Of a stretch of DNA of 42,912 nt, positions 1-42,912 are shown one piece after another. A program made the translations under genes and the position numbers. The stretch comes from Haloarculaceae archaeon. GTDB lineage: Archaea; Halobacteriota; Halobacteria; Halobacteriales; Haloarculaceae. How positions within the stretch are numbered: the first letter of the stretch is position 1; every line of letters begins with the position of its first letter. Location: assembly GCA_042217765.1 (NCBI GenBank), contig JBDGSB010000084.1, positions 1 to 42,912 of the forward strand. Direction: 5' to 3'. Under the pieces are notes generated by a model. That model was not told where the DNA came from. It saw nothing but the letters and a program-made list of their open reading frames with translations, and made no database searches.

Positions 1-532
1 CATCGACGAGTGCTCCCTCAGCGTCAGTAGTGTTGTCCCCGACCTCCATTTCGAGGTCAACTTCTTCGACAGTGGTCGTGCGATTGAGCTTCACCGAGTA
101 CTGACCCTGGTACTCGTCAGTAACGACGTTTCCGAGACGGTAGACGCGATCTTCGTGGAGGTCGGAGAGGTCTGACTTGGCCCAAGCAGTGAACTTGATC
201 GTGCCGGTTTCGTCCCCGAGTAATCCGACTTGGCCGATAGCGTCGCTCCGTGGCTCCCAGAGTTCGACGACTTTGGCGGTTACGTCTACCCATTGGTCGG
301 CCTCGTTGATGTCGGCGAGGTCAACCTCCTGGTTGCCGCTCTGGAGATCATCAGGATCGGCACCAGTTTCATCGAGATAGTTGCTGATGACACTCCGCCG
401 TGCTTCGTCCATCGGGACTTGGTAGTCGTTGACGAGCGTGTCGAGACGCTCCTCAATGTCGTCAATAGTTACGTCGGCATCGCCGGGTAGCTGGTCGTGG
501 ATGTCTTGTGCGTGTTGAACTACGTCGGTCAT
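1..532 (-). CDS. RPA-like ssDNA-binding (OB-fold) protein, 5' part only. The gene runs off the left edge of the window.
   Basis: Minus-strand ORF with ATG at 532..530 and no stop before position 1. The translation MTDVVQHAQDIHDQ...VDVTAKVVELWEPRSDAIGQVGLLGDETGTIKFTAWAKSD shows an OB-fold pattern typical of archaeal RPA and provirus RPA. Codon usage is GC3-rich. Confidence 0.55.
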   Translation of the reverse strand, partial: MTDVVQHAQDIHDQLPGDADVTIDDIEERLDTLVNDYQVPMDEARRSVISNYLDETGADPDDLQSGNQEVDLADINEADQWVDVTAKVVELWEPRSDAIGQVGLLGDETGTIKFTAWAKSDLSDLHEDRVYRLGNVVTDEYQGQYSVKLNRTTTVEEVDLEMEVGDNTTDAEGALVD

Positions 533-689
533 GGCGTATCTCTCTCCGCGTTGTTTCGGTGGGAGATACGTGGCTGTACCAACGGGCGGGGCTAAAACGT
601 ATCGTGACCGGAGTGAAAGTAGCAGTAGTGTCATTCAGCTTGTCGGACATGCCACCGAAGCTACAGAGAGATAAAAAAGAAGACTGCTC

Positions 690-1778
690 TTAGCCCATCT
701 TGTCGAGTGCGTCCTTGCGGTCCTCAACAGGCACTTGGTCGTACTTCAGGGTAGTCTCGACTGCCTTGTGCCGAAGCTGGGCCTTCGCCGCCGCGAGATC
801 ACGCTCCTTCGTCATGTACGTCCCAACGCTGTGGCGGATACTGTACCACGACATACTCCTATCTTCGTGCTCGATGCCAGCACGCTCACAGAGATCGATC
901 AGTAGTCGTCTGAGTTCGTTCGATCCATAGCGGTTCCCGTGTCGTGTGAGCCAGATTTTATCGGAGTCATCGTACTTCGGATGGTCTGCTCGTTCCTCCA
1001 GCCACCGCTCAAGTGCGGTCGCTGTCCGGTCAGTAAGTCCAACTGTCCAGTTACCCTGGTTCTTGCTCGACTCTTCACGCGGAATCCGCAACACACCATT
1101 TTCGGTATCACACCACGACACCTTCGCGGTCCCGACCTCGATTGGACGTAGACCGGCGTCGAGACTGGTCCACACGAGCGAGGTGTACCGCCAGCTATTG
1201 GCTTTCTCGTCAAACTCGTCAACGCCGTAGTTGGGGTTCCCGTCCTTGTCGAGTGCGGCCTGACGGATCTTTCGTCGTTCTTCTTGTGTCAAGAAGTCCC
1301 GTGGTGCGTTGTTGCCGCCACCGCTCTTGAACGTCCACTGAAACTCCCACTCATCGGTTCCGTGGTGCTGTTGGAGCCACTTGTTGTAGCGGAGCAAGGC
1401 CTCCATCCGCTTGCCCTTCGTTGACTCGACGACATCTTCGTACGCGACCTTCTCCATGTACGCGGTAGCGTCTTCTTGGGTCGGCGGGATACTGTAACCG
1501 CCCCGATTCTTCCAACGCCACAGATCGAACCGCGCAGTTCTATCAGCGGTCCCTGCAACCGTGTAGGGTGAGTATCCCTTTGCCTTCTCTGGGTTCTTTC
1601 CGATTCGGAAAAGCCACGTCAGGAACTTCTTGCGGTGTTCGTAGTAGTCAACAGCCTGCTTATCGGTTAAGAAGTCCAACTGGCCTTTCCGGACGATTCT
1701 GATGTTTCTATTCGGTTCCATTCGCATTGTATCGAAACCGGGACAGCGTTCGAGGAATCTTGGCCTTTCGAGGGTCAT
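690..1778 (-). CDS. tyrosine-type site-specific integrase (XerC/D/phage integrase family)
   Basis: 362-aa ORF. Its C-terminal catalytic region has R...HRH...Y motifs (WYSIRHSVGTYM ... LRHKAVETTLKY). It lies about 50 bp from the 3' end of a tRNA. Confidence 0.9.
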   Translation of the reverse strand: MTLERPRFLERCPGFDTMRMEPNRNIRIVRKGQLDFLTDKQAVDYYEHRKKFLTWLFRIGKNPEKAKGYSPYTVAGTADRTARFDLWRWKNRGGYSIPPTQEDATAYMEKVAYEDVVESTKGKRMEALLRYNKWLQQHHGTDEWEFQWTFKSGGGNNAPRDFLTQEERRKIRQAALDKDGNPNYGVDEFDEKANSWRYTSLVWTSLDAGLRPIEVGTAKVSWCDTENGVLRIPREESSKNQGNWTVGLTDRTATALERWLEERADHPKYDDSDKIWLTRHGNRYGSNELRRLLIDLCERAGIEHEDRSMSWYSIRHSVGTYMTKERDLAAAKAQLRHKAVETTLKYDQVPVEDRKDALDKMG

Positions 1779-1830
1779 TTGCGGTGTTTTCGGGTCGTTG
1801 GACAGACCGAAAACCGCAAGAAGGCGGTAG

Positions 1831-1915
1831 TGCGCGGGACCGGATTCGAACCGGCGGACCCCTACGGGACAGCGTCCTAAGCGCTGCGCCTTTGGCCTGG
1901 CTCGGCAACCCGCGC
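1831..1915 (-). tRNA. tRNA-Leu (anticodon UAG), 85 nt with a long variable arm. CCA is not encoded.
   Basis: The reverse complement GCGCGGGTTGCCGAGCCAGGCCAAAGGCGCAGCGCTTAGGACGCTGTCCCGTAGGGGTCCGCCGGTTCGAATCCGGTCCCGCGCA folds as a cloverleaf. It has a 7-bp acceptor stem, anticodon loop CUUAGGA, a CCC/GGG variable stem and a GGTTCGAAT T-loop. Confidence 0.85.
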
Positions 1916-1992
1916 TCGGAGACGGGTTTTGGCGAGGCGGATATAAAATTCTCGTTTCCGGCGGAGCGGTTTTGTCGCTGTAGCCACAATGG

Positions 1993-2307
1993 GTGGGCGT
2001 GTACAGCGCACGCGACCAGGTGGCAAACGAGCAGTGGCTCGCCGAACTCGGGGAGGCCGCCGAGCAACTCGGCGTCGACGCGCGGGTTCGCTCGCGAGCG
2101 ACGGACCTGTTTCTGTCCCACGTGCCCGAAGACGAGCGGTCGAAGCGGGCGGTGCTGGCGGCGAGCCTCTACGTGGCGACGCTGGCGGAGGGCGACCGTC
2201 GGTCCCAAACGGCGGTTGCGGACGCGGTGGGGGTCTCGCGGCTGACGATACAGCAGCGCTGGAAGGAATTGCTCGAATCGACGGGGTTGGAGCCGCCGAC
2301 GTGGTGA
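1993..2307 (+). CDS. TFB (TFIIB)-like protein consisting only of the C-terminal cyclin repeat with the HTH. GTG start. Possibly a gene remnant.
   Basis: 104-aa ORF. ...RAVLAASLYVATLAEGDRRSQTAVADAVGVSRLTIQQRWKELLESTGL matches the second cyclin fold and recognition helix of archaeal TFB. No N-terminal Zn ribbon or B-reader is present. An in-frame stop lies 9 nt upstream of the GTG. Confidence 0.45.
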   Translation: MGVYSARDQVANEQWLAELGEAAEQLGVDARVRSRATDLFLSHVPEDERSKRAVLAASLYVATLAEGDRRSQTAVADAVGVSRLTIQQRWKELLESTGLEPPTW

Positions 2308-2858
2308 CGTTCGCACTGCCGTCTCGACGGGCGTGTCCTCGGCCACGCGGTCGCGGGCGCTAGCGCCGGTTCTCCCTCGTCCCGGCGGAGCGAGCGGACG
2401 CCCTCGGAGGGCGTCTCTACGGGAAATCCGATGAACGGTCCGGTGTCGGCGAGAACGCGTTGCACGTGCCGGCACGTGATTATGTACTGCGGTGCAGGGC
2501 GCTAAAACCTCGCCGTTCACGGCGGGGATACAGCGCCAGTCATCGTCTCCTTCCACTGTGCGCCAAAGGTTTACATCTCATCGCGTAGTATGAGAGGATG
2601 TGCGCGGAAAACTGGCAGTTGACTCGGTGTTTGCCTCACCAAAACGTAAGCCGACCGCGCCGACTGTCGTTAAACAATCAGGTAACTCGAAGCCCTCAAC
2701 GGGGACGAGTAACGGCTTCGTGGCAAAGCCAGTGGCCGACAGTCCACGAACCTTAGATTCCCAACCATCCGAATCGACGGGAGTAACATAGGTACCTCGG
2801 GAAGCGTCGCCCTTTAGGGCGGCGAGGGTGTCACGTTGCCGTCGACCGACGATCGAGT

Positions 2859-3245
2859 ATGGAGTTTCATCACGCCGGCATCGCCACTCGCGAGGCGGAC
2901 GCGCTCGTGGACCTGTACGGGGAGTTGCTAGACGCTCCGCTCGTCCACGAAGAAGAGATCGACGACCTGCGCGTGGTCTTTCTCGACGTCGGCGGCAGTT
3001 ACTTCGAACTGCTCGAACCGCTCGACGAGGACGGGACGGTCGCGCGCTATCTCGACGGGAACGGCCCCGGCGTCCACCACCTCGCGCTCGCGACGGACGA
3101 CGTCGCGGCCGCGCTCGACGCCGCTCGACGGGCCGGCGTCGAGTGCATCGACGACCGGCCGCGACCCGGTGCCTGGGGCCACGACGTGGCGTTCCTCCAT
3201 CCGAAATCCACCGGCGGCGTCCTGATCGAGTTCGTCGAGGCGTAG
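2859..3245 (+). CDS. mce: methylmalonyl-CoA epimerase (VOC/glyoxalase family)
   Basis: 128 aa. HHAGIATREAD...YFELLEPLDEDGTVARYLDGNGPGVHHLALATDD...GAWGHDVAFLHPKSTGGVLIEFVE matches MCE conserved blocks. Confidence 0.85.
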   Translation: MEFHHAGIATREADALVDLYGELLDAPLVHEEEIDDLRVVFLDVGGSYFELLEPLDEDGTVARYLDGNGPGVHHLALATDDVAAALDAARRAGVECIDDRPRPGAWGHDVAFLHPKSTGGVLIEFVEA

Positions 3246-3319
3246 CCCCGCGACCGGAACGGGTGGGCTTTCGCATCGCTACCGAACACTAATTTGGTGG
3301 GGGGCGCAAGTACCTGCAG

Positions 3320-4456
3320 ATGGTCCCCGCCCTGTCCGACGCCCAACTGCGAACCCTGCTAGAGTGGTCGCCCGGCGTCATTTTCGTCATCGACGGCGAC
3401 GGGACGTTGCGATACGTCACTCCCTCCTCGAAGCATCTCCTCGGGTGCGATCCCGGCGACCTCTGTGGCAGCACCCTCGACGAGTACGTCCATCCCGACG
3501 ACCGGGACGCGGTCGAGGCGGCCGTCGCCGACTTCGACGGGGAGGCGACCCACCCCGACGTCGACGTTCGCGTCCGGGACGGCGACGACGCCTGGACGTG
3601 GCTCGAACTGGCCTCGATCCGCCCGTCCGGTCCGTCCCGCAACGGCGTCGTCCTGGTCACGCGTCCCGCCGCCGAGCGGAAAGCCCACGAGCGGACGATC
3701 GAACGCCTCTCGGTGGTCAACCGCGTCCTCCGACACGACCTCCGGAACGACGTCCACGTCGTCCTGAACTGGCTCGACGGCCTCGCGAGCGAACTGGCCG
3801 ACGAGGCCGACGAGACGCCACTGGATCGGATTCGAAACGCCGCCCGCCACATGGTCGCACTCACCGAGGAGGCCCGCGACTACGAGGAGACCGTCCTCAC
3901 CGACGAGGAGACGGGAGCGCCCGGTCGGCTGGCACCGGTCGTCGAGCGCGTCGTCGAGCGGCGGCGCGAACTGTACCCCGAGGCCACCGTCGCCGTCGAG
4001 GAGCCACCCGCGGTGACCGTCGCGGTCCACGACGTGCTCGACAGCGTCTTTCGGAACCTGCTGAACAACGCCGTCCAGCACAACGACCGCGAGCATCCGG
4101 CCGTCGCGGTGACCTTCGAAGAGACCGACGAGAGCGTCCTCGTCAGAGTCGCAGACGACGGTCCGGGCATCTCCGACGAGCGGAAACGGGCCCTCGTTCC
4201 CGACGACCGGCACGGTATCGACGGACCCGGTGTCGACGGGACCGGCGGTCCGAGCGGAACCGGCGTCGACACCGCAGAAACGGGCGTCGGCCTCACCATC
4301 GTCACCCAGGTCGTCGACGCGGTCGGCGGCGACGTCCGGATCGAGGACAAGGCACCCGCGGACCCGCCACGGACCGACGACGAGTCCCGCGGGACGGTCT
4401 TCGTCGTCGAGTTACCGACCGCGGGCGGCGACTACGTCGACCGTCTCATCGGCTAA
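3320..4456 (+). CDS. PAS-domain sensor histidine kinase
   Basis: 378 aa. An N-terminal PAS domain (GVIFVIDGDGTLRYVTPSS...), an H-box (RVLRHDLRNDVHVV), an N-box (LLNNAVQHN) and a G-box (VADDGPGISD...GVGLTIV). Confidence 0.85.
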   Translation: MVPALSDAQLRTLLEWSPGVIFVIDGDGTLRYVTPSSKHLLGCDPGDLCGSTLDEYVHPDDRDAVEAAVADFDGEATHPDVDVRVRDGDDAWTWLELASIRPSGPSRNGVVLVTRPAAERKAHERTIERLSVVNRVLRHDLRNDVHVVLNWLDGLASELADEADETPLDRIRNAARHMVALTEEARDYEETVLTDEETGAPGRLAPVVERVVERRRELYPEATVAVEEPPAVTVAVHDVLDSVFRNLLNNAVQHNDREHPAVAVTFEETDESVLVRVADDGPGISDERKRALVPDDRHGIDGPGVDGTGGPSGTGVDTAETGVGLTIVTQVVDAVGGDVRIEDKAPADPPRTDDESRGTVFVVELPTAGGDYVDRLIG

Positions 4457-4467
4457 CGGTCCGGTCG

Positions 4468-4668
4468 CTAGAAGTCCGGTCCGCGCTCGCCCGGATCGCC
4501 GTGGGCGACGATCATGTACGCGACGCTTCCGACGGCCACCGCCAGCGCCACTCCACCGACGAGATAGTTCAGCCCGGTGGTCGGGAACGGCCGCACTTGC
4601 AGGACGAGCAGACCCACGACGAGCCCGACTGCGGTCAGCGCGTACGGGAGCACTCGTGTCTCTCTCAC
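4468..4668 (-). CDS. small two-helix membrane protein
   Basis: 66 aa with two hydrophobic helices. Its GTG start overlaps the stop of the upstream HEAT-like gene (GTGA), so it is the last gene of that operon. Confidence 0.45.
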   Translation of the reverse strand: MRETRVLPYALTAVGLVVGLLVLQVRPFPTTGLNYLVGGVALAVAVGSVAYMIVAHGDPGERGPDF

Positions 4669-5420
4669 TGTCGGCCGTACAGTCGCTCGACTCTGTCGGC
4701 GACGTCGCGGACGCGTTCCTTGCGGTCAGCGTCGAGGTCGCCGTCGGTCGGGACGACCTCGAGCTGGTCGACCAGTGCGTCGAGGTCTTCGCGGACCTCT
4801 CGATAGCTGTCGCTTGCTACCTGCTCGTCGGCCACGAAGTCCCGGAGTTCGGCCGCCCGCCGCCGGCAGGCCGCGGGCGATTCGTCGGCCGCGGCTGCGA
4901 GGTGTTCGGCCAGCGAGACGCCGAGGTAGTCCCCGTCGCCAGTCTCGTTCGAACCACCGGTTCCGTCGGCGTCGCTGGCGAGGTCCGACAGCCGTCGTCG
5001 GGCGCGCTCGCGTTCGTCCTCGCGGGTGGCCTCCTCGGCGATCGACTCGAGGGTTTCCTCGATGCGTTCGCGCTCGTTCGGGGCCTCCCGGTGGAGTCGC
5101 CGGAGCACGTCGATGGCGCTCTCGCGCTCGCCGGAGAACGTCGCGTCGGTCGCCACCGCCGCGAACGTCCCGACGGCCACCTCGGCCGCGGTCGAGGGGT
5201 CGGCCTCGAAACACGACAGGAGCTTCTCGCGTGCCAGTTCCCGTTCGGACCGATTGGACGACTCCAGGACGACCTCCCGGAACGTCTCTAGAATCTCCCG
5301 GCGACCCTCGGCGTCGACGTCCTCGTAGACGGCCGCCAGTTCCTCGATGGCCGACTCCCGGTCCCTGGAGTAGGGGGATTCGAGCGCGGTCTCGCGGTGC
5401 GTGCGAACGACGTCGGTCAT
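4665..5420 (-). CDS. acidic HEAT/PBS-lyase-like repeat protein
   Basis: 251 aa. Repeated ~30-aa units (ERESAIEELAAV..., ERESAIDVLRRL..., ERERARRRLSDL...). Its ATG at 5420..5418 overlaps the TGA of the upstream gene (ATGA), indicating translational coupling. Confidence 0.6.
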   Translation of the reverse strand: MTDVVRTHRETALESPYSRDRESAIEELAAVYEDVDAEGRREILETFREVVLESSNRSERELAREKLLSCFEADPSTAAEVAVGTFAAVATDATFSGERESAIDVLRRLHREAPNERERIEETLESIAEEATREDERERARRRLSDLASDADGTGGSNETGDGDYLGVSLAEHLAAAADESPAACRRRAAELRDFVADEQVASDSYREVREDLDALVDQLEVVPTDGDLDADRKERVRDVADRVERLYGRQ

Positions 5421-7243
5421 AGCTCGGTGCCACACTCCATGCAGAAGGCGTCGTCCGGCTGGACGTCAGACCCGCACTCCGGACAGGCGGCCGTCGGTCC
5501 GTCGGTGCTGTCGGCGCCTGCGTTGTCGTCGCCACCGCTTCCGCCACCACCGTCACCGCCACCGTTTCCGCCACCACCGTCACCGCCGCCCTGGACGATG
5601 GTTGTGTCCCCGGAGTCGCTCGCGCCCGAATCGGAGACGATGACGTTGTCTGAGGTGTCCTCGGCGGCGGCCTTGCCGGTGTCGCCCATGTTGTCCATCG
5701 CGGACTCGGTGGTCTCTTGCATCCGGTCCATGGAGTCCTCGACGACGTCTTTCATCTCCTCGCGGAACTCCTTTTGGTCCTCGACGCGCTGGCGCTCCTT
5801 CTCGGCCTTGTTGGCCTCCTGGCGTGCCTTCGCCAGTTCGTCGCTCTCGCGGGCCCCCAGCGAGTCCAGTTGGTCGGCGTCTAAGTCTTCGGCGGCCTCC
5901 ATCTTCGCGATCTCGTCGATGGCGTCGCTGGTCTCGTCCATGCTCGCCAGCGTCGAGGCGTCGACGTCGTCGCGGGCGTCGAGACGTTCCTTCTCGACCT
6001 CGGCTTCGTGTTCCTCCTTGTGCATTTCCATTTCCTGCTCGCGTTCCTCCTTGTCGAGTTTCTGCTCGTCCTTCTTGCGCTTGAGGTCCACCAGATCCTC
6101 CATCTCGTTCATGTCCTGTTCGTGTTCGAGGTCCCGGCGCTGGACTTCGCCCTCCTTGCGCGTCGTGGCCGTCTCCTGTTCGTGCTCGACGTCCTCGCGC
6201 TCGGCCCGGTGCTCGTGGCGACGCTCCATGTCGTCGATTTCGTGATCCTGCTCGACGGCCTGCTTCTCGACCTCGTGATCGGCCGCCTGTTCGGCGGACT
6301 CGACGCGGGTCTGTTCCCGGGTCTCGTGGATCTCGTGTTCGCTCTCGCGCTCGCGGGCCTGCTTGTCGAGTTCCAGCTCCTCGTCTTTCAGCTCCTCCGT
6401 CGCACGGCGCTTTTCCAGTTGCGTCCGCTCCTCGCGGACGTCCTGGCGGTCGTCGTCGAAAGTAAGCGACCGCAACGCGACCAGCGCGAGTCCATACCGT
6501 TCGAGCGTCGACCGAAGCTGGTGTTCGACGTCCTGTTGCAGGTCGCGTTTCAGCGTCCGGGTGCCATATAGGTCGTCTAGCCGCTGGTCGGCCACCGTCG
6601 CCTGGATCTCGTCGGCGACGGCGTCGCCGAGCACCTCGTCGAAGGTGGCGGCGGTGACGACGTCCCGGTCGGCCATCAGGCCCGTGAACAGCAACTCGGG
6701 GTCGTCGATGGCGACGACGAACTCCACGTCGGCCCCGACGAGGACGTCGCCGGCCGTCCGGAGGTCGTCTAACCCCATCGTGATGGGCGTGTCGCCAGTC
6801 TCGACGAGGATGGCACTGTACTCACGCTTGCGCCGGAGGTCCGTCAGCCGCTGGCCGAGCGTATCGAGCGTGTGTTTGCCGGGACCGATCTCGGCGGTCA
6901 CCTCGCCGTGTTCGAGCAACAGTGCGCGGTTGCCCGCCTCGATTTCGATCTCCTGTTTGCCCCGCAAGCGATCGAGTAGCCCGTCGCCCTGGAGGTCGGA
7001 CCCGCCGATGCGGCGGGCGAACTCGTGGGACTGCAGGCGGAGCGCGTCGCCGGCGTCGGCCCCGGACTCCGCCTGGCGCTTGCTCGTGTCGCGGAGGTTC
7101 TCGCCACAGCCCGGACAGAACTTCGCGTCGGCTTCGACCGACCGGCCGCAGTTGGGACACGACGATCCGACGGACGCGCCGCAGTTGGCGCAGAACTCGG
7201 CGTCGGCCGGCAGGCTCTCGCCGCACTCCGGACAGCTAGGCAC
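5417..7243 (-). CDS. zinc-ribbon / SPFH (band-7, flotillin-like) / long coiled-coil protein with a Gly-rich linker and a C-terminal zinc ribbon. GTG start.
   Basis: 608 aa. Two N-terminal CxxC-x-CxxC ribbons (CPECG..CANCG, CPNCG..CPGCG). Residues ~100-260 have an SPFH-like beta/alpha pattern (ILVETGDTPITMGLDDLRTAGDVLVGADVEFVVAIDDPELLF...). An E/K/R/D-rich predicted coiled coil of ~250 aa follows, then GGGDGGGGNGGGDGGGGSGG, then CPECGSDVQPDDAFCMECG. Confidence 0.7.
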   Translation of the reverse strand: MPSCPECGESLPADAEFCANCGASVGSSCPNCGRSVEADAKFCPGCGENLRDTSKRQAESGADAGDALRLQSHEFARRIGGSDLQGDGLLDRLRGKQEIEIEAGNRALLLEHGEVTAEIGPGKHTLDTLGQRLTDLRRKREYSAILVETGDTPITMGLDDLRTAGDVLVGADVEFVVAIDDPELLFTGLMADRDVVTAATFDEVLGDAVADEIQATVADQRLDDLYGTRTLKRDLQQDVEHQLRSTLERYGLALVALRSLTFDDDRQDVREERTQLEKRRATEELKDEELELDKQARERESEHEIHETREQTRVESAEQAADHEVEKQAVEQDHEIDDMERRHEHRAEREDVEHEQETATTRKEGEVQRRDLEHEQDMNEMEDLVDLKRKKDEQKLDKEEREQEMEMHKEEHEAEVEKERLDARDDVDASTLASMDETSDAIDEIAKMEAAEDLDADQLDSLGARESDELAKARQEANKAEKERQRVEDQKEFREEMKDVVEDSMDRMQETTESAMDNMGDTGKAAAEDTSDNVIVSDSGASDSGDTTIVQGGGDGGGGNGGGDGGGGSGGDDNAGADSTDGPTAACPECGSDVQPDDAFCMECGTEL

Positions 7244-7255
7244 GCTCGTTCACCC

Positions 7256-7316
7256 CAGTTCGGTCGGGCCGGCAGTTCGTTCGGCCGGGCCAGCAGTTCG
7301 TTCGGTCGGGCCGGCA
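7256..7316. repeat. tandem ~21-bp repeat x3 (AGTTCGTTCGGYCGGGCCRGC) immediately upstream of the GTG start of the SPFH gene
   Basis: Direct reading: cagttcggtcgggccggc / agttcgttcggccgggccagc / agttcgttcggtcgggccggc. Confidence 0.7.
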
Positions 7317-7374
7317 ATCCGTCGGTGTGCGCGATACGTCCGCCATCTCCGTTCGGTCGTGCATGGTGATTACC

Positions 7375-7896
7375 TCATTTCAGTCCGTGCAGGTAGTCCT
7401 GGCGCCGGTCGAAGGCACGCTCGACGTCCTCGAACAGGGAGCGACACGCGTGCAGTTCGTCGGTTATCGGCGCGCCGGTGCGAGCGGCCGCCCGCACTTT
7501 CTCGGCCCGCGTCACCAGGTCTTCGCCGTCTTCGACGAGCGTCGCGTCGTGTTCGACGACGGCGACGAGGTCGCTCTCCTCGTCGGCGCTGAACTCCCGC
7601 AGGCCGCCACCGTCGCCGCCAGCGTTCTCGACCCGGCGCGCGAACGTCTCGACGTCGTCGGTCAGGTCGCCGATTGCGGCCACGTCGTCGCGTCTGTCGT
7701 CGTCGTAGCAGGCGTCGCTGGCGTCTTTCAGGACGCCCCTGGCCGCACCGAGGTCGCGTTCGAGTTTCTCCCTGAGCGTTCGGTCGGTCTCGCTCCAGGC
7801 GTCCCGGCTCCGGTAGTCGTAGCCGGGAATCGTCCGGCGCAAGACGGCACTGTTGGCCGAGAGCGCGTCGTCGTCGATGTCGTCGAGCAGTCCCAT
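7375..7896 (-). CDS. acidic hypothetical protein
   Basis: 173 aa starting at the internal ATG (MGLLDDIDDD...). The longer ORF back to 7956 would overlap the upstream AAA gene. It lies 47 bp downstream of the Vps4-like gene on the same strand. Confidence 0.55.
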   Translation of the reverse strand: MGLLDDIDDDALSANSAVLRRTIPGYDYRSRDAWSETDRTLREKLERDLGAARGVLKDASDACYDDDRRDDVAAIGDLTDDVETFARRVENAGGDGGGLREFSADEESDLVAVVEHDATLVEDGEDLVTRAEKVRAAARTGAPITDELHACRSLFEDVERAFDRRQDYLHGLK

Positions 7897-7943
7897 TGTG
7901 AGCCGTGTGCTAGCGTTTCGCTTTCGGATACATGATTGTTTTG

Positions 7944-9125
7944 TCACCCGTTCCACGCGTCCAGGCTGGATTCGGTCTCCTCGATTGCGGCTTCGAGGTG
8001 CTCCTGGGTCACCGGCTGGAGTTCGTCGCGGTCGCGGGCCTCCTGTAGCGCCTTGCGCGCGGCGGTCGTCGCCACGAGTTCGAGGTCGCTGGCGACGTAG
8101 CCGTCGGTCAGTTCGGCCATGCGGTCCCAGTCGACGACCTCGCTGAGCACCGGCCGGTCCCGAAGGTGGACCCGGAGGATGGCCCGCCGGGCGGTCTCGT
8201 CCGGCGGCGGCACCTCGATGCGCTCGTCGAAGCGACCGGACCGCTTGATGGCGTCGTCGACCGATTCGAGCAGGTTCGTCGCCGCGAACACCACGACGTC
8301 CTCGCCCTGAATCTCGGTCAACTCGGTGAGCAACTGATTGACCATCTGGCGTTCGCTGTTGGTCTTTCGTGCGCCGCCCGATCGCTGACCGGCGATGGCG
8401 TCGATCTCGTCGACGAACACCAGGCAGGGCTGGTTCGCCCGCGCGACCGAAAACAGGTCGGCGACGTTGTCGGCGGCCTCCCCGACCAGCGAGGAGGTGA
8501 CGTCCGACGGCGTCACGTCGATAAAACTGTAGCCGAGTTTGCCCGCCAACGCGCGCGTGATGTAGGTTTTTCCGGTGCCCGGCGGCCCGTACAGCAACAC
8601 GCCGTTGACGACGCCCAGGTCGTACTTCTCGTACAGGTCCGGCCGCTGCAGCGGGTCAACCACCGCGTCGATGAGCGTCTGCTTGAGGTCGCTCATGCCG
8701 CCAACGTCCTCGAAGTCCAGTTCCGGCGGCGGCTCCAGGTACGTCTCGGCGTCGGCGACCGCCTCGTCGGCCGACTGTCCCCGCGTTTCCGACTCGCTCG
8801 GCCCGGAGACGCCCACGTCGTCGCCGGGACGGGATGCGTTGCCGGGGCGGGATGCGTCGCCGTCGCCAGCGTCGGTTTCGCCGCTCTCGCCGGCCGCTTC
8901 GAGCGTGTCGGCGGCCGACGCGAGGTTGTCGGCGAGGGACCGCCGCTTCTCCGCGAGTTTCTCGCTTGACTCCAGGTCGGCGACGTCCCGCAGCACCTCG
9001 GCGCACTTGCGGTAGTGGCTCGCGGCCCGCTCGGCGACCCCGCGTTCGCGGTATTTCTCCGCGAGCGCGCGGTGTTGCTCGTAGTCGTCTTCGAGTAACT
9101 CCTTGTGGACCCCCTCTTCGAGCAT
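7944..9125 (-). CDS. MIT-domain AAA+ ATPase (Vps4/CdvC-like)
   Basis: 393 aa. N-terminal three-helix MIT-like region (ALAEKYRERGVAERAASHYRKCAEVL...). A linker carries an RPGNAS duplication. The AAA domain has Walker A (GPPGTGKT), Walker B (LVFVDEIDAI) and an SRH (ATNLLESVDDAIKRSGRFDERIEV). Confidence 0.85.
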   Translation of the reverse strand: MLEEGVHKELLEDDYEQHRALAEKYRERGVAERAASHYRKCAEVLRDVADLESSEKLAEKRRSLADNLASAADTLEAAGESGETDAGDGDASRPGNASRPGDDVGVSGPSESETRGQSADEAVADAETYLEPPPELDFEDVGGMSDLKQTLIDAVVDPLQRPDLYEKYDLGVVNGVLLYGPPGTGKTYITRALAGKLGYSFIDVTPSDVTSSLVGEAADNVADLFSVARANQPCLVFVDEIDAIAGQRSGGARKTNSERQMVNQLLTELTEIQGEDVVVFAATNLLESVDDAIKRSGRFDERIEVPPPDETARRAILRVHLRDRPVLSEVVDWDRMAELTDGYVASDLELVATTAARKALQEARDRDELQPVTQEHLEAAIEETESSLDAWNG

Positions 9126-9128
9126 GGG

Positions 9129-9794
9129 TCAGATACTGAGTTCGGAGTCGTCGAGTTCGTCGAGGTCGACCTCGCCGCCGAGGTCCGCCTCGACCTGGAC
9201 GTCCGCGTCGATGTCGACCTGTTCCTCGCTGATCTCGCTGGCGGCCATCTCCTCCATGATCTGCTCTTCCTCGCCGGTGTCCATCTCGAGTTCGTCCTCC
9301 ATGATGGGGATGTCGAGCGCGTTCTGGATCTCCTGGAGGTCCTCCATCTCGACGCCGAAGGTCGCCATCCGCTCCATGATCTGCCCCTGGATCTCCTGGG
9401 CGTCGGCGTCGTTCATCACCTGATCGAGCGCAAGGTCCTGTCCCTGGTCGTCCTGCAGTTCCATGATCTCGCGCATGCCCTGGATGGAGAGGACGGTCCC
9501 CAGTTTGACCGACGCGGCGCGGTACTTCTTCTTTTTGATGGCGTACTTTTTCTTCTCGAATTTGGCCTTCTGGGCGTACTTCTTGCGCTGCATCTCCGAC
9601 GCCTCCGCGCCCTCCCGGAGCAGTTCCTTGTACTGACGGCCGTGTTTGTCCATTTCCCCTTCGAGTTTCTTCAGTTCGTGTTCGAGTTTGATGACGTCCT
9701 TCCGGAGCGCCTTGTCGCTGTAGACGCTCTCGTCGAGCAGCGACTCGCCCGTTCCGCCGAATCTGTCCGTGACCCAATCGCGTAGTTCGACCAT
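9129..9794 (-). CDS. ESCRT-III/Snf7-like (PspA/Vipp1 superfamily) coiled-coil protein
   Basis: 221 aa. Basic K-rich helical N-terminal half (KKYAQKAKFEKKKYAIKKKKYRAASVKLGTVLSIQGMREIME). A Snf7-like alpha-4 signature (LDQVMNDADAQEIQGQIMERMA). A very acidic C-terminal tail ending DLDELDDSELSI that resembles an MIM. Its stop lies 3 nt from the start of the MIT-AAA gene. Confidence 0.6.
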   Translation of the reverse strand: MVELRDWVTDRFGGTGESLLDESVYSDKALRKDVIKLEHELKKLEGEMDKHGRQYKELLREGAEASEMQRKKYAQKAKFEKKKYAIKKKKYRAASVKLGTVLSIQGMREIMELQDDQGQDLALDQVMNDADAQEIQGQIMERMATFGVEMEDLQEIQNALDIPIMEDELEMDTGEEEQIMEEMAASEISEEQVDIDADVQVEADLGGEVDLDELDDSELSI

Positions 9795-9817
9795 GTTTGT
9801 ATCCTCGTGTATCGTAA

Positions 9818-9827
9818 CTTAATTATT
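9818..9827 (-). promoter_or_regulatory. TATA-like box (AATAATTAAG on the minus strand) 24-33 nt upstream of the Snf7-like ATG. Implies a leaderless transcript.
   Basis: The only AT-rich stretch in an otherwise GC-rich intergenic region. Spacing is typical of haloarchaeal promoters. Confidence 0.4.
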
Positions 9828-10272
9828 GGCCTGTGTGACATACCGTCGGGTTGCGTTCGTTCGCGTGCCTGCGTCTCCGGTTTGGCGACCAGTACCGCGG
9901 CGGCGACTCCGGCCAGGAAGCCGGCTCCCAGCACGAGGTTCGCCACGAACGTGCCGAACAACCACGGACGTTCGATCGCCATTCCGAATCAGCCACACGC
10001 ACATATTGCCACACCAACTACTTAATATTTTCTCATATATGGTTCTACAGAGTTTCCTCCGATATGGAGATGCCGGATCGTGCGGAGATTCGGAATTTCG
10101 CCGGCATATACGGCCATACACACTGCGAACCGACCGTCTGTCCCGAATATCGGTCGAGGATCGTCGACTCGCCCGTGGAGAGACGTCCGCAAGTCTCCGT
10201 TTTGGAAAAAGGATTTATTCGTGGAGATACAACCGTCGCTCACATGCGTCATCAGATCGGGAGGAATCGACG

Positions 10273-10794
10273 ATGATCGACGACGGCGAGTACCTCTACG
10301 TCGTCGAGTACGACTCCGACGCCGAGCGCAAGCGCGTGGAGTACCTGTTCAACAACTGGTCCGACGGCGACGTGGATGCGCCAAAGGGACTCGTTCGGGT
10401 CGCCTCGAACGTCGACCACGACGCGCTGTACCGCCAACTCGTCTCGAAGGTTCCCGACGAACAGGTGTCGGCTTACCGGCTCGAACCCGTCGAAACCGAC
10501 GTCGAGACGGACACGCGGGTGGTCGAACAGCACGTCGACGCGCCGCGCGAGGCCGTCGAGGGATTCGTCGAGTACATCTTCTCGAAGAAGAAGGCGGTCC
10601 TTCAGTCGCCCGAGCGCAACGAGTACGAGGTTTACACGAAGAAGGGCCGCGCGGAGGTGTCCTACGACCTCGCCGCCGACGGGGAGACGACGGTGACCGT
10701 CCGCATCGAGGGGACGCCGCCGGCACCCGGCTTCCTCGCGGACTTCTTCGAGACCGAACTCGCGGACTACGCCGCCAGCCAGAAGCGATCATGA
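10273..10794 (+). CDS. hypothetical protein (174 aa)
   Basis: GGAGG sits 8 nt upstream of the ATG at 10273. Acidic composition. Its stop overlaps the start of the next gene (ATGA). Confidence 0.6.
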   Translation: MIDDGEYLYVVEYDSDAERKRVEYLFNNWSDGDVDAPKGLVRVASNVDHDALYRQLVSKVPDEQVSAYRLEPVETDVETDTRVVEQHVDAPREAVEGFVEYIFSKKKAVLQSPERNEYEVYTKKGRAEVSYDLAADGETTVTVRIEGTPPAPGFLADFFETELADYAASQKRS

Positions 10795-12815
10795 CCGACT
10801 GCACCGACCGATTCCGGGAGATACGACGCGAATCGAACCGGGTCCTCGACGAGGACCTCGAAGCACTCGAGCGCCGGCCCGAACGCGACCGCATCCGGCA
10901 GTACAACGACCTGCGACGGCTCGAAGAGCGGTTTCGCTCGGAGTTTCTGGCGGACTGTCCGGACTTTCTGACCGACAGCGAGCGCGACCGCGTGCGCGGA
11001 GAGATACGGTTGGGTCGCCTGCTGTTAGCGGCCAGTTTCTACGCCGATGGTGACCTCCCGGCCGCGATGGCCGGCGACTGGAGCGACGTCGAACTCCAGG
11101 CCGTCGTCGACTTCGATCGGTACCGGGCGTTCGACTCGCTGTCGGACGAACAGATCGAGCGCCGCATCCGCCGGATGGACGGGGAAGTCTACGAACTCGT
11201 TGCCGAGTACACGTCGACGCAACTGGCGACCGTCGAGACCCTGCTCGACCATCCCGACGTCCAGCAGGACGTGCTAGAGCGGTTGCTGGCCCGCTACGAG
11301 GACCGCCGCGAGCGCATCCGCGAGGGCTTTTTCACCTACGTCGAGACCCACGGCCTCGAACACACGGTCGCCGCCATCGAGGATGCCGTGCGCGCGGTCG
11401 CGCAGTCGTCGTCGACGCGGGCGTCGGTTCGCGCCGAGGTGGACGCGACGCTCTCGAAGAGCACCAGCGCCGGAGCGGACGCCGAACGGGCCCACGAGGA
11501 CGCTATCGAGCGGCTCACGGCGGGCGTCGAACGGGTCGAACGCCTCCAGTCGCGGCTCGAAGATCGCATGGACGAACTCGAACGCGCCCGCGAGGCCGCG
11601 ACCGAGGCCGACGGGTCGGTCGCCGGGGAGACGGTCGAACTGGTCGAGGGGGAACTGGCCGAACTGCGAGCCGAACGCGACCGACTCGACGTCGCCGGCG
11701 AGCAACTCGACCGCGAGCGGAGCCGCGTCGCCGCCGCCGCCGACCGTCTCGACCGACGGCGGGAGGCGGTCTCCGGGCGGACCGACGCTGACGGGGGAAT
11801 CGACGGCACGAACGTCGTTCCCGCGCCGGTCGCGCGGCTGTACGAACTCGACTACCTGGGACGGTTCGACATCGCGATGGAGGAGGTCCCGCAGGTACAC
11901 ACGCCGGACGGCGACGTCCGGATTCCCGACGGGTACTGGAACGGGCCCGGAGCCAGTTTCCGCCAGAGCGAGCGACCGCGGGTGGCCTCGCTGCTGGCGG
12001 ACGCATGCGGCGAGACCGCGGACGATGGCGGCGAGACCGCGGACGATGGCGGCGAGACCGCGGACGATGGCGGCGAGGGCGCGGACGCACGCGGCGAGAA
12101 CGCGCCGGACGCACGGTCCGACGCCAGCGCGGACGCCGGCACCGTTCCCTCGCCGACCGTCGGGAGGCGGGCGGTCGACGCCGACCCCGAACGTGACCCC
12201 GACCGCTATCCCCAGGCCGGCCGCTCGCGCTACGAGATCAGGGAGAGCCGCCACCTGGGACTGCACAGTACCACGACGATGGCCGTCGAGGCTGTCGTCC
12301 ACGCCGACCTCGAGTCGTACGTCACCCGCGGATTCGACGACGCGCCGGCCGACCTCGACGCCTTCCTCGGGTACGTCAACGACGCTGTGGCACGGGCCGA
12401 GCGACGCGGCCACGCCTACCTGTTGGCGGTCGCCTCGCCGACGGGCTGGACCGACCGCGTGCGCGACCACGTCGCAGAGTCGCGAACCCGCGTCGGCAGC
12501 GACGTCGCCCTCGTCCTCGTCGACCTCCGGTCGGGCGAGGTCGTCCACGACGAGTCGGACCCACTGGCCGACGAGAACGTCGCGCTGTTCGAGCCGCCGA
12601 CCGACGACGAGCGGATCGCGGAGGTGGTCGAGACAGTCCGCCGGGAGTACGTCGACGACGTCGGCACCGACAGCGTCCGCGTCGAGCGGGTGGCCGACGA
12701 CCACGGCTACCAGCCACACCTCGTGACCGAGGCGTTTCACGAACTCGAAGCCGACGGCGCGGGCGAGTTGCTCTACGTCGACGACCTCGGGCTGTGCCTG
12801 GAGTGTGGTCTCTGA
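10791..12815 (+). CDS. large coiled-coil hypothetical protein with a GETADDG x3 repeat and a C-terminal CxxC
   Basis: 675 aa. The N-terminal ~330 aa are predicted helical/coiled coil (ELERAREAATEADG...LAELRAERDRLDVAGEQLDRERSRVAAAADRLDRRREAV). An in-frame 21-bp x3 DNA repeat lies at 12009-12071. The C-terminus ends ...LYVDDLGLCLECGL. No Walker motif. Confidence 0.7.
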   Translation: MTDCTDRFREIRRESNRVLDEDLEALERRPERDRIRQYNDLRRLEERFRSEFLADCPDFLTDSERDRVRGEIRLGRLLLAASFYADGDLPAAMAGDWSDVELQAVVDFDRYRAFDSLSDEQIERRIRRMDGEVYELVAEYTSTQLATVETLLDHPDVQQDVLERLLARYEDRRERIREGFFTYVETHGLEHTVAAIEDAVRAVAQSSSTRASVRAEVDATLSKSTSAGADAERAHEDAIERLTAGVERVERLQSRLEDRMDELERAREAATEADGSVAGETVELVEGELAELRAERDRLDVAGEQLDRERSRVAAAADRLDRRREAVSGRTDADGGIDGTNVVPAPVARLYELDYLGRFDIAMEEVPQVHTPDGDVRIPDGYWNGPGASFRQSERPRVASLLADACGETADDGGETADDGGETADDGGEGADARGENAPDARSDASADAGTVPSPTVGRRAVDADPERDPDRYPQAGRSRYEIRESRHLGLHSTTTMAVEAVVHADLESYVTRGFDDAPADLDAFLGYVNDAVARAERRGHAYLLAVASPTGWTDRVRDHVAESRTRVGSDVALVLVDLRSGEVVHDESDPLADENVALFEPPTDDERIAEVVETVRREYVDDVGTDSVRVERVADDHGYQPHLVTEAFHELEADGAGELLYVDDLGLCLECGL

Positions 12816-13243
12816 TGTCGACGCTTTCACTCGCGGAAACGGTCGTGACGAACGCGGCACTGGGAGCGTGGCTCGGCGCGATGGCGTTCTTCTCGTTCGT
12901 GGCCGCACCCACGGTGTTCGACGTGCTGGAACGTGATCGGGCGGGGACGGTCGTCAACGCCATCTTCCCGACGTACTACGTCGTGGGCGTGGGTGCGGGA
13001 ACGCTCGCGCTGCTGGCGGCCGTCGGTCGCGGCGCACTGACCGGGTTCGACGCCCCTCTCCTGCTGGTCGTCGTCGCGACGGTGGTGGCCGTTCTGCTCG
13101 CGGCGTACGCGCGCTGGATCCTCATTCCGAAGATGGGGCGCGCGGGCGAGGACGGCTTCGCGCGCTACCACCGACGGTCCGTCCTCCTGAACGGCCTCGC
13201 GCTGGTCGCGGTGGCCGTCGCGCTGGTCGCGTCGCACCTGTGA
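12815..13243 (+). CDS. DUF4149-like four-helix membrane protein
   Basis: 142 aa starting at the ATG overlapping the upstream stop (TGATG). Four hydrophobic helices. Confidence 0.6.
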   Translation: MSTLSLAETVVTNAALGAWLGAMAFFSFVAAPTVFDVLERDRAGTVVNAIFPTYYVVGVGAGTLALLAAVGRGALTGFDAPLLLVVVATVVAVLLAAYARWILIPKMGRAGEDGFARYHRRSVLLNGLALVAVAVALVASHL

Positions 13244-13382
13244 CCGAACACCCACTAAATTTTGGTATCGGTGCCATTTTTGGAACCACATCTCATCAGA
13301 TGGCAGGGATTTTCAACCTCTGACAATCCCCTCCCGGATATATGGGCGCCCTCGCCCCAGTATCAAATGGAGGCGTCGTACT

Positions 13383-13910
13383 ATGGCAACCAAACAATCC
13401 CAGGCGAACGTCCTCGGCACGGGCGTGTCGTTCGAGTTCGACGCAGCGTGGGGCGCGTACTGGTTCGCGTTTATCAGAGTCATCACCGGCTGGTGGTTCT
13501 TCCACGCTGGCATCACGAAGATCATCGAAAGCGGGTTCAACTACGGCTACGCACCGGCCTTCCTCAAGGGCATGGCCGGCACGAGCGTCGGCCCGTTCGC
13601 GACCTGGCTCGCCGGCCAGGCGTGGCTCCTCAAGCCGGGCGTTCCGCTGTTCGAGACGCTCATCGGTCTCGGGCTGATGCTCGGCGCGTTGACCCGGCTG
13701 GCGGCCTTCGGGGGCACGTTCTTCATGACCCTGTTCTGGGTCGGGAACGCTGGCTTCGGCCACGGACTGGTCACTAGCAACCTGCTGGGCCTCCTGTTGT
13801 TCCTGACGATGATCGTGTTCGCGACCGGTCGCTACTACGGCCTCGACGCCGTCATCGAGAAACTCGACTTCGTCGAACGACACCCGCGGCTCAGGTATCT
13901 ACTCGGCTAA
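13383..13910 (+). CDS. DoxX-family membrane protein
   Basis: 175 aa, four TM helices (WFAFIRVITGWWFFHAGITKI...). GGAGG lies upstream. Confidence 0.8.
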   Translation: MATKQSQANVLGTGVSFEFDAAWGAYWFAFIRVITGWWFFHAGITKIIESGFNYGYAPAFLKGMAGTSVGPFATWLAGQAWLLKPGVPLFETLIGLGLMLGALTRLAAFGGTFFMTLFWVGNAGFGHGLVTSNLLGLLLFLTMIVFATGRYYGLDAVIEKLDFVERHPRLRYLLG

Positions 13911-13924
13911 GGAGGTGACAACAC

Positions 13925-14224
13925 ATGGCACTCAAAAACATGGACTCAATCGACAGAACGGTGATGCTCGTGAGCACGGGGCTGATGTTCGTCAGCGTCG
14001 TCGTGCTCGGACTGCTCGAAATACTCGACGGTGCGCCGTTCGGCGCAGCGCCCGTGACGAACGACGCCGGTGACGTCGTCGCGACGCCGCTGGTGAGTCC
14101 CGACATCCGGACCGGGCTGTTCGTCCTCGGACTGATCGTCCTGCTGCTGTGGGCCATCTACAAGATGGCACAGCCGGTCGCCGGCCAGGAGGACGTCGCC
14201 AGCACCGAGACGCCCGCACACTGA
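13925..14224 (+). CDS. small membrane protein (2 TM)
   Basis: 99 aa. AGGAGGTG sits 7 nt upstream of the ATG. It lies 15 bp after doxX. Confidence 0.6.
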   Translation: MALKNMDSIDRTVMLVSTGLMFVSVVVLGLLEILDGAPFGAAPVTNDAGDVVATPLVSPDIRTGLFVLGLIVLLLWAIYKMAQPVAGQEDVASTETPAH

Positions 14225-14311
14225 GATCGACGTAATAGCTTTTGTGGCTCTTCCGCGGCGATGAGAAGTCAGTGCAGAACTTAGCCGCCACGGCGAGAAC
14301 TAGCTTCTGGT

Positions 14312-14428
14312 ATGGTAGTACGTATCGCAGGCGTCGCGAGTACGGCGTTCGGCGAACATCCCGAGTCGTCCTCTCGCGAACTGTTCAGTACAGCAGCAGC
14401 CAGTGCCTTCGAGGACGCGGCGATCTGG
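14312..14428 (+). pseudogene. thiolase (acetyl-CoA C-acyltransferase) N-terminal fragment
   Basis: MVVRIAGVASTAFGEHPESSSRELFSTAAASAFEDAAI matches the thiolase N-terminus (V.I.G...T.FG...S...L...A...A..DAGI). After this the frame dissolves into nonsense. Confidence 0.35.
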
Positions 14429-14564
14429 GACGGGCCGCACTCGGCGTCGAAGCGATGGACGTCCTGGACGCGTACGGGATTCCGCCGCCCTCGTCGACGA
14501 AACTTCCCAGCGTGTGGGAATGTGACGCGTCTATATCCGGATTTGTAGCGAACGTCTAGCAGTT

Positions 14565-14981
14565 ATGCTCGATGGAACGACTGCGATCGTCACCGGCGGG
14601 TCGTCCGGGATCGGCCGGGCCATCGTCGAACGCTATCTCGACGAGTGGAAGCAGGTCCTCGACGTCGACCTCGACGGAGTGATGCCCGGGATGAAGGCGG
14701 CGCTTCCCCATCTGGAAGAATCGGGCGGCTGTATCGTCACCGTCGCGTCCATCGACCGACTCGTCGGCGGTAAGGGTGCGGCCTCGTACTCGGCCGCGAA
14801 AGGCGGCGTCGTGAATCTCACCCAGCAGGTCGCTATCGACTACGCCGAACGCGGCGTGCGCGTCAACAGCATCTGTCCCGGATTCGTCGACACGCCGATG
14901 GCCGCGTTTCTCGCCTCGGACGACGCGTCGTATGTGACCGGCGCGAACGTCCCCGTCGACGGCGGCTGGGCGGCCCACTAG
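14565..14981 (+). CDS. SDR-family oxidoreductase with two in-frame internal deletions (138 aa versus ~245 expected). Probably non-functional.
   Basis: TAIVTGGSSGIGRAI (the Gly motif) is joined directly to ...DVDLDGVMPGMKAALPHLEESGGCIVTVAS...YSAAKGGVVNLT (the catalytic YxxxK). After ...PGFVDTPM it then joins ...FLASDDASYVTGANVPVDGG. About 75 aa and about 30 aa of the canonical fold are missing. Confidence 0.6.
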   Translation: MLDGTTAIVTGGSSGIGRAIVERYLDEWKQVLDVDLDGVMPGMKAALPHLEESGGCIVTVASIDRLVGGKGAASYSAAKGGVVNLTQQVAIDYAERGVRVNSICPGFVDTPMAAFLASDDASYVTGANVPVDGGWAAH

Positions 14982-14982
14982 C

Positions 14983-15642
14983 ATGAGCGAGGACGACGCG
15001 ACCAGCGGGGACGACGCGACCAGCGAGAACGACGCGCCGGTGTCGCCGCTCACCGCACCGTTCGTGTGGTACGTCGAGACGTCCCAGACGGCCGCGGAGA
15101 CGTCGCGGACGGCCCTCGAACGGTCGCTCGAAACGCAGCAAGCAGCCGTCGACGGGTGGGCCTCCACGTTCGCCCCGCAGGCAGACGAGCAGCCAACCGA
15201 AGCGACCCCGAGTCAGGAGATGGCGTGGCTGTACGATATCTGGTCGGAGACGCTCCAGAACGCGCTCGTCCACCTCGACGACGCGGTCGACGAGGAGGGG
15301 ATCGATCTCGACTCGCTGCAGTTGATCTGGCTGCACGCGCTGGACGACGCGATCACCGACGTCGGAAAGCGACCGACGTTCGGTGCGACGATGACCGAGT
15401 CGGTCGAGAGAGCGTTGACGGCACAGTACTGGGGCGACCAACTCCGTCGGAGTGTGCTCGGAAGCGTCGACGTCCCGACTGATCGAGACATCGAGGCGGT
15501 CGGGAAACGACTCCTCGACCTGGAGTACCGTCAGAAGTCGGTCGAGGACAAACTGGACGCGGTGCTCGCCGCAGTCGGGGCAGACTCGGACACGGACCCC
15601 GAACGGACGGTCGGATCGGAGCCGGCTGGTGGTGCAGAGTGA
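14983..15642 (+). CDS. phaE: PHA synthase subunit PhaE (haloarchaeal class III)
   Basis: 219 aa, acidic. Its stop overlaps the GTG start of phaC (GTGA). The C-terminal [18 protein letters not shown] block resembles haloarchaeal PhaE. Confidence 0.8.
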
Positions 15643-16730
15643 CGCGACTTCCGAACCCAGTGACGGCGTCGATCGACGTCCAGCAACAGCTAGTCGAGGA
15701 CGGTGCCGAACTCGAAGAGCGGGCGGTGGAGTTGCCCGAGCGAGTTACCGAGATGACGAGCGTCGAGGTCGGGCAGACGCCACACGAGGTGGTCTACGAG
15801 GAGAACAAACTCGACTTGCTCCACTACGAGCCGCTCGTCGAGGACGAGGACAGACGGGACGTGGCGCTGTTGTTGGTCTACGCGCTCATCAATCGCCCGT
15901 ACATCCTCGACCTCCAGCCCGACAAGAGCGTCGTCCGGCGCTTTCTCGAAGCCGGGTTCGACGTCTACATGATCCAGTGGAACGAGCCTTCCCGGCTCGA
16001 CCGCCACCTCACGCTCGACCACTACGTGAACGTCTACGTCGACGACTGCGTCGACGTCGTCCGCGAACGGTCCGGCGTGGACGCGATCAACGTCCTCGGC
16101 TACTGCATGGGTGGCACGATGAGCGTCATGTACACCGCCCTCTACCCCGAGAAGGTGCGGAACCTGGCGCTGCTGGCGACCGGGCTGTACTTCGACGACT
16201 CCGGAGGCGTCCTGGAGCAATGGGGCGAGGAGTTCGACCCCGAGACGCTGACGCGGGCGTACGGCAACGTCCCCGAGGAATTCCTCGAATTCGGTTTCCG
16301 GGACATGAATCCGATAAACAACTACGTTACCAAATACGTCCAGCTCTATCGGCGATTCGACGACGAGGACTTCGTCGAGAACTTCGCGCGGATGGAGCGC
16401 TGGCTCAGCGAGGGCGTCGACGTCGCCGGCGACGCCTACGTGCAGTTTCTCGAAGACATCTACCAGGACAACAGGCTCTACGAGAACGACCTCTCGCTCG
16501 GCGAGCACGACGTCGACGTCGAGAACCTCGATGTGCCCGTCCTGCTCATCTGCGGGGAGTACGACAACCTCATCCCGCCGACCGCGAGCGAACCGTTCCT
16601 CGACGTGATTCCGAGCGAAGACACGGAAGTGAAGACGTTCTCTGCGGGCCACGTCGGCCTCGCCGTCTCCGACGAAGCACACGCGACCCTCTGGCCTAGC
16701 GTCGGCGAGTGGTTCGCAGCCAGGTCGTAG
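15639..16730 (+). CDS. phaC: PHA synthase catalytic subunit PhaC (class III)
   Basis: 363 aa. Lipase box GYCMGG. Long near-identities to haloarchaeal PhaC ([37 protein letters not shown]..., [32 protein letters not shown]...). Confidence 0.9.
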
Positions 16731-16764
16731 CGTACGCGGGTGATTCGAAGCGCGCTCGGCGCGC

Positions 16765-16938
16765 CTAGAACTCCATCACGCCGATCCATCCCTCGTCCGC
16801 ACACCGCGGGCAGTGTGCTTGCTCGCGGGCGTCCATACACGCGGCGTGAAAGCGCGCGCCGCACTCCTCGCAGATGATACGCTCCTCTTCTCGGACGAAT
16901 CGTTCGTCACACAGGTAGCAGCGTCTCGATCCGACCAT
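16765..16938 (-). CDS. 57-aa C4HC3 (PHD/RING-like) zinc-finger microprotein, absent from the ORF track
   Basis: MVGSRRCYLCDERFVREEERIICEECGARFHAACMDAREQAHCPRCADEGWIGVMEF. The pattern is Cx2C-x12-Cx2C-x4-Hx2C-x8-Cx2C. GC3-rich codons. Confidence 0.55.
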   Translation of the reverse strand: MVGSRRCYLCDERFVREEERIICEECGARFHAACMDAREQAHCPRCADEGWIGVMEF

Positions 16939-17037
16939 GTATCGAACACGACAGCGGGCGTGCTAAAGCCACGGGCGATTCCCACGGCATAAGAAGTGAA
17001 CCAGGGTCTATCGGCACCGCCGTCCCGATGTTAGCTA

Positions 17038-19779
17038 ATGAGCACTGCGTGGTACCGACGATCCATCGACGACGCGGCCGAGGAGTTCGACACGACCCCG
17101 GATTCCGGACTGTCGTCGGACGAGGCACGGGCTCGTCTCGAAAAGTACGGTCCGAACCGGATCGAACTCTCGAAACCGCCATCGTGGCTGTCGCTCTTCT
17201 GGGGTCACCTCACCGAGTTCGTTTCGCTGCTTTTGATCGCCGTCGCCGCCATCTCGTTCGGGACCTACGTGCTCTCGCCGGCGGCTCCGATCGATCGCCT
17301 CGCCACGGGCGTGATCGTCCTCGGCATCGTCATCATCAACGCAACGATCGGGGCCTATCAGGAGCACCGATCGGTACACACGGCCCAGAAGCTCCGCGAG
17401 ATGATGCAGACGAAGGTGATCGTCCGCCGGGACGGCGAGCGAGCGGAGATCGACTCCGAAGCGGTCGTTCCCGGCGACGTCGTCCTCCTGACGGCGGGCG
17501 ACAAAGTGCCGGCGGACCTCCGGTTGGTCGAGACCGACGACCTCGAAGTGCAGGAGGCCGTGCTTACCGGCGAGAGCACGACGGTGGACAAATCTCCCGA
17601 GACGATCGACGAGGAACGCCCGCTCGCCGAGCGGTCGAACATGGCCTACTCGAACACCCACGTCACGCGGGGTGAGGGCGTCGGGATCGTCGTCGGGACG
17701 GGCGAGGGCACCGAAATCGGAACCATCGCCGAGAGCACCGAGTCCCTCGAAGTGGAGGCGCCGTTCGTCACCGAGGTCCAGGACACGGCGATGCGGATCG
17801 CACAACTCGCGATCGGGCTAGTGGCCGTCGCGTCGGTCGTCTTCTTCTTCTACGGCGAGGACCTGTTCTCGATTTTCCTGCTCGCGGCGGCGCTGATCGT
17901 CGGCGCGATTCCCGCCGCCCTCCCGGTGACGGTGACCTACGCGCTGACGAACGCGATGCGAAAGATGGCCGCCGAGAACGCCCTCGTCAAGAACCTCCCG
18001 CTTTTGGAGTCCGTCGGGGGCGTCAACGTCGTCTGTACCGACAAGACCGGAACGCTCACGCAAAACCGGATGCGCGTCCGCAAACTTTTGGTCCCCCGGA
18101 CGAACCCGTCGCAGGCGGGCGTCGAAGCCGTCGAGGTGGAGGCGTTCGAGGGCGACGGCTCCGACGATCTCGTCCGCTGTGCCGTCCTCGCCAACGAGGC
18201 CGAGCGGACCGACCGAACGGGCGCTGGCGGTGGGGACGACGCGGCGGACCCGGAAGCACTGACCGAGGAATTCCTCGGTGATCCCGAGGACGTGGGGTTG
18301 CTCGAATTCGCGCGTTCGAACGACGTCGACCTCGAAGCCGTCCGCGCCGACGCAAAGCGACTCGACTTCCTGCCGTTCTCCTCGGAGAACAAGCAGGTGC
18401 AGGCGCTCGTCCGGCGCGACGGCGAGACCGTCCGCTACGCGAAGGGCGCACCGGAGATGATCCTCGATCGCTGTGACCGCGTCTGCATCGACGGCGACGT
18501 CGAGTCGTTCACCGACGAGTGGAAAGCGCGCGTGAGCGACCACCTCGATGCGTTCTCCGACGACGCGCTCCGGAACCTCGCGTTCTCGTACAAGGTCGTC
18601 GACGGCGAGGGCGTCGGTGTCGACACCGATGGTGACGTCTTCCTCGGCGCGGTCGGGATGTGGGACCCGCCGCGCGAGGGCGTCGGTGAAGCGATTCGGA
18701 CGATGTACGACGCGGGCATCGACGTGAAGATGCTCACCGGCGACAGCGAGCGGACCGCCGTCGCCATCGCCCAGGAGTGCGGGTTCGCGGACGTCTCCTC
18801 GGTCTCCTGGGAGGACGTGAAAGACGCCGACGACGACGAGATGGAGGACCTCGTTTCGACACACAACGTCTTCGCGCGGATGGACCCGTCGCTGAAGATG
18901 TCGATGGTCCAAGCGCTCCACCGCCTCGACTATCGCGTGGCCATCACAGGCGACGGCGTCAACGACGTTCCACCGATCGAGGCCGCCGAAGTCGGCATCG
19001 CGATGGGCGAGCGCGGCAGCGACATCACCCGCGACGCCGCGGACATCATCCTGCTCGACGACGCGTTCCCGACCATCGTCAGCGCGATCGAGTACGGCCG
19101 GACCGTCCTCTCGAACGTCCGCAAGACCGTCGATTACCTGCTGACGGCAAACCTCTTCGAGGTAGTCGTCGTCTTCGTCTCCTCGTTGATGGGGTTCGCG
19201 CCGTTTCGCGCCCTTCAGTTGCTGTGGGTGAACTTCGCGACGGACATCTTCCCCGCGATGGCGTTGGGGAGCGATCCACCCCACGAGGACATCATGGAAA
19301 AGAAGCCCACCGGCAGCGAAGAGACGATTCTCACCAGGCGGGTCTGGTATCTCCTGGTCGGGATCGGCCTCAAGAAGGTCGTCGCCGCGCTGGCCACCTT
19401 CTTCGTCGTCCTCTGGCTGTCGACCGGTACGACGACGATCGTGGGCGTCACCGGCGACCTGGCGCTCGCTCAGACGACGGTGTTCGTCTGGCTCGGGCTC
19501 TCACACGGCATCCGGATCGTCGCGATCCGCTGGGACGAGGGCTGGCGGGGGCGGAAGGTGTTCGTCAACAGGTGGGTCAACTACTCGCTGCTCTGGCCGC
19601 TGTCGTCCTTTCTGGTCATCCTCTATACGCCGCTGGCCGGGTTTTTCGAGGCCACTCCCCTGCCGCCGTGGGTGTGGGGCGTGCTCGCCGTCAGTATCGT
19701 CCTCAGTATCGGACTGGCAATCGTGATCGTCGAGGGCATCGACCGGATGCTCGGCGAGTACGGCGAGACGGAGTACTGA
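17038..19779 (+). CDS. cation-transporting P-type ATPase (P2-type, E1-E2)
   Basis: 913 aa. Phosphorylation motif CTDKTGTLTQNRM. Also TGES, KGAPE, and the hinge GDGVNDVPPIEAAEVGIAMG. 8-10 TM helices. Confidence 0.9.
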   Translation: MSTAWYRRSIDDAAEEFDTTPDSGLSSDEARARLEKYGPNRIELSKPPSWLSLFWGHLTEFVSLLLIAVAAISFGTYVLSPAAPIDRLATGVIVLGIVIINATIGAYQEHRSVHTAQKLREMMQTKVIVRRDGERAEIDSEAVVPGDVVLLTAGDKVPADLRLVETDDLEVQEAVLTGESTTVDKSPETIDEERPLAERSNMAYSNTHVTRGEGVGIVVGTGEGTEIGTIAESTESLEVEAPFVTEVQDTAMRIAQLAIGLVAVASVVFFFYGEDLFSIFLLAAALIVGAIPAALPVTVTYALTNAMRKMAAENALVKNLPLLESVGGVNVVCTDKTGTLTQNRMRVRKLLVPRTNPSQAGVEAVEVEAFEGDGSDDLVRCAVLANEAERTDRTGAGGGDDAADPEALTEEFLGDPEDVGLLEFARSNDVDLEAVRADAKRLDFLPFSSENKQVQALVRRDGETVRYAKGAPEMILDRCDRVCIDGDVESFTDEWKARVSDHLDAFSDDALRNLAFSYKVVDGEGVGVDTDGDVFLGAVGMWDPPREGVGEAIRTMYDAGIDVKMLTGDSERTAVAIAQECGFADVSSVSWEDVKDADDDEMEDLVSTHNVFARMDPSLKMSMVQALHRLDYRVAITGDGVNDVPPIEAAEVGIAMGERGSDITRDAADIILLDDAFPTIVSAIEYGRTVLSNVRKTVDYLLTANLFEVVVVFVSSLMGFAPFRALQLLWVNFATDIFPAMALGSDPPHEDIMEKKPTGSEETILTRRVWYLLVGIGLKKVVAALATFFVVLWLSTGTTTIVGVTGDLALAQTTVFVWLGLSHGIRIVAIRWDEGWRGRKVFVNRWVNYSLLWPLSSFLVILYTPLAGFFEATPLPPWVWGVLAVSIVLSIGLAIVIVEGIDRMLGEYGETEY

Positions 19780-19838
19780 TCGATTGCGAGCGTCAGTGCG
19801 ACGGAGTACTGATCGATTGCGAGCGTCAGCGCGACGGG
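19767..19838. repeat. 33-bp tandem duplication x2 spanning the stop codon of the P-type ATPase
   Basis: gacggagtactgatcgattgcgagcgtcagtgc / gacggagtactgatcgattgcgagcgtcagcgc / gacggg. Confidence 0.85.
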
Positions 19839-19914
19839 TCCATCACCCCATCGTCGCGAGACGGCACTGGATCGCAAATTCCGAGGGACAGCAGACAGAC
19901 GGCGCCGACGGCGA

Positions 19915-21234
19915 CTACGCGTCGTTCGGTCCGAGATAGCCCCACGCCTGGAGGCGGTCACCGTCGCCGTCGATCCACCGCTCGCCGATGTCGTCGCGGT
20001 AGTACAGGTTCGGGATCACGACGTCGTCGATGCGGTCGTAGGCCTGCTCGCGGGCCTCCTGCATCGTCTCACCCATACCGGTGACGACCAGCGGCATCCC
20101 GCTCTCGCCGGCGACGCGCCACTGCCCGTCGACGTTCTTCGCGTCCTCGATGTGGACGCCCTCTCGGCTCTCGTCTTCGAAGACGACGGCGGCGTTGCGC
20201 GAGTTTTCGTCGTAAGTCTTCTCGTCGTCGAACGGGAACGGCGGCAAGACGACGCGGACGCCGATCTGGTAGCCGCTGTGGACGTCGGGTTCCGGATCGG
20301 TTCCGTGGGCGAGGTCGGAGAGGAACCGGGCGGTCGAGGATTCGAGGGACTCCGTCTGAATCGTGATCGTCGGGTAGCCAAAGCGTGGCGTGAATTCGAG
20401 CGGATAGATCCCGTGTTCGTTGACGATGCAGTTGAGGTCGATACTTCCGACGTATCCCTCCTCGGCCAGCCAGGCTTCGAGTTTGCCCAGCGTCTCTTTG
20501 AACAGTTTGTTCTGGCCCGCCCAGAACATCGACGTCCCCATCTCGCCGGTCGACGGGCCGATGTTGCCGGGAAACAACTTCTTGTGCTCGAAGTTGAAAT
20601 TGACGTCGTCGATGAACTCCTCGCCGTCGAAAAAGCCACAGATCGCGACTTCGACGCCCTCGACCTTCCGCTGCAGCTGAAAGCCCTTCATGCGGTGGCC
20701 CCAGGCCTTCTCGTAGGCGCGAAGCACGTCGACGACGTCGCTGCCGTCGTTTTCGTTGCCGACGTAGAGCAATCGCTTGACGTTCTGCACCTCGCCGAGG
20801 GGCTTGACGACGTAGGGGGCCGGATTCGCCTGGACGTACCGGATTCCGTCCTCGAAGTCGCGGAAGACGCGGTGGTCGACGGTGTTGACGCCGTGGTCTT
20901 CGAGGACGTCCATCGCGTATCCCCTGTCGTCTTCGAGGCGGTCCGTATTCGGCGTTCCACCGACGACGGCTTTCCCGCGTTCGCGGAGCTCCCGCGCGAG
21001 TTTCCCGGTTCCGACGTCCGTTCCAACCCAGATGTCGTCGAAGACGACGACGTCCGCCCAGTCGACCTCCGCCCGCCAGTCGTCGGTCTTGGGGACGAAC
21101 CCGTCTGCGATCTCCCTGTCGCGTTCGGCCTCGATGTAGTATTTCACGTCGTGGCCCTCCTCGCTCACCTGCCGGGCGACGTCTCCGACGAGCGCGGCGT
21201 CTAGCGACAGAAACAGGAAGTGCTTGCTGTCCAT
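19915..21234 (-). CDS. ATP-grasp enzyme (PurD/GARS-like carboxylate-amine ligase)
   Basis: 440 aa starting at the internal ATG (MDSKHFLF...). The longer ORF upstream is R-rich junk. ATP-grasp blocks include KVEGVEVAICGFFDGEEF... and GYVGSIDLNCIVNEHGIYPLEFTPRFGYP. Confidence 0.7.
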   Translation of the reverse strand: MDSKHFLFLSLDAALVGDVARQVSEEGHDVKYYIEAERDREIADGFVPKTDDWRAEVDWADVVVFDDIWVGTDVGTGKLARELRERGKAVVGGTPNTDRLEDDRGYAMDVLEDHGVNTVDHRVFRDFEDGIRYVQANPAPYVVKPLGEVQNVKRLLYVGNENDGSDVVDVLRAYEKAWGHRMKGFQLQRKVEGVEVAICGFFDGEEFIDDVNFNFEHKKLFPGNIGPSTGEMGTSMFWAGQNKLFKETLGKLEAWLAEEGYVGSIDLNCIVNEHGIYPLEFTPRFGYPTITIQTESLESSTARFLSDLAHGTDPEPDVHSGYQIGVRVVLPPFPFDDEKTYDENSRNAAVVFEDESREGVHIEDAKNVDGQWRVAGESGMPLVVTGMGETMQEAREQAYDRIDDVVIPNLYYRDDIGERWIDGDGDRLQAWGYLGPNDA

Positions 21235-21334
21235 GACCCACAACTTCGCGCGGCGCGTAGAAAAACCCACACACAGGTCCCGCGATGCGGGAGCGTGCCG
21301 CGGAGTTATCAGTCTCGCCGGACAATACCGTGCC

Positions 21335-22267
21335 ATGCTCGTCTCGGTCACCGTTCGAGAGGTGATGCGCCCCGGCGTCGTGACGACCGCGCCGTCGACG
21401 ACCGTTCGCGCCGCCGCAAAGACGCTCATCGAGGAGGACATCGGATCGGTCGTCGTCACCGACGACGGCGAGACGGTGGGCATCGTCACCAAGACGGACG
21501 TCACCGCCTGTCTGGCCCGGGATGCGGACGCCGACGCCGTCACGGTCGACGAAGTGATGTCCGCCCCCGTCGAGACCATCGCCGCCTCGGAGAACATCGA
21601 ACAGGCCGCCGAACTGCTCAGAAAGTACGACGTCAACCAGCTCCCGGTCACGGACGAGGGCGACCTCGTCGGCGTCGTCAACGTCACGCACCTGTCGTAC
21701 TACCTCCCGCAGATCGCGCTCCGGTCGTTCGAACGCCCGGCGAGGGGCCGGGAGACGCGGACCGAGAGCGGTCCCGGCCTGCTCTACGAGGCGACCGACT
21801 GGACGACCGAACACGTCTGTCGGGACCCCGACCGCATCTCGGTCGGCGACGTCGTCCGGTTCAGCAAGACCCTCGACGACGAGGACGTCTTCGACTTCGC
21901 GGACGCCACCGGCGATACGAACCGTCTCCACCTCGACGACGCCTACGCCGAGGAAACCCGGTTTCAGCAGCGAATCGTCCACGGCGTGCTGACCGTCGGC
22001 GTCGTCAGCGCCGCGCTGGCGCGCCTGCCCGGACTCGTCATCTACATCTCCCAGCAGTCGAGCTTCCAGGGCCCGGTCGCCGTCGGCGACCACGTCACTG
22101 CAGTGTGCGAGGTCGTCGAGGACCTCGACGGCGACCGGTACCGACTCTCGACGCGCGTCCTCGACGGCGACGACGACCCGGTTTTGCACGGCGAGTCCAC
22201 CGTGCTCATCGACGCGCTCCCCGAGAGCGAGCGCCGCGAACCGGCAGCGGTGCCGACCGCGGAGTAG
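21335..22267 (+). CDS. CBS-pair / MaoC-like (hotdog) dehydratase fusion protein
   Basis: 311 aa. Two CBS motifs (VVTTAPSTTVRAAAKTLIEEDIGSVVVTDDGETVGIVTKTD; VETIAASENIEQAAELLRKYDVNQLPVTDEGDLVGVVNVTHL). A C-terminal MaoC hotdog fold (FADATGDTNRLHLDDAYAEETRFQQRIVHGVL...). Confidence 0.8.
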   Translation: MLVSVTVREVMRPGVVTTAPSTTVRAAAKTLIEEDIGSVVVTDDGETVGIVTKTDVTACLARDADADAVTVDEVMSAPVETIAASENIEQAAELLRKYDVNQLPVTDEGDLVGVVNVTHLSYYLPQIALRSFERPARGRETRTESGPGLLYEATDWTTEHVCRDPDRISVGDVVRFSKTLDDEDVFDFADATGDTNRLHLDDAYAEETRFQQRIVHGVLTVGVVSAALARLPGLVIYISQQSSFQGPVAVGDHVTAVCEVVEDLDGDRYRLSTRVLDGDDDPVLHGESTVLIDALPESERREPAAVPTAE

Positions 22268-22279
22268 TACCGGCAGCGG

Positions 22280-22945
22280 GTGCGTGCAATGGCGGTCTCT
22301 GTTTTCCAGGGTCCATTTCCAGGGTTCATTTCCCGGATCTATTTCCAGGGTCCATTTCCCGGGTTCCATTTCCGGGGGTACTACACCGTCAACGACGGCG
22401 TCGACTTCGTCCGGTCGCGGAATCCGCTCTCCGTCGACGGCGCTTCCGGTGGGACGATCTCACAACATCCTGCGTCGAAAGGCGGCGTCGAACTCGCCAT
22501 CGACGGGGCCGGAACGTACGCCGATTGCGGGTTCTACGTCGCCAGCGGGAAACTCGGCGACGTCGACACCATCGAGGTGACGACGCGGGACGGGTCCGAT
22601 GCAGTCGGTCTGAATCTCTACTTCGACGTCGACGACGACGGCGACTTCTTCGCCTGGGAACGCGGAAAGGGCAACGACGCGACGTTCACCGACGTCGGTG
22701 GCGACGAGTACGTGCTCGGTGACGTTTCCGGCGCTCCGGGTGGCGGAAGTTTCACCGTCGACGACGGGACGGAGTTCTTCGACGGGTCCACGAACGCTGG
22801 CCATACGCCGTTCGCGGACCTGAAGAGCGGTGCAATCTCCGGGATCGACGGGGAGACGGCGGTCGCGGTCTGGGTCGACATCACGGCCGGTAACGGCGGC
22901 AGCAAACACGCGATAGTCGACGCCGTCGACGTGACGACGACCTGA
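22280..22945 (+). CDS. hypothetical acidic Gly/Asp-rich protein. Start uncertain (GTG 22280 or ATG 22289). The N-terminus is encoded by the tandem repeat.
   Basis: GC3-rich, Asp-rich composition (…LYFDVDDDGDFFAWERGKGNDATFTDVGGDEYVLGDVSG…), typical of a halophile protein. No signal peptide and no credible internal start. Confidence 0.35.
   Translation: MRAMAVSVFQGPFPGFISRIYFQGPFPGFHFRGYYTVNDGVDFVRSRNPLSVDGASGGTISQHPASKGGVELAIDGAGTYADCGFYVASGKLGDVDTIEVTTRDGSDAVGLNLYFDVDDDGDFFAWERGKGNDATFTDVGGDEYVLGDVSGAPGGGSFTVDDGTEFFDGSTNAGHTPFADLKSGAISGIDGETAVAVWVDITAGNGGSKHAIVDAVDVTTT
22304..22378. repeat. ~13-nt tandem repeat x5-6 (GGGTYCATTTCCM)
   Basis: ttccagggtccatttcc agggttcatttccc ggatctatttcca gggtccatttccc gggttccatttcc ggggg. 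Located between the MaoC stop and the body of the next ORF. Confidence 0.8.
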
Positions 22946-23003
22946 CGAGACGACTGCCGGACGTGACGACGACCCGATGTGACGATCGCTCACCGGCCGT
23001 TTG

Positions 23004-23924
23004 CTAGCTTCGGACGGTGCGCACCCTCGACAGGGTAACCTCGCGCAACGCGTCGCGTTTGATGACGGCGAACCCGGCGACGATGGCGAGAAAGCCGAGG
23101 ACGGTCGTCGCGTCGACGACGTGACCGAGCAGCAGCCACTCGACCAGCGCCGCGAAGGGCGGTTCGGCGTAGCCGACGAGCGTAATTTCGGCGGGGCCGA
23201 GACGGTCGAGTAGGGCGAAATACAGGAGATAGGCCGCTGCCCCGCCGACGAGCGCGAGGTAGCCCAGCGACAGCGTCGCCGGCACCGTCCACTGGACGGC
23301 GGCCAGCGTCTCGCCCCTGGCGAACGCGACGAGGTGCAAAAGCGGCGCGCCGAGGACCATCCCCCACGCCTGCATCGACGGGACGGGAAGGTCCGTCCGG
23401 AATCGGCGGGTGAGCACCGCCCCGAAGTTGAACGCGGCCGAAGCCAGGAAGACGAGGCCGATGCCGACGACGCTGGCGGTCAGTAGCTGATCCGTCCCGG
23501 GGCTGGCGATGACGGTGACGCCGACGATTCCCAGCGCGAGGCCGAGGCCGCGCGTGTAGGCGAACCGTTCCTCGGGAAGCAGTACGGCGGCGAACGCCGT
23601 CGCCAGCACGGGTCCGAGACTGACGACGACGGCCGCGACCGCCCCGCTCACGTACAACTGTCCGACGTACGTCAGGGCGTGGAAGCCGGCGACGACGAAC
23701 GCGCCCGTGACGGCGGCGGTCGCCCACTCCTCGCGACCGCGGGGGAGCACCCGGTCGGCGCTGGAGACGGCGTAGGCGAGCATGGCGAGCGCGGCGACGT
23801 CGAAGCGGAGCGCGGCGAACAGCACGGGCGGGAAATACGCGAGTCCGATCTCAACGACCGGGAACGACGACCCCCAGAGAAGTCCGAGGAGGACGAACAG
23901 TCCAATAGCACGATAGCGTCGCAT
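23004..23924 (-). CDS. EamA/DMT-family transporter
   Basis: 306 aa, 10 TM helices, duplicated EamA domains. Confidence 0.85.
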   Translation of the reverse strand: MRRYRAIGLFVLLGLLWGSSFPVVEIGLAYFPPVLFAALRFDVAALAMLAYAVSSADRVLPRGREEWATAAVTGAFVVAGFHALTYVGQLYVSGAVAAVVVSLGPVLATAFAAVLLPEERFAYTRGLGLALGIVGVTVIASPGTDQLLTASVVGIGLVFLASAAFNFGAVLTRRFRTDLPVPSMQAWGMVLGAPLLHLVAFARGETLAAVQWTVPATLSLGYLALVGGAAAYLLYFALLDRLGPAEITLVGYAEPPFAALVEWLLLGHVVDATTVLGFLAIVAGFAVIKRDALREVTLSRVRTVRS

Positions 23925-24096
23925 GGTGAACGGGCCTAACTACTACGAGTATACAAATGCTTGGATTCTATCCGAATACTGTACTAAATATCTGTATGAA
24001 AATCCATTATATCTGCATACAAATCCCTTCTATTCGATTCTTGTGGCGGCATGGCATCACCACACACGGTAGTGCGTCGGACGGAATAGCGAAAGC

Positions 24097-25047
24097 TTGT
24101 TCGCGGGGGCGGTCACAGAGGCGGACGTGACCCGCTACAGAAACCTCCTGTTGTTCCTGGTTCTCGCCGTGGCGTGGGGGTCGGCGTTCACGGCCATCAA
24201 GAGCGGCCTGACGTACTTTCCTCCCGTGCTGTTCGCGGCCTTGCGGTACGACGTCGCCGGCGTGGTGATGCTGGCGTACGCCTGGTATGTCACGGACAGG
24301 TGGTTCCCTCGGACGCGCGGCGAGTGGGCGCTCGTGGCCGTCGGCGCGACGTTCATGATCGCCGCCTACCACTCGTTTCTGTTCGTCGGCGAACAGGGGA
24401 CCACGAGCGGTGCCGCGGCGGTCGTGATCAGTCTCAGTCCGATCCTGACGGTCGGGTTCTCGCGCGTTCTGCTACCCAGCGAACGGCTCTCGGTCGTGGG
24501 GTTGGTCGGCGTCGGTCTGGGTCTGGTCGGCGTCGCGGTGCTGGCCGAACTCGATCCGTCGAACCTGCTGGGCGGGAACACGGTCTCGGAGTTGCTGGTA
24601 CTCGTCGCAGCGACGTCGTTCGCGCTGGGGAGCGTCTTGACGCGCTGGATAGACGCCACGCTTCCGATAGAGACGATGGAAGCGTGGTCGATGAGTTGCG
24701 GCGCGGTACTGATGCACCTCGCCAGCGTCGCGATGGGCGAACCCGTCGCATCGATCGCCTGGACGCCGAACGCGCTGTGGTCGCTGGGGTACCTGTCGAT
24801 CGTAGCGTCGGCGGGCGGGTTCCTGATCTACTTCGACCTGCTCGACCGGTTGGGGCCGGTGGAGATCAACCTCGTCAGCTACGCGGTCCCGGTCTTTGCG
24901 TCCGCGACCGGCGTCGCGTTGCTCGGCGAGCGCGTGACCGTCACTACTGCGGTCGGGTTCGTTCTCATCTTCGCCGGCTTCGTCGCGCTGAAACGCGCCG
25001 CGTTCCGGGCGGAGATACGGCGACTCGGCGAAGGGTTGTGGTCCTGA
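24097..25047 (+). CDS. EamA/DMT-family transporter (paralog, divergently transcribed)
   Basis: 316 aa. Clear paralogy with the gene at 23004-23924 (…GSAFTAIKSGLTYFPPVLFAALRYDVAGVVMLAYA… versus …GSSFPVVEIGLAYFPPVLFAALRFDVAALAMLAYA…). Confidence 0.85.
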   Translation: MFAGAVTEADVTRYRNLLLFLVLAVAWGSAFTAIKSGLTYFPPVLFAALRYDVAGVVMLAYAWYVTDRWFPRTRGEWALVAVGATFMIAAYHSFLFVGEQGTTSGAAAVVISLSPILTVGFSRVLLPSERLSVVGLVGVGLGLVGVAVLAELDPSNLLGGNTVSELLVLVAATSFALGSVLTRWIDATLPIETMEAWSMSCGAVLMHLASVAMGEPVASIAWTPNALWSLGYLSIVASAGGFLIYFDLLDRLGPVEINLVSYAVPVFASATGVALLGERVTVTTAVGFVLIFAGFVALKRAAFRAEIRRLGEGLWS

Positions 25048-25119
25048 TGCCCGTCCTGCGGCGGTTGGGCCGCAGTGCGAATCGAGTCGCGGCGTGGTCT
25101 GAGAGCGAAACGCCGGGAC

Positions 25120-25374
25120 TCAGGTCGCGTTGCGATTGTAGGAGTGACCGACGAGGAGAGTCACGACGTTCGCCAGGAGGAGGGCGACGAACGCGGCCGT
25201 CTCGGTCGGCGTCTGCAGTCCGGTCGCGAACAGCAGTGGCACGTACAGGAACGGCAGGGCGACGGCCAGCCAGAACGATACCACGACGACGGGGGCACGG
25301 AGGCTCTCGACGATCCGACCGAACGACCGGCCGGTTTCGTCGAGCGCCGCGTCGAGGGAGGATTCGAAGTTCAT
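25120..25374 (-). CDS. small membrane protein (2 TM)
   Basis: 84 aa with hydrophobic helices, GC3-rich. Confidence 0.45.
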   Translation of the reverse strand: MNFESSLDAALDETGRSFGRIVESLRAPVVVVSFWLAVALPFLYVPLLFATGLQTPTETAAFVALLLANVVTLLVGHSYNRNAT

Positions 25375-26074
25375 GGGGGACCACTCGGGGGCTACTCGGA
25401 CGTTGGACGGCCACCATCATATAGGGAGTCGAACCTTGGGGTGAATTCGTGTCGTTTCACGCGGACGCCCACGGCCACGGTCGCGGACCGCTGACGTTTC
25501 ACGACGTGGCGAGACGTTTTATCGTGGCTCCTGCGTGCGTCTCCACTGGCTCGGCAGTGCCCCGCTCGCCCGAAATCCGGAACGCACGACGAGTCGTTCA
25601 CACGAGCGAGGGCACGGCTCGGGATCGGGACTCTCCGTGCGGAAGTCGATCGTGATCGTCAGACAGAACATTCGGGTGTAGGTACAGTTTTCGAAATAGA
25701 CATAATAGGTCGTCGGACTGGTGGTGGAGCGTGGTCTCGCTCCCCGGCGGCCGAGAGTCCCACGGCGGCCGGATCGCGTCGACGAATCGAACGCGAAAAT
25801 CGGCCGACTACGGTCGTGTTTACACGTCACCTAAGCGTCGATCAGCCGTGTTCGGGGCGAGATAGCGGTCTCCGGTTCGAATATCTATCTCGCCGGTACT
25901 GGACGGTACAGTCACCCTTCGAGCGACGAGTGCGACCGATACCGAGTCGGGTAAAACTAATTTCAGTATACAGTCACTAACTGCGAATTGACGGAATGTG
26001 TTCATCTGAAGACGAAGGCGGGGAAACCGGCCGACGACCGGTTCGGTCGCCGGCGCTTTCCCGAATCGGAGCCC

Positions 26075-28150
26075 CTAGAGGTCCTCGACGGGCGTGTCGA
26101 GGGGCCTGGACATCTCGGCGTCGTCGAGGTGACACGCGACGCAGTGGCCGTTCTCGGCGTCGGTCGCTTCGAGGGAGGGCTCCTCGCGCTCGCAGACGTC
26201 GCCGATCTTCTGGGGACACCGTGTGTGGAACGAACACCCCGACGGCGGCTGGCGGGCGCTGGGAACGTCGCCTTCCAGCCGGAGGCGCGTGTCCTCGGCG
26301 TGGGGGTCCAGCGAGGGGATGCTCGACAGCAGCGAGCGCGTGTAGGGGTGATACGGCGGGTCGAACACCTCCTGGAGCGCCCCGCGTTCGATGATCTGCC
26401 CGAGGTACATCACCGCCAGCCGGTCGCAGATCGCTTCGATGACGCCCATGTCGTGGCTTATCAGCAGGTAGGAGGTATTGTACTCCTCGCGGAGGTCGTT
26501 CAGCAGGTTCAACACGTTTGCCTGGACGCTCACGTCCAGCGACGACACCGGTTCGTCGAGCACCACAAGCGACGGGTTGGGCGCGAACGCCCGTGCGATG
26601 GCGACGCGCTGTTGCTGGCCCCCCGAGAGTTCGTGGGGGTACTTCGCTCGCAGGTCCGCACCCAGGTTGACCTGTTCGAGCAACTCGTCGATGCGCTGGT
26701 CGCGCTCGTCCTCGTCGAGATCCGTGAACAGTTTCAGCGGCCGCGCGATGACGTTCTCGATGGTCTTTCGCGGGTTGATGCTCGCCTCGGGGTCCTGGAA
26801 GATGATCTGACACTCCGAGCGGAACTCCCGCATCTCCGATTTCGAGAATCCGCCGAGGTCCTCGCCCCGGTAGCGGACGGTCCCGTCGGTCGGTTCGTAG
26901 AGGTGCATCAACGTCCGCCCGAGCGTGCTCTTGCCACAGCCGCTCTCGCCGACCAGTCCGACCGTCTCGCCCTCGGCGATCGAGAGGTCGACGCCCTGGA
27001 CGGCCCTGACCGGGTGGTGGTCGCCGAGCAGGTTCTCGACGAACGTCCCCCGATCGTAGTGTTTGACGAGGTTCTCGGCTTCGATGATCGTCTCGCCCAC
27101 GTCGAGCGTTCGCGCCTCGCGCTCGCCGGTCTCGATGGGGTCGTCGACGGCCGTCTCCCAGTGCAGACACCGGGTGTCGTGGTCGTCCGAGACGGACGCC
27201 AACTCGACGTCGTCCGAGCGACACTCCTCGGTCGCGAATGCACACCGGTCGGCGAAGATGCATCCGTCGGGGATGTCCGCCAGTTCCGGGATCTGGCCGG
27301 GGATCGGCCGGAGATTCTTCTGTTTGCCCCGCTCGGGCGTGGTCGCGAGCAACGCCTGCGTGTAGGGGTTGGCCGGGTTGTCGAAGACGGCGTCGACGGG
27401 CCCTTGCTCCATCATCTTGCCCGCATAGAGGATGTTCACACGGTCGGCGATCTGGGAGACGACGGCCAGGTTGTGCGTAATCAGCAGGATGCCCACGTCG
27501 CCGGTCTTCAACTCCTCCATGAGGTCGAGCAACTTCGCCTGCGTGGTGACGTCCAGCCCCGTCGTCGGTTCGTCGAGGATGAGACAGTCGGGATCGCAGG
27601 ATAGCCCCATCGCGATGAGCGCACGCTGTTGTTGCCCGCCGGAGAGTTCGCTCGGGTAGCGATTCGAGAACTCTTCGGGGTCGGGGATGTTGACCTGGTC
27701 GAGGACCTCGTAGACGCGGTCCATGGCCTCTTGCTTGCCCGAGACGTCCTGGTGGAGGGTAATCGCCTCGCGGATCTGGGCCCCGATGCGGATGCTCGGA
27801 TTGAGCGCCCGCGAGGCGTTCTGGGCGACGTGGGCGATCTGGTTGCCCCGGATGTCGCGCAACTGCGCCGTCGAGAGGTCGTAGATGTCCTGGCCCTTGA
27901 ACTCGATGGACCCGTCGGCGATGCGGCCGTTCTCGTCGAGATAGCGGACGATGGCCAGCGCGAGCGTGCTCTTGCCGGAACCGGACTCGCCGACGATGCC
28001 CAGGGTCTCGCCTTTCTGCAGGCGCATCGAGACGTCCCGCAACGCTCGGAGTGTGCCGTGTTTGACCGTGAACTCGACGTCGAGCGAGTCGACCGACAGG
28101 AGGTCCTCGCTGGCGCGCTGGGTCGCGTCCATGGCTTGCTGGCTCATCAC
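26075..28150 (-). CDS. ABC transporter ATP-binding protein with duplicated NBDs (DppD/DppF-like fusion)
   Basis: 691 aa. Two Walker A sites (GESGSGKST, GESGCGKST), two LSGGQQQR signatures and C-terminal oligopeptide-type Cys motifs. Confidence 0.9.
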   Translation of the reverse strand: MMSQQAMDATQRASEDLLSVDSLDVEFTVKHGTLRALRDVSMRLQKGETLGIVGESGSGKSTLALAIVRYLDENGRIADGSIEFKGQDIYDLSTAQLRDIRGNQIAHVAQNASRALNPSIRIGAQIREAITLHQDVSGKQEAMDRVYEVLDQVNIPDPEEFSNRYPSELSGGQQQRALIAMGLSCDPDCLILDEPTTGLDVTTQAKLLDLMEELKTGDVGILLITHNLAVVSQIADRVNILYAGKMMEQGPVDAVFDNPANPYTQALLATTPERGKQKNLRPIPGQIPELADIPDGCIFADRCAFATEECRSDDVELASVSDDHDTRCLHWETAVDDPIETGEREARTLDVGETIIEAENLVKHYDRGTFVENLLGDHHPVRAVQGVDLSIAEGETVGLVGESGCGKSTLGRTLMHLYEPTDGTVRYRGEDLGGFSKSEMREFRSECQIIFQDPEASINPRKTIENVIARPLKLFTDLDEDERDQRIDELLEQVNLGADLRAKYPHELSGGQQQRVAIARAFAPNPSLVVLDEPVSSLDVSVQANVLNLLNDLREEYNTSYLLISHDMGVIEAICDRLAVMYLGQIIERGALQEVFDPPYHPYTRSLLSSIPSLDPHAEDTRLRLEGDVPSARQPPSGCSFHTRCPQKIGDVCEREEPSLEATDAENGHCVACHLDDAEMSRPLDTPVEDL

Positions 28151-29034
28151 TCGGCCCTCCCGCCGGCTTCGGTCCGCGGATCGAGCACGTCACGCAGGCC
28201 GTCGCCGAGCAGGTTCATCGCCATGATGGTCGACACGAGCGCGACGCTGGGCCACAGCAGGTACCACGGCGACGAGTACATGTAGACCCGCGCCTGCGAG
28301 ATCATGAATCCCCAGTCGGGGTGGGGCGGCCCGGCACCGAGACCGAGAAACGACAGGCTCGTCCCGATGAGGATGGCGTAGCCGACCCGGATGGAACCCT
28401 CGACGACGATGGGCGCGGTCACGTTCGGCAGGATCTCCCGGAAGAGGATGTGCGGCGTCGACTCGCCGCGGGCCTTCGCCGAGAGAACGTACGGTTCCTC
28501 GCTCTCGGAGAGGGTGGCCGACCGCGTGACGCGGGCGATCCGCGGCGTGAACACGATGCCGACCGCCAGCACCACGTTCACGAGACTCGATCCGAGCGCG
28601 ACCACCAACAGGATGCCCAGCAACAGCACCGGAATGCTCATCATGATGTCCATCAGCCGCATCAGCAGTTCGTCGGCGCGTCCCTTGACGTAGCCCGTGA
28701 ACAGGCCGATGGGGACGCCGAACAGAAGCGAGACCCCGGCGGCTCCGAACCCGAGCAACAGCGACTTCTGGCCGCCGACGATGGTCCGGGACAGCAGGTC
28801 CCGTCCGAGGTTGTCCGTGCCGAGCGGGTACTTCCCGCCCAGCCCGGCGAATCGGGCGGCCGGATGGGTGGCCAGCGGATCGTGGGGTGCGATGGACTTG
28901 CCGAGCGCCGTCAGGACGATGACGGGAATCAGAATCACCAGCGCCGTGACGACCTTCGGGTTCGTCAGCAGTCGTTTGACTATCGGTGGAACGTCGATAC
29001 CTCCGACCGTCGCAGTGGATTCTTCAGCAGCCAT
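28147..29034 (-). CDS. ABC transporter permease (DppC/OppC-like)
   Basis: 295 aa, six TM helices, BPD-transporter EAA-like loop. Its start overlaps the stop of the upstream permease and its stop overlaps the ATPase start. Confidence 0.9.
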   Translation of the reverse strand: MAAEESTATVGGIDVPPIVKRLLTNPKVVTALVILIPVIVLTALGKSIAPHDPLATHPAARFAGLGGKYPLGTDNLGRDLLSRTIVGGQKSLLLGFGAAGVSLLFGVPIGLFTGYVKGRADELLMRLMDIMMSIPVLLLGILLVVALGSSLVNVVLAVGIVFTPRIARVTRSATLSESEEPYVLSAKARGESTPHILFREILPNVTAPIVVEGSIRVGYAILIGTSLSFLGLGAGPPHPDWGFMISQARVYMYSSPWYLLWPSVALVSTIMAMNLLGDGLRDVLDPRTEAGGRAE

Positions 29035-30017
29035 TATTTCTCACCCAGTTCGATGCGGGGGTCGAGAACTGTGTACAGAAGGTCGGCGACGAGGTTCGCG
29101 AGGATGAACGCCATCGTCGGGACCAGGATGGCGGCCTGTATCACGGGCAAGTCCCGGCTCGAAATCGCTCGGACGATGACCCGGCCGATGCCGGGATAGG
29201 AGAAAATCTCCTCGATGATGACGACCGAGCCCATCATCCAGCCGAAGTTGATCGCCAGGACCGTAATCGTGGGCAACAGCCCGTTGCGTAAGGCGTGTCT
29301 GGCCAGGACGTTCGATTCGGCGACGCCTTTCAAGCGGGCCGTCCGAATGAAGTCCGCTTCGAGCGTCTCGATCATGGACGATCTGGTCTGGCGTAACACG
29401 TACGCGAAGATGACGAAGTTGATCGATATCGCGGGCAAGATGAGGTGATAGAGCCACCCGATCGGGTTCTCGCTCAGTGGGACGTACCCGCCGTTGGGAA
29501 AGAGGTTCAACGGCGGCGTCGTAAGGAACAGCAGTAACAGCGTCGCGCTGACGAACGAGGGGATGCTGATGGCGACGTACGACAGATTCAGCGACACCGT
29601 ATCGAATATCGAATCCCGCTTGGCGGCCGTCAGCACGCCCAGCGGAATCGCGATGATGATCGAGATGATCGTCGCGACCAGGGCCAGTTCGAGCGTGCGG
29701 AAAAACGCCGGAACCACGAGCTTCGACACCGGCTGCCCGGAGATGAGGCTAGTGCCCCAGTCGAACGTGAACGTGTGCAGGACGAAATCGATGTACCGTT
29801 CGTACAGTGGCCGCGTGAGCCCCATCTGTTGTTCGAGCTGGTGCATCGCCTCCTCGGTTCGTTGTGTCCCGAGTACGATGGTCGCTGCTGACCCGGGAAT
29901 CGCCGCGGTCATCCCGAAGACGATGCTTGCGATGGCGATTACTGAGATAATCGACACGACGATCCGTTTGGCGAGGTACAGTGTGTTGACCACGTCCAAT
30001 CCTTTCCCTTCCGGCAC
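29034..30017 (-). CDS. ABC transporter permease (DppB/OppB-like)
   Basis: 327 aa, six TM helices, conserved permease core. Confidence 0.9.
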   Translation of the reverse strand: MPEGKGLDVVNTLYLAKRIVVSIISVIAIASIVFGMTAAIPGSAATIVLGTQRTEEAMHQLEQQMGLTRPLYERYIDFVLHTFTFDWGTSLISGQPVSKLVVPAFFRTLELALVATIISIIIAIPLGVLTAAKRDSIFDTVSLNLSYVAISIPSFVSATLLLLFLTTPPLNLFPNGGYVPLSENPIGWLYHLILPAISINFVIFAYVLRQTRSSMIETLEADFIRTARLKGVAESNVLARHALRNGLLPTITVLAINFGWMMGSVVIIEEIFSYPGIGRVIVRAISSRDLPVIQAAILVPTMAFILANLVADLLYTVLDPRIELGEK

Positions 30018-30233
30018 CCTTATACCAGATAGTACAATAACCTTGTGGATAGGTCACACTCTATCCGTCAAATCACGACGACGTTCCGCTCGATGGCGGT
30101 CGAGAACGTCCCGTCGTCGAGCGGGACGGGCGGGAGTCGTTCCCACATCGTTAAGACGGGGCGACGAGTACCCGACGAGTATGTTCGAACAGAGGTTCGA
30201 GCCCAGCGTCGGTGCCGTGCCGACGGTGACACC

Positions 30234-31415
30234 ATGAGTCTGGTAGAGCTTCCCGACCGCGCGGACGTCGCGATCGTCGGTGGCGGCATCATGGGGACGA
30301 GCGCCGCGTACTTCCTGGCGACCGAGACCGACCGCGACGTCTTGCTGGTCGAGCGCGACAAAATCGCCGGCGGATCGACGGGCGACTCCTCGGCAATCTT
30401 GCGCCATCACTACGGCGACCAGGAGATATACTCGAAGATGGCGCGGTGGGGCCACGAGTTCTATCGCGCCTTCGAGGAACACGCCGGCGGCGACATCGCC
30501 TACGGGCGCGCGCCGATGGTGAACTTCGCGACCGACGACGACGCCGAGTGGATACAGGCGGGCTACGACGTCCTGTCGTCGCTCGACATCCCCGTCAGCC
30601 GGTACGAGGCGGACGAACTCGACGCCGAGTACCCGATGATCGAGACCGATTCGTTCGACTTCGCGGTCAGCGACGACGACTCGGGCTACTCCGACGGCAC
30701 CGACGCGGCCGGCGGACTGGCCCGCGCCGCGCAGGAGGCGGGCGCGACCGTCGTGACGGGCGTGACCGTCGAGGACGTGCGCGTCGAGGGCGGGACCGTC
30801 GCCGGCGTCGAGACGGACGCTGGCTCCGTCGACGCCGACGAGGTCGTCCTGGCGGCCGGCCCGTGGACGACGCGGCTGCTCGACGGACTGGGCGTCGACG
30901 TCCCGCTGTCGACGAGTCGCGAACAGATTCTCATTCTCGACCCGCCCGCGGACTTTCCGGACGACCACCTCGAAGACCTGCCGACCAGCGGGGCCGGCGG
31001 CGGCTGGTACATGCGGCCCGACTTCGGCGGCGGCGTGTTGCTCGCGACACACCACACCGGCGAGACGGTCGATCCCGACCACTACGACGAGACGCCCGAT
31101 CAGGAGACGCTGCTCGACCTCCTAGAGAAACTGGAAGGGTTCGCCCCCGGCCTCGCCGACGCCAAGATCAAAGGCGAGTACTGCGGCGTTTACACGACGA
31201 CGCCGGACCACGACTTCGTCATCGACCAGGCCGGACCCGACGGCTGCTATCTCGCCTGTGGCTTCTCCGGCCACGGCTTCAAGCACGGACCGACCGTCGG
31301 CAGGATTCTCTGTGACCTCGTGACGACCGGTGACACCGACCTCGTCGACGTCGACTACTTCTCGGTCGACCGTTTCGAGGACGACCCTCAGGGCCACGGC
31401 GTGCCCGACCACTAG
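30234..31415 (+). CDS. FAD-dependent oxidoreductase, DAO family (sarcosine oxidase beta / opine oxidase-like)
   Basis: 393 aa starting at the internal ATG. N-terminal FAD fingerprint DVAIVGGGIMGTSAAYFLA. C-terminal …ACGFSGHGFKHGPTVGRIL. Confidence 0.8.
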   Translation: MSLVELPDRADVAIVGGGIMGTSAAYFLATETDRDVLLVERDKIAGGSTGDSSAILRHHYGDQEIYSKMARWGHEFYRAFEEHAGGDIAYGRAPMVNFATDDDAEWIQAGYDVLSSLDIPVSRYEADELDAEYPMIETDSFDFAVSDDDSGYSDGTDAAGGLARAAQEAGATVVTGVTVEDVRVEGGTVAGVETDAGSVDADEVVLAAGPWTTRLLDGLGVDVPLSTSREQILILDPPADFPDDHLEDLPTSGAGGGWYMRPDFGGGVLLATHHTGETVDPDHYDETPDQETLLDLLEKLEGFAPGLADAKIKGEYCGVYTTTPDHDFVIDQAGPDGCYLACGFSGHGFKHGPTVGRILCDLVTTGDTDLVDVDYFSVDRFEDDPQGHGVPDH

Positions 31416-31516
31416 TCGGGACTCGCGGCGTCGGCCGCTTCGAGAACGTCGGGACTCGCGGCGTCGACCGCTTCGCGAACACCCCCTTGCGAAAGAAAAA
31501 CCCCTCGTGAGCGCGC

Positions 31517-33268
31517 TTATGGGTTCGGCCCCTTCGGCGCGTCGGGCGACAGGGCGGCGTCGTAGTTGAAGTCCTTGTTGGCGGCCGGACCGGGATCGAA
31601 GTGGCTGAGGTAGTCGTTGGACGCGGCCTGCTGGTCGAGGAAGCCGAAGATTATCCAGGCGTTGTCGAGGTGACTGATCCGCTGTGCCTTGGTGAACGCC
31701 TTCTGGAACGCCGGATCGCTAGTGGTCGTCGTACTGAACTTGTTGTACGCCTCGTGGTACTGCTCGTTGTCCCAGCGTCCGGAGTCCCACTTTGCGTCGG
31801 GCCCCAGCGCCAGCCGCGGAACGGTCGTCTGTTCCATCCGGGCCGCGTAGCCGCTGGCGTACCACTTCCCGTCCTGGTTCCAGTACTTCGACAGCCACGT
31901 GTCCGGGCTGACCAGTCGGATGTCGAACTCGATGCCGGCCTTTTTGGCCTGCTGCTGGAACAGTTTGACGCACGTACCACGGCGGGCCTGGAACTCGTTC
32001 TCGTAGATCGGGGTGGGCAGTTCGAGGCCGTCGCCGTAGCCCGCCTCTTCGAGCAACCCCTTGGCCTTCTCGGTCTGGGCGGTCGTGCCGAACTCGAGAC
32101 CCTCGTCGAAGTCCCCGTAGCCCGGATGAACCGGCGCGACGGGGTCGTGGTGGCCGATAGTCATGGTGCCGTCGGTCGCCGACACGATCTCCTCGCGGTC
32201 GAGCGCGTGCTTCATCGCCTGCCGAACTTTGAGCTTCGAGAACGGTTTGTCGCCGTTGTCGAGTTCCATGTTCGTCGTCATCACCATGCTCAGAAACGCC
32301 GAGGTCGAGTACTGGCGAACCGACGCGTTCCCGGCGTTTTCGATTCGGCTCCGGAGCGAGGGATCGAGCGTATTGATCACGTCCACGCGCTTGCCGGTGA
32401 GCGCGCTGGCCTGGGATACCGGGTCGGGGATGATCTTGGCCGTTATCTCGTCGAGATACGGCAGTTCCCGCCCCTCTCGCTCGATGTACCAGTCGTGTTT
32501 CTCGAAGTGGTACTGACTGTCCGATTCGTAGTCGGTCAGCGTGAACGGACCACTCCCGAAGTCCGTCGTGGAGAGTTCGTCGAAGCGGTTGTCGAGGATT
32601 TCCTTGGGGACGATGTTGAAGTAGCTCCCCGTTTCGCCGAGTCGCGCCGGGTAGAAGGGATCCTTTTTGGAGAGATTGATCGTGACCCGATGGTCGTCTT
32701 CGACGACCACAGGATTGTCCTTGTCGACTGCTCCGAGGTCGACCGAAGCACCGGGGACGCGGTCCTCCGAGAGCATGACTTCGACGGTCGCCTTGACGTC
32801 CTCGCCCAGCACCTTCTTGTCGATGTTCGCGAACTTGGCCTGGTCGGTCAGCATGAACGTCCACGCCGTCGTGTCGTCGTTGGGCTCCCAGTCCCTCGCG
32901 AGCCGCGGAACCGGTTCGTAGTCCCGGTTGTACCCGACCAGCCGGTCGTACATCAACTCGAAGAAGACGTAGTCTCCCTGACCGTCCCCGACGAACGGAC
33001 TGAGCGACTGTGGGGCGGCAATCGCCGTCGTCCGCAGGTGACCGCCCGGAATGATGTCCGGTCGTTCCGTCGTGGTTTCTTCGCCGCCACCGTTCCCTTG
33101 TGTTTCCTCCCCGCCGCCACCGCTGCTCTCTGTCGTGGTCTCTTCGCCGCCACCGCCCCCGCCGCCCATACAACCGGCGAGTGTGGCCGCACCGCCCGCC
33201 CCGAGCAACTTGAGGTAGGTTCGTCGGTCCGGTGATTCCTGACGCGTCAATGGGTCACTAGATCCCAT
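31517..33268 (-). CDS. ABC transporter substrate-binding protein, family 5 (OppA/DppA-like), Tat lipoprotein
   Basis: 583 aa starting at the ATG at 33268. Twin-arginine signal with a lipobox (DRRTYLKLLGAGGAATLAGC). Gly/Glu/Thr-rich linker. SBP-5 fold. Confidence 0.85.
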   Translation of the reverse strand: MGSSDPLTRQESPDRRTYLKLLGAGGAATLAGCMGGGGGGGEETTTESSGGGGEETQGNGGGEETTTERPDIIPGGHLRTTAIAAPQSLSPFVGDGQGDYVFFELMYDRLVGYNRDYEPVPRLARDWEPNDDTTAWTFMLTDQAKFANIDKKVLGEDVKATVEVMLSEDRVPGASVDLGAVDKDNPVVVEDDHRVTINLSKKDPFYPARLGETGSYFNIVPKEILDNRFDELSTTDFGSGPFTLTDYESDSQYHFEKHDWYIEREGRELPYLDEITAKIIPDPVSQASALTGKRVDVINTLDPSLRSRIENAGNASVRQYSTSAFLSMVMTTNMELDNGDKPFSKLKVRQAMKHALDREEIVSATDGTMTIGHHDPVAPVHPGYGDFDEGLEFGTTAQTEKAKGLLEEAGYGDGLELPTPIYENEFQARRGTCVKLFQQQAKKAGIEFDIRLVSPDTWLSKYWNQDGKWYASGYAARMEQTTVPRLALGPDAKWDSGRWDNEQYHEAYNKFSTTTTSDPAFQKAFTKAQRISHLDNAWIIFGFLDQQAASNDYLSHFDPGPAANKDFNYDAALSPDAPKGPNP

Positions 33269-33288
33269 GAAACGAGTTAACAAAGTGG

Positions 33289-33300
33289 AATATAATAAAT
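33289..33300 (-). promoter_or_regulatory. TATA-like box (ATTTATTATATT) 21-32 nt upstream of the SBP start codon
   Basis: An AT-rich element sits at the canonical spacing for a leaderless haloarchaeal transcript. Confidence 0.4.
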
Positions 33301-33509
33301 TTGTGGTGGTTGCAGACAATTGGCATATATGATGGGCCGGAACAAAGCCCCGCACACGATCGGAGGACGAACGACACCTCGCACGTGACAGCAACGAACG
33401 ACACCTGACGCGCGACGGTAGCGACACGAGGTCCGACGCGTACCCGTGTTCGAGCCGGCATCACGTCCGAACCAGTAGCTATTTTCCGCACAGTGCGTTA
33501 CTCCGACGT

Positions 33510-34754
33510 ATGAGCGGGCGTTCGGCCGACTGGTGGACGACGACGGGCGTCGTGAGCGTCGGCCACATGCTCTCGCACGTGTACGCGCTCACCTTGCCGC
33601 CGTTGTTTCCGCTGATGCGCGACGACCTGGGGTTTTCGAGCACCGGGTTCGGGATCCTCGTGGCCATGTTCGCCGTCGCGGGGCTGTTGCAGATGCCTCT
33701 GGGAAGCCTCGTCGACCGCATCGGCGCGAAGAAGGTCCTCGTCGCCGGAACCACGGTGCTCGCTGTCGGGATGGCGCTCATCGGCCTCGCACCGTCCTAT
33801 TCGGTGATGCTGGTCGTGACGCTGTTGGCCGGCGTCGGCCTCGCGACCTTTCATCCAGCCGACTACGCCCTCCTGACGGCCGTCTCGGACGCCGACTCGG
33901 AGTCGCGGGCGTTCAGTCTCCACCTGTTCGCCGGCTACGTCGGCTTCGCGATCACACCGGTCGCCGTCGGCGGCTTCGCGCTGGCGACGTCTTGGCGGCT
34001 GGCGCTGCTCGCAGTGGGAGCGATCGGACTCGTCTTCGCCGCCGTCGAGGCGCTCGTCCTCGACGACGCCTACCTCGACGAACTCGAATCCGGCGACGAG
34101 GAGTCGGACGACGAGGAATCGGACGACGCCTCGTTCATCGACGACCTGCGACTGCTCGCTCGCCCGACGATATTCGGCATGTTCCTGTTCATGTTGGTGC
34201 TGACGATCGGCAACAAGGGGCTGTCGACGTTCACGCCCGTGTTGATGGTCGACGGGTTCGGCCTCTCGAAGACGCTGGGCAACACCGCGTTGACGGCCTA
34301 TTTCGCCGTCGGGGCGCTCGCCATCCTCGTCGGCGGCACCCTCGCGGACCGGTACGACCCGCGGCGGGTGCTCGTCGTCGCCGTGACGGTCATCGGGGCG
34401 CTAGTGTGGGCGCTCGTCGGCGGCCCCCTCTCGGTGACGCCGGCCGTCGCGATCGGCGCGTTCGGACTGATGGGACTGCTACAGGGGGCGGCCGTCCCCT
34501 CGCGGGATCGGCTCGTGAGCGACTTCACTCCGGACGGCGCGGCCGGCAAGAGCTTCGGGTTCGTGCTGACGGCGATTTCGGTCAGCGGCCTTCTCGCGCC
34601 GCCGATACTGGGTGCGGTCATCGACGCCTGGTCGGTCTTCGCCGCCTTCGAGATCATGAGCGGGTTCTTCCTCGTCGCCGCGCTCGTCGCGCTGGCGCTC
34701 GGGAGTCGAACCGTTCGCGCCAGCGGAGGCGTCGCCCAGGCCCAGGAAGAATAA
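33510..34754 (+). CDS. MFS transporter
   Basis: 414 aa, 12 TM helices, MFS loop motif. A central acidic loop (ESGDEESDDEESDD). Confidence 0.8.
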   Translation: MSGRSADWWTTTGVVSVGHMLSHVYALTLPPLFPLMRDDLGFSSTGFGILVAMFAVAGLLQMPLGSLVDRIGAKKVLVAGTTVLAVGMALIGLAPSYSVMLVVTLLAGVGLATFHPADYALLTAVSDADSESRAFSLHLFAGYVGFAITPVAVGGFALATSWRLALLAVGAIGLVFAAVEALVLDDAYLDELESGDEESDDEESDDASFIDDLRLLARPTIFGMFLFMLVLTIGNKGLSTFTPVLMVDGFGLSKTLGNTALTAYFAVGALAILVGGTLADRYDPRRVLVVAVTVIGALVWALVGGPLSVTPAVAIGAFGLMGLLQGAAVPSRDRLVSDFTPDGAAGKSFGFVLTAISVSGLLAPPILGAVIDAWSVFAAFEIMSGFFLVAALVALALGSRTVRASGGVAQAQEE

Positions 34755-34764
34755 GCGTGCTCGC

Positions 34765-36105
34765 TCACCGCCAGACGTCCACGAGGTCGGCCACGGGAGC
34801 GTCGGGCGTTTCGAGGAGGGTAACGACGTCGTCGTACGCGTCCGGGTCGGGGTGTTCGGCGTACAGTTTGTGCATCTTCGCCTCGAACTCCGCGTCGGAC
34901 AGCGGCCGTTCGGCCTCCCCGCGCGGGTGCGTGACCTCCTTCGCGTACGTCGCGTCGCCGGTGTGAATCTCGACTCGCGCCGAAAAGGCGTCGCCGTACT
35001 CCGCGACCAGGTCGGGGTCGTGGTGGAGGTCGATTCGCTCGGTCATCGCCAGGATCTCCGCGTCGGTCAGCGTGTCTCGTTGCAGGTCAGACGGCCGCAG
35101 GTCGCCTCTGATCAGTGCCACGGCCATCGGGAACGGGTAGGAGTACTCGGCCTCGTCGGCGTTTTCAGGTATCCGGGTCGTGAGGTAGGCACCCTGCTCG
35201 AACGTGTAGACGTCGACCGACCGTATCGAGTCGGGATCGATGTCGTGTTCGTCGTAGAGGTCCAGGACGGCGTCGATGCCGGCGTGGGTCCACCGACAGC
35301 CCGGATAGGGTTTGAAGTTCTGTGAATCGAACGAGAAGGTCTCTCCCAGGCTCTCGTGGGTCGTAATTTCCTCGTGGTCGAACAGCGTTCCGGACCCGTT
35401 CAGCCCCTTCTCCGCCAGCGACACGGAACTCGCGGCGACGAGCGCGCCCCACCCGATGCCGTCTTTGGTCAGGCCGTTGCCCGGGTTCGCCGCGCTCCGC
35501 ATGACCGGCGTGAGCGGCGCGTTGAAGTCGGCCATGCCGATCGCGTTCGCCAGCGTGTCGCGGTCGAAGCCGCGCAACTTCCCCGCGGCGGCGGCGCCTC
35601 CGACGGGGGCCCACGATCCGGTTCCGTTGTGGTACCCGACCAGCCGTCGCCGGGCGTCCCCGGTCCGGATGGCGACCTCGTACCCGGCCAGGGCCGCTTC
35701 GAGGAACTCCCCGACGCTCGCGTCCTCTTCTTCCGCGACGGCGAGCGCCACCGGCACGACCAGCGACGCGGCGTGCCCGTCGCCCCGCCGATTCCCGTCG
35801 TCGATGTCGAGCGCGTTCCCCGCGACGCAGTTCGCCAGCGCCGCGCCTTCGAGCCGACTCGTGTCCCCGCTGCCGTCGAGAATCGTCGCGTCACCCCCGG
35901 CGAAGGTCCCCGCGACGTACTCGGCGACCGCCGCCGTCTCGCGAATGGTGTGGCCCGCCGTGACCGCGCCCAGGGTGTCGAGGACGGTACGTCGAATGTC
36001 GTCCCGCACCGCATCGGAGAGCGATTCCAGTTCGAGGTCGTCGACGAACGACGCGACCCGCCGGGTGCCCGTGCCGAACTGCCAGGGAATAGCAGCACCT
36101 TCCAT
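34765..36105 (-). CDS. MmgE/PrpD-family protein (2-methylcitrate dehydratase family)
   Basis: 446 aa starting at the internal ATG (MEGAAIPW...). The family pattern spans the whole length. Confidence 0.8.
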   Translation of the reverse strand: MEGAAIPWQFGTGTRRVASFVDDLELESLSDAVRDDIRRTVLDTLGAVTAGHTIRETAAVAEYVAGTFAGGDATILDGSGDTSRLEGAALANCVAGNALDIDDGNRRGDGHAASLVVPVALAVAEEEDASVGEFLEAALAGYEVAIRTGDARRRLVGYHNGTGSWAPVGGAAAAGKLRGFDRDTLANAIGMADFNAPLTPVMRSAANPGNGLTKDGIGWGALVAASSVSLAEKGLNGSGTLFDHEEITTHESLGETFSFDSQNFKPYPGCRWTHAGIDAVLDLYDEHDIDPDSIRSVDVYTFEQGAYLTTRIPENADEAEYSYPFPMAVALIRGDLRPSDLQRDTLTDAEILAMTERIDLHHDPDLVAEYGDAFSARVEIHTGDATYAKEVTHPRGEAERPLSDAEFEAKMHKLYAEHPDPDAYDDVVTLLETPDAPVADLVDVWR

Positions 36106-36160
36106 GACGCTTGGTATTCTCTCCCACTCATTTAATACCATACGGTGGAATACTGCCGGC

Positions 36161-37426
36161 ATGGCGCTCGGACCGACGCTCCCCGAAGAGACGGACATCC
36201 TGATCGTCGGCGGCGGAATCGTCGGCACCGCGACGGCGTTCTGGCTGTCGCGAAAGACCGACCGCGAGATGACGCTCGTCGACAAGGACAACGTCGCCGG
36301 CGGGGCGACCGGTGATTCCTCGGCCATCCTCCGGCACGTCTACGAGGACCGCCCGACGTACGCCGAGATGGCCTGGTGGAGTCACGAGTTCTACCGCGAC
36401 TTCGAGGACGAGACCGGCTACGAACTGTCGACGCCCGACCAGCCGCTGATCCAGTGGGGCGGTCCGGCCAGCGGCCACGAGGTGTCGCCGATGGTCGACT
36501 ACGAGACGCTACAGTCGCTCGACATCCCGGTGACGAGGTACGAGGCCGACGAGTTGCCCGCCCTGTTTCCGCTGTTCGAGTTCACCGACGGCTTCGAGTA
36601 CGCGGTCAGCGACGACGAAGCCGGCTACACCGAACCGGCGACCGCGGCCAACGGGTTCGCGAAGGCCGCCCAGGACAACGGCGCACGGGTCGTCACGGGC
36701 GTGGCCGTCGAATCGATCGACGCCGACGATGGGACGGTCGCCGGCGTCGAGACCGACGAGGGCTACATCGCCTGCGAGGACGTCGTCATCGCCGCGGGGT
36801 CGTGGTCGTACAAACTCGCCGCGACGGTCGACGTCGATCTCCCGATCACGCCCGAACGCGAACAGGCGCTCCTGCTCGACCCACCGGAGAACGTCTCCAA
36901 AGCGGAGCTCCGGTCGGTCCGCACGACCGGCCGCAGCAGCTCCAATCCGGACGGCGTCTGGTGGTACTTCCGGGCGGATTTCGGCGACACCATCTACATG
37001 GGAACCCACGCCCGCGCCGATTCCGTCGATCCCGACGACTACGACCGCACTCCCGACCAGAAACGCAAGGTCGAAGCCTTCGACATCCTCGACGAGTTCG
37101 CGCCGAAGCTCGCCGACTCGGAGATCGTCGGCGAGTTCTGCGGCGTCACCGCGAACACGCCCGACCAGGGATTCATCATCGACCAGGTCGGCCCCGACGG
37201 CCTGTACGCGCTGGTCGATGCCGGCCACGGATTCAAGCACGGCCCCGTCATCGGCCACCTCGGTGCCGACCTCGTCCTCGACGGCGAGAGCGACCTCTTC
37301 GACGTCGACCTGTTCACCGTCGACCGCTTCGACGATCGCTCGCCGAACCAGCCCCTCACCTACGACGACCCCGCCGAACTCCACCTGGCGACTGGCCGCA
37401 GCACGTCGTCCGACCACGGCGGGTAG
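36161..37426 (+). CDS. FAD-dependent oxidoreductase, DAO family (paralog of the 30234-31415 gene)
   Basis: 421 aa. DILIVGGGIVGTATAFWLS FAD motif. Colinear with the first DAO gene at ~45% identity (…AGHGFKHGPVIGHLGADLVL…). Confidence 0.8.
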   Translation: MALGPTLPEETDILIVGGGIVGTATAFWLSRKTDREMTLVDKDNVAGGATGDSSAILRHVYEDRPTYAEMAWWSHEFYRDFEDETGYELSTPDQPLIQWGGPASGHEVSPMVDYETLQSLDIPVTRYEADELPALFPLFEFTDGFEYAVSDDEAGYTEPATAANGFAKAAQDNGARVVTGVAVESIDADDGTVAGVETDEGYIACEDVVIAAGSWSYKLAATVDVDLPITPEREQALLLDPPENVSKAELRSVRTTGRSSSNPDGVWWYFRADFGDTIYMGTHARADSVDPDDYDRTPDQKRKVEAFDILDEFAPKLADSEIVGEFCGVTANTPDQGFIIDQVGPDGLYALVDAGHGFKHGPVIGHLGADLVLDGESDLFDVDLFTVDRFDDRSPNQPLTYDDPAELHLATGRSTSSDHGG

Positions 37427-37440
37427 AGCGGTTCCCCCAC

Positions 37441-37525
37441 CAGCACGTCGTTGGCCTACTCGGCCAGCACGTCGTTGGCCTACTCGGCCAGCACGTCGTT
37501 GGCCTACTCGGCCAGCACGTCGTTG
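37441..37525. repeat. 24-bp tandem repeat x3.5 (CAGCACGTCGTTGGCCTACTCGGC) duplicating the stop-codon region of the aminotransferase gene
   Basis: Each copy carries the terminal sense-strand GCCGAG TAG. The copies sit in the 3' UTR. Confidence 0.85.
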
Positions 37526-38586
37526 ATCGTCTCGACGGCGCGGCGGGTGCTCTCGGGAGTGCCACACGTGATGCGGATGCAGCCATCGGCGTTCCAGGGC
37601 GGGTCCGCACAGTCCCTGACGATGACGCCGCGTTCCTCGCAGGCCCGCGCGATCGCCGCGGAGTCGCCGACCTCGGCGAGCAGGAAGTTCGACGCGCTCT
37701 CCCAGGTCCGGGCGTCGAGTTCGTCGTGCATGTACGCCCGCGACCAGCGGACGAGTTCGACGCTCTCCCGGACGTGCTCGTCGTCGTCCAGAGCCGCCAG
37801 GCCGGCCCGGCAGGCGAGTTCACTGACCGCGAACGGCGAGTTGACGTGGTCGTAGGCGTCGGCCCACACGCCGGGCACCAGCGCGTACCCTACGCGAATG
37901 CCGGCCAGTCCGTAGACCTTCGAGAACGTCCGGAGGACGGCCACGTCGTCACGGTCGTCGAGCAGTGACCGGGCGCTGGGCGCGTCGGTGAACTCCCCGT
38001 AGGCCTCGTCAACGACCAGCAGGGTGTCGTCGTCGAGTCGCTCCCGCAGCGTCCGGATCTCGGCCATCGGCATCTCGCTGCCGGTCGGGTTGTGCGGCGT
38101 CGTCACGAAGACGAACCGCTCGCCGTCGTAGGCGTCCAGTACCCGATCGGCGGTCTGCGCCCAGTCGTCGTCCTTCCGGAGCGCGTACCGGCCGCCCACG
38201 GTTCCGTTGTGGTAGTGTGCGCCCTTCGGGTAGTAGGGGTAGCCGGGGTCGGGCGTCAGTATCTCCTCGCCGGGATCGAGTACGGCACGGTAGAGGTAAT
38301 CGAGCGCGCCGTTGGCACCGGGTCCGAGCCAGACCTGTTCCGGCGGGAGGTCCCACCGCCGCGCGAGGGCCTCGGTGAGGTCGGTGTGGGCCGTCGTCGG
38401 ATAGACGTTCGCGCGCGCGGCCGTCGTCCGCATGGCTTCGACGGCCTTCGGGCTCGGGCCGAGGGCGTTCTCGTTCGACGAGAGCTTCACGTAGTCGTCG
38501 GGCGACCCGCCGCGTTCGCGTGCGATCTCTTCCGGACCGCCGCCGGGCCGATAGACGCCGTGGTCCGAGAGGTCTCTCGGGTCCAT
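37504..38586 (-). CDS. class I/II PLP-dependent aminotransferase (HisC-like)
   Basis: 360 aa starting at the internal ATG. LSSNENALGPSP and the …TFSKVYGLAGIRVGY PLP-lysine region. Its start is 1 nt from the stop of the MttB-like gene. Confidence 0.8.
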   Translation of the reverse strand: MDPRDLSDHGVYRPGGGPEEIARERGGSPDDYVKLSSNENALGPSPKAVEAMRTTAARANVYPTTAHTDLTEALARRWDLPPEQVWLGPGANGALDYLYRAVLDPGEEILTPDPGYPYYPKGAHYHNGTVGGRYALRKDDDWAQTADRVLDAYDGERFVFVTTPHNPTGSEMPMAEIRTLRERLDDDTLLVVDEAYGEFTDAPSARSLLDDRDDVAVLRTFSKVYGLAGIRVGYALVPGVWADAYDHVNSPFAVSELACRAGLAALDDDEHVRESVELVRWSRAYMHDELDARTWESASNFLLAEVGDSAAIARACEERGVIVRDCADPPWNADGCIRITCGTPESTRRAVETINDVLAE

Positions 38587-38587
38587 C

Positions 38588-40036
38588 TCAATGCAGAATT
38601 TCCTCGCGTTTGTCTTCGACGTAGCGGTCGAGGTCGTTGCGGATGTCCTCGTCCATCGGCGGCCGTTCGTACTCCTCGACCAGCGTCTGCACCCGCTCGT
38701 GGGCACGCTCGAAGGCGGTCTTCGCGCCGTCGTTCTCCCAGTTGTCGTAGGAGTCGCGATAGGACAGTTCGGGAATCAGGAAGTTCTCCTGGGAGTATTC
38801 GAGCGTGTGGCGCTTGTTGAGGAAGTGGTCGGCGGGGTCGATCTCCTCGATGAGGTCGAGCGCGAAGGAGTCCTCGTCGAGGTCGAACCCGGCGGCGAAC
38901 CGCTGGAGGTACCGGATGCGGTCGCAATCGAGGACGAACTTCTCCGGCGAGGACGTCGAGTAGGAGTCCATGATGCCGACGCCGTGGGAGACGTAATCGA
39001 TGCCGCTGAAGAGGGTCACGAACAGCTGTAACATCGCCTCGGACCCGGCCTGATCGTCGACCGTCTTCGAGTCGTTGAGTCCGCCGCCGGCCCGCGAGGG
39101 GACGTCGTAGTAGCGGGCCATCTGGCCGGCCAGCGAGACGAACAGCGCGCCCTCGGGACTACCGATCGAGAACGAGCCGTACCGGATGTCGATGTTCGAG
39201 GTCGGCAGGCCGTAGACGATCGGCGTCCCGCGATTGACCGACTGTGCGATGACGTTGCCCGCCAGGATTTCGGCGTTGGCCAGGGCCATCGACCCCGCGA
39301 TTGCCGCCGGGCCGGACGCCGACGCCATCACGGCGGGCGCGAGGATGACCGGCTGTTCCATCCGGGCGTGCTGGAGGATACCGCCGGTCATCTTCGTGTC
39401 CCACGTGCGCGGCGAGACGCTGTTTGCGTTGCCGATGAGGTAGTAGTCGTCGAGATCGGGGTCGTCGTGCGCGATGCCGACCATCTCGGCCGCGCGTCGC
39501 GCGCGGTCCTCGCCGTAGCAGTTGCTGCCGGGTAGCTTGTCGGTCATCTGGAGGGTGCGGTTCTGGGTCTCCAGGTAGGCCACGCTCTCGTCGTAGTCGG
39601 TCGGGACGCACACTTCCGTGCCCGCAGTCGTGACGACGTCTTCCATCTGCGTTATCTTCTGAAATAACTCGAAGTCCTCCATGACCGAGGGCCGCCGGCC
39701 GCCGTCGTAGGTCAGCACGTTCGGCGGGCCGGCCGCCGTCGAGATGACGTGGCCGTCCGCCCCGAGCGTCTGGTCCGGCTGGGAGCCCCGACCGCGGACG
39801 GTGAACGTCGAAGGGGCCGCGTCGATACAGTCCTCGACCAGGTCGGGTGGGAACGTGACCACGTTGCTCTCTTCGTCGACCGTGCAGCCGTTTGCCGCGA
39901 GTAACTGCCGCGCGTCCTCGTGCCCGACGCGAATGCCCATCTCCTCGAGGATGGTGAGCGACTTCTCGTGCATGAGATCCTCTCCCTCGGGAGGCAACCT
40001 GTCGAGGTACGGGACGTCCAGTGTCTCTAAGCTCAT
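38588..40036 (-). CDS. MttB-superfamily (trimethylamine/quaternary-amine methyltransferase-like) protein, no pyrrolysine
   Basis: 482 aa. N-terminal …MHEKSLTILEEMGIRVGHEDARQLLAANGCTVDEESNVVTFPPDLVEDCIDAAPSTFTVRGRG matches the MttB family. The protein length matches a TIM barrel. Confidence 0.75.
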   Translation of the reverse strand: MSLETLDVPYLDRLPPEGEDLMHEKSLTILEEMGIRVGHEDARQLLAANGCTVDEESNVVTFPPDLVEDCIDAAPSTFTVRGRGSQPDQTLGADGHVISTAAGPPNVLTYDGGRRPSVMEDFELFQKITQMEDVVTTAGTEVCVPTDYDESVAYLETQNRTLQMTDKLPGSNCYGEDRARRAAEMVGIAHDDPDLDDYYLIGNANSVSPRTWDTKMTGGILQHARMEQPVILAPAVMASASGPAAIAGSMALANAEILAGNVIAQSVNRGTPIVYGLPTSNIDIRYGSFSIGSPEGALFVSLAGQMARYYDVPSRAGGGLNDSKTVDDQAGSEAMLQLFVTLFSGIDYVSHGVGIMDSYSTSSPEKFVLDCDRIRYLQRFAAGFDLDEDSFALDLIEEIDPADHFLNKRHTLEYSQENFLIPELSYRDSYDNWENDGAKTAFERAHERVQTLVEEYERPPMDEDIRNDLDRYVEDKREEILH

Positions 40037-40096
40037 CCTGTAGAGAACGGACCGGGTGGCCCATAGATGTTTCCCGCGAACGGGCCACGGTGTGTG

Positions 40097-40666
40097 TCAC
40101 TCGACCCGCCGACGGAGCAACTCGGTGAACGTCTCCTGAGACTGGTGTGCAACGCCCGCTAGCGCCGTCGCGTTCAGGTACACGGTGAAGTCCATCTTCG
40201 GAGCCGTCAGTTCGAGGCGATCGCCGTCGCCCGTTTCAACCTCGCTGACGACGACGTGGGCGAACTCGTTGGTGACTTCGACGAGGCGAGTCGTCGTCGG
40301 GTCTTCGGTCGTTCCGCCAGGCCCGTCGTCCGGGTCACTCGTCGCCACGACGTCGGCCGGATCACTCGTCGCCACGACGTCGGCTGGGTCGCCGTCGCGA
40401 GCGGTCGTATCGACGTCGTGCAGGAACGACCGGTAGGTGTCGCGGTCCTGCCAGGTCAGGCTTTCCAGCGCGACCGCGTCCAGCCGGACGCTCGCGTCCC
40501 GCTCGGTCGATTCAAGTTCGAGCCGAGTTCCCTTCGGCGTCTCGACCTCCCTGACGGCGATCGTCGCGTCGCGTCCCGACACCGTCGCGAGCGGTCGTAT
40601 CGACGTCTTCCCGGGGGGATCGGAACTCGCGTTGGTGTCGGTCGGCGCGTCGGTGTCGTCGGTCAT
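40097..40666 (-). CDS. hypothetical protein with an internal two-fold duplication
   Basis: 189 aa. Halves are related (IAVREVETPKGTRLELESTERDASVRLDAVALESL versus AHVVVSEVETGDGDRLELTAPKMDFTVYLNATALAGV). It contains an in-frame 27-bp tandem duplication (DPADVVATS x2). Its ATG overlaps the stop of the Rieske beta subunit. Confidence 0.55.
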   Translation of the reverse strand: MTDDTDAPTDTNASSDPPGKTSIRPLATVSGRDATIAVREVETPKGTRLELESTERDASVRLDAVALESLTWQDRDTYRSFLHDVDTTARDGDPADVVATSDPADVVATSDPDDGPGGTTEDPTTTRLVEVTNEFAHVVVSEVETGDGDRLELTAPKMDFTVYLNATALAGVAHQSQETFTELLRRRVE

Positions 40667-41172
40667 ACGAAAAACGAGAGGTTTCGGGTCCCGAGGACGG
40701 TCTGGTCGAGAAACACTGTTCGCGTCGCCAGTTCGAGTCCGTCGTCGGTCCTTCGCAGGGTATCCCGGCGCTCACAGGAGATGACGTCCTCCTCGGTCGT
40801 CTCGCCCTGGTTCCGGTACAGCAGGACGTTACTCCTGACGTCGATTTCGTCGCCATCGACCGACGCGACCCGGACGTTGGTGACGAAGTGCCGGAGACGC
40901 GACGGGGGGTTCTCCGCCCAGGCGTACTCCTTGTCGAAGCGTTTCACGCGCGTCTCCAGGGTGCCTCTGTCCTCGCGGTAGAGGTAGCTATCGTCGCTGA
41001 ACTCCGATTTCTCGGCCCCGCGCTCCCTGGTAACGCGGCGAGGGATTCGGTAGTCGACGTCGTCGGCCAGCAGGTCGAGCCACTCGTGGAGACGGCCGTC
41101 GTCGAGACACTCGGCTTCCCGGTACAGGAACTGCTCACACTCTAGACGGAGTTCGAGGTGCGATTCCGTCAT
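40663..41172 (-). CDS. ring-hydroxylating dioxygenase beta subunit (NTF2/SnoaL-like fold)
   Basis: 169 aa. …CEQFLYREAECLDDGRLHEWLDLLADDVDY… is typical of Rieske oxygenase small subunits. It lies 4 nt downstream of the alpha subunit. Confidence 0.75.
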   Translation of the reverse strand: MTESHLELRLECEQFLYREAECLDDGRLHEWLDLLADDVDYRIPRRVTRERGAEKSEFSDDSYLYREDRGTLETRVKRFDKEYAWAENPPSRLRHFVTNVRVASVDGDEIDVRSNVLLYRNQGETTEEDVISCERRDTLRRTDDGLELATRTVFLDQTVLGTRNLSFFV

Positions 41173-41176
41173 CGTC

Positions 41177-42532
41177 TCACCCGATCCGCTGGCCGGTCAT
41201 CGTCCGGTACCAGCTGTCGTAGAACGTTCGGAGCGTCCCGTCCTCGAAGTTCGTCTCGTAGACCGTTCCCGGGCCGGGCCAGCTATCGCCGAGTTCCTCG
41301 AAGTCGGCCATGTCGTCCATGCCCATCTGGTAGTTGCCCGTCGGCTCGTTGGTCTTCGCGAACGTGCTGCCAGCGGCCTCGGCGATGCCGTCCCAGACGG
41401 CGAAGTCGTCGACTTCGAAGTTCCCGGCGACGCTGAACGTGGAGATGCCGGCGTCGTAGGCCTGTTGTTTGAACTCCTCGGACGCGTTGCTGGGCACGAG
41501 CATCCAGTTCCAGACTTCCGTCCGGTCGGGGCCGAGAGGCCGCCACTTCCGGACGTTGAGGAAGCTCGCCAGGTCCCGATTGTCGGGATCCGGCGTAAAG
41601 GGAGCTTGCAGGAGCGAGCAGTTCGGGAAGATGGTTCCGACGAAGTCGATGAGTCCTTGTGCCAGTTCGTACTGGTCCCGCGATACGTGGTCGTCGGTGT
41701 AGGGAACCTCCGGGTAGCCGGGCGCGCGTTCGTCCTCGAAGTAGGCGACGAGCGCCGAGTGGCCGCTACAGTCGGTGACGTCTACCCCGGTCCGCTGGGA
41801 GCGCTCGCCCGACAGTTCGGGCGGGAACAGTTCCAGGTCCAGTACGGACTGGTGGGTCGCCGGCGTGTGGTAGGAGTCGCCCGTGAAGTTGTCCGCGCCG
41901 ATCTTCCAGTTCGTGTCGATCTCCCACCGTATCGGCTCGCCGACGACCTCGAGCCCCCCGTCGACGGCCTCGAACAGCAAGTCGAGGTACCACGTGAACT
42001 CGCCCAGGTACTCCGCCAGCGGCGGTGCCTCTTCCGACAGGGTCGCGAAGACCAGGCCGCCGTAGTCGTCGACCTGTGGCGCGGGTCGCAGGGAGTGCTC
42101 GCACGTATCGAGGTCCTGAAAACACTGGTTCTTTCGCGGGACGCCGACCAGTTCGCCCGTATTCTTGTACGTCCAGTTGTGGTACGGACACCGGAAGTGC
42201 GTCGTGTTGCCCTGTTCGGCACGAACGACGGTCGTCCCCCGATGGCGACACGAGTCGAACAGGACCCGGATTTCCCCGTTCTCGTCGCGGACGAAGATGA
42301 AGGGACTGTCGCCGACGTACCGTTTGGCGTAGTCGCCGGGTTCCGGAATCTCCGTCTCGTGGCCGACGAGAATCCACGACCGACCGAACACGCGTTCCAG
42401 TTCCAGGTCGTGTATCTCGCGGTCGTTGTGAATACGTTTCGGTAGCTTTCCCGTCTCGGTTATCTCGCCGGCCTGTTCGATGAGGTTTCGAACCCTCTCC
42501 GGCGGGTGTTGATCCGTGCCACCACTGCTCAT
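41177..42532 (-). CDS. Rieske [2Fe-2S] non-heme-iron oxygenase alpha subunit
   Basis: 451 aa from the ATG at 42532. The longer ORF to 42565 would include the TATA box. Rieske motif CRHRG-x17-CPYHNW. The C-terminal catalytic domain has His/Asp ligands. Confidence 0.85.
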   Translation of the reverse strand: MSSGGTDQHPPERVRNLIEQAGEITETGKLPKRIHNDREIHDLELERVFGRSWILVGHETEIPEPGDYAKRYVGDSPFIFVRDENGEIRVLFDSCRHRGTTVVRAEQGNTTHFRCPYHNWTYKNTGELVGVPRKNQCFQDLDTCEHSLRPAPQVDDYGGLVFATLSEEAPPLAEYLGEFTWYLDLLFEAVDGGLEVVGEPIRWEIDTNWKIGADNFTGDSYHTPATHQSVLDLELFPPELSGERSQRTGVDVTDCSGHSALVAYFEDERAPGYPEVPYTDDHVSRDQYELAQGLIDFVGTIFPNCSLLQAPFTPDPDNRDLASFLNVRKWRPLGPDRTEVWNWMLVPSNASEEFKQQAYDAGISTFSVAGNFEVDDFAVWDGIAEAAGSTFAKTNEPTGNYQMGMDDMADFEELGDSWPGPGTVYETNFEDGTLRTFYDSWYRTMTGQRIG

Positions 42533-42552
42533 GAGCCTATTTCCGGACACTC

Positions 42553-42562
42553 TCATATAAAT
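42553..42562 (-). promoter_or_regulatory. TATA-like box (ATTTATATGA) 21-30 nt upstream of the Rieske alpha ATG
   Basis: The only AT-rich patch upstream of the operon. Confidence 0.4.
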
Positions 42563-42615
42563 CATCGGTCAACCGTCGTGGTAGTGTTCAGATACGCAGA
42601 AGCGCTCACGAACAG

Positions 42616-42722
42616 CATGAAAGGGGCCGCTGGCTCCGGTCGAGGGCCTCGCTGCGCTCCTCACTCCGTTGCGGTGCTTGCGTCGTCCGTCTTCCCGGAG
42701 CCAGCGGCCCGGGGCTTTCATG
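42616..42722. repeat. large imperfect inverted repeat. Arms are CATGAAAGGGGCCGCTGGCTCCGG and CCGGAGCCAGCGGCCCGGGGCTTTCATG, separated by a 55-nt loop.
   Basis: Read directly from the sequence. Arms are 22/24 complementary with one 4-nt bulge. It sits ~85 nt upstream of the Rieske promoter. Confidence 0.7.
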
Positions 42723-42842
42723 CTGATCCAAACAGTGACTCTCGATCTCTTATCTGAACAGTGCTACCGTCGTGATCTCGCCGTCGCGAGGAACACACCG
42801 TCAGTGGTCCTCATCGTCGCGAGAAACGGGCCAGGAGTAAGG

Positions 42843-42912
42843 GGTACTCGACGCGGCCGACGACGGCGGTACAGGTACTCGACGACGGCGGTACAGGTAC
42901 TCGACGACGGCG
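42843..42912. repeat. 22-bp tandem repeat (GTACAGGTACTCGACGACGGCG) x3, continuing off the right edge
   Basis: ggtactcgacgcggccgacgacggcg / gtacaggtactcgacgacggcg / gtacaggtactcgacgacggcg. Confidence 0.8.

Follow-up and report, generated by a model that had tools for sequence, protein, structure and literature searches.

The window analyzed here, a stretch of 42,912 nucleotides from a Haloarculaceae archaeon, encodes a 608-residue protein with zinc ribbons and an SPFH (band-7) domain (to be referred to as ZnSPFH), together with an acidic HEAT-like protein. A link between SPFH proteins and ESCRT systems has itself been reported already; the haloarchaeal pairing of an anchorless ZnSPFH with a HEAT-like protein is real and conserved, and is a new variant of this link. 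On balance, we favor the view that the two proteins form an accessory membrane-platform module, which recruits ESCRT-III in a haloarchaeal ESCRT-type system made up of an ESCRT-III-like protein, a Vps4-like ATPase, and arCOG08177- and arCOG09748-type proteins.

The three ORFs of the operon are located on the minus strand (Table 1), as a sequence-only reading of this DNA had proposed. Their translational coupling is confirmed at both junctions. The stop codon of the ZnSPFH gene overlaps the start of the HEAT-like gene in an ATGA (5417-5420; ...GAGCTATGACC), and the HEAT-like gene overlaps the 66-residue ORF in a GTGA (4665-4668; ...CAGTGAGAG). The length of the HEAT-like protein is counted from this ATG, while its longest ORF begins at a GTG at 5435. 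All three ORFs have high GC3 (0.82-0.86) and low GC2 (0.41-0.47), the haloarchaeal coding signature. About 50 full-length homologues were found for each of the two larger genes, which are therefore real genes and not chance ORFs.

The operon had also been placed 130 bp downstream of an ESCRT-III/Vps4-like module. Instead, a 131-bp gap separates the ZnSPFH gene from the upstream gene for a 173-residue protein (p173), which intervenes between ZnSPFH and the Vps4-like gene. The pattern of the 21-bp tandem repeat in this gap is found nowhere else in the window (two matches in 0 of 100 shuffles).

Table 1. Positions of the genes, protein segments and repeat of the locus in the window
Feature	Position	Strand	Description and evidence
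Small membrane-protein ORF	4468..4668	-	66 aa; two TM-like segments (4-22, 32-50); annotated ABEI96_07010
HEAT-like gene	4665..5420	-	251 aa; acidic helical-repeat protein; start overlaps ZnSPFH stop
ZnSPFH gene	5417..7243	-	608 aa; ORF, 52 full-length homologues at 40-58% identity, AF2 model
C-terminal Zn ribbon	5420..5491	-	Residues 585-608; third Zn_Ribbon_1 stretch; pLDDT 78-89
Gly/Asp-rich linker	5492..5584	-	Residues 554-584; 52% Gly, 19% acidic
C-terminal motif	5585..5659	-	Residues 529-553; DTSDNVIVSD..GDTTIVQGG; near-invariant in haloarchaeal family
Charged helical region	5660..6451	-	Residues 265-528; helices 265-348, 367-425, 468-528 (DSSP on model)
SPFH (band-7) domain	6455..6952	-	Residues 98-263; pLDDT 76-89; Foldseek; Band_7 in family
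Double Zn ribbon	7094..7237	-	Residues 3-24 and 28-50; Pfam Zn_Ribbon_1 8e-20, DZR 2.5e-17
21-bp tandem repeat	7258..7316	.	2.8 copies; TRF score 104; within 131-bp gap upstream of ZnSPFH gene
p173	7375..7896	-	173 aa; helical; between Vps4-like and ZnSPFH genes; tblastn and alignment
Vps4-like AAA ATPase	7944..9125	-	393 aa; single-domain classical; Pfam AAA 6e-37
ESCRT-III-like protein	9129..9794	-	221 aa; 64% identical to ERH10379.1; AF2 pTM 0.66
Putative arCOG08177-type protein	10273..10794	+	173 aa; divergent; size, gene order, homology
Probable arCOG09748	10797..12815	+	672 aa; homologues in L001-L004, L006, L010

Structure of ZnSPFH and its two operon partners

The three zinc ribbons noticed in the earlier reading, two N-terminal and one C-terminal, are borne out by Pfam. 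The cysteines of the double ribbon (C4, C7, C18, C21 and C29, C32, C43, C46) show no or almost no variation among 27 sequences, and those of the C-terminal ribbon (C587, C590, C601, C604) are invariant. Family members that have no N-terminal ribbons also exist (P0286 and P0235).

The assignment of the SPFH domain holds as well. All of the top 50 PDB matches of the ZnSPFH model in Foldseek have the SPFH fold, including prohibitin (2e-9), HflK/C, erlin, stomatin and flotillin, and the alignment to flotillin spans 395-470 columns. With profile methods, Pfam Band_7 is matched by 23 of the 27 family members (best E 3.9e-13) and Band_7_1 by five. The sequence in the window itself reaches no Pfam SPFH threshold, its best match being to Band_7_1 (E 0.065).

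The charged region had been described as a heptad-rich coiled coil. The long charged helices are indeed present, with many invariant charged or His residues (including H306, H323, H354, R369, R370, Q376 and D377). However, significant heptad periodicity is confined to helix 468-528 (shuffle p 0.014), with none detected by the same test in helices 265-348 (p 0.33) and 367-425 (p 0.84), and the description is therefore overstated. The motif that follows the helices is predicted to be disordered in the monomer (pLDDT <50), and an equivalent TVV.GGGG motif is seen in distant relatives. The Gly/Asp linker was correctly recognized; its length varies among the homologues.

As in the cages of flotillin, prohibitin, HflK/C, erlin and stomatin, long helices and then a short conserved segment at the C terminus come after the SPFH domain of ZnSPFH (Foldseek 2e-9 to 1e-5). 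There are also differences from the solved cages. ZnSPFH has zinc ribbons at both ends, and neither an N-terminal TM segment nor a hairpin anchor; no TM-like segment is found anywhere in the protein (maximum KD19 of 1.31). Its helices 265-425 are extremely charged (strongly hydrophobic residues 13-20%) and have no heptad signal. Moreover, no paralogous partner subunit is found in haloarchaea, whereas in non-halophile relatives a TM-bearing paralogue is located directly upstream.

The view that this is not a described family is correct in that no curated family in the Pfam and NCBIfam searches covers the whole protein. On the other hand, homologues already carry annotations as SPFH or zinc-ribbon proteins, their loci have been catalogued (PMC10936438), an SPFH/coiled-coil/zinc-ribbon partner of ESCRT is described in methanogens, and the related YdjI is known in B. 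subtilis.

The HEAT-like nature of the 251-residue protein is supported by its profile, which matches the designed helical repeat DHR14 (8e-13) and the HEAT repeats of the PP2A A-subunit (1.7e-5) in the PDB. None of its 51 homologues, of about 250 residues, contains a Pfam domain. These homologues share their contigs with ZnSPFH, which is always accompanied by the HEAT-like protein (families of 52 and 51, respectively). Its gene adjoins that of ZnSPFH in seven of nine distinct related loci, and is at most 5 kb away in the remaining two.

The two TM-like segments of the 66-residue protein agree with its reading as a two-helix membrane protein. Its sequence has no NfeD or other significant Pfam match, and in profile comparison only weakly resembles the 2-TM anchor module of p254-family proteins (hhalign P 1.4e-3, probability 18%). 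No homologue was detected at the equivalent place in any of the nine related loci, so that the synteny expected of the three genes fails for this one.

ESCRT-type neighbors and conservation of the linkage

The Vps4-like ATPase contains a helical region at its N terminus as well as an acidic linker, and is 59.6% identical to a 402-residue AAA protein of Halapricum desulfuricans (L010). It matches NCBIfam CdvC (1.7e-47), which scores below PAN, FtsH and Cdc48, and its sequence is nearer to the D2 domain of Cdc48/VAT than to the solved Vps4 structures. An MIT domain is weakly supported (match to 2v6y, E 0.67). The ESCRT-III-like protein has a helical hairpin (27-63/67-117), short helices and a disordered acidic tail. 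It has no Pfam Snf7 or PspA match and no profile match in the PDB, and fold searches are compatible with ESCRT-III yet not discriminating. Makarova et al. 2024 (PMC10936438) list its homologue ERH10379.1 as a member of arCOG07402 (ESCRT-III/Snf7 family).

On the opposite strand, the divergent 173-residue protein has homologues of 60-67% identity at the same place in four loci (L002, L004, L005, L010), and by size, gene order and homology appears to correspond to arCOG08177, an ESCRT system protein. The 672-residue protein next to it, for which no Pfam domain was found, is probably arCOG09748, an ESCRT system protein that carries a winged helix at its C terminus. This gene pair matches arCOG08177/arCOG09748 pairs in order and size (Table S2, PMC10936438), where H. 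desulfuricans WP_229124351.1 is listed as arCOG09748.

The related haloarchaeal loci belong to the Main/Halo_FHA ESCRT systems of Makarova et al. 2024 (PMC10936438), and the window has in common with these systems an arCOG07402-type ESCRT-III gene followed by Vps4, and the divergent arCOG08177/arCOG09748-type pair. In comparison, the window lacks the FHA/zinc-ribbon protein arCOG13166, the namesake of the Halo_FHA clade, as well as kinases and phosphatases. The homologous loci of H. desulfuricans and Halorhabdus amylolytica are tabulated in that paper. The H. desulfuricans ZnSPFH (WP_229124356.1) is located between the proteins that the paper lists as Vps4 (WP_229124354) and as the FHA protein (WP_229124358); from this order of accessions, WP_229124354, from a sister strain, is in the position equivalent to the Vps4-like ATPase. 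For these haloarchaeal loci, neither the text nor the searchable supplements of the paper name any SPFH or HEAT-like component; an SPFH/coiled-coil/zinc-ribbon protein is mentioned for methanogen loci only, where this 'Meth_adaptin' protein is proposed to form a membrane enclosure for the ESCRT system.

Compared by description only, the Meth_adaptin protein of Methanosalsum zhilinae (WP_013898576.1) resembles ZnSPFH in its SPFH domain, coiled coil, zinc ribbon and Vps4/ESCRT-III neighborhood. Its SPFH domain comprises residues 1-212 (Table S3), and it therefore apparently has no N-terminal double zinc ribbon. Its locus also differs in having adaptin-appendage, GOLD and ProX proteins, and in lacking arCOG08177/09748 and the HEAT-like partner.

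No Pfam or PDB match and no TM segment were found for p173. Its homologues in relatives are longer proteins (254-262 residues) that correspond to it in their C-terminal part and bear an N-terminal 2-TM anchor; in two loci (L001 and L003) this anchor is encoded as a separate small gene. A 3-TM gene of the relatives (92-residue protein) is reduced to a remnant in the window. The membrane anchors seen in relatives are thus missing from this locus, where the sole membrane protein is the lineage-specific, unconserved 66-residue protein.

In every related haloarchaeal locus long enough to judge, no more than about 10 kb separates the ZnSPFH and HEAT-like genes from those for the ESCRT-III-like and Vps4-like proteins. 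The gene order is the same in L001-L003, L008-L010 and L045. In L004 the HEAT-like gene has moved about 4.8 kb downstream, in L005 the ESCRT-III/AAA module is inverted and the HEAT-like gene displaced, and in L006 the order is rearranged. The persistence of the linkage despite these rearrangements supports the functional connection suggested by the sequence-only reading. The cassette is accessory to the ESCRT-type locus, since two loci that are similar in other respects (L046 and L047) do not have it.

The same domain arrangement recurs in distant relatives (217 clusters at E≤1e-30), which extend beyond haloarchaea, include bacteria, and often adjoin AAA and ESCRT-III-like genes. On metagenome contigs of non-halophiles, relatives of 24-30% identity are near ESCRT-III-like genes and AAA genes with an MIT-like N terminus. 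Of the 15 non-halophile loci whose upstream sequence extends for 4 kb or more, 12 have this linkage (13 loci in all), and one of the ESCRT-III-like genes matches Pfam Snf7 (3.8e-5).

Proposed role and alternative explanations

By analogy with other SPFH proteins, ZnSPFH may form a ring or cage at the cytoplasmic side of the membrane, with the SPFH domains next to the membrane, the charged helices as the wall, and the TTIVQGG-type motif closing the top. As ZnSPFH has no anchor of its own, we infer that small membrane proteins tether it. In relatives this would be done by the 3-TM protein and by the p173/p254 family's 2-TM anchor, and in the window the tether may be the 66-residue protein, the zinc ribbons, or both. 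The platform would mark a patch of membrane and recruit or position the ESCRT-III-like polymer, which the Vps4-like ATPase would then remodel. For the methanogen SPFH protein, Makarova et al. (PMC10936438) put forward the same role. With its translational coupling and strict co-occurrence, the HEAT-like protein may be a stoichiometric adaptor. The outcome could be either vesicle budding with protein sorting, or excision and repair of damaged membrane.

The recruitment step is modeled on B. subtilis YdjI bringing PspA to the membrane. The membrane foci of PspA require YdjI, which itself needs the membrane proteins YdjG and YdjH (PMC8581546). YdjI consists of an SPFH domain, a region of low complexity plus a C-terminal zinc ribbon, and YdjG has two zinc ribbons and a TM segment (PMC11237479). 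Both YdjI and ZnSPFH are anchorless SPFH proteins with a C-terminal ribbon after a linker, whose genes lie with those for small membrane proteins and for a member of the ESCRT-III superfamily, and a double zinc ribbon is part of both systems. In ZnSPFH, however, the double ribbon, SPFH domain and C-terminal ribbon are united in one polypeptide with a helical region of about 260 residues; YdjI matches Pfam Band_7_1, compared to Band_7 for the ZnSPFH family; and the archaeal locus has the HEAT-like protein in place of YdjH (TPM domain).

The same analogue suggests a Psp-like membrane-stress module, in which the SPFH assembly would sense or stabilize membrane that is damaged or fluid, with ESCRT-III brought in for its sealing or excision. 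Recruitment would be the same as in the platform module, with surveillance and repair only and no vesicles or cargo sorting. PspA-YdjGHI, the sole experimentally studied analogue, is a sigma-W envelope-stress operon, and YdjI affects membrane fluidity (PMC8581546); PspA-type proteins are also regarded as repair-type ancestors of ESCRT-III. We consider this reading rather unlikely, as the partner here is not PspA but a member of the Snf7-like arCOG07402 group, accompanied by a Vps4-like ATPase, and nothing in the window links the locus to a stress regulon. Moreover, the loci of relatives contain Ser/Thr kinases, PP2C phosphatases and an FHA-type protein, which Makarova et al. (PMC10936438) read as phosphoprotein sorting.

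It is more doubtful still that ZnSPFH and the HEAT-like protein organize a microdomain, or regulate a protease or channel in the manner of HflK/C-FtsH or stomatin-NfeD, with the ESCRT genes as mere neighbors. Most characterized SPFH proteins do act without ESCRT, and the absence of the cassette from L046 and L047 agrees with independence. The 131-bp gap and its tandem repeat set the operon apart from the upstream genes, and it may therefore have its own promoter. However, the linkage to ESCRT-III-like and AAA genes outlasts inversions and insertions in haloarchaea and recurs in the distant non-halophile loci, and ZnSPFH has no anchor of its own. No NfeD, FtsH-type protease or channel gene is found in the locus. 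As in stomatin-NfeD operons, a small membrane protein is encoded after the SPFH gene, but this protein, of 66 residues, is too short for an NfeD OB-fold domain and is not conserved alongside the SPFH gene.

Least probable is a conflict or defense system, a device for membrane disruption or abortive infection, triggered by phage or stress, with ZnSPFH as the membrane effector platform: the patchy distribution of the cassette, the match of the AAA protein to PADLOC IetA models (1e-37), the Ser/Thr kinase, vWA and CHAT protease domains (common in conflict systems) in the loci of distant relatives, and an integrase and tRNA gene 2.7-3.8 kb away would fit it, but the IetA match reflects generic AAA similarity (PAN, FtsH and Cdc48 score higher), the other seven proteins have no PADLOC match or informative PHROG match, and no relatives are found in phage, plasmid and viral-contig collections. 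Moreover, the 3′ end of the tRNA faces the integrase, so that an integrated element should extend away from the locus.

Organization of the operon and of the ESCRT locus

The operon is organized as the sequence-only reading had described it. ORF listing recovers three minus-strand genes, encoding proteins of 608, 251 (counted from the ATG) and 66 residues, referred to here as ZnSPFH, the HEAT-like protein and the 66-residue protein. The stop codon of the first gene overlaps the ATG of the second (ATGA), and the stop codon of the second overlaps the GTG of the third (GTGA). All three reading frames combine high GC3 with low GC2, the coding pattern of haloarchaea. The annotation of the source MAG (Haloarculaceae) calls one of the products a zinc-ribbon protein and leaves the other two as hypothetical.

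The gap of about 130 bp that had been reported between this operon and the ESCRT-III/Vps4-like module is real (131 bp), but the gene on its other side encodes a 173-residue helical protein (p173) and is not the ESCRT-III/Vps4-like gene itself. The p173 gene is next to that of the AAA ATPase. Much of the gap is filled by a 21-bp tandem repeat, a pattern found nowhere else in the window, which could serve as an operator or as an element near a promoter.

Features of the operon, the ESCRT locus and their surroundings (window coordinates, unless residues of ZnSPFH are indicated)
Feature	Position	Strand	Remarks
Tyrosine recombinase	690-1778	-	Pfam Phage_integrase, 3e-16
tRNA-Leu	1830-1915	-	3' end faces the integrase
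PAS/HisKA/HATPase_c histidine kinase	3320-4456	+	convergent on the operon end
66-residue protein	4468-4668	-	two TM-like segments
HEAT-like protein	4665-5420	-	251 residues
ZnSPFH	5417-7243	-	608 residues
Zn ribbons of ZnSPFH	residues 3-24, 28-50, 585-608		Pfam, E down to 8e-20
Charged helices of ZnSPFH (residues 265-528)	5660-6451	-	(near-)invariant histidines
21-bp tandem repeat	7258-7316		2.8 copies; minus-strand unit GGCCCGRCCGAACGAACTGCY
p173	7375-7896	-	helical
AAA ATPase	7944-9125	-	393 residues, single AAA domain
ESCRT-III-like protein	9129-9794	-	221 residues, helical
Truncated remnant of 3-TM protein	9671-9982	-	probably a decayed gene; overlaps the ESCRT-III-like gene by 124 nt
Divergent pair	10273-12815	+	173 and 672 residues
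219-residue protein	14983-15642	+
PhaC-type poly-hydroxyalkanoate synthase	15639-16730	+	Abhydrolase_1 and PhaC_N

The ESCRT-III/Snf7-type (arCOG07402) gene is located 1.9 kb upstream of the ZnSPFH gene on the same strand, directly upstream of the Vps4-like ATPase gene. Its 221-residue product is 64% identical to ERH10379.1, which is placed in arCOG07402 (ESCRT-III/Snf7 family) in the catalogue of euryarchaeal ESCRT systems by Makarova et al. 2024 (PMC10936438). In the AF2 model (pTM 0.66), this protein consists of a helical hairpin, short helices and an acidic tail. No sequence match to Snf7 or PspA was found with Pfam or PDB profiles, and the fold matches are compatible with ESCRT-III without being discriminating. 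The ATPase has one clear AAA domain of the classical type (Pfam), with the D2 domains of Cdc48/VAT as the best PDB matches. Its MIT signal is weak (E 0.67 to the MIT domain of the S. solfataricus Vps4-like protein, 2v6y). The counterpart in Halapricum desulfuricans is listed as Vps4 in the tree of that catalogue (PMC10936438).

The ZnSPFH protein of H. desulfuricans, WP_229124356.1, lies by accession between WP_229124354 and WP_229124358, which are Vps4 and an FHA/CdvA-like protein, respectively, in the tables of that paper (PMC10936438). The divergent pair has the order and sizes of the arCOG08177/arCOG09748 pair in Table S2 of the same paper, and is homologous to the pair in H. desulfuricans, where WP_229124351.1 is listed under arCOG09748. 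From the arCOG07402 homology, the accession of ZnSPFH between Vps4 and FHA, and this pair, the locus is, judged by its genes, an ESCRT locus of the 'Main'/'Halo_FHA' type, without the FHA protein. The protein of arCOG13166 is described as an FHA domain fused to a CdvA-like region, the Halo_FHA signature (Makarova et al. 2024, PMC10936438). A Zn-ribbon protein of 214-262 residues occupies this position in seven related loci (L002-L006, L010 and L045), and Pfam detects just the Zn ribbon in it. An HMM of these relatives finds only Zn-ribbon cross-matches in the window. The loci of the relatives further encode PP2C phosphatases, a number of Ser/Thr kinases and a 413-residue HEAT_2 protein (L010:12640-20162, L002:1-3600, L005:1-7200, L045:12999-16681); none of these, nor the FHA protein, is present in the locus of the window. 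Profiles of p173 and of the divergent 173-residue protein gave nothing informative against the PDB.

The ESCRT locus ends near position 12815, as housekeeping genes follow. The PhaC gene is preceded by that of a 219-residue protein, and further housekeeping genes, including one for a P-type cation ATPase, come after it. On the other side of the operon, a kinase with 26% identity to the convergent histidine kinase is found at the equivalent position in Halorhabdus amylolytica (L002); this may be a coincidence or a conserved neighbor. The tyrosine recombinase adjoins tRNA-Leu. Since the 3' end of the tRNA faces the integrase, an integrated element probably extends toward the window start, away from the ESCRT locus.

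Domain structure of ZnSPFH

ZnSPFH begins with two Zn ribbons and ends with a third, and their cysteines are invariant or almost so in an alignment of 27 homologues. The AF2 monomer model built on this alignment (mean pLDDT 69) contains a confident α/β domain at residues 98-263 (pLDDT 76-89). A Foldseek search of the PDB with the model gives SPFH-fold proteins for all of the top 50 matches, with prohibitin first (2e-9), then HflK/C, erlin, stomatin, flotillin and major vault protein. The alignments with flotillin, HflK/C and prohibitin reach 270-470 columns (395-470 for flotillin), past the SPFH domain.

The Pfam scores of the window's own protein are weak, with no match to Band_7 (PF01145) and an E value of 0.065 for Band_7_1 (PF13421; 13.3 bits against a cutoff of 24). 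Band_7 is nevertheless matched at E ≤ 0.01 by 23 of the 27 aligned family members (best 3.9e-13), and Band_7_1 by only five. The SPFH domain predicted in the sequence-only reading therefore holds. A sequence profile of the family matched the Zn ribbons alone in the PDB and no SPFH domain; the SPFH signal came only from the fold comparison and from Pfam on the homologues.

There is one clear difference between ZnSPFH and canonical SPFH proteins. The latter have their own membrane anchor, whereas no 19-residue window in ZnSPFH reaches a KD value of 1.6 (the maximum, 1.31, is within the SPFH domain). The double Zn ribbon is located at the N-terminus, where SPFH proteins may carry a TM helix or hairpin anchor.

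In the AF2 model, the SPFH domain is followed by long helices (residues 265-348, 367-425 and 468-528). This region, 31-41% acidic and 18-22% basic, had been described as a heptad-rich coiled coil. Strongly hydrophobic residues make up just 13-20% of the first two helices, which have no significant 3.5-residue hydrophobic periodicity (p 0.33 and 0.84, respectively), and a heptad coiled coil is rejected for them. Only the last helix shows such periodicity at a significant level (p 0.014). Numerous charged and His positions are invariant across the helical region in the 27-homologue alignment, and would fit specific helix-helix packing in the wall of an SPFH cage better than a free single helix. 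His306, His323, His345, His354, His374 and His412 are (near-)invariant, in contexts of the E-H-E type, and metal- or pH-dependent packing by these residues is conceivable. Some homologues (P0024, P0037 and P0041) have additional H/D/E/R-rich repeat insertions in the charged helices. Directly after the helices is a near-invariant motif, DNVIVSD..GDTTIVQGG (residues 529-553), and a Gly/Asp linker (52% Gly), as had been noted, connects it to the third Zn ribbon.

Gene linkage and partner proteins in haloarchaea

The comparison covers seven genome loci, three contigs identified through exact protein matches (L008-L010; L008 and L009 hardly differ from each other), and the locus of Natronolimnobius baerhuensis. 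ZnSPFH and the HEAT-like gene co-occur in every one of these haloarchaeal loci, and the pair is within about 10 kb of the homologues of the ESCRT-III-like protein and the AAA ATPase in all loci long enough to judge, as the sequence-only reading would predict. The gene order of the window is kept in L001-L003, L008-L010 and L045. In L004, the HEAT-like gene has moved roughly 4.8 kb downstream; L005 combines an inverted ESCRT-III/AAA module with a displaced HEAT-like gene; and L006 has a rearranged order. That the linkage is kept through these rearrangements argues for a functional connection with the ESCRT genes. The cassette of ZnSPFH and HEAT-like genes is accessory to the ESCRT core. It is absent from the locus of Halonotius aquaticus and from one metagenome locus that share the core genes, and the family of the 221-residue protein has 181 matches, as compared to 52 full-length matches for ZnSPFH.

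ZnSPFH could also be an SPFH scaffold that acts independently of ESCRT. This is unlikely, since the linkage to ESCRT genes is replicated and no protease, NfeD or channel accompanies the protein as a partner. A role in defence, or a viral or plasmid origin, is not supported: PADLOC gives only generic AAA-domain matches, PHROGs are uninformative (Zn ribbons and AAA only), no relatives are found in phage, plasmid or IMG/VR collections, and the integrase and tRNA-Leu in the vicinity are oriented away from it.

The HEAT-like protein has 51 homologues of about 250 residues, all unannotated, without a Pfam domain, and on contigs shared with ZnSPFH homologues. A profile of 10 orthologues, searched against the PDB, matches the designed helical repeat DHR14 (8.4e-13) and the HEAT repeats of the PP2A A-subunit (1.7e-5 to 1e-3) over residues 20-195, which bears out the HEAT-like repeats recognized earlier. 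Single sequences do not reach the Pfam HEAT threshold, and HEAT_2 matches three of 24 members (best E 0.019). Weak Adaptin_N matches were seen in two orthologues, but in only one of the 24 family members (E 0.05), and kinship with adaptins is rejected. Given the profile matches, and an Adaptin_N match that does not extend across the family, 'HEAT-like alpha-solenoid' is justified as a description and 'adaptin' is not.

The 66-residue protein, with coding-like GC, is the sole predicted membrane protein in the eight-gene locus of the window. Its gene is not part of the conserved synteny: tblastn and HMM searches of nine related loci did not detect a homologue. It was also considered as the NfeD of a stomatin-NfeD pair, and rejected, as it has no NfeD match, has two TM-like segments only and is not conserved. 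Other small membrane proteins are found in the relatives. A 2-TM anchor is fused N-terminally to the p173 homologue in L010 and L002 (the p254 family, 254-262 residues), and is a separate gene of 81-93 residues in L001 and L003. The 66-residue protein resembles this anchor weakly (hhalign probability 18%, P 1.4e-3) and may be a diverged, relocated form of it. Relatives also have a 3-TM protein of 92-94 residues upstream of the ESCRT-III-like gene (e.g. L010:6916-7194). In its remnant in the window, the stop codon is missing, GC by codon position is unusual, and the first TM segment appears to be joined to the 'KPE' C-terminus.

Proposed role and distant relatives

Outside the Cdv system of Crenarchaeota, little has to our knowledge been established on what directs ESCRT-III polymers of prokaryotes to a given membrane patch. 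ZnSPFH is a concrete, conserved candidate for this function, having lost the anchor and gained Zn ribbons at both ends, and traveling with Vps4/ESCRT-III genes. We propose that it would oligomerize into an SPFH-type ring or cage beneath the membrane, held there by the small membrane proteins, its Zn ribbons, or both. The cage would recruit or position the ESCRT-III-like polymer, which the Vps4-like ATPase would then remodel, and the HEAT-like protein would serve as a fixed adaptor. The output could be either vesicle budding/sorting or Psp-like repair; the former is preferred for these systems by Makarova et al. (PMC10936438).

By analogy, the closest experimental precedent is B. subtilis YdjI. 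YdjI depends on the membrane proteins YdjG and YdjH, and the membrane foci of PspA require YdjI (PMC8581546); YdjG starts with two Zn ribbons (PMC11237479). ZnSPFH shares with YdjI the absence of a membrane anchor, together with a low-complexity linker and a Zn ribbon at the C-terminus (YdjI as described in PMC8581546 and PMC11237479). It is also encoded with a gene of the ESCRT-III superfamily, linked in all related loci. In contrast, ZnSPFH does not reach Band_7_1, the Pfam match of YdjI. The domain vocabulary of YdjG and YdjI is united in one chain in the haloarchaeal protein.

The family extends beyond haloarchaea. An exhaustive profile search finds 217 clusters (50% identity) at E ≤ 1e-30 and 1,348 at E ≤ 1e-10, many aligned end to end. 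The distant members sampled are non-acidic, with the same plan: double Zn ribbon, W.R.P..FA.R segment, SPFH domain, long helices, 'EQILAM', 'TVV.GGGG' and C-terminal Zn ribbon. One or both ribbon ends are missing in some of them. Two observations (L030:10-2085 and L030:4219-5847; protein P0358) place the family in bacteria as well: MCK4413830.1 is annotated from a Candidatus Eisenbacteria MAG (122-kb contig), and another relative is two genes away from an FtsW/PBP2 peptidoglycan-synthesis gene. A search of the metagenome loci for tRNA genes was negative, and the flanking genes are informative on taxonomy for L030 only (FtsW/PBP2).

These distant relatives likewise travel with Vps4/ESCRT-III-like genes. 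In a scan with a search pattern from a 5-sequence alignment, an AAA ATPase with an MIT-like N-terminus and one or two ESCRT-III-like genes are found in 13 of 34 metagenome loci, in at least five distinct arrangements. Of the 15 loci whose sequence extends 4 kb or more upstream, 12 have these genes. There are two ESCRT-III-like families; the haloarchaeal HMM recognizes one (7e-5), and Pfam Snf7 the other (3.8e-5). No homologue of the HEAT-like protein is present in these operons. The gene immediately upstream of ZnSPFH in them is that of an SPFH paralogue with a TM segment, with which a heteromeric cage is possible, like flotillin-1/2 or HflK/C. Further products are a Zn-ribbon protein with a PQQ propeller and a TPR/clathrin-like solenoid, a vWA-TM-Zn-ribbon protein, several Ser/Thr kinases and sometimes a CHAT protease. 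Zn ribbons are repeated on many other proteins of these loci, which suggests that they may be shared docking modules.

The SPFH/ESCRT-III theme is already published for Bacillus and for methanogen ESCRT loci, and the haloarchaeal loci are already in published tables. The accessible parts of the related literature contain no description of an anchorless double-ribbon/SPFH/helix/ribbon family as a recurrent Vps4/ESCRT-III neighbor in haloarchaea and beyond, or of its strictly co-occurring HEAT-like partner, a new and uncharacterized component, and variable small membrane anchors. These proteins might even form a large, uncurated class of anchorless flotillin-like cage proteins, ancient and recurrent partners of Vps4-type ATPases and Snf7-like ESCRT-III in archaea and bacteria, within a prokaryotic flotillin-ESCRT apparatus for membrane budding or sorting. 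We consider this broad reading rather improbable; if true, it would mean that Vps4/Snf7 systems equipped with a defined membrane platform reach into bacteria too. Contacts between flotillin and ESCRT exist in eukaryotes, and ZnSPFH ties these to YdjI/PspA in Bacillus and the SPFH protein of methanogen ESCRT loci. Taken together, the three observations speak for an ancient partnership between SPFH and ESCRT-III proteins. The module is present in several cultivable haloarchaea (Halapricum desulfuricans, Halorhabdus amylolytica, Natronolimnobius baerhuensis and Halosimplex marinum), and is thus experimentally tractable.

Several metagenome operons (L020-L023, L025, L028, L031 and L032; e.g. L022:20-16316) share one gene order: a small wH-like protein, the ESCRT-III-like protein, the AAA ATPase with MIT-like N-terminus, the propeller/solenoid protein, a 446-residue HExxH protein, the TM-bearing SPFH paralogue, ZnSPFH, the vWA-TM-Zn-ribbon protein, and Ser/Thr kinases with WD40 or FGE-sulfatase fusions. 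The propeller/solenoid protein, of about 900 residues, has a protocoatomer-like layout. In two other loci (L043:5820-7883 and L034:1610-2932), the gene just upstream of the ZnSPFH relative encodes a CHAT (caspase-like) protease that carries a Zn ribbon, and the protease of L034 has weak BLAST similarity (5e-6 over 206 residues) to the arCOG09748-like 672-residue protein of the window.

Follow-up and report, generated by a model that had tools for sequence, protein, structure and literature searches.

A haloarchaeal gene island centred on an MttB-family methyltransferase, possibly for the catabolism of a histidine-type betaine

Introduction

Which compound is degraded by a haloarchaeal gene island in which an MttB-family methyltransferase is found together with flavin oxidases, an ABC importer and a Rieske oxygenase, and which of these enzymes removes the methyl groups? 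The island lies on contig JBDGSB010000084.1 of an uncultured Haloarculaceae archaeon (assembly GCA_042217765.1), and the whole stretch of DNA that was analysed, 42,912 nucleotides in length, is referred to here as the window. The original prediction described a catabolic island for an N-methylated amine, with glycine betaine, carnitine, sarcosine or opines among the suggested substrates and with demethylases of both the Rieske and the MttB class. All of the genes it listed were found at their predicted positions with strong family matches, and their GC content by codon position follows the pattern of real haloarchaeal genes; the starts of several open reading frames were placed downstream of the longest-frame start. 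The presence of a methyltransferase of the MttB family, a pair of flavoenzymes resembling sarcosine oxidase, an aminotransferase and an importer of its own agrees with a coherent island for the breakdown of an N-methylated amine or betaine, a reading which is also backed by conserved linkage in relatives. What changes is the role of the Rieske oxygenase and the nature of the substrate.

Results

Five genes on the minus strand form an operon, running from 41177-42532 down to 37504-38586, which encodes the Rieske alpha and beta subunits, a 189-aa protein, MttB and an aminotransferase, with 4, -4, 60 and 1 nt between successive genes. The window ends 380 nt upstream of the alpha gene. The alpha subunit (41177-42532) is of the aromatic alpha3beta3 type, contains Rieske and Ring_hydroxyl_A domains, and its residues C95/H97/C115/H118, H222/H227 and D375/D376 are invariant across the orthologue alignment. 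Over its full length it matches Rhodococcus naphthalene dioxygenase (355 bits), phthalate 3,4-dioxygenase (285 bits) and biphenyl/benzene dioxygenases (about 220-233 bits) in the PDB, whereas only the N-terminal Rieske domain aligns with Stc2 (3vca), CntA and 4qup, an entry deposited as 'Monoxygenase; demethylase' (84-86 bits). Among NCBIfam models, HcaE scores 240 bits and GbcA 126 bits. The beta subunit (40663-41172, minus strand; PF00866, 138 bits) passes the HcaF-like model PRK10069 (179 bits, cutoff 145). A demethylase of the GbcA/CntA/Stc2 type is ruled out by the full-length aromatic-dioxygenase matches together with the beta subunit, and with the alpha subunit closer to the aromatic dioxygenases the idea that both demethylase classes meet in this island had to be given up. 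The third gene (40097-40666, minus strand) codes for an accessory protein that goes with this clade of Rieske oxygenases and matched no Pfam or NCBIfam family. It had been described as a duplicated small protein; the duplication is real, but it is internal and in tandem within a single 189-aa frame and does not represent two genes.

The Rieske clade is ancestrally aromatic, and a Mycolicibacterium relative is located in a classic aromatic cluster, which weighs against a histidine-type betaine. The naphthalene/biphenyl/HcaEF type of the two subunits and the presence of bacterial relatives in aromatic-degradation clusters would be expected if the substrate were an amino-acid betaine with a benzenoid or indole ring, or an aromatic amino acid with N-methyl groups (for example hypaphorine, or tyrosine or phenylalanine betaine), which MttB and the oxidases would demethylate, the HisC-like enzyme would convert as an aromatic aminotransferase and the Rieske oxygenase would attack at the benzene or indole ring. 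Against this, genes for an extradiol dioxygenase, a dihydrodiol dehydrogenase or ring cleavage are absent from the window. In other haloarchaea, the alpha-beta-small protein module shares an operon with hutH (Haloferax mediterranei pHM300, HFX_RS16095-16110, and Haloarchaeobius) or is located beside the hut operon (Halorubrum glutamatedens).

The fourth gene (38588-40036, minus strand) encodes a non-pyrrolysine MttB-superfamily methyltransferase with an 'A/G-R-H-Y' pocket, which matches PF06253 over its full length (420 bits) and contains no internal stop. It shows full-length homology to the glycine betaine:corrinoid methyltransferase MtgB of Desulfitobacterium hafniense (PDB 2QNE/9YCE; 36% identity, 325 bits). 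Glycine betaine is abundant in brines, and this homology could be taken to favour a small osmolyte betaine as the substrate, namely glycine betaine, carnitine, proline betaine or sarcosine, with demethylation by both a Rieske and an MttB enzyme, as in the original prediction. The MtgB residues Y97/R312/H348/F356 correspond to A102/R315/H351/Y359, so that one aromatic residue (Tyr in place of F356) and both residues of the carboxylate clamp, R312/H348, are retained and one of the four glycine-betaine-binding residues, Tyr97, is lost to Ala. In MtgB, the Y97A substitution makes the Km for glycine betaine about 360 times higher (320 mM against 0.88 mM; PMC13080624), and the window protein therefore fails the published glycine-betaine motif. 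Ala or Gly occupies this position throughout the nearest MttB clade, whereas Y-R-H-Y is mostly kept in more distant haloarchaeal paralogues, which argues against a small osmolyte betaine, as does the alpha subunit that shares only its Rieske domain with GbcA, CntA and Stc2 and is accompanied by a beta subunit. The enlarged pocket would suit any bulky betaine, including an aromatic one.

The last gene of the operon, translationally coupled to mttB, encodes a HisC-family (class I/II) aminotransferase (37504-38586, minus strand; TIGR01141 hisC, 304.5 bits, cutoff 276.6). Histidinol-phosphate aminotransferases make up its top eight PDB matches and 11 of the 12 overall, the exception being the putative phenylalanine aminotransferase 4r2n. 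The pass on the hisC model favours a histidine-type substrate. HisC-family enzymes serve aromatic amino acids too, which weakens a reading based on histidine betaine and, with 4r2n as a family member, would accommodate an aromatic betaine.

Two FAD oxidases are encoded on the plus strand. DAO1 (30234-31415, start refined; PF01266, 235 bits) resembles monomeric sarcosine oxidase and is of the N-methyl amino acid oxidase type, with scores below the cutoff for both the soxA_mon (180 bits) and the N-methyl-Trp oxidase model (177 bits). DAO2 (about 36161-37426; PF01266) also scores below the cutoff with the N-methyl-Trp oxidase model (150 bits). The two proteins share only about 28% identity; monomeric sarcosine oxidase (MSOX) is the nearest PDB match of both (137 and 108 bits, respectively). 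The proposed sarcosine-oxidase likeness of these genes thus holds, and no specific support was found for the opine type or for opines as substrates. A likeness to sarcosine oxidases would be in line with a histidine-type betaine as well as with a small osmolyte betaine, and scores on an N-methyl-L-tryptophan oxidase model with an aromatic one.

The importer genes, all on the minus strand, code for a fused DppD/DppF-type ATPase (26075-28150; two ABC_tran and two oligo_HPY domains in Pfam), a DppC/OppC-like permease (28147-29034; BPD_transp_1 and OppC_N), a DppB/OppB-like permease (29034-30017; BPD_transp_1 and BPD_transp_1_N) and a family-5 solute-binding lipoprotein with a Tat signal (31517-33268; SBP_bac_5, 191 bits). 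The N-terminus of the latter, MGSSDPLTRQESPDRRTYLKLLGAGGAATLAGC, contains a twin-arginine (RR) motif followed by an LAGC lipobox. This system is of the Dpp/Opp type and not of the BCCT or OpuA type, which speaks against a small osmolyte betaine; family-5 binding proteins are not known to bind betaines, and this counts against a histidine-type betaine. An MFS transporter (33510-34754, plus strand; MFS_1, 172 bits) and an MmgE/PrpD-family protein (34765 to about 36141, minus strand; MmgE_PrpD_N and MmgE_PrpD_C domains), which scores far under the PrpD equivalog cutoffs, are also encoded in the window. No orthologue of either was found in the related loci, and whether the two belong to the pathway is uncertain.

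In at least nine independent contigs, which stem from other samples or organisms, orthologues of the window genes are likewise found side by side, and this indicates that their clustering is more than chance. Those of MttB, DAO2, DAO1, the binding protein and the permease/ATPase genes adjoin one another in L085, L087/88, L090-L094, L098, L173 and L174. Identities are 63-84% for MttB, 69-81% for DAO2 (adjoining MttB in L091, L092, L093 and L174), 65-66% for DAO1 (always beside the importer, in L085, L087/88, L093 and L174), 69-74% for the ATPase (adjoining MttB or the Rieske module in L085, L087/88, L090, L098 and L173), 67-77% and 64-73% for the DppC/OppC- and DppB/OppB-like permeases, respectively, and 66% for the binding protein (L093 and L174). 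The pair of MttB and aminotransferase recurs in L091 and L092.

Could the locus nevertheless be a mosaic of independent modules without a single substrate, brought together by plasmid-like gene shuffling, in which the Rieske oxygenase acts on an aromatic compound, the importer and an oxidase on peptides or opine-like secondary amines, and MttB on some betaine? The modules are indeed recombined, with differing orders and orientations among related loci; in L091 a gene on the opposite strand lies between MttB and the Rieske module, no Rieske gene occurs within 10 kb of the MttB/hut genes of L173 and L174, MttB is found beside none of the alpha relatives in the best 80 species-representative genomes that have one, and the PrpD and MFS genes are unique to the window; the last three points also weigh against a histidine-type betaine. 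On the other hand, the five operon genes are tightly packed, and six independent loci have members of the Rieske clade (at least 75% identity) next to genes for methyl transfer, an oxidase or an importer. In three loci (L094, L098 and L173) the binding-protein gene directly follows mttB; the order MttB, binding protein and permeases, fused ATPase is seen in L098 and L173, and L094 ends after the permeases. We regard such a mosaic as unlikely.

The MttB clade lies beside hut genes or a HisC-like aminotransferase in all six loci with a visible flank, the window included. The flanking genes are hutH-hutI-hutU and an HVO_A0563-type regulator in L174, a lyase, hutU and amidohydrolases in L090 and L173, and the HisC-like aminotransferase in the window, L091 and L092. 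The hutU products of the relatives pass TIGR01228 (817-952 bits) and fail the thiourocanate-hydratase models. Lyase homologues that adjoin Rieske and/or MttB genes in L085, L090, L173 and L005 are devoid of the Ala-Ser-Gly MIO triad and keep the 'QED' motif of the HAL Glu414 type, and some lyases of related loci also keep His83. The lack of MIO marks trimethylammonia-lyases whose substrate is ergothioneine or histidine betaine (bioRxiv 10.64898/2026.04.22.720169; 10.1101/2025.08.13.670108); the haloarchaeal proteins are distant from 6S7J (89-188 bits). L090 and L173 contain both MttB and a lyase of the trimethylamine-eliminating type, which would be redundant under a single-substrate model and counts against it.

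These neighbours, namely urocanase, imidazolonepropionase and HutH-type lyases with HAL-type motifs rather than aromatic-ring genes, lead us to view an aromatic betaine as rather unlikely. A small osmolyte betaine would leave the aminotransferase and the hut linkage without explanation, and although dimethylglycine-dehydrogenase-like genes are present in relatives, we judge it very unlikely; the glycine betaine, carnitine or sarcosine of the original prediction are disfavoured by the Ala at the Tyr97 position, the type of importer and the histidine-catabolic neighbours alike.

In the closest relatives a complete corrinoid methyl-transfer set adjoins the Rieske genes; besides a corrinoid protein that passes TIGR02370, it contains proteins of the MtgA-like, RACo/AcsV-like, DUF1638 and archaeal MetE-like types. 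Its parts are those of the aerobic MtgBCDE system of Ruegeria (PMC12478193). The window itself contains no corrinoid protein, lyase, urocanase, ferredoxin or reductase, which weighs against a histidine-type betaine.

Discussion

The Ruegeria pomeroyi system, MtgB-MtgC-MtgD(-MtgE) with RamA and DUF1638 (PMC12478193), also employs a pfam06253 methyltransferase in an aerobe, and its corrinoid protein, MtrH/MtgA-like pterin methyltransferase, homocysteine methyltransferase-like protein, RACo/RamA activator and DUF1638 protein are matched in the closest relatives of the window. The locus described here differs in being archaeal, in lacking the Tyr97 aromatic residue in MttB, in the absence of a corrinoid protein from the window and in the genes linked to it, which encode a Dpp-like importer, enzymes of histidine catabolism, an aminotransferase of the HisC type and a Rieske oxygenase. 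With the ergothionases (Treponema denticola 6S7J; Shewanella SO_3057) and histidine betaine lyases (Swoo_3913, SO_3299) it would share the presumed substrate class, but in place of eliminating trimethylamine with a lyase it would strip the methyl groups singly, by MttB and the oxidases, and then transaminate. Three successive N-demethylations follow the same logic as the pathway from glycine betaine via dimethylglycine and sarcosine to glycine (DMGDH, monomeric sarcosine oxidase), whereas the window oxidases have modest MSOX scores and fall below all NCBIfam cutoffs, and their context points to a larger amino acid. The Rieske subunits have the alpha3beta3 type, the Rieske CxH...CxxH motif and the 2-His-1-carboxylate ligands in common with Rhodococcus NarAa/NDO (2B1X), phthalate 3,4-dioxygenase and HcaEF. 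They are set apart from these by the methylamine and histidine catabolism context, by the tandem-duplicated accessory protein and by a window without a cognate ferredoxin/reductase; from GbcA, CntA and Stc2 (84-126 bits) they differ in a catalytic domain that does not align.

We propose that the island serves the catabolism of a bulky carboxylated N-alpha-methylated amino acid, for which an N-alpha-trimethylhistidine-type betaine (hercynine) is the likeliest candidate, a proposal to which we would give about an even chance. The assignment to a histidine-type betaine derives entirely from neighbours in other genomes. The betaine would enter the cell through the Dpp-like ABC system and its Tat-lipoprotein binding protein. 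The MttB-family enzyme would then remove the first methyl group and pass it to a corrinoid protein encoded outside the window, probably with partners as in the relatives (MtgA/MtrH-like, RACo/RamA-like, DUF1638 and core-MetE-like proteins), and the second and third methyl groups would be removed oxidatively by the two sarcosine-oxidase-like flavoenzymes. The freed amino acid could be converted by the HisC-like aminotransferase to a 2-oxo acid of the imidazole-pyruvate type. As the least certain step, the Rieske alpha and beta subunits and the conserved tandem-domain accessory protein may introduce oxygen into the (hetero)aromatic ring or one of its substituents. The island possibly acts on ergothioneine as well, or on a ring-modified relative, and the removal of methyl groups most likely proceeds via a vitamin-B12-type methyltransferase rather than a Rieske demethylase.

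Gene content of the island

The window is haloarchaeal in character, with a TFIIB gene and a high GC3, and the genes that the original prediction had placed at 26075-42532 were all found there, as thirteen open reading frames with a coding GC pattern and clear family matches. The importer genes code for a double ABC ATPase, fused into one protein and provided with oligo_HPY domains, for a pair of BPD_transp_1 permeases and for a solute-binding protein of the SBP_bac_5 family (31517-33268, minus strand), in which a twin-arginine motif and an LAGC lipobox are found at the true N-terminus. The other genes are those for two flavoproteins of the DAO family, for an MmgE/PrpD protein and for an MFS transporter, and a five-gene operon on the minus strand. 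A megablast comparison with plasmids yielded no match. The operon codes for a Rieske oxygenase alpha subunit (41177-42532), a Ring_hydroxyl_B beta subunit (40663-41172), a 189-aa protein without a family (40097-40666), an MttB-family protein (38588-40036) and a class I/II aminotransferase (37504-38586), with spacings of 4, -4, 60 and 1 nt between successive genes.

Positions 1-26 kb are unrelated to the island and code for a histidine kinase, an AAA ATPase, a P-type ATPase, a PhaC-like protein and EamA transporters. The start of the window (1-2300) has a GC content of 0.56-0.57 over its first 2 kb versus ~0.65, and all that it encodes is a fragment of 104 aa in which one TFIIB repeat is recognised; this stretch may be of foreign origin or may be what is left of a gene. 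At 14565-14981 and 13925-14224, a 138-aa open reading frame aligns with short-chain dehydrogenases over their C-terminal half alone (positions 85-181 of the 236 in the profile); it probably represents an SDR gene that has been truncated or frameshifted. At 14983-16730, a gene for a 219-aa protein without a family precedes that for a PhaC-like alpha/beta hydrolase (PhaC_N and Abhydrolase_1), and a CBS-MaoC dehydratase is encoded farther along (21224-22267); together, these genes look like a haloarchaeal polyhydroxyalkanoate gene set.

The Rieske oxygenase and its accessory protein

The Rieske enzyme had been regarded as a GbcA/CntA/Stc2-type betaine demethylase, and a grouping with aromatic-ring dioxygenases had been named as the structural half of what would speak against this reading; such a grouping is what we found. 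The alignment of the alpha subunit with aromatic dioxygenases spans residues 23-447 at up to 355 bits, and its full-length PDB matches are the Rhodococcus naphthalene dioxygenase (2B1X, 355 bits), phthalate 3,4-dioxygenase (285 bits) and biphenyl/benzene dioxygenases (~220-233 bits). With Stc2 (3VCA), CntA (6Y8J) and 4QUP (deposition name 'Monoxygenase; demethylase'), the match is confined to the Rieske domain at the N-terminus (residues ~30-245, 84-86 bits), and homology of the catalytic C-terminal domain to GbcA, CntA or Stc2 was not found. Among the NCBIfam models, HcaE scores 240 bits, more than GbcA with 126 bits, which covers the N-terminal part only and has a cutoff of 670. The beta gene, 4 nt downstream of alpha, passes the HcaF-like model PRK10069, and with this subunit present the enzyme lacks the alpha-only architecture of the GbcA/CntA/Stc2-type N-demethylases. 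Across 16 orthologues, no variation is seen in residues C95, H97, C115 and H118 of the Rieske CxH...CxxH motif or in the iron ligands H222, H227 and D375/D376. By its ligands and motif, the alpha/beta pair can be assigned to the aromatic alpha3beta3 type of ring-hydroxylating oxygenases; it is not a betaine demethylase. No ferredoxin or reductase gene for the oxygenase is present in the window, whose edge lies 380 nt upstream of alpha; a 2Fe-2S ferredoxin gene is located beside alpha in the related locus L089, ~8 kb off in L085 and ~3 kb upstream in Haloferax mediterranei.

The region upstream of the alpha start (42578-42767) contains nested inverted repeats, with perfect 16-nt arms at 42624-42639 and 42695-42710 flanked by two outer repeat pairs, and a perfect 22-nt tandem repeat lies at the window edge (42858-42901). 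The repeats upstream of alpha could form a structure for regulation or termination, or they could represent a small mobile element.

The 189-aa protein had been described as a duplicated small protein. The duplication is real in that the protein consists of two homologous halves; these are encoded by a single open reading frame and not by two genes. It has no match in Pfam or NCBIfam, its homologues are all labelled 'hypothetical', and an HMM built for this family detects its domain in ~79 open reading frames across the Rieske loci examined. The haloarchaeal proteins are tandem-duplicated; the bacterial version is a single domain of ~75 aa (Mycolicibacterium, Nocardia, Gordonia, Streptomyces, Paenibacillus and Chloroflexota), and this form was seen across the sampled loci of Actinomycetota, Bacillota, Chloroflexota and Acidobacteriota. 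In Mycolicibacterium, the gene for the domain has beta on one side and a ferredoxin gene on the other, within a cluster typical of aromatic degradation. The family is small: a set of 1.84 billion proteins contains just 339 cluster representatives of it. The protein is a conserved, undescribed and unnamed accessory of this Rieske oxygenase clade. Its linker in the window (40334-40387, minus strand) contains a 9-aa tandem duplication, DPADVVATS twice, which is absent from 19/19 homologues and for this reason seems to have arisen recently, by slippage in a linker that is disordered.

The MttB methyltransferase, oxidases and aminotransferase

The methyltransferase matches PF06253 with 420 bits over profile positions 28-499 of 500 and is encoded by an uninterrupted 482-aa open reading frame with no in-frame amber codon; it is, as judged from its sequence, a full-length non-pyrrolysine member of the MttB superfamily. 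It shares 36% identity with Desulfitobacterium hafniense MtgB, in which glycine betaine is bound by Y97 and F356 through cation-pi contacts and by R312 and H348 at the carboxylate, and in which the Y97A substitution raises the Km from 0.88 to 320 mM (PMC13080624). The equivalent residues in the window protein are A102, Y359, R315 and H351, that is, the glycine-betaine motif lacks its aromatic residue at the Y97 position. Among 120 haloarchaeal homologues compared, the nearest clade (>=58% identity) has Ala or Gly at this position with few exceptions (Val, Ser), as does every Rieske-linked copy, and most of the more distant haloarchaeal paralogues keep Y-R-H-Y. Due to the presence of Ala at the Y97 position, with R315 and H351 retained, we infer from this one position that the substrate is probably a quaternary amine that has a carboxylate and is larger in bulk than glycine betaine. 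A small osmolyte betaine, the substrate put forward originally, is rated lower. Genes for a corrinoid protein, a methylcorrinoid:THF methyltransferase or a reductive activator are not present in the window.

The two flavoproteins, DAO1 (30234-31415, plus strand) and DAO2 (~36161-37426, plus strand), match PF01266 with 235 and 143 bits, respectively, and MSOX is the top PDB match for both. They stay below the NCBIfam cutoffs for specific enzymes and can be placed in the monomeric sarcosine oxidase/N-methyl amino acid oxidase family, with putative substrates.

The aminotransferase exceeds the cutoff of TIGR01141 (304.5 bits versus 276.55) and can be placed in the HisC family, its candidate substrates being histidine and histidinol phosphate. 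Among its 12 PDB matches, HisC proteins account for the top 8 and for 11/12 in all; the one exception is 4r2n, a putative phenylalanine aminotransferase. An aromatic amino-acid betaine as the substrate of the island is rated lower than a histidine betaine.

Related loci

A mosaic of unrelated modules has to be weighed against a functional unit. In the 80 top-ranking species-representative genomes that carry a relative of alpha, the alpha-beta-small arrangement is kept, and MttB, aminotransferase and PrpD genes are found beside alpha in none of the 80. In the closest metagenomic relatives the same parts recur, which shows that the island is a recurring functional unit and leads us to rate the mosaic lower. 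The locus L085 (alpha 81% identical) contains, in order, genes for a DMGDH-like protein, ferredoxin, an archaeal MetE-like protein, RACo, DUF1638, MtrH, a lyase and a corrinoid protein, then alpha-beta-small, the fused ATPase, the permeases, a DAO1 orthologue, an SBP-like protein, OCD and an HTH_10 regulator. L089 (alpha 77%) has ferredoxin, alpha-beta-small, corrinoid protein, MtrH, DUF1638, RACo and MetE-like genes, and L087/88 (alpha 76%) a DAO1 orthologue, permeases, ATPase and alpha-beta-small. In L090 (alpha 75%, MttB 70%), the order is DMGDH-like, lyase, two amidohydrolases, urocanase, MttB, DAO, SBP, DAO, permeases, ATPase and small-beta-alpha; in L091 and L092 (MttB 84% and 80%), it is [alpha-beta-small], MttB, HisC-like aminotransferase, DAO2 orthologue, TPP-dependent 2-oxoacid-decarboxylase-like, DMGDH-like, DsrE and DAO. 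In L093, L094 and L098, MttB adjoins DAO2, SBP and DAO1 orthologues, or is directly followed by SBP-permease-permease(-ATPase).

Two MttB loci, which tell us most about the substrate, are free of the Rieske module. In L174 (MttB 76%, DAO2 69%, SBP 66% and DAO1 65% versus the window), the genes directly follow a canonical hutH-hutI-(311 aa)-hutU operon and an HVO_A0563-type regulator, and L173, from the cultured Halomicrococcus gelatinilyticus, has DMGDH-like, lyase, amidohydrolase, hydantoinase-like, hutU, MttB, SBP, permease, ATPase and MetE-like genes. As these loci carry MttB without the Rieske module, they show that the oxygenase is an optional extension and not the core of the island.

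Corrinoid protein, methyltransferase and activator genes adjoin the Rieske module in L085 and L089. By NCBIfam, the L085 corrinoid protein is of the methyltransferase-cognate type, passes TIGR02370 and resembles MtgC, and it is accompanied by an MtgA/MtrH-like methyltransferase, an AcsV/RamA-like activator and an archaeal methionine-synthase-like protein. This parts list is the same as that of the aerobic MtgBCDE/RamA/DUF1638 system of Ruegeria pomeroyi (PMC12478193). The contig extends past the window, and the corrinoid partners of the window MttB are probably encoded outside it.

Predicted substrate

In all six loci in which the flank of the MttB clade is visible, MttB adjoins either histidine-utilisation genes (L090, L173 and L174) or a HisC-family aminotransferase gene (the window, L091 and L092). 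The window itself contains no lyase, urocanase-type hydratase or ring amidohydrolase of a Hut/Ert pathway. The Rieske module shares an operon with hutH in H. mediterranei pHM300 (HFX_RS16095-16110) and Haloarchaeobius, is located beside a hut operon in Halorubrum glutamatedens and, in three cultured species, is flanked together with an NhaC-family transporter gene by HVO_A0563-type regulators.

In the lyases of L085, L090, L173 and L005, a deletion of three residues has taken out the Ala-Ser-Gly MIO triad, but the HAL-type Glu414 motif is kept; those of L174, L006 and H. mediterranei retain the triad. Absence of the MIO has been published as the distinguishing mark of trimethylammonia-lyases whose substrate is ergothioneine or histidine betaine (bioRxiv 10.64898/2026.04.22.720169; 10.1101/2025.08.13.670108). 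Ergothionase was rejected as the identity of the associated lyases, which are much closer to HAL than to 6S7J, and we therefore keep only the MIO-less signature as evidence. The urocanases beside MttB in L090, L173 and L174 pass the hutU model TIGR01228 and fail the thiourocanate-hydratase models, and the hydantoinase-like enzyme reaches 195 bits for ErtD versus a cutoff of 600. These results speak against the thione ergothioneine specifically, and the sequence comparisons thus favour hercynine over ergothioneine as the predicted substrate.

Two other substrates were set aside. An opine, which the original prediction had also considered, finds no support in the solute-binding protein, whose match to the staphylopine binder is 65 bits versus a cutoff of 800. 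For diphthine/diphthamide, that is, trimethylammonio-carboxypropyl histidine, the MIO-less HAL-type lyases fit N-alpha-trimethyl substrates better.

Sulfur-handling genes are present in or beside Rieske-linked loci, namely DsrE in L091 (11060-11422) and L092 (10895-11257) and a rhodanese-metallo-beta-lactamase fusion in L089 (11451-12563), and none was seen in the Rieske-free loci L173 and L174; these genes may point to a thione, for instance ergothioneine, as the substrate. In L002/L175 (H. mediterranei pHM300, HFX_RS16110) and L040, the lyase that is annotated as hutH and belongs to the Rieske operon keeps the MIO triad; it has Asn in place of the imidazole-binding His83 of HAL (Ser-Asn versus Ser-His) and may act on a ring-modified histidine.

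Proposed pathway and significance

We propose that the substrate would be imported via the Dpp-like system and that MttB would carry out the first demethylation, onto a corrinoid protein. The second and third demethylations would fall to the two MSOX-like oxidases, which are joined by a DMGDH-like enzyme in relatives. The HisC-like enzyme would then carry out a transamination; in relatives, a 2-oxoacid-decarboxylase-like enzyme is added, or the Hut pathway could take the place of this step. For the Rieske oxygenase, the target would be an imidazole-type ring or a ring substituent, with options that include oxygenation of the ring of an imidazole acid, ring N-demethylation and thione oxidation. 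We can only speculate, and consider it rather unlikely, that the MttB clade represents the first hercynine:corrinoid methyltransferase and, together with this, that the Rieske alpha/beta enzyme with its tandem-domain partner is an imidazole/2-thioimidazole-ring oxygenase. In this reading, the candidate reactions of the oxygenase would be the desulfurisation of ergothioneine to hercynine, the N-demethylation of a ring-methylated histidine or the opening of the imidazole ring, and the two enzymes would jointly provide haloarchaea with an O2- and B12-dependent route for ergothioneine-family compounds.

We rate the enzyme families of the island as all known and their combination and the predicted substrate as new. 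In the literature searched, we found nothing relevant on haloarchaeal MttB or betaine work, no paper tying hercynine to MttB or ergothioneine degradation to a Rieske oxygenase, and no O2-/B12-dependent route for ergothioneine-family compounds. The question is testable in cultured organisms, as H. gelatinilyticus carries MttB, the MIO-less lyase and hutU, and H. mediterranei carries the Rieske alpha-beta-small-hutH operon. The Tyr97 position, which divides likely glycine-betaine enzymes (Tyr/Phe) from the Ala/Gly clade among the haloarchaeal paralogues, offers a simple marker for metagenome annotation.

Ergothioneine and hercynine are widespread microbial metabolites, and their known breakdown begins with the elimination of trimethylamine. 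Stepwise cobalamin-dependent demethylation of a histidine betaine, if true, would be a trimethylamine-free route. The MttB superfamily would gain a substrate class, and the aerobic systems of the MtgBCD type, which were recognised only recently, would be found to reach into the archaea.

Follow-up and report, generated by a model that had tools for sequence, protein, structure and literature searches.

A predicted amino-acid betaine:corrinoid methyltransferase of the MttB superfamily in a conserved haloarchaeal island of N-methyl oxidase and Rieske oxygenase genes

In the 42,912-nucleotide stretch of haloarchaeal DNA analyzed here (hereafter the window), a gene on the minus strand at 38588..40036 encodes an MttB-family protein that is followed almost immediately by an aminotransferase gene, with no corrinoid protein gene in its vicinity. 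This arrangement raises the question of whether the protein belongs to an atypical MttB system that carries out a coupled demethylation-transamination step, as an initial annotation of this DNA had proposed, or is a methyltransferase of a familiar kind, and, if so, on which substrate it would act. To our knowledge, non-pyrrolysine MttB homologues number in the thousands, with few known substrates among them (glycine betaine, proline betaine, carnitine, γ-butyrobetaine and choline). As set out below, we lean toward a conventional corrinoid-dependent, non-pyrrolysine methyltransferase of this superfamily, the partners of which are encoded outside the window and the substrate of which is a bulky betaine.

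The open reading frame runs from an ATG start to a TGA stop and specifies 482 amino acids (MFB6184318.1) with no internal stop, in agreement with the initial annotation that the gene holds no amber codon. The MttB and aminotransferase proteins of the window are identical to MFB6184318.1 and MFB6184317.1, both recorded for a metagenome-assembled Haloarculaceae archaeon, which confirms the haloarchaeal origin of the DNA. The assignment to the MttB family is equally well founded: Pfam PF06253 (MTTB) matches residues 8–480 over profile positions 28–499 of 500, with 420.5 bits against a cutoff of 25 (E 7e-126). The equivalog model for pyrrolysine-containing MttB, TIGR02369, gives 306.3 bits against a cutoff of 525, and this score, together with the lack of an in-frame UAG, places the protein outside the pyrrolysine enzymes. 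Pyrrolysine MttB of methanogens (PDB 7XCL), the founding member of PF06253, likewise folds as a TIM barrel and methylates a corrinoid protein; it differs in needing an in-frame UAG-encoded pyrrolysine and in using trimethylamine as substrate, and it matches the window protein weakly (E 1e-45, residues 219–476). Among solved structures, the best match by sequence comparison is MtgB of D. hafniense (9yce_A/2qne_A), with 36% identity over residues 19–480 (E 4e-96), and 4yyc_A also matches (E 2e-69). The closest match among GTDB representatives is 68% identical. The product is accordingly predicted to be a quaternary-amine (amino-acid betaine):corrinoid methyltransferase.

When the window was searched for the partners of such an enzyme, none of the open reading frames scanned against Pfam contained a B12-binding, pterin-binding/MtrH, URO-D or RACo domain, and six-frame tblastn with haloarchaeal corrinoid protein, MtrH-like, RACo and DUF1638 queries returned nothing at E ≤ 1e-5. 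The statement that the window lacks a corrinoid protein or pterin-methyltransferase gene is thus correct, and the part of the 47,131-bp contig beyond the window amounts to no more than 4.2 kb. What does not follow is that the MttB system is atypical, as homologues 56–63% identical to the window protein lie 4–16 kb from canonical corrinoid genes. The fullest case is the locus of Halomicrococcus gelatinilyticus (L009; related loci are given by such labels where they need to be told apart), where a 63%-identical MttB homologue shares an island with a complete partner set 16–20 kb away, consisting of an MtrH-like protein (PF02007), DUF1638, RACo, and a corrinoid protein (PF02310 and PF02607). Corrinoid proteins are also encoded 4–9 kb from the MttB homologue in L008, L013 and L014, and a 27,639-bp contig is on record both for a further corrinoid protein (P0250) and for a 69%-identical MttB homologue (P0011). 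In the aerobic bacterium Ruegeria pomeroyi, moreover, the genes for MtgB, MtgC and MtgD are unlinked (PMC12478193). The lack of a corrinoid gene within 43 kb does not, therefore, imply a corrinoid-independent enzyme, and in genome mining of haloarchaea and marine roseobacters alike, the absence of such a gene within about 40 kb should not be taken as a sign of cofactor independence.

A candidate partner for the window protein is MFB6183410.1, a 243-residue corrinoid protein with the sequence DIHNIG at its DxHxxG motif, encoded on a 29,856-bp contig. Its accession number is 907 below that of the window MttB, and on accession proximity alone it probably comes from the same metagenome-assembled genome (MAG), although the submission batch contains many Haloarculaceae MAGs, which counts against this placing. 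Taking these observations together, we consider it very likely that the window enzyme is corrinoid dependent. The Ruegeria system is a known parallel in that it, too, combines a PF06253 enzyme of an aerobe with corrinoid and pterin modules at separate loci and with downstream FAD/tetrahydrofolate demethylations; it differs in being bacterial, in acting on glycine betaine, and in that the corrinoid and pterin modules also function together there as a split methionine synthase (PMC12478193). In the haloarchaea, by contrast, the pterin methyltransferase is MtrH-like, with only a short MetE-like gene nearby (L009), and the window protein is only about 32–33% identical to its roseobacter homologues.

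We next consider the binding site. The substrate-binding positions of MtgB, Y97-R312-H348-F356, read A-R-H-Y in the window protein, in an alignment that is gap-free around the Tyr97 position. The carboxylate-binding Arg312 and His348 (MtgB numbering) are kept here and in nearly the entire clade, while the aromatic pair formed by Tyr97 and Phe356, which in MtgB grips the trimethylammonium group of glycine betaine, is not retained, these positions being Ala and Tyr, with one cation–π aromatic persisting; the signature of the clade (≥57% identity) is A/G-R-H-Y, with rare exceptions. A similar divergence of quaternary-amine specificity among non-pyrrolysine MttB paralogues is found in Eubacterium limosum, where MtpB, MtcB and MtyB are the proline betaine, carnitine and γ-butyrobetaine methyltransferases and MthB acts on choline. 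These paralogues differ from the window system in coming from an anaerobic acetogen with dedicated, adjacent partner genes, and we know of none that serves a histidine-derived betaine or is tied to hut genes, FAD oxidases or an aminotransferase. They too keep Arg312 and not the aromatic pair (PMC13080624). The roles of these residues have been established in MtgB, where the Y97A substitution raises Km about 360-fold, R312L and H348E abolish activity, and F356Y is kinetically neutral (PMC13080624). MtgB (D. hafniense, PDB 2QNE/9YCE, and Methanolobus vulcani) thus resembles the window protein in superfamily, length, lack of pyrrolysine, Arg312/His348 and an aromatic residue at position 356. It differs in that the window protein has Ala in place of Tyr97, the MtgB residue in contact with the quaternary nitrogen of glycine betaine, in that mtgC and mtgA, adjacent in anaerobes, are absent from the window, and in that the window setting is one of O2-dependent oxidases and an oxygenase. 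We infer that the substrate of the window enzyme is likely an amino-acid betaine other than glycine betaine.

As to which betaine this might be, the neighborhoods of the related genes are informative. A urocanase gene lies within 10 kb of the MttB homologue in seven of the 13 distinct clade loci, in differing gene orders, and is accompanied either by HutH/HutI or by a second lyase with amidohydrolases. This second lyase is without the Ala-Ser-Gly triad that forms the MIO group, and its homologues adjoin the MttB homologue in L009, L012, L013 and L093; a missing MIO characterizes those trimethylammonia-lyases that act on histidine betaines (bioRxiv 10.1101/2025.08.13.670108; 10.64898/2026.04.22.720169). 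With seven of 13 loci beside Hut or lyase genes, a histidine-derived betaine (hercynine or ergothioneine) would be the most likely substrate class, a possibility that, judged from gene neighborhoods, we place somewhat short of an even chance. More tentatively still, and on balance doubtfully, the clade could represent the first cobalamin-dependent histidine-betaine N-demethylase, leading from the betaine through dimethyl- and monomethyl-histidine to histidine alongside the lyase route, with the product in the window subclade being taken by a neofunctional HisC paralogue and a Rieske module rather than by the Hut pathway.

The only catabolic entry routes for histidine betaines that we found in the literature searched are the trimethylammonia-lyases (HBTL of Shewanella woodyi and ergothionase), which belong to another enzyme family and eliminate trimethylamine where the present enzyme would transfer methyl groups stepwise, and none of which is encoded in the window. 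The same literature yielded no link between hercynine or histidine betaine and MttB, no description of haloarchaeal MttB systems, and no biochemical data on any haloarchaeal MttB homologue. We note that in four loci MttB adjoins a putative trimethylammonia-lyase, alongside which there would be no need to demethylate the same betaine, a point that counts against our reading. The haloarchaeal MIO-less lyases resemble histidine ammonia-lyases more than they do ergothionase 6S7J; the match to the latter (E 2e-29) is too distant for the lyase to discriminate between hercynine and ergothioneine, as the alignment extends to residue 337 and stops short of the diagnostic Lys384. An ornithine-cyclodeaminase-family gene present in two of the related loci, L006 and L010, could in addition hint at a proline-type betaine. 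A clade with one active-site change and a recurrent histidine-catabolism neighborhood constitutes a concrete hypothesis for a new specificity, and, if it is true, the methyl groups of hercynine or ergothioneine in hypersaline systems would be conserved as C1 units, with no release of trimethylamine.

The window MttB gene belongs to a conserved island that also encodes a Rieske α/β oxygenase, two FAD-dependent N-methyl oxidases and a transporter of ABC family 5, and we infer an aerobic host only from these neighboring O2-dependent enzymes (the Rieske oxygenase and the FAD oxidases). The first oxidase (DAO2, 36161..37426, plus strand; PF01266, E 4e-56) is of the MTOX/sarcosine-type N-methyl-amino-acid oxidase-like kind, its gene is convergent with that of the aminotransferase, and orthologues with 63–81% identity flank the MttB gene in L001, L090, L006, L010 and L093; it is a candidate for a later N-demethylation step. 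The second (DAO1, 30234..31415, plus strand; PF01266, E 2e-69) is 68% identical to the H. gelatinilyticus oxidase encoded beside the corrinoid protein, and has copies of 62–65% identity in L093 and L006. Between them lie genes for a family-5 ABC substrate-binding protein with a Tat/lipobox-like N-terminus (31517..33268, minus strand; PF00496, E 3e-56), orthologues of which (39–66% identity) adjoin MttB homologues in L006, L004, L010, L093, L009, L012 and L008, for an MFS transporter (33510..34754, plus strand; PF07690, E 2e-50), and for an MmgE/PrpD-family protein (34765..36105, minus strand; PF03972 and PF19305) the start of which is uncertain (36105, 36141 or 36162) and which has no counterpart found in the related loci. 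Two permeases (29034–30017 and 28147–29034, both minus strand; PF00528) and a fused double ATPase (26075–28150, minus strand; PF00005 and oligo_HPY) belong to one transporter (26075..30017), and the same set is found in L009 and L093. A metagenome scan with the clade alignment returned five loci, which added no further context.

In the mechanism that we propose, the MttB protein would bind a trimethylammonium compound that bears a carboxylate and is bulkier than glycine betaine, and would hand one methyl group to Co(I) of a corrinoid protein encoded elsewhere, from which an MtrH-like enzyme would transfer it to tetrahydrofolate, with oxidized cofactor being repaired by a RACo-type activase, both as arranged in the Halomicrococcus island. 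The two remaining methyl groups would then be removed by FAD enzymes, that is, by DAO2 and DAO1 in the window and by dimethylglycine-dehydrogenase-like proteins in relatives, and only after full demethylation would the free amino acid be used, through the Hut pathway in most relatives and by a HisC-derived aminotransferase in the window subclade. Removal of one methyl group from a trimethylammonium compound leaves a tertiary amine, while a PLP-dependent aminotransferase requires a primary amine, and the single demethylation-transamination step suggested in the initial annotation is thus chemically untenable. With two FAD N-methyl oxidase genes at hand that could supply the missing demethylations, and with a gap between the MttB and aminotransferase genes that is particular to the window (see below), any coupling would be at the level of the pathway and not of one reaction.

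The aminotransferase gene itself (37504..38586, minus strand) encodes a 360-residue HisC-family PLP enzyme, MFB6184317.1 (PF00155, E 9e-65; TIGR01141). The junction reads ...CTG CAT TGA G ATG GAC..., so that the MttB stop is separated from the aminotransferase ATG by exactly 1 nt, as initially described. In L001 and L090, the loci closest to the window, the MttB gene is likewise followed by a copy with 81–82% identity, and in all three of these loci (including the window) the aminotransferase gene lies between the MttB and DAO2 genes. The linkage of the two genes thus recurs; the 1-nt spacing, however, is peculiar to the window, L001 having a gap of 55 nt and L090 one of 50 nt.

One could argue that this aminotransferase is simply the housekeeping hisC gene, and that its position after the MttB gene is functionally meaningless. 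The protein exceeds the TIGR01141 hisC equivalog cutoff (305.1 against 276.55 bits), is 60–64% identical to canonical haloarchaeal HisC of many genera, and keeps all of K214, D184, Y187, R322 and R335 (E. coli numbering), which we take to have the same roles as in E. coli HisC, among them the PLP lysine and the phosphate- and carboxylate-binding arginines. Furthermore, no second HisC with an accession near MFB6184317 was present among the ten HisC matches checked, and the three loci with this gene order are near relatives, with 80–83% identity between their MttB proteins. Against this, 15 residues that are at least 93% invariant among 113 canonical haloarchaeal HisC proteins are substituted in the subclade to which the protein belongs, among them the equivalent of E. 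coli Asp85 and several clustered at E. coli 326–330. The subclade comprises only six sequences compared with hundreds of canonical HisC. The gene is also placed exactly between MttB and DAO2 genes that are directly adjacent, with no aminotransferase between them, in L006, L010 and L093. A housekeeping role is therefore somewhat unlikely, and the protein is, from its sequence, a diverged, paralogue-like member of the HisC family. An apparent parallel in the Halomicrococcus island, a gene annotated as "aminotransferase class I/II", was set aside, as it actually encodes a PF01053 Cys/Met-metabolism PLP enzyme and has no tblastn match in the window.

A different bulky betaine could also be the substrate of the window subclade, namely an aromatic one (of Phe, Tyr or Trp) or proline betaine, with the HisC-like protein serving to transaminate aromatic amino acids and the ring being attacked by the HcaE/F-like Rieske dioxygenase. 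No hut genes are in view in the window, L001 or L090, and their substrate may thus differ from that of the Hut-linked relatives. The Rieske subunits most resemble those of 3-phenylpropionate dioxygenase. The α subunit, a non-heme-iron oxygenase component of up to 462 residues with an uncertain start codon (41177..42565, minus strand; PF00355 and PF00848), is encoded by the first gene of a five-gene same-strand run and scores under the cutoff of every equivalog model; its counterparts are a 90%-identical fragment in L001 and one with 80% identity in L005. The 169-residue β subunit (40663..41172, minus strand; PF00866, E 3e-40) scores 179 with NF007479, which has a cutoff of 145, and its copies are 84% identical in L001 and 59% in L093. 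The gene for an acidic, cysteine-free 189-residue protein with an internal duplication and no Pfam or NCBIfam match (40097..40666, minus strand) shares 4 nt with the β-subunit gene and is separated from the downstream MttB start by 60 nt, and its homologues always follow the β-subunit gene (56% identity in L001, 36% in L093). An aromatic substrate would also be in line with the best NCBIfam match of DAO2, which is to N-methyl-L-tryptophan oxidase (142 bits, under the cutoff of 257), with a TPP-dependent enzyme in L001 and L090 that could decarboxylate an arylpyruvate, and with one PDB relative of the aminotransferase that is annotated as a phenylalanine aminotransferase. The Rieske α/β/small-protein module, however, is also present in the Hut-type loci L093 and L005, the TPP enzyme occurs in the Hut-linked L004 and L010 as well, and the window MttB shares both 76% identity and the A-R-H-Y signature with its homologue in the Hut-linked L006. 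We thus consider an aromatic or proline betaine unlikely.

An ordinary glycine betaine methyltransferase, that is, an MtgB orthologue in a nitrogen-compound catabolic region where its hut, aminotransferase and Rieske neighbors are unrelated to it, would account for MtgB being the best solved-structure match, for the retention of R312 and H348 and the harmless F356Y exchange, and for the DAO and dimethylglycine-dehydrogenase-like neighbors, which fit glycine betaine catabolism. It is difficult to reconcile with the replacement of Tyr97 by Ala or Gly almost throughout the clade, given the Km penalty of Y97A in MtgB, and with the recurrence of urocanase in the clade loci. In addition, distant haloarchaeal paralogues are mostly Y-R-H-Y, one of them adjoining a BCCT betaine transporter gene in L003, and such paralogues coexist with clade members within the same genome, as in H-GB1-1 (P0049 and P0081 beside P0034 and P0035). 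This makes an MtgB orthologue very unlikely.

Finally, that the enzyme is corrinoid independent or uses a non-canonical acceptor, forming one coupled demethylation-transamination unit with the aminotransferase, is barely credible: the 43 kb without partner genes, the 1-nt junction, and the aminotransferase position kept in L001 and L090 would fit it, but it is opposed by the tertiary amine product, the canonical corrinoid genes near the homologues (with a complete set in L009), the probable same-MAG corrinoid protein, the L006 homologue that has no aminotransferase, the 50–55 nt gaps in L001 and L090, and the unlinked partners already known in aerobes (PMC12478193). At the other end of the aminotransferase gene, we observed a perfect tandem repeat of 3.6 copies of a 24-nt unit (37440..37525; TRF score 172, 100% matches), in which the final seven codons of that gene, together with its stop codon, are reiterated beyond the true stop.

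The MttB-superfamily gene at 38588–40036 (−) runs from ATG to TGA without an internal stop, and hence without an amber codon, and encodes 482 aa that the PF06253 (MTTB) profile covers end to end (E 7e-126), confirming the family membership given in the initial annotation. Its score of 306 bits against the pyrrolysine-MttB equivalog TIGR02369 lies below the cutoff of 525, and its closest solved relatives are structures 9YCE and 2QNE (E 4e-96, residues 19–480), both of the glycine betaine methyltransferase MtgB of Desulfitobacterium hafniense. The gene is the fourth of five in a same-strand run, which opens with a Rieske oxygenase alpha gene (41177–42565, −), separated by 4 nt from the beta gene (40663–41172, −); this in turn overlaps by 4 nt the gene for an acidic protein of 189 aa that matches no family (40097–40666, −), after which a 60-nt gap leads to MttB. 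A single nucleotide (junction ...CAT TGA G ATG...) then separates the MttB stop from the start of a HisC-family aminotransferase (37504–38586, −; 360 aa; TIGR01141 score 305, above the cutoff of 276.55). Convergent with the aminotransferase lies DAO2 (36161–37426, +), an oxidase resembling N-methyl-amino-acid oxidases, and we assign to the same region an MmgE/PrpD protein and MFS transporter, a family-5 ABC substrate-binding protein, a second DAO-family oxidase (DAO1, 30234–31415, +), and ABC permeases with their ATPase, all further along the window. The aminotransferase and MttB proteins are identical to MFB6184317.1 and MFB6184318.1, respectively, from an NCBI Haloarculaceae archaeon MAG (47,131-bp contig).

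No corrinoid or pterin methyltransferase gene was found in the window: the scanned ORFs, which were picked by length and codon-position GC content, contain no B12-binding, MtrH/pterin, URO-D or RACo domains (Pfam), and a tblastn search of all six window frames, using haloarchaeal queries for the corrinoid protein, the MtrH-like protein, RACo and DUF1638, returned nothing at E ≤ 1e-5. The initial observation itself (the gene, its junction, and this absence from the window) is thus correct in every particular. The corrinoid independence read from it is not supported, in light of relatives with conventional partner genes, a candidate partner (MFB6183410.1), and unlinked loci in Ruegeria. On a 359-kb plasmid of Halomicrococcus gelatinilyticus GSLN9 (locus L009), a 63%-identical MttB homologue lies 16–20 kb from genes for an MtrH-family methyltransferase (PF02007), a DUF1638 protein, a RACo-type activase (Fer2 and RACo domains) and a corrinoid protein (PF02607 and PF02310), and since the intervening genes are of FAD demethylase and histidine-catabolism type, we consider the whole to be one island. 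Corrinoid proteins also lie 4–9 kb from the homologue in strain H-GB1-1 (L008), QS_1_68_17 (L013) and Halodesulfurarchaeum (L014), and more than 100 haloarchaeal corrinoid proteins of this type were found. The contigs recorded for a 69%-identical MttB homologue (P0011) and for a corrinoid protein (P0250) have exactly the same length (27,639 bp), from which we infer that P0250 lies in the 5.9 kb beyond the Rieske alpha gene of the P0011 island.

The candidate partner MFB6183410.1 (“Haloarculaceae archaeon”, 243 aa) carries a DIHNIG (DxHxxG) motif, and its accession is 907 below that of the window MttB. As accessions are consecutive along the window contig, and a typical haloarchaeal MAG has an estimated few thousand proteins, it probably derives from the same MAG, although with many Haloarculaceae MAGs in the submission batch this falls short of proof. 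Such an unlinked arrangement is already established in an aerobe, since in Ruegeria pomeroyi separate loci encode the PF06253 proteins (SPO2108 and SPO2134), SPO2160 (corrinoid protein) and SPO1863 (pterin methyltransferase), and genetics shows that SPO2160 and SPO1863 are needed for the use of glycine betaine (PMC12478193). The window MttB is a non-pyrrolysine MttB-family enzyme that most likely has its corrinoid partners encoded elsewhere, as in other aerobes, and is ordinary in mechanism. We note that a 343-aa MetE-like “methionine synthase” (Meth_synt_2) adjoins the MttB/ABC-transporter island of L009 (40327–41358; NZ_CP100467.1 345326–346357), a short gene that recalls the tie of betaine demethylation to methionine synthesis in Ruegeria (PMC12478193).

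MtgB binds glycine betaine through cation–π contacts with Tyr97 and Phe356 and carboxylate contacts with Arg312 and His348; Y97A raises Km ∼360-fold, F356Y is neutral, and R312L and H348E abolish activity (Picking et al., PMC13080624). Transferring these positions through an ungapped alignment stretch gives Ala-Arg-His-Tyr in the window MttB. Nearly all homologues with at least 57% identity are likewise Ala/Gly-Arg-His-Tyr, and haloarchaeal paralogues below ∼56% are mostly Tyr-Arg-His-Tyr, as in MtgB, with one of these adjoining a BCCT betaine transporter (L003). The two groups fall apart in a neighbor-joining tree, and both occur in single genomes, such as H-GB1-1 (P0034 and P0035 of the Ala/Gly type, P0049 and P0081 of the Tyr type). 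Compared with MtgB, the window MttB therefore keeps the carboxylate site but lacks the bulky aromatic at the Tyr97 position, which points to a substrate betaine that bears a carboxylate and is larger than glycine betaine. Locus L090 (885–4065) has a tandem pair of MttB paralogues upstream of the aminotransferase, with 80% and 81% identity to the window MttB, and one of the pair has Gln at the His348 position.

Neighborhood comparison of 13 distinct clade loci revealed a recurrent core of MttB, the MTOX-like DAO2 (usually divergent and adjacent), a DMGDH-like enzyme, a family-5 ABC transporter and, often, a TPP-dependent enzyme, with urocanase within 10 kb in seven loci. The loci sort into three types. 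In type A loci (L093, L009, L013 and L012, with MttB 69, 63, 62 and 61% identical to that of the window), the neighbors of the MttB gene include two amidohydrolases, a urocanase-like protein and a homologue of histidine ammonia-lyase (L009 25333–32667; L093 3428–9826; also L012 and L013), with a Cys/Met-type PLP enzyme (PF01053) in L009, L012 and L013. Type B loci (L006, 76%; L004/L005, 70%; L010, 68%) carry hutH, hutI, hutU and an HTH_10 regulator directly upstream of the MttB gene; their hutH has the MIO-forming GASGDL motif in L006 and L004/L005, and is cut off in L010. Type C comprises the window, L001 (83%) and L090 (80–81%), with the HisC-like aminotransferase between MttB and DAO2 and no hut genes in view, and is nested within Hut-linked lineages in the neighbor-joining tree. 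The Hut-type islands L093 and L005 share the window's module of Rieske alpha, Rieske beta and small protein, which thus belongs to the island rather than being special to the window.

In the type A lyase homologue, a three-residue deletion takes out the Ala-Ser-Gly triad, the loss of which marks trimethylammonia-lyases acting on ergothioneine, histidine betaine and N(π)-methyl histidine betaine (bioRxiv 10.1101/2025.08.13.670108; 10.64898/2026.04.22.720169). The type A gene set looks like a trimethylammonia-lyase pathway for ergothioneine or hercynine, of a kind that the literature searched does not describe in archaea. These loci pair a putative trimethylamine-eliminating lyase with an MttB demethylase homologue; such a lyase would make demethylation of the same betaine redundant. 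By guilt by association, the most economical reading is that the islands form a family for histidine-derived betaines. Among these, ergothioneine is faintly favored by the same kind of association, because of sulfur-relay genes in L001 and L090 (DsrE next to the DMGDH-like gene, 11060–11422 and 10895–11257, respectively) and in L009 (TusA and DsrE, 6313–6968); neither DsrE nor TusA was found in the window. In the literature consulted, the substrates of characterized non-pyrrolysine MttB members are glycine betaine, proline betaine, carnitine and γ-butyrobetaine; MthB acts on choline. In the literature searched, no paper links hercynine or histidine betaine to MttB, or describes any haloarchaeal MttB system. 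The clade, which combines an altered substrate pocket with a recurrent link to histidine-betaine catabolism, is worth pursuing.

The initial annotation had also proposed a coupled demethylation–transamination step. MttB-type enzymes take one methyl off a trimethylammonium group, leaving a tertiary amine, which is unable to form the external aldimine needed by a PLP aminotransferase, and a one-step process is therefore not tenable. Two further demethylations are needed before transamination; two FAD oxidases of the DAO family are encoded in the window, and in relatives there are, in addition, one or two proteins resembling dimethylglycine dehydrogenase (DAO and GCV_T domains). What merits pursuit instead is the conserved, pathway-level link of MttB to a diverged, probable HisC paralogue in type C loci.

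That the aminotransferase is simply the housekeeping hisC of the organism appears unlikely. It is 60–64% identical to canonical HisC of many haloarchaeal genera and retains the catalytic lysine as well as the two arginines for the substrate anion, and only five other sequences reach 72–82% identity to it. This six-member subclade has changed at 15 positions, each at least 93% invariant among 113 canonical HisC sequences, including Asn at the E. coli Asp85 position, Met to Lys at the Val115 position, and a cluster at 326–330, between the two arginines. These substitutions fit a recruited HisC paralogue with altered specificity, and an enzyme of this aminotransferase family would naturally accept histidine or an aromatic amino acid. 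A canonical hisC accompanying it in the MAG was not found, none of ten HisC hits checked having an accession near MFB6184317.1. The gene end carries a perfect 24-nt × 3.6 tandem repeat (37440–37525), whose unit corresponds to the last seven codons plus stop (minus strand: AAC GAC GTG CTG GCC GAG TAG GCC), with three extra copies beyond the genuine stop codon, where the two convergent genes leave a gap ahead of the DAO2 stop (37426); this could reflect replication slippage or an assembly artefact.

Further repeats lie 5′ of the Rieske alpha gene (42766–42827, 33 nt × 1.9; 42858–42912, perfect 22 nt × 2.5, running off the window end). The acidic 189-aa protein is cysteine-free and internally duplicated (V.EVET..G.RLEL motifs), and a 27-nt × 2.8 repeat in its gene (40324–40398) encodes DPADVVATS units; as this gene comes after that for Rieske beta not only in the window but also in L001 and L093, its product may be an accessory protein of the oxygenase. 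Elsewhere, the GC content of positions 1–2000 is 56.5%, compared to 63–69% in the rest of the window, and the ORFs tested at 9800–12900, including one of 911 aa, gave zero Pfam matches. Finally, at 14565–16730, a PhaC-like α/β hydrolase comes after a 138-aa short-chain dehydrogenase fragment, which matches only the C-terminal half of its profile, perhaps owing to truncation or to a miscalled start.
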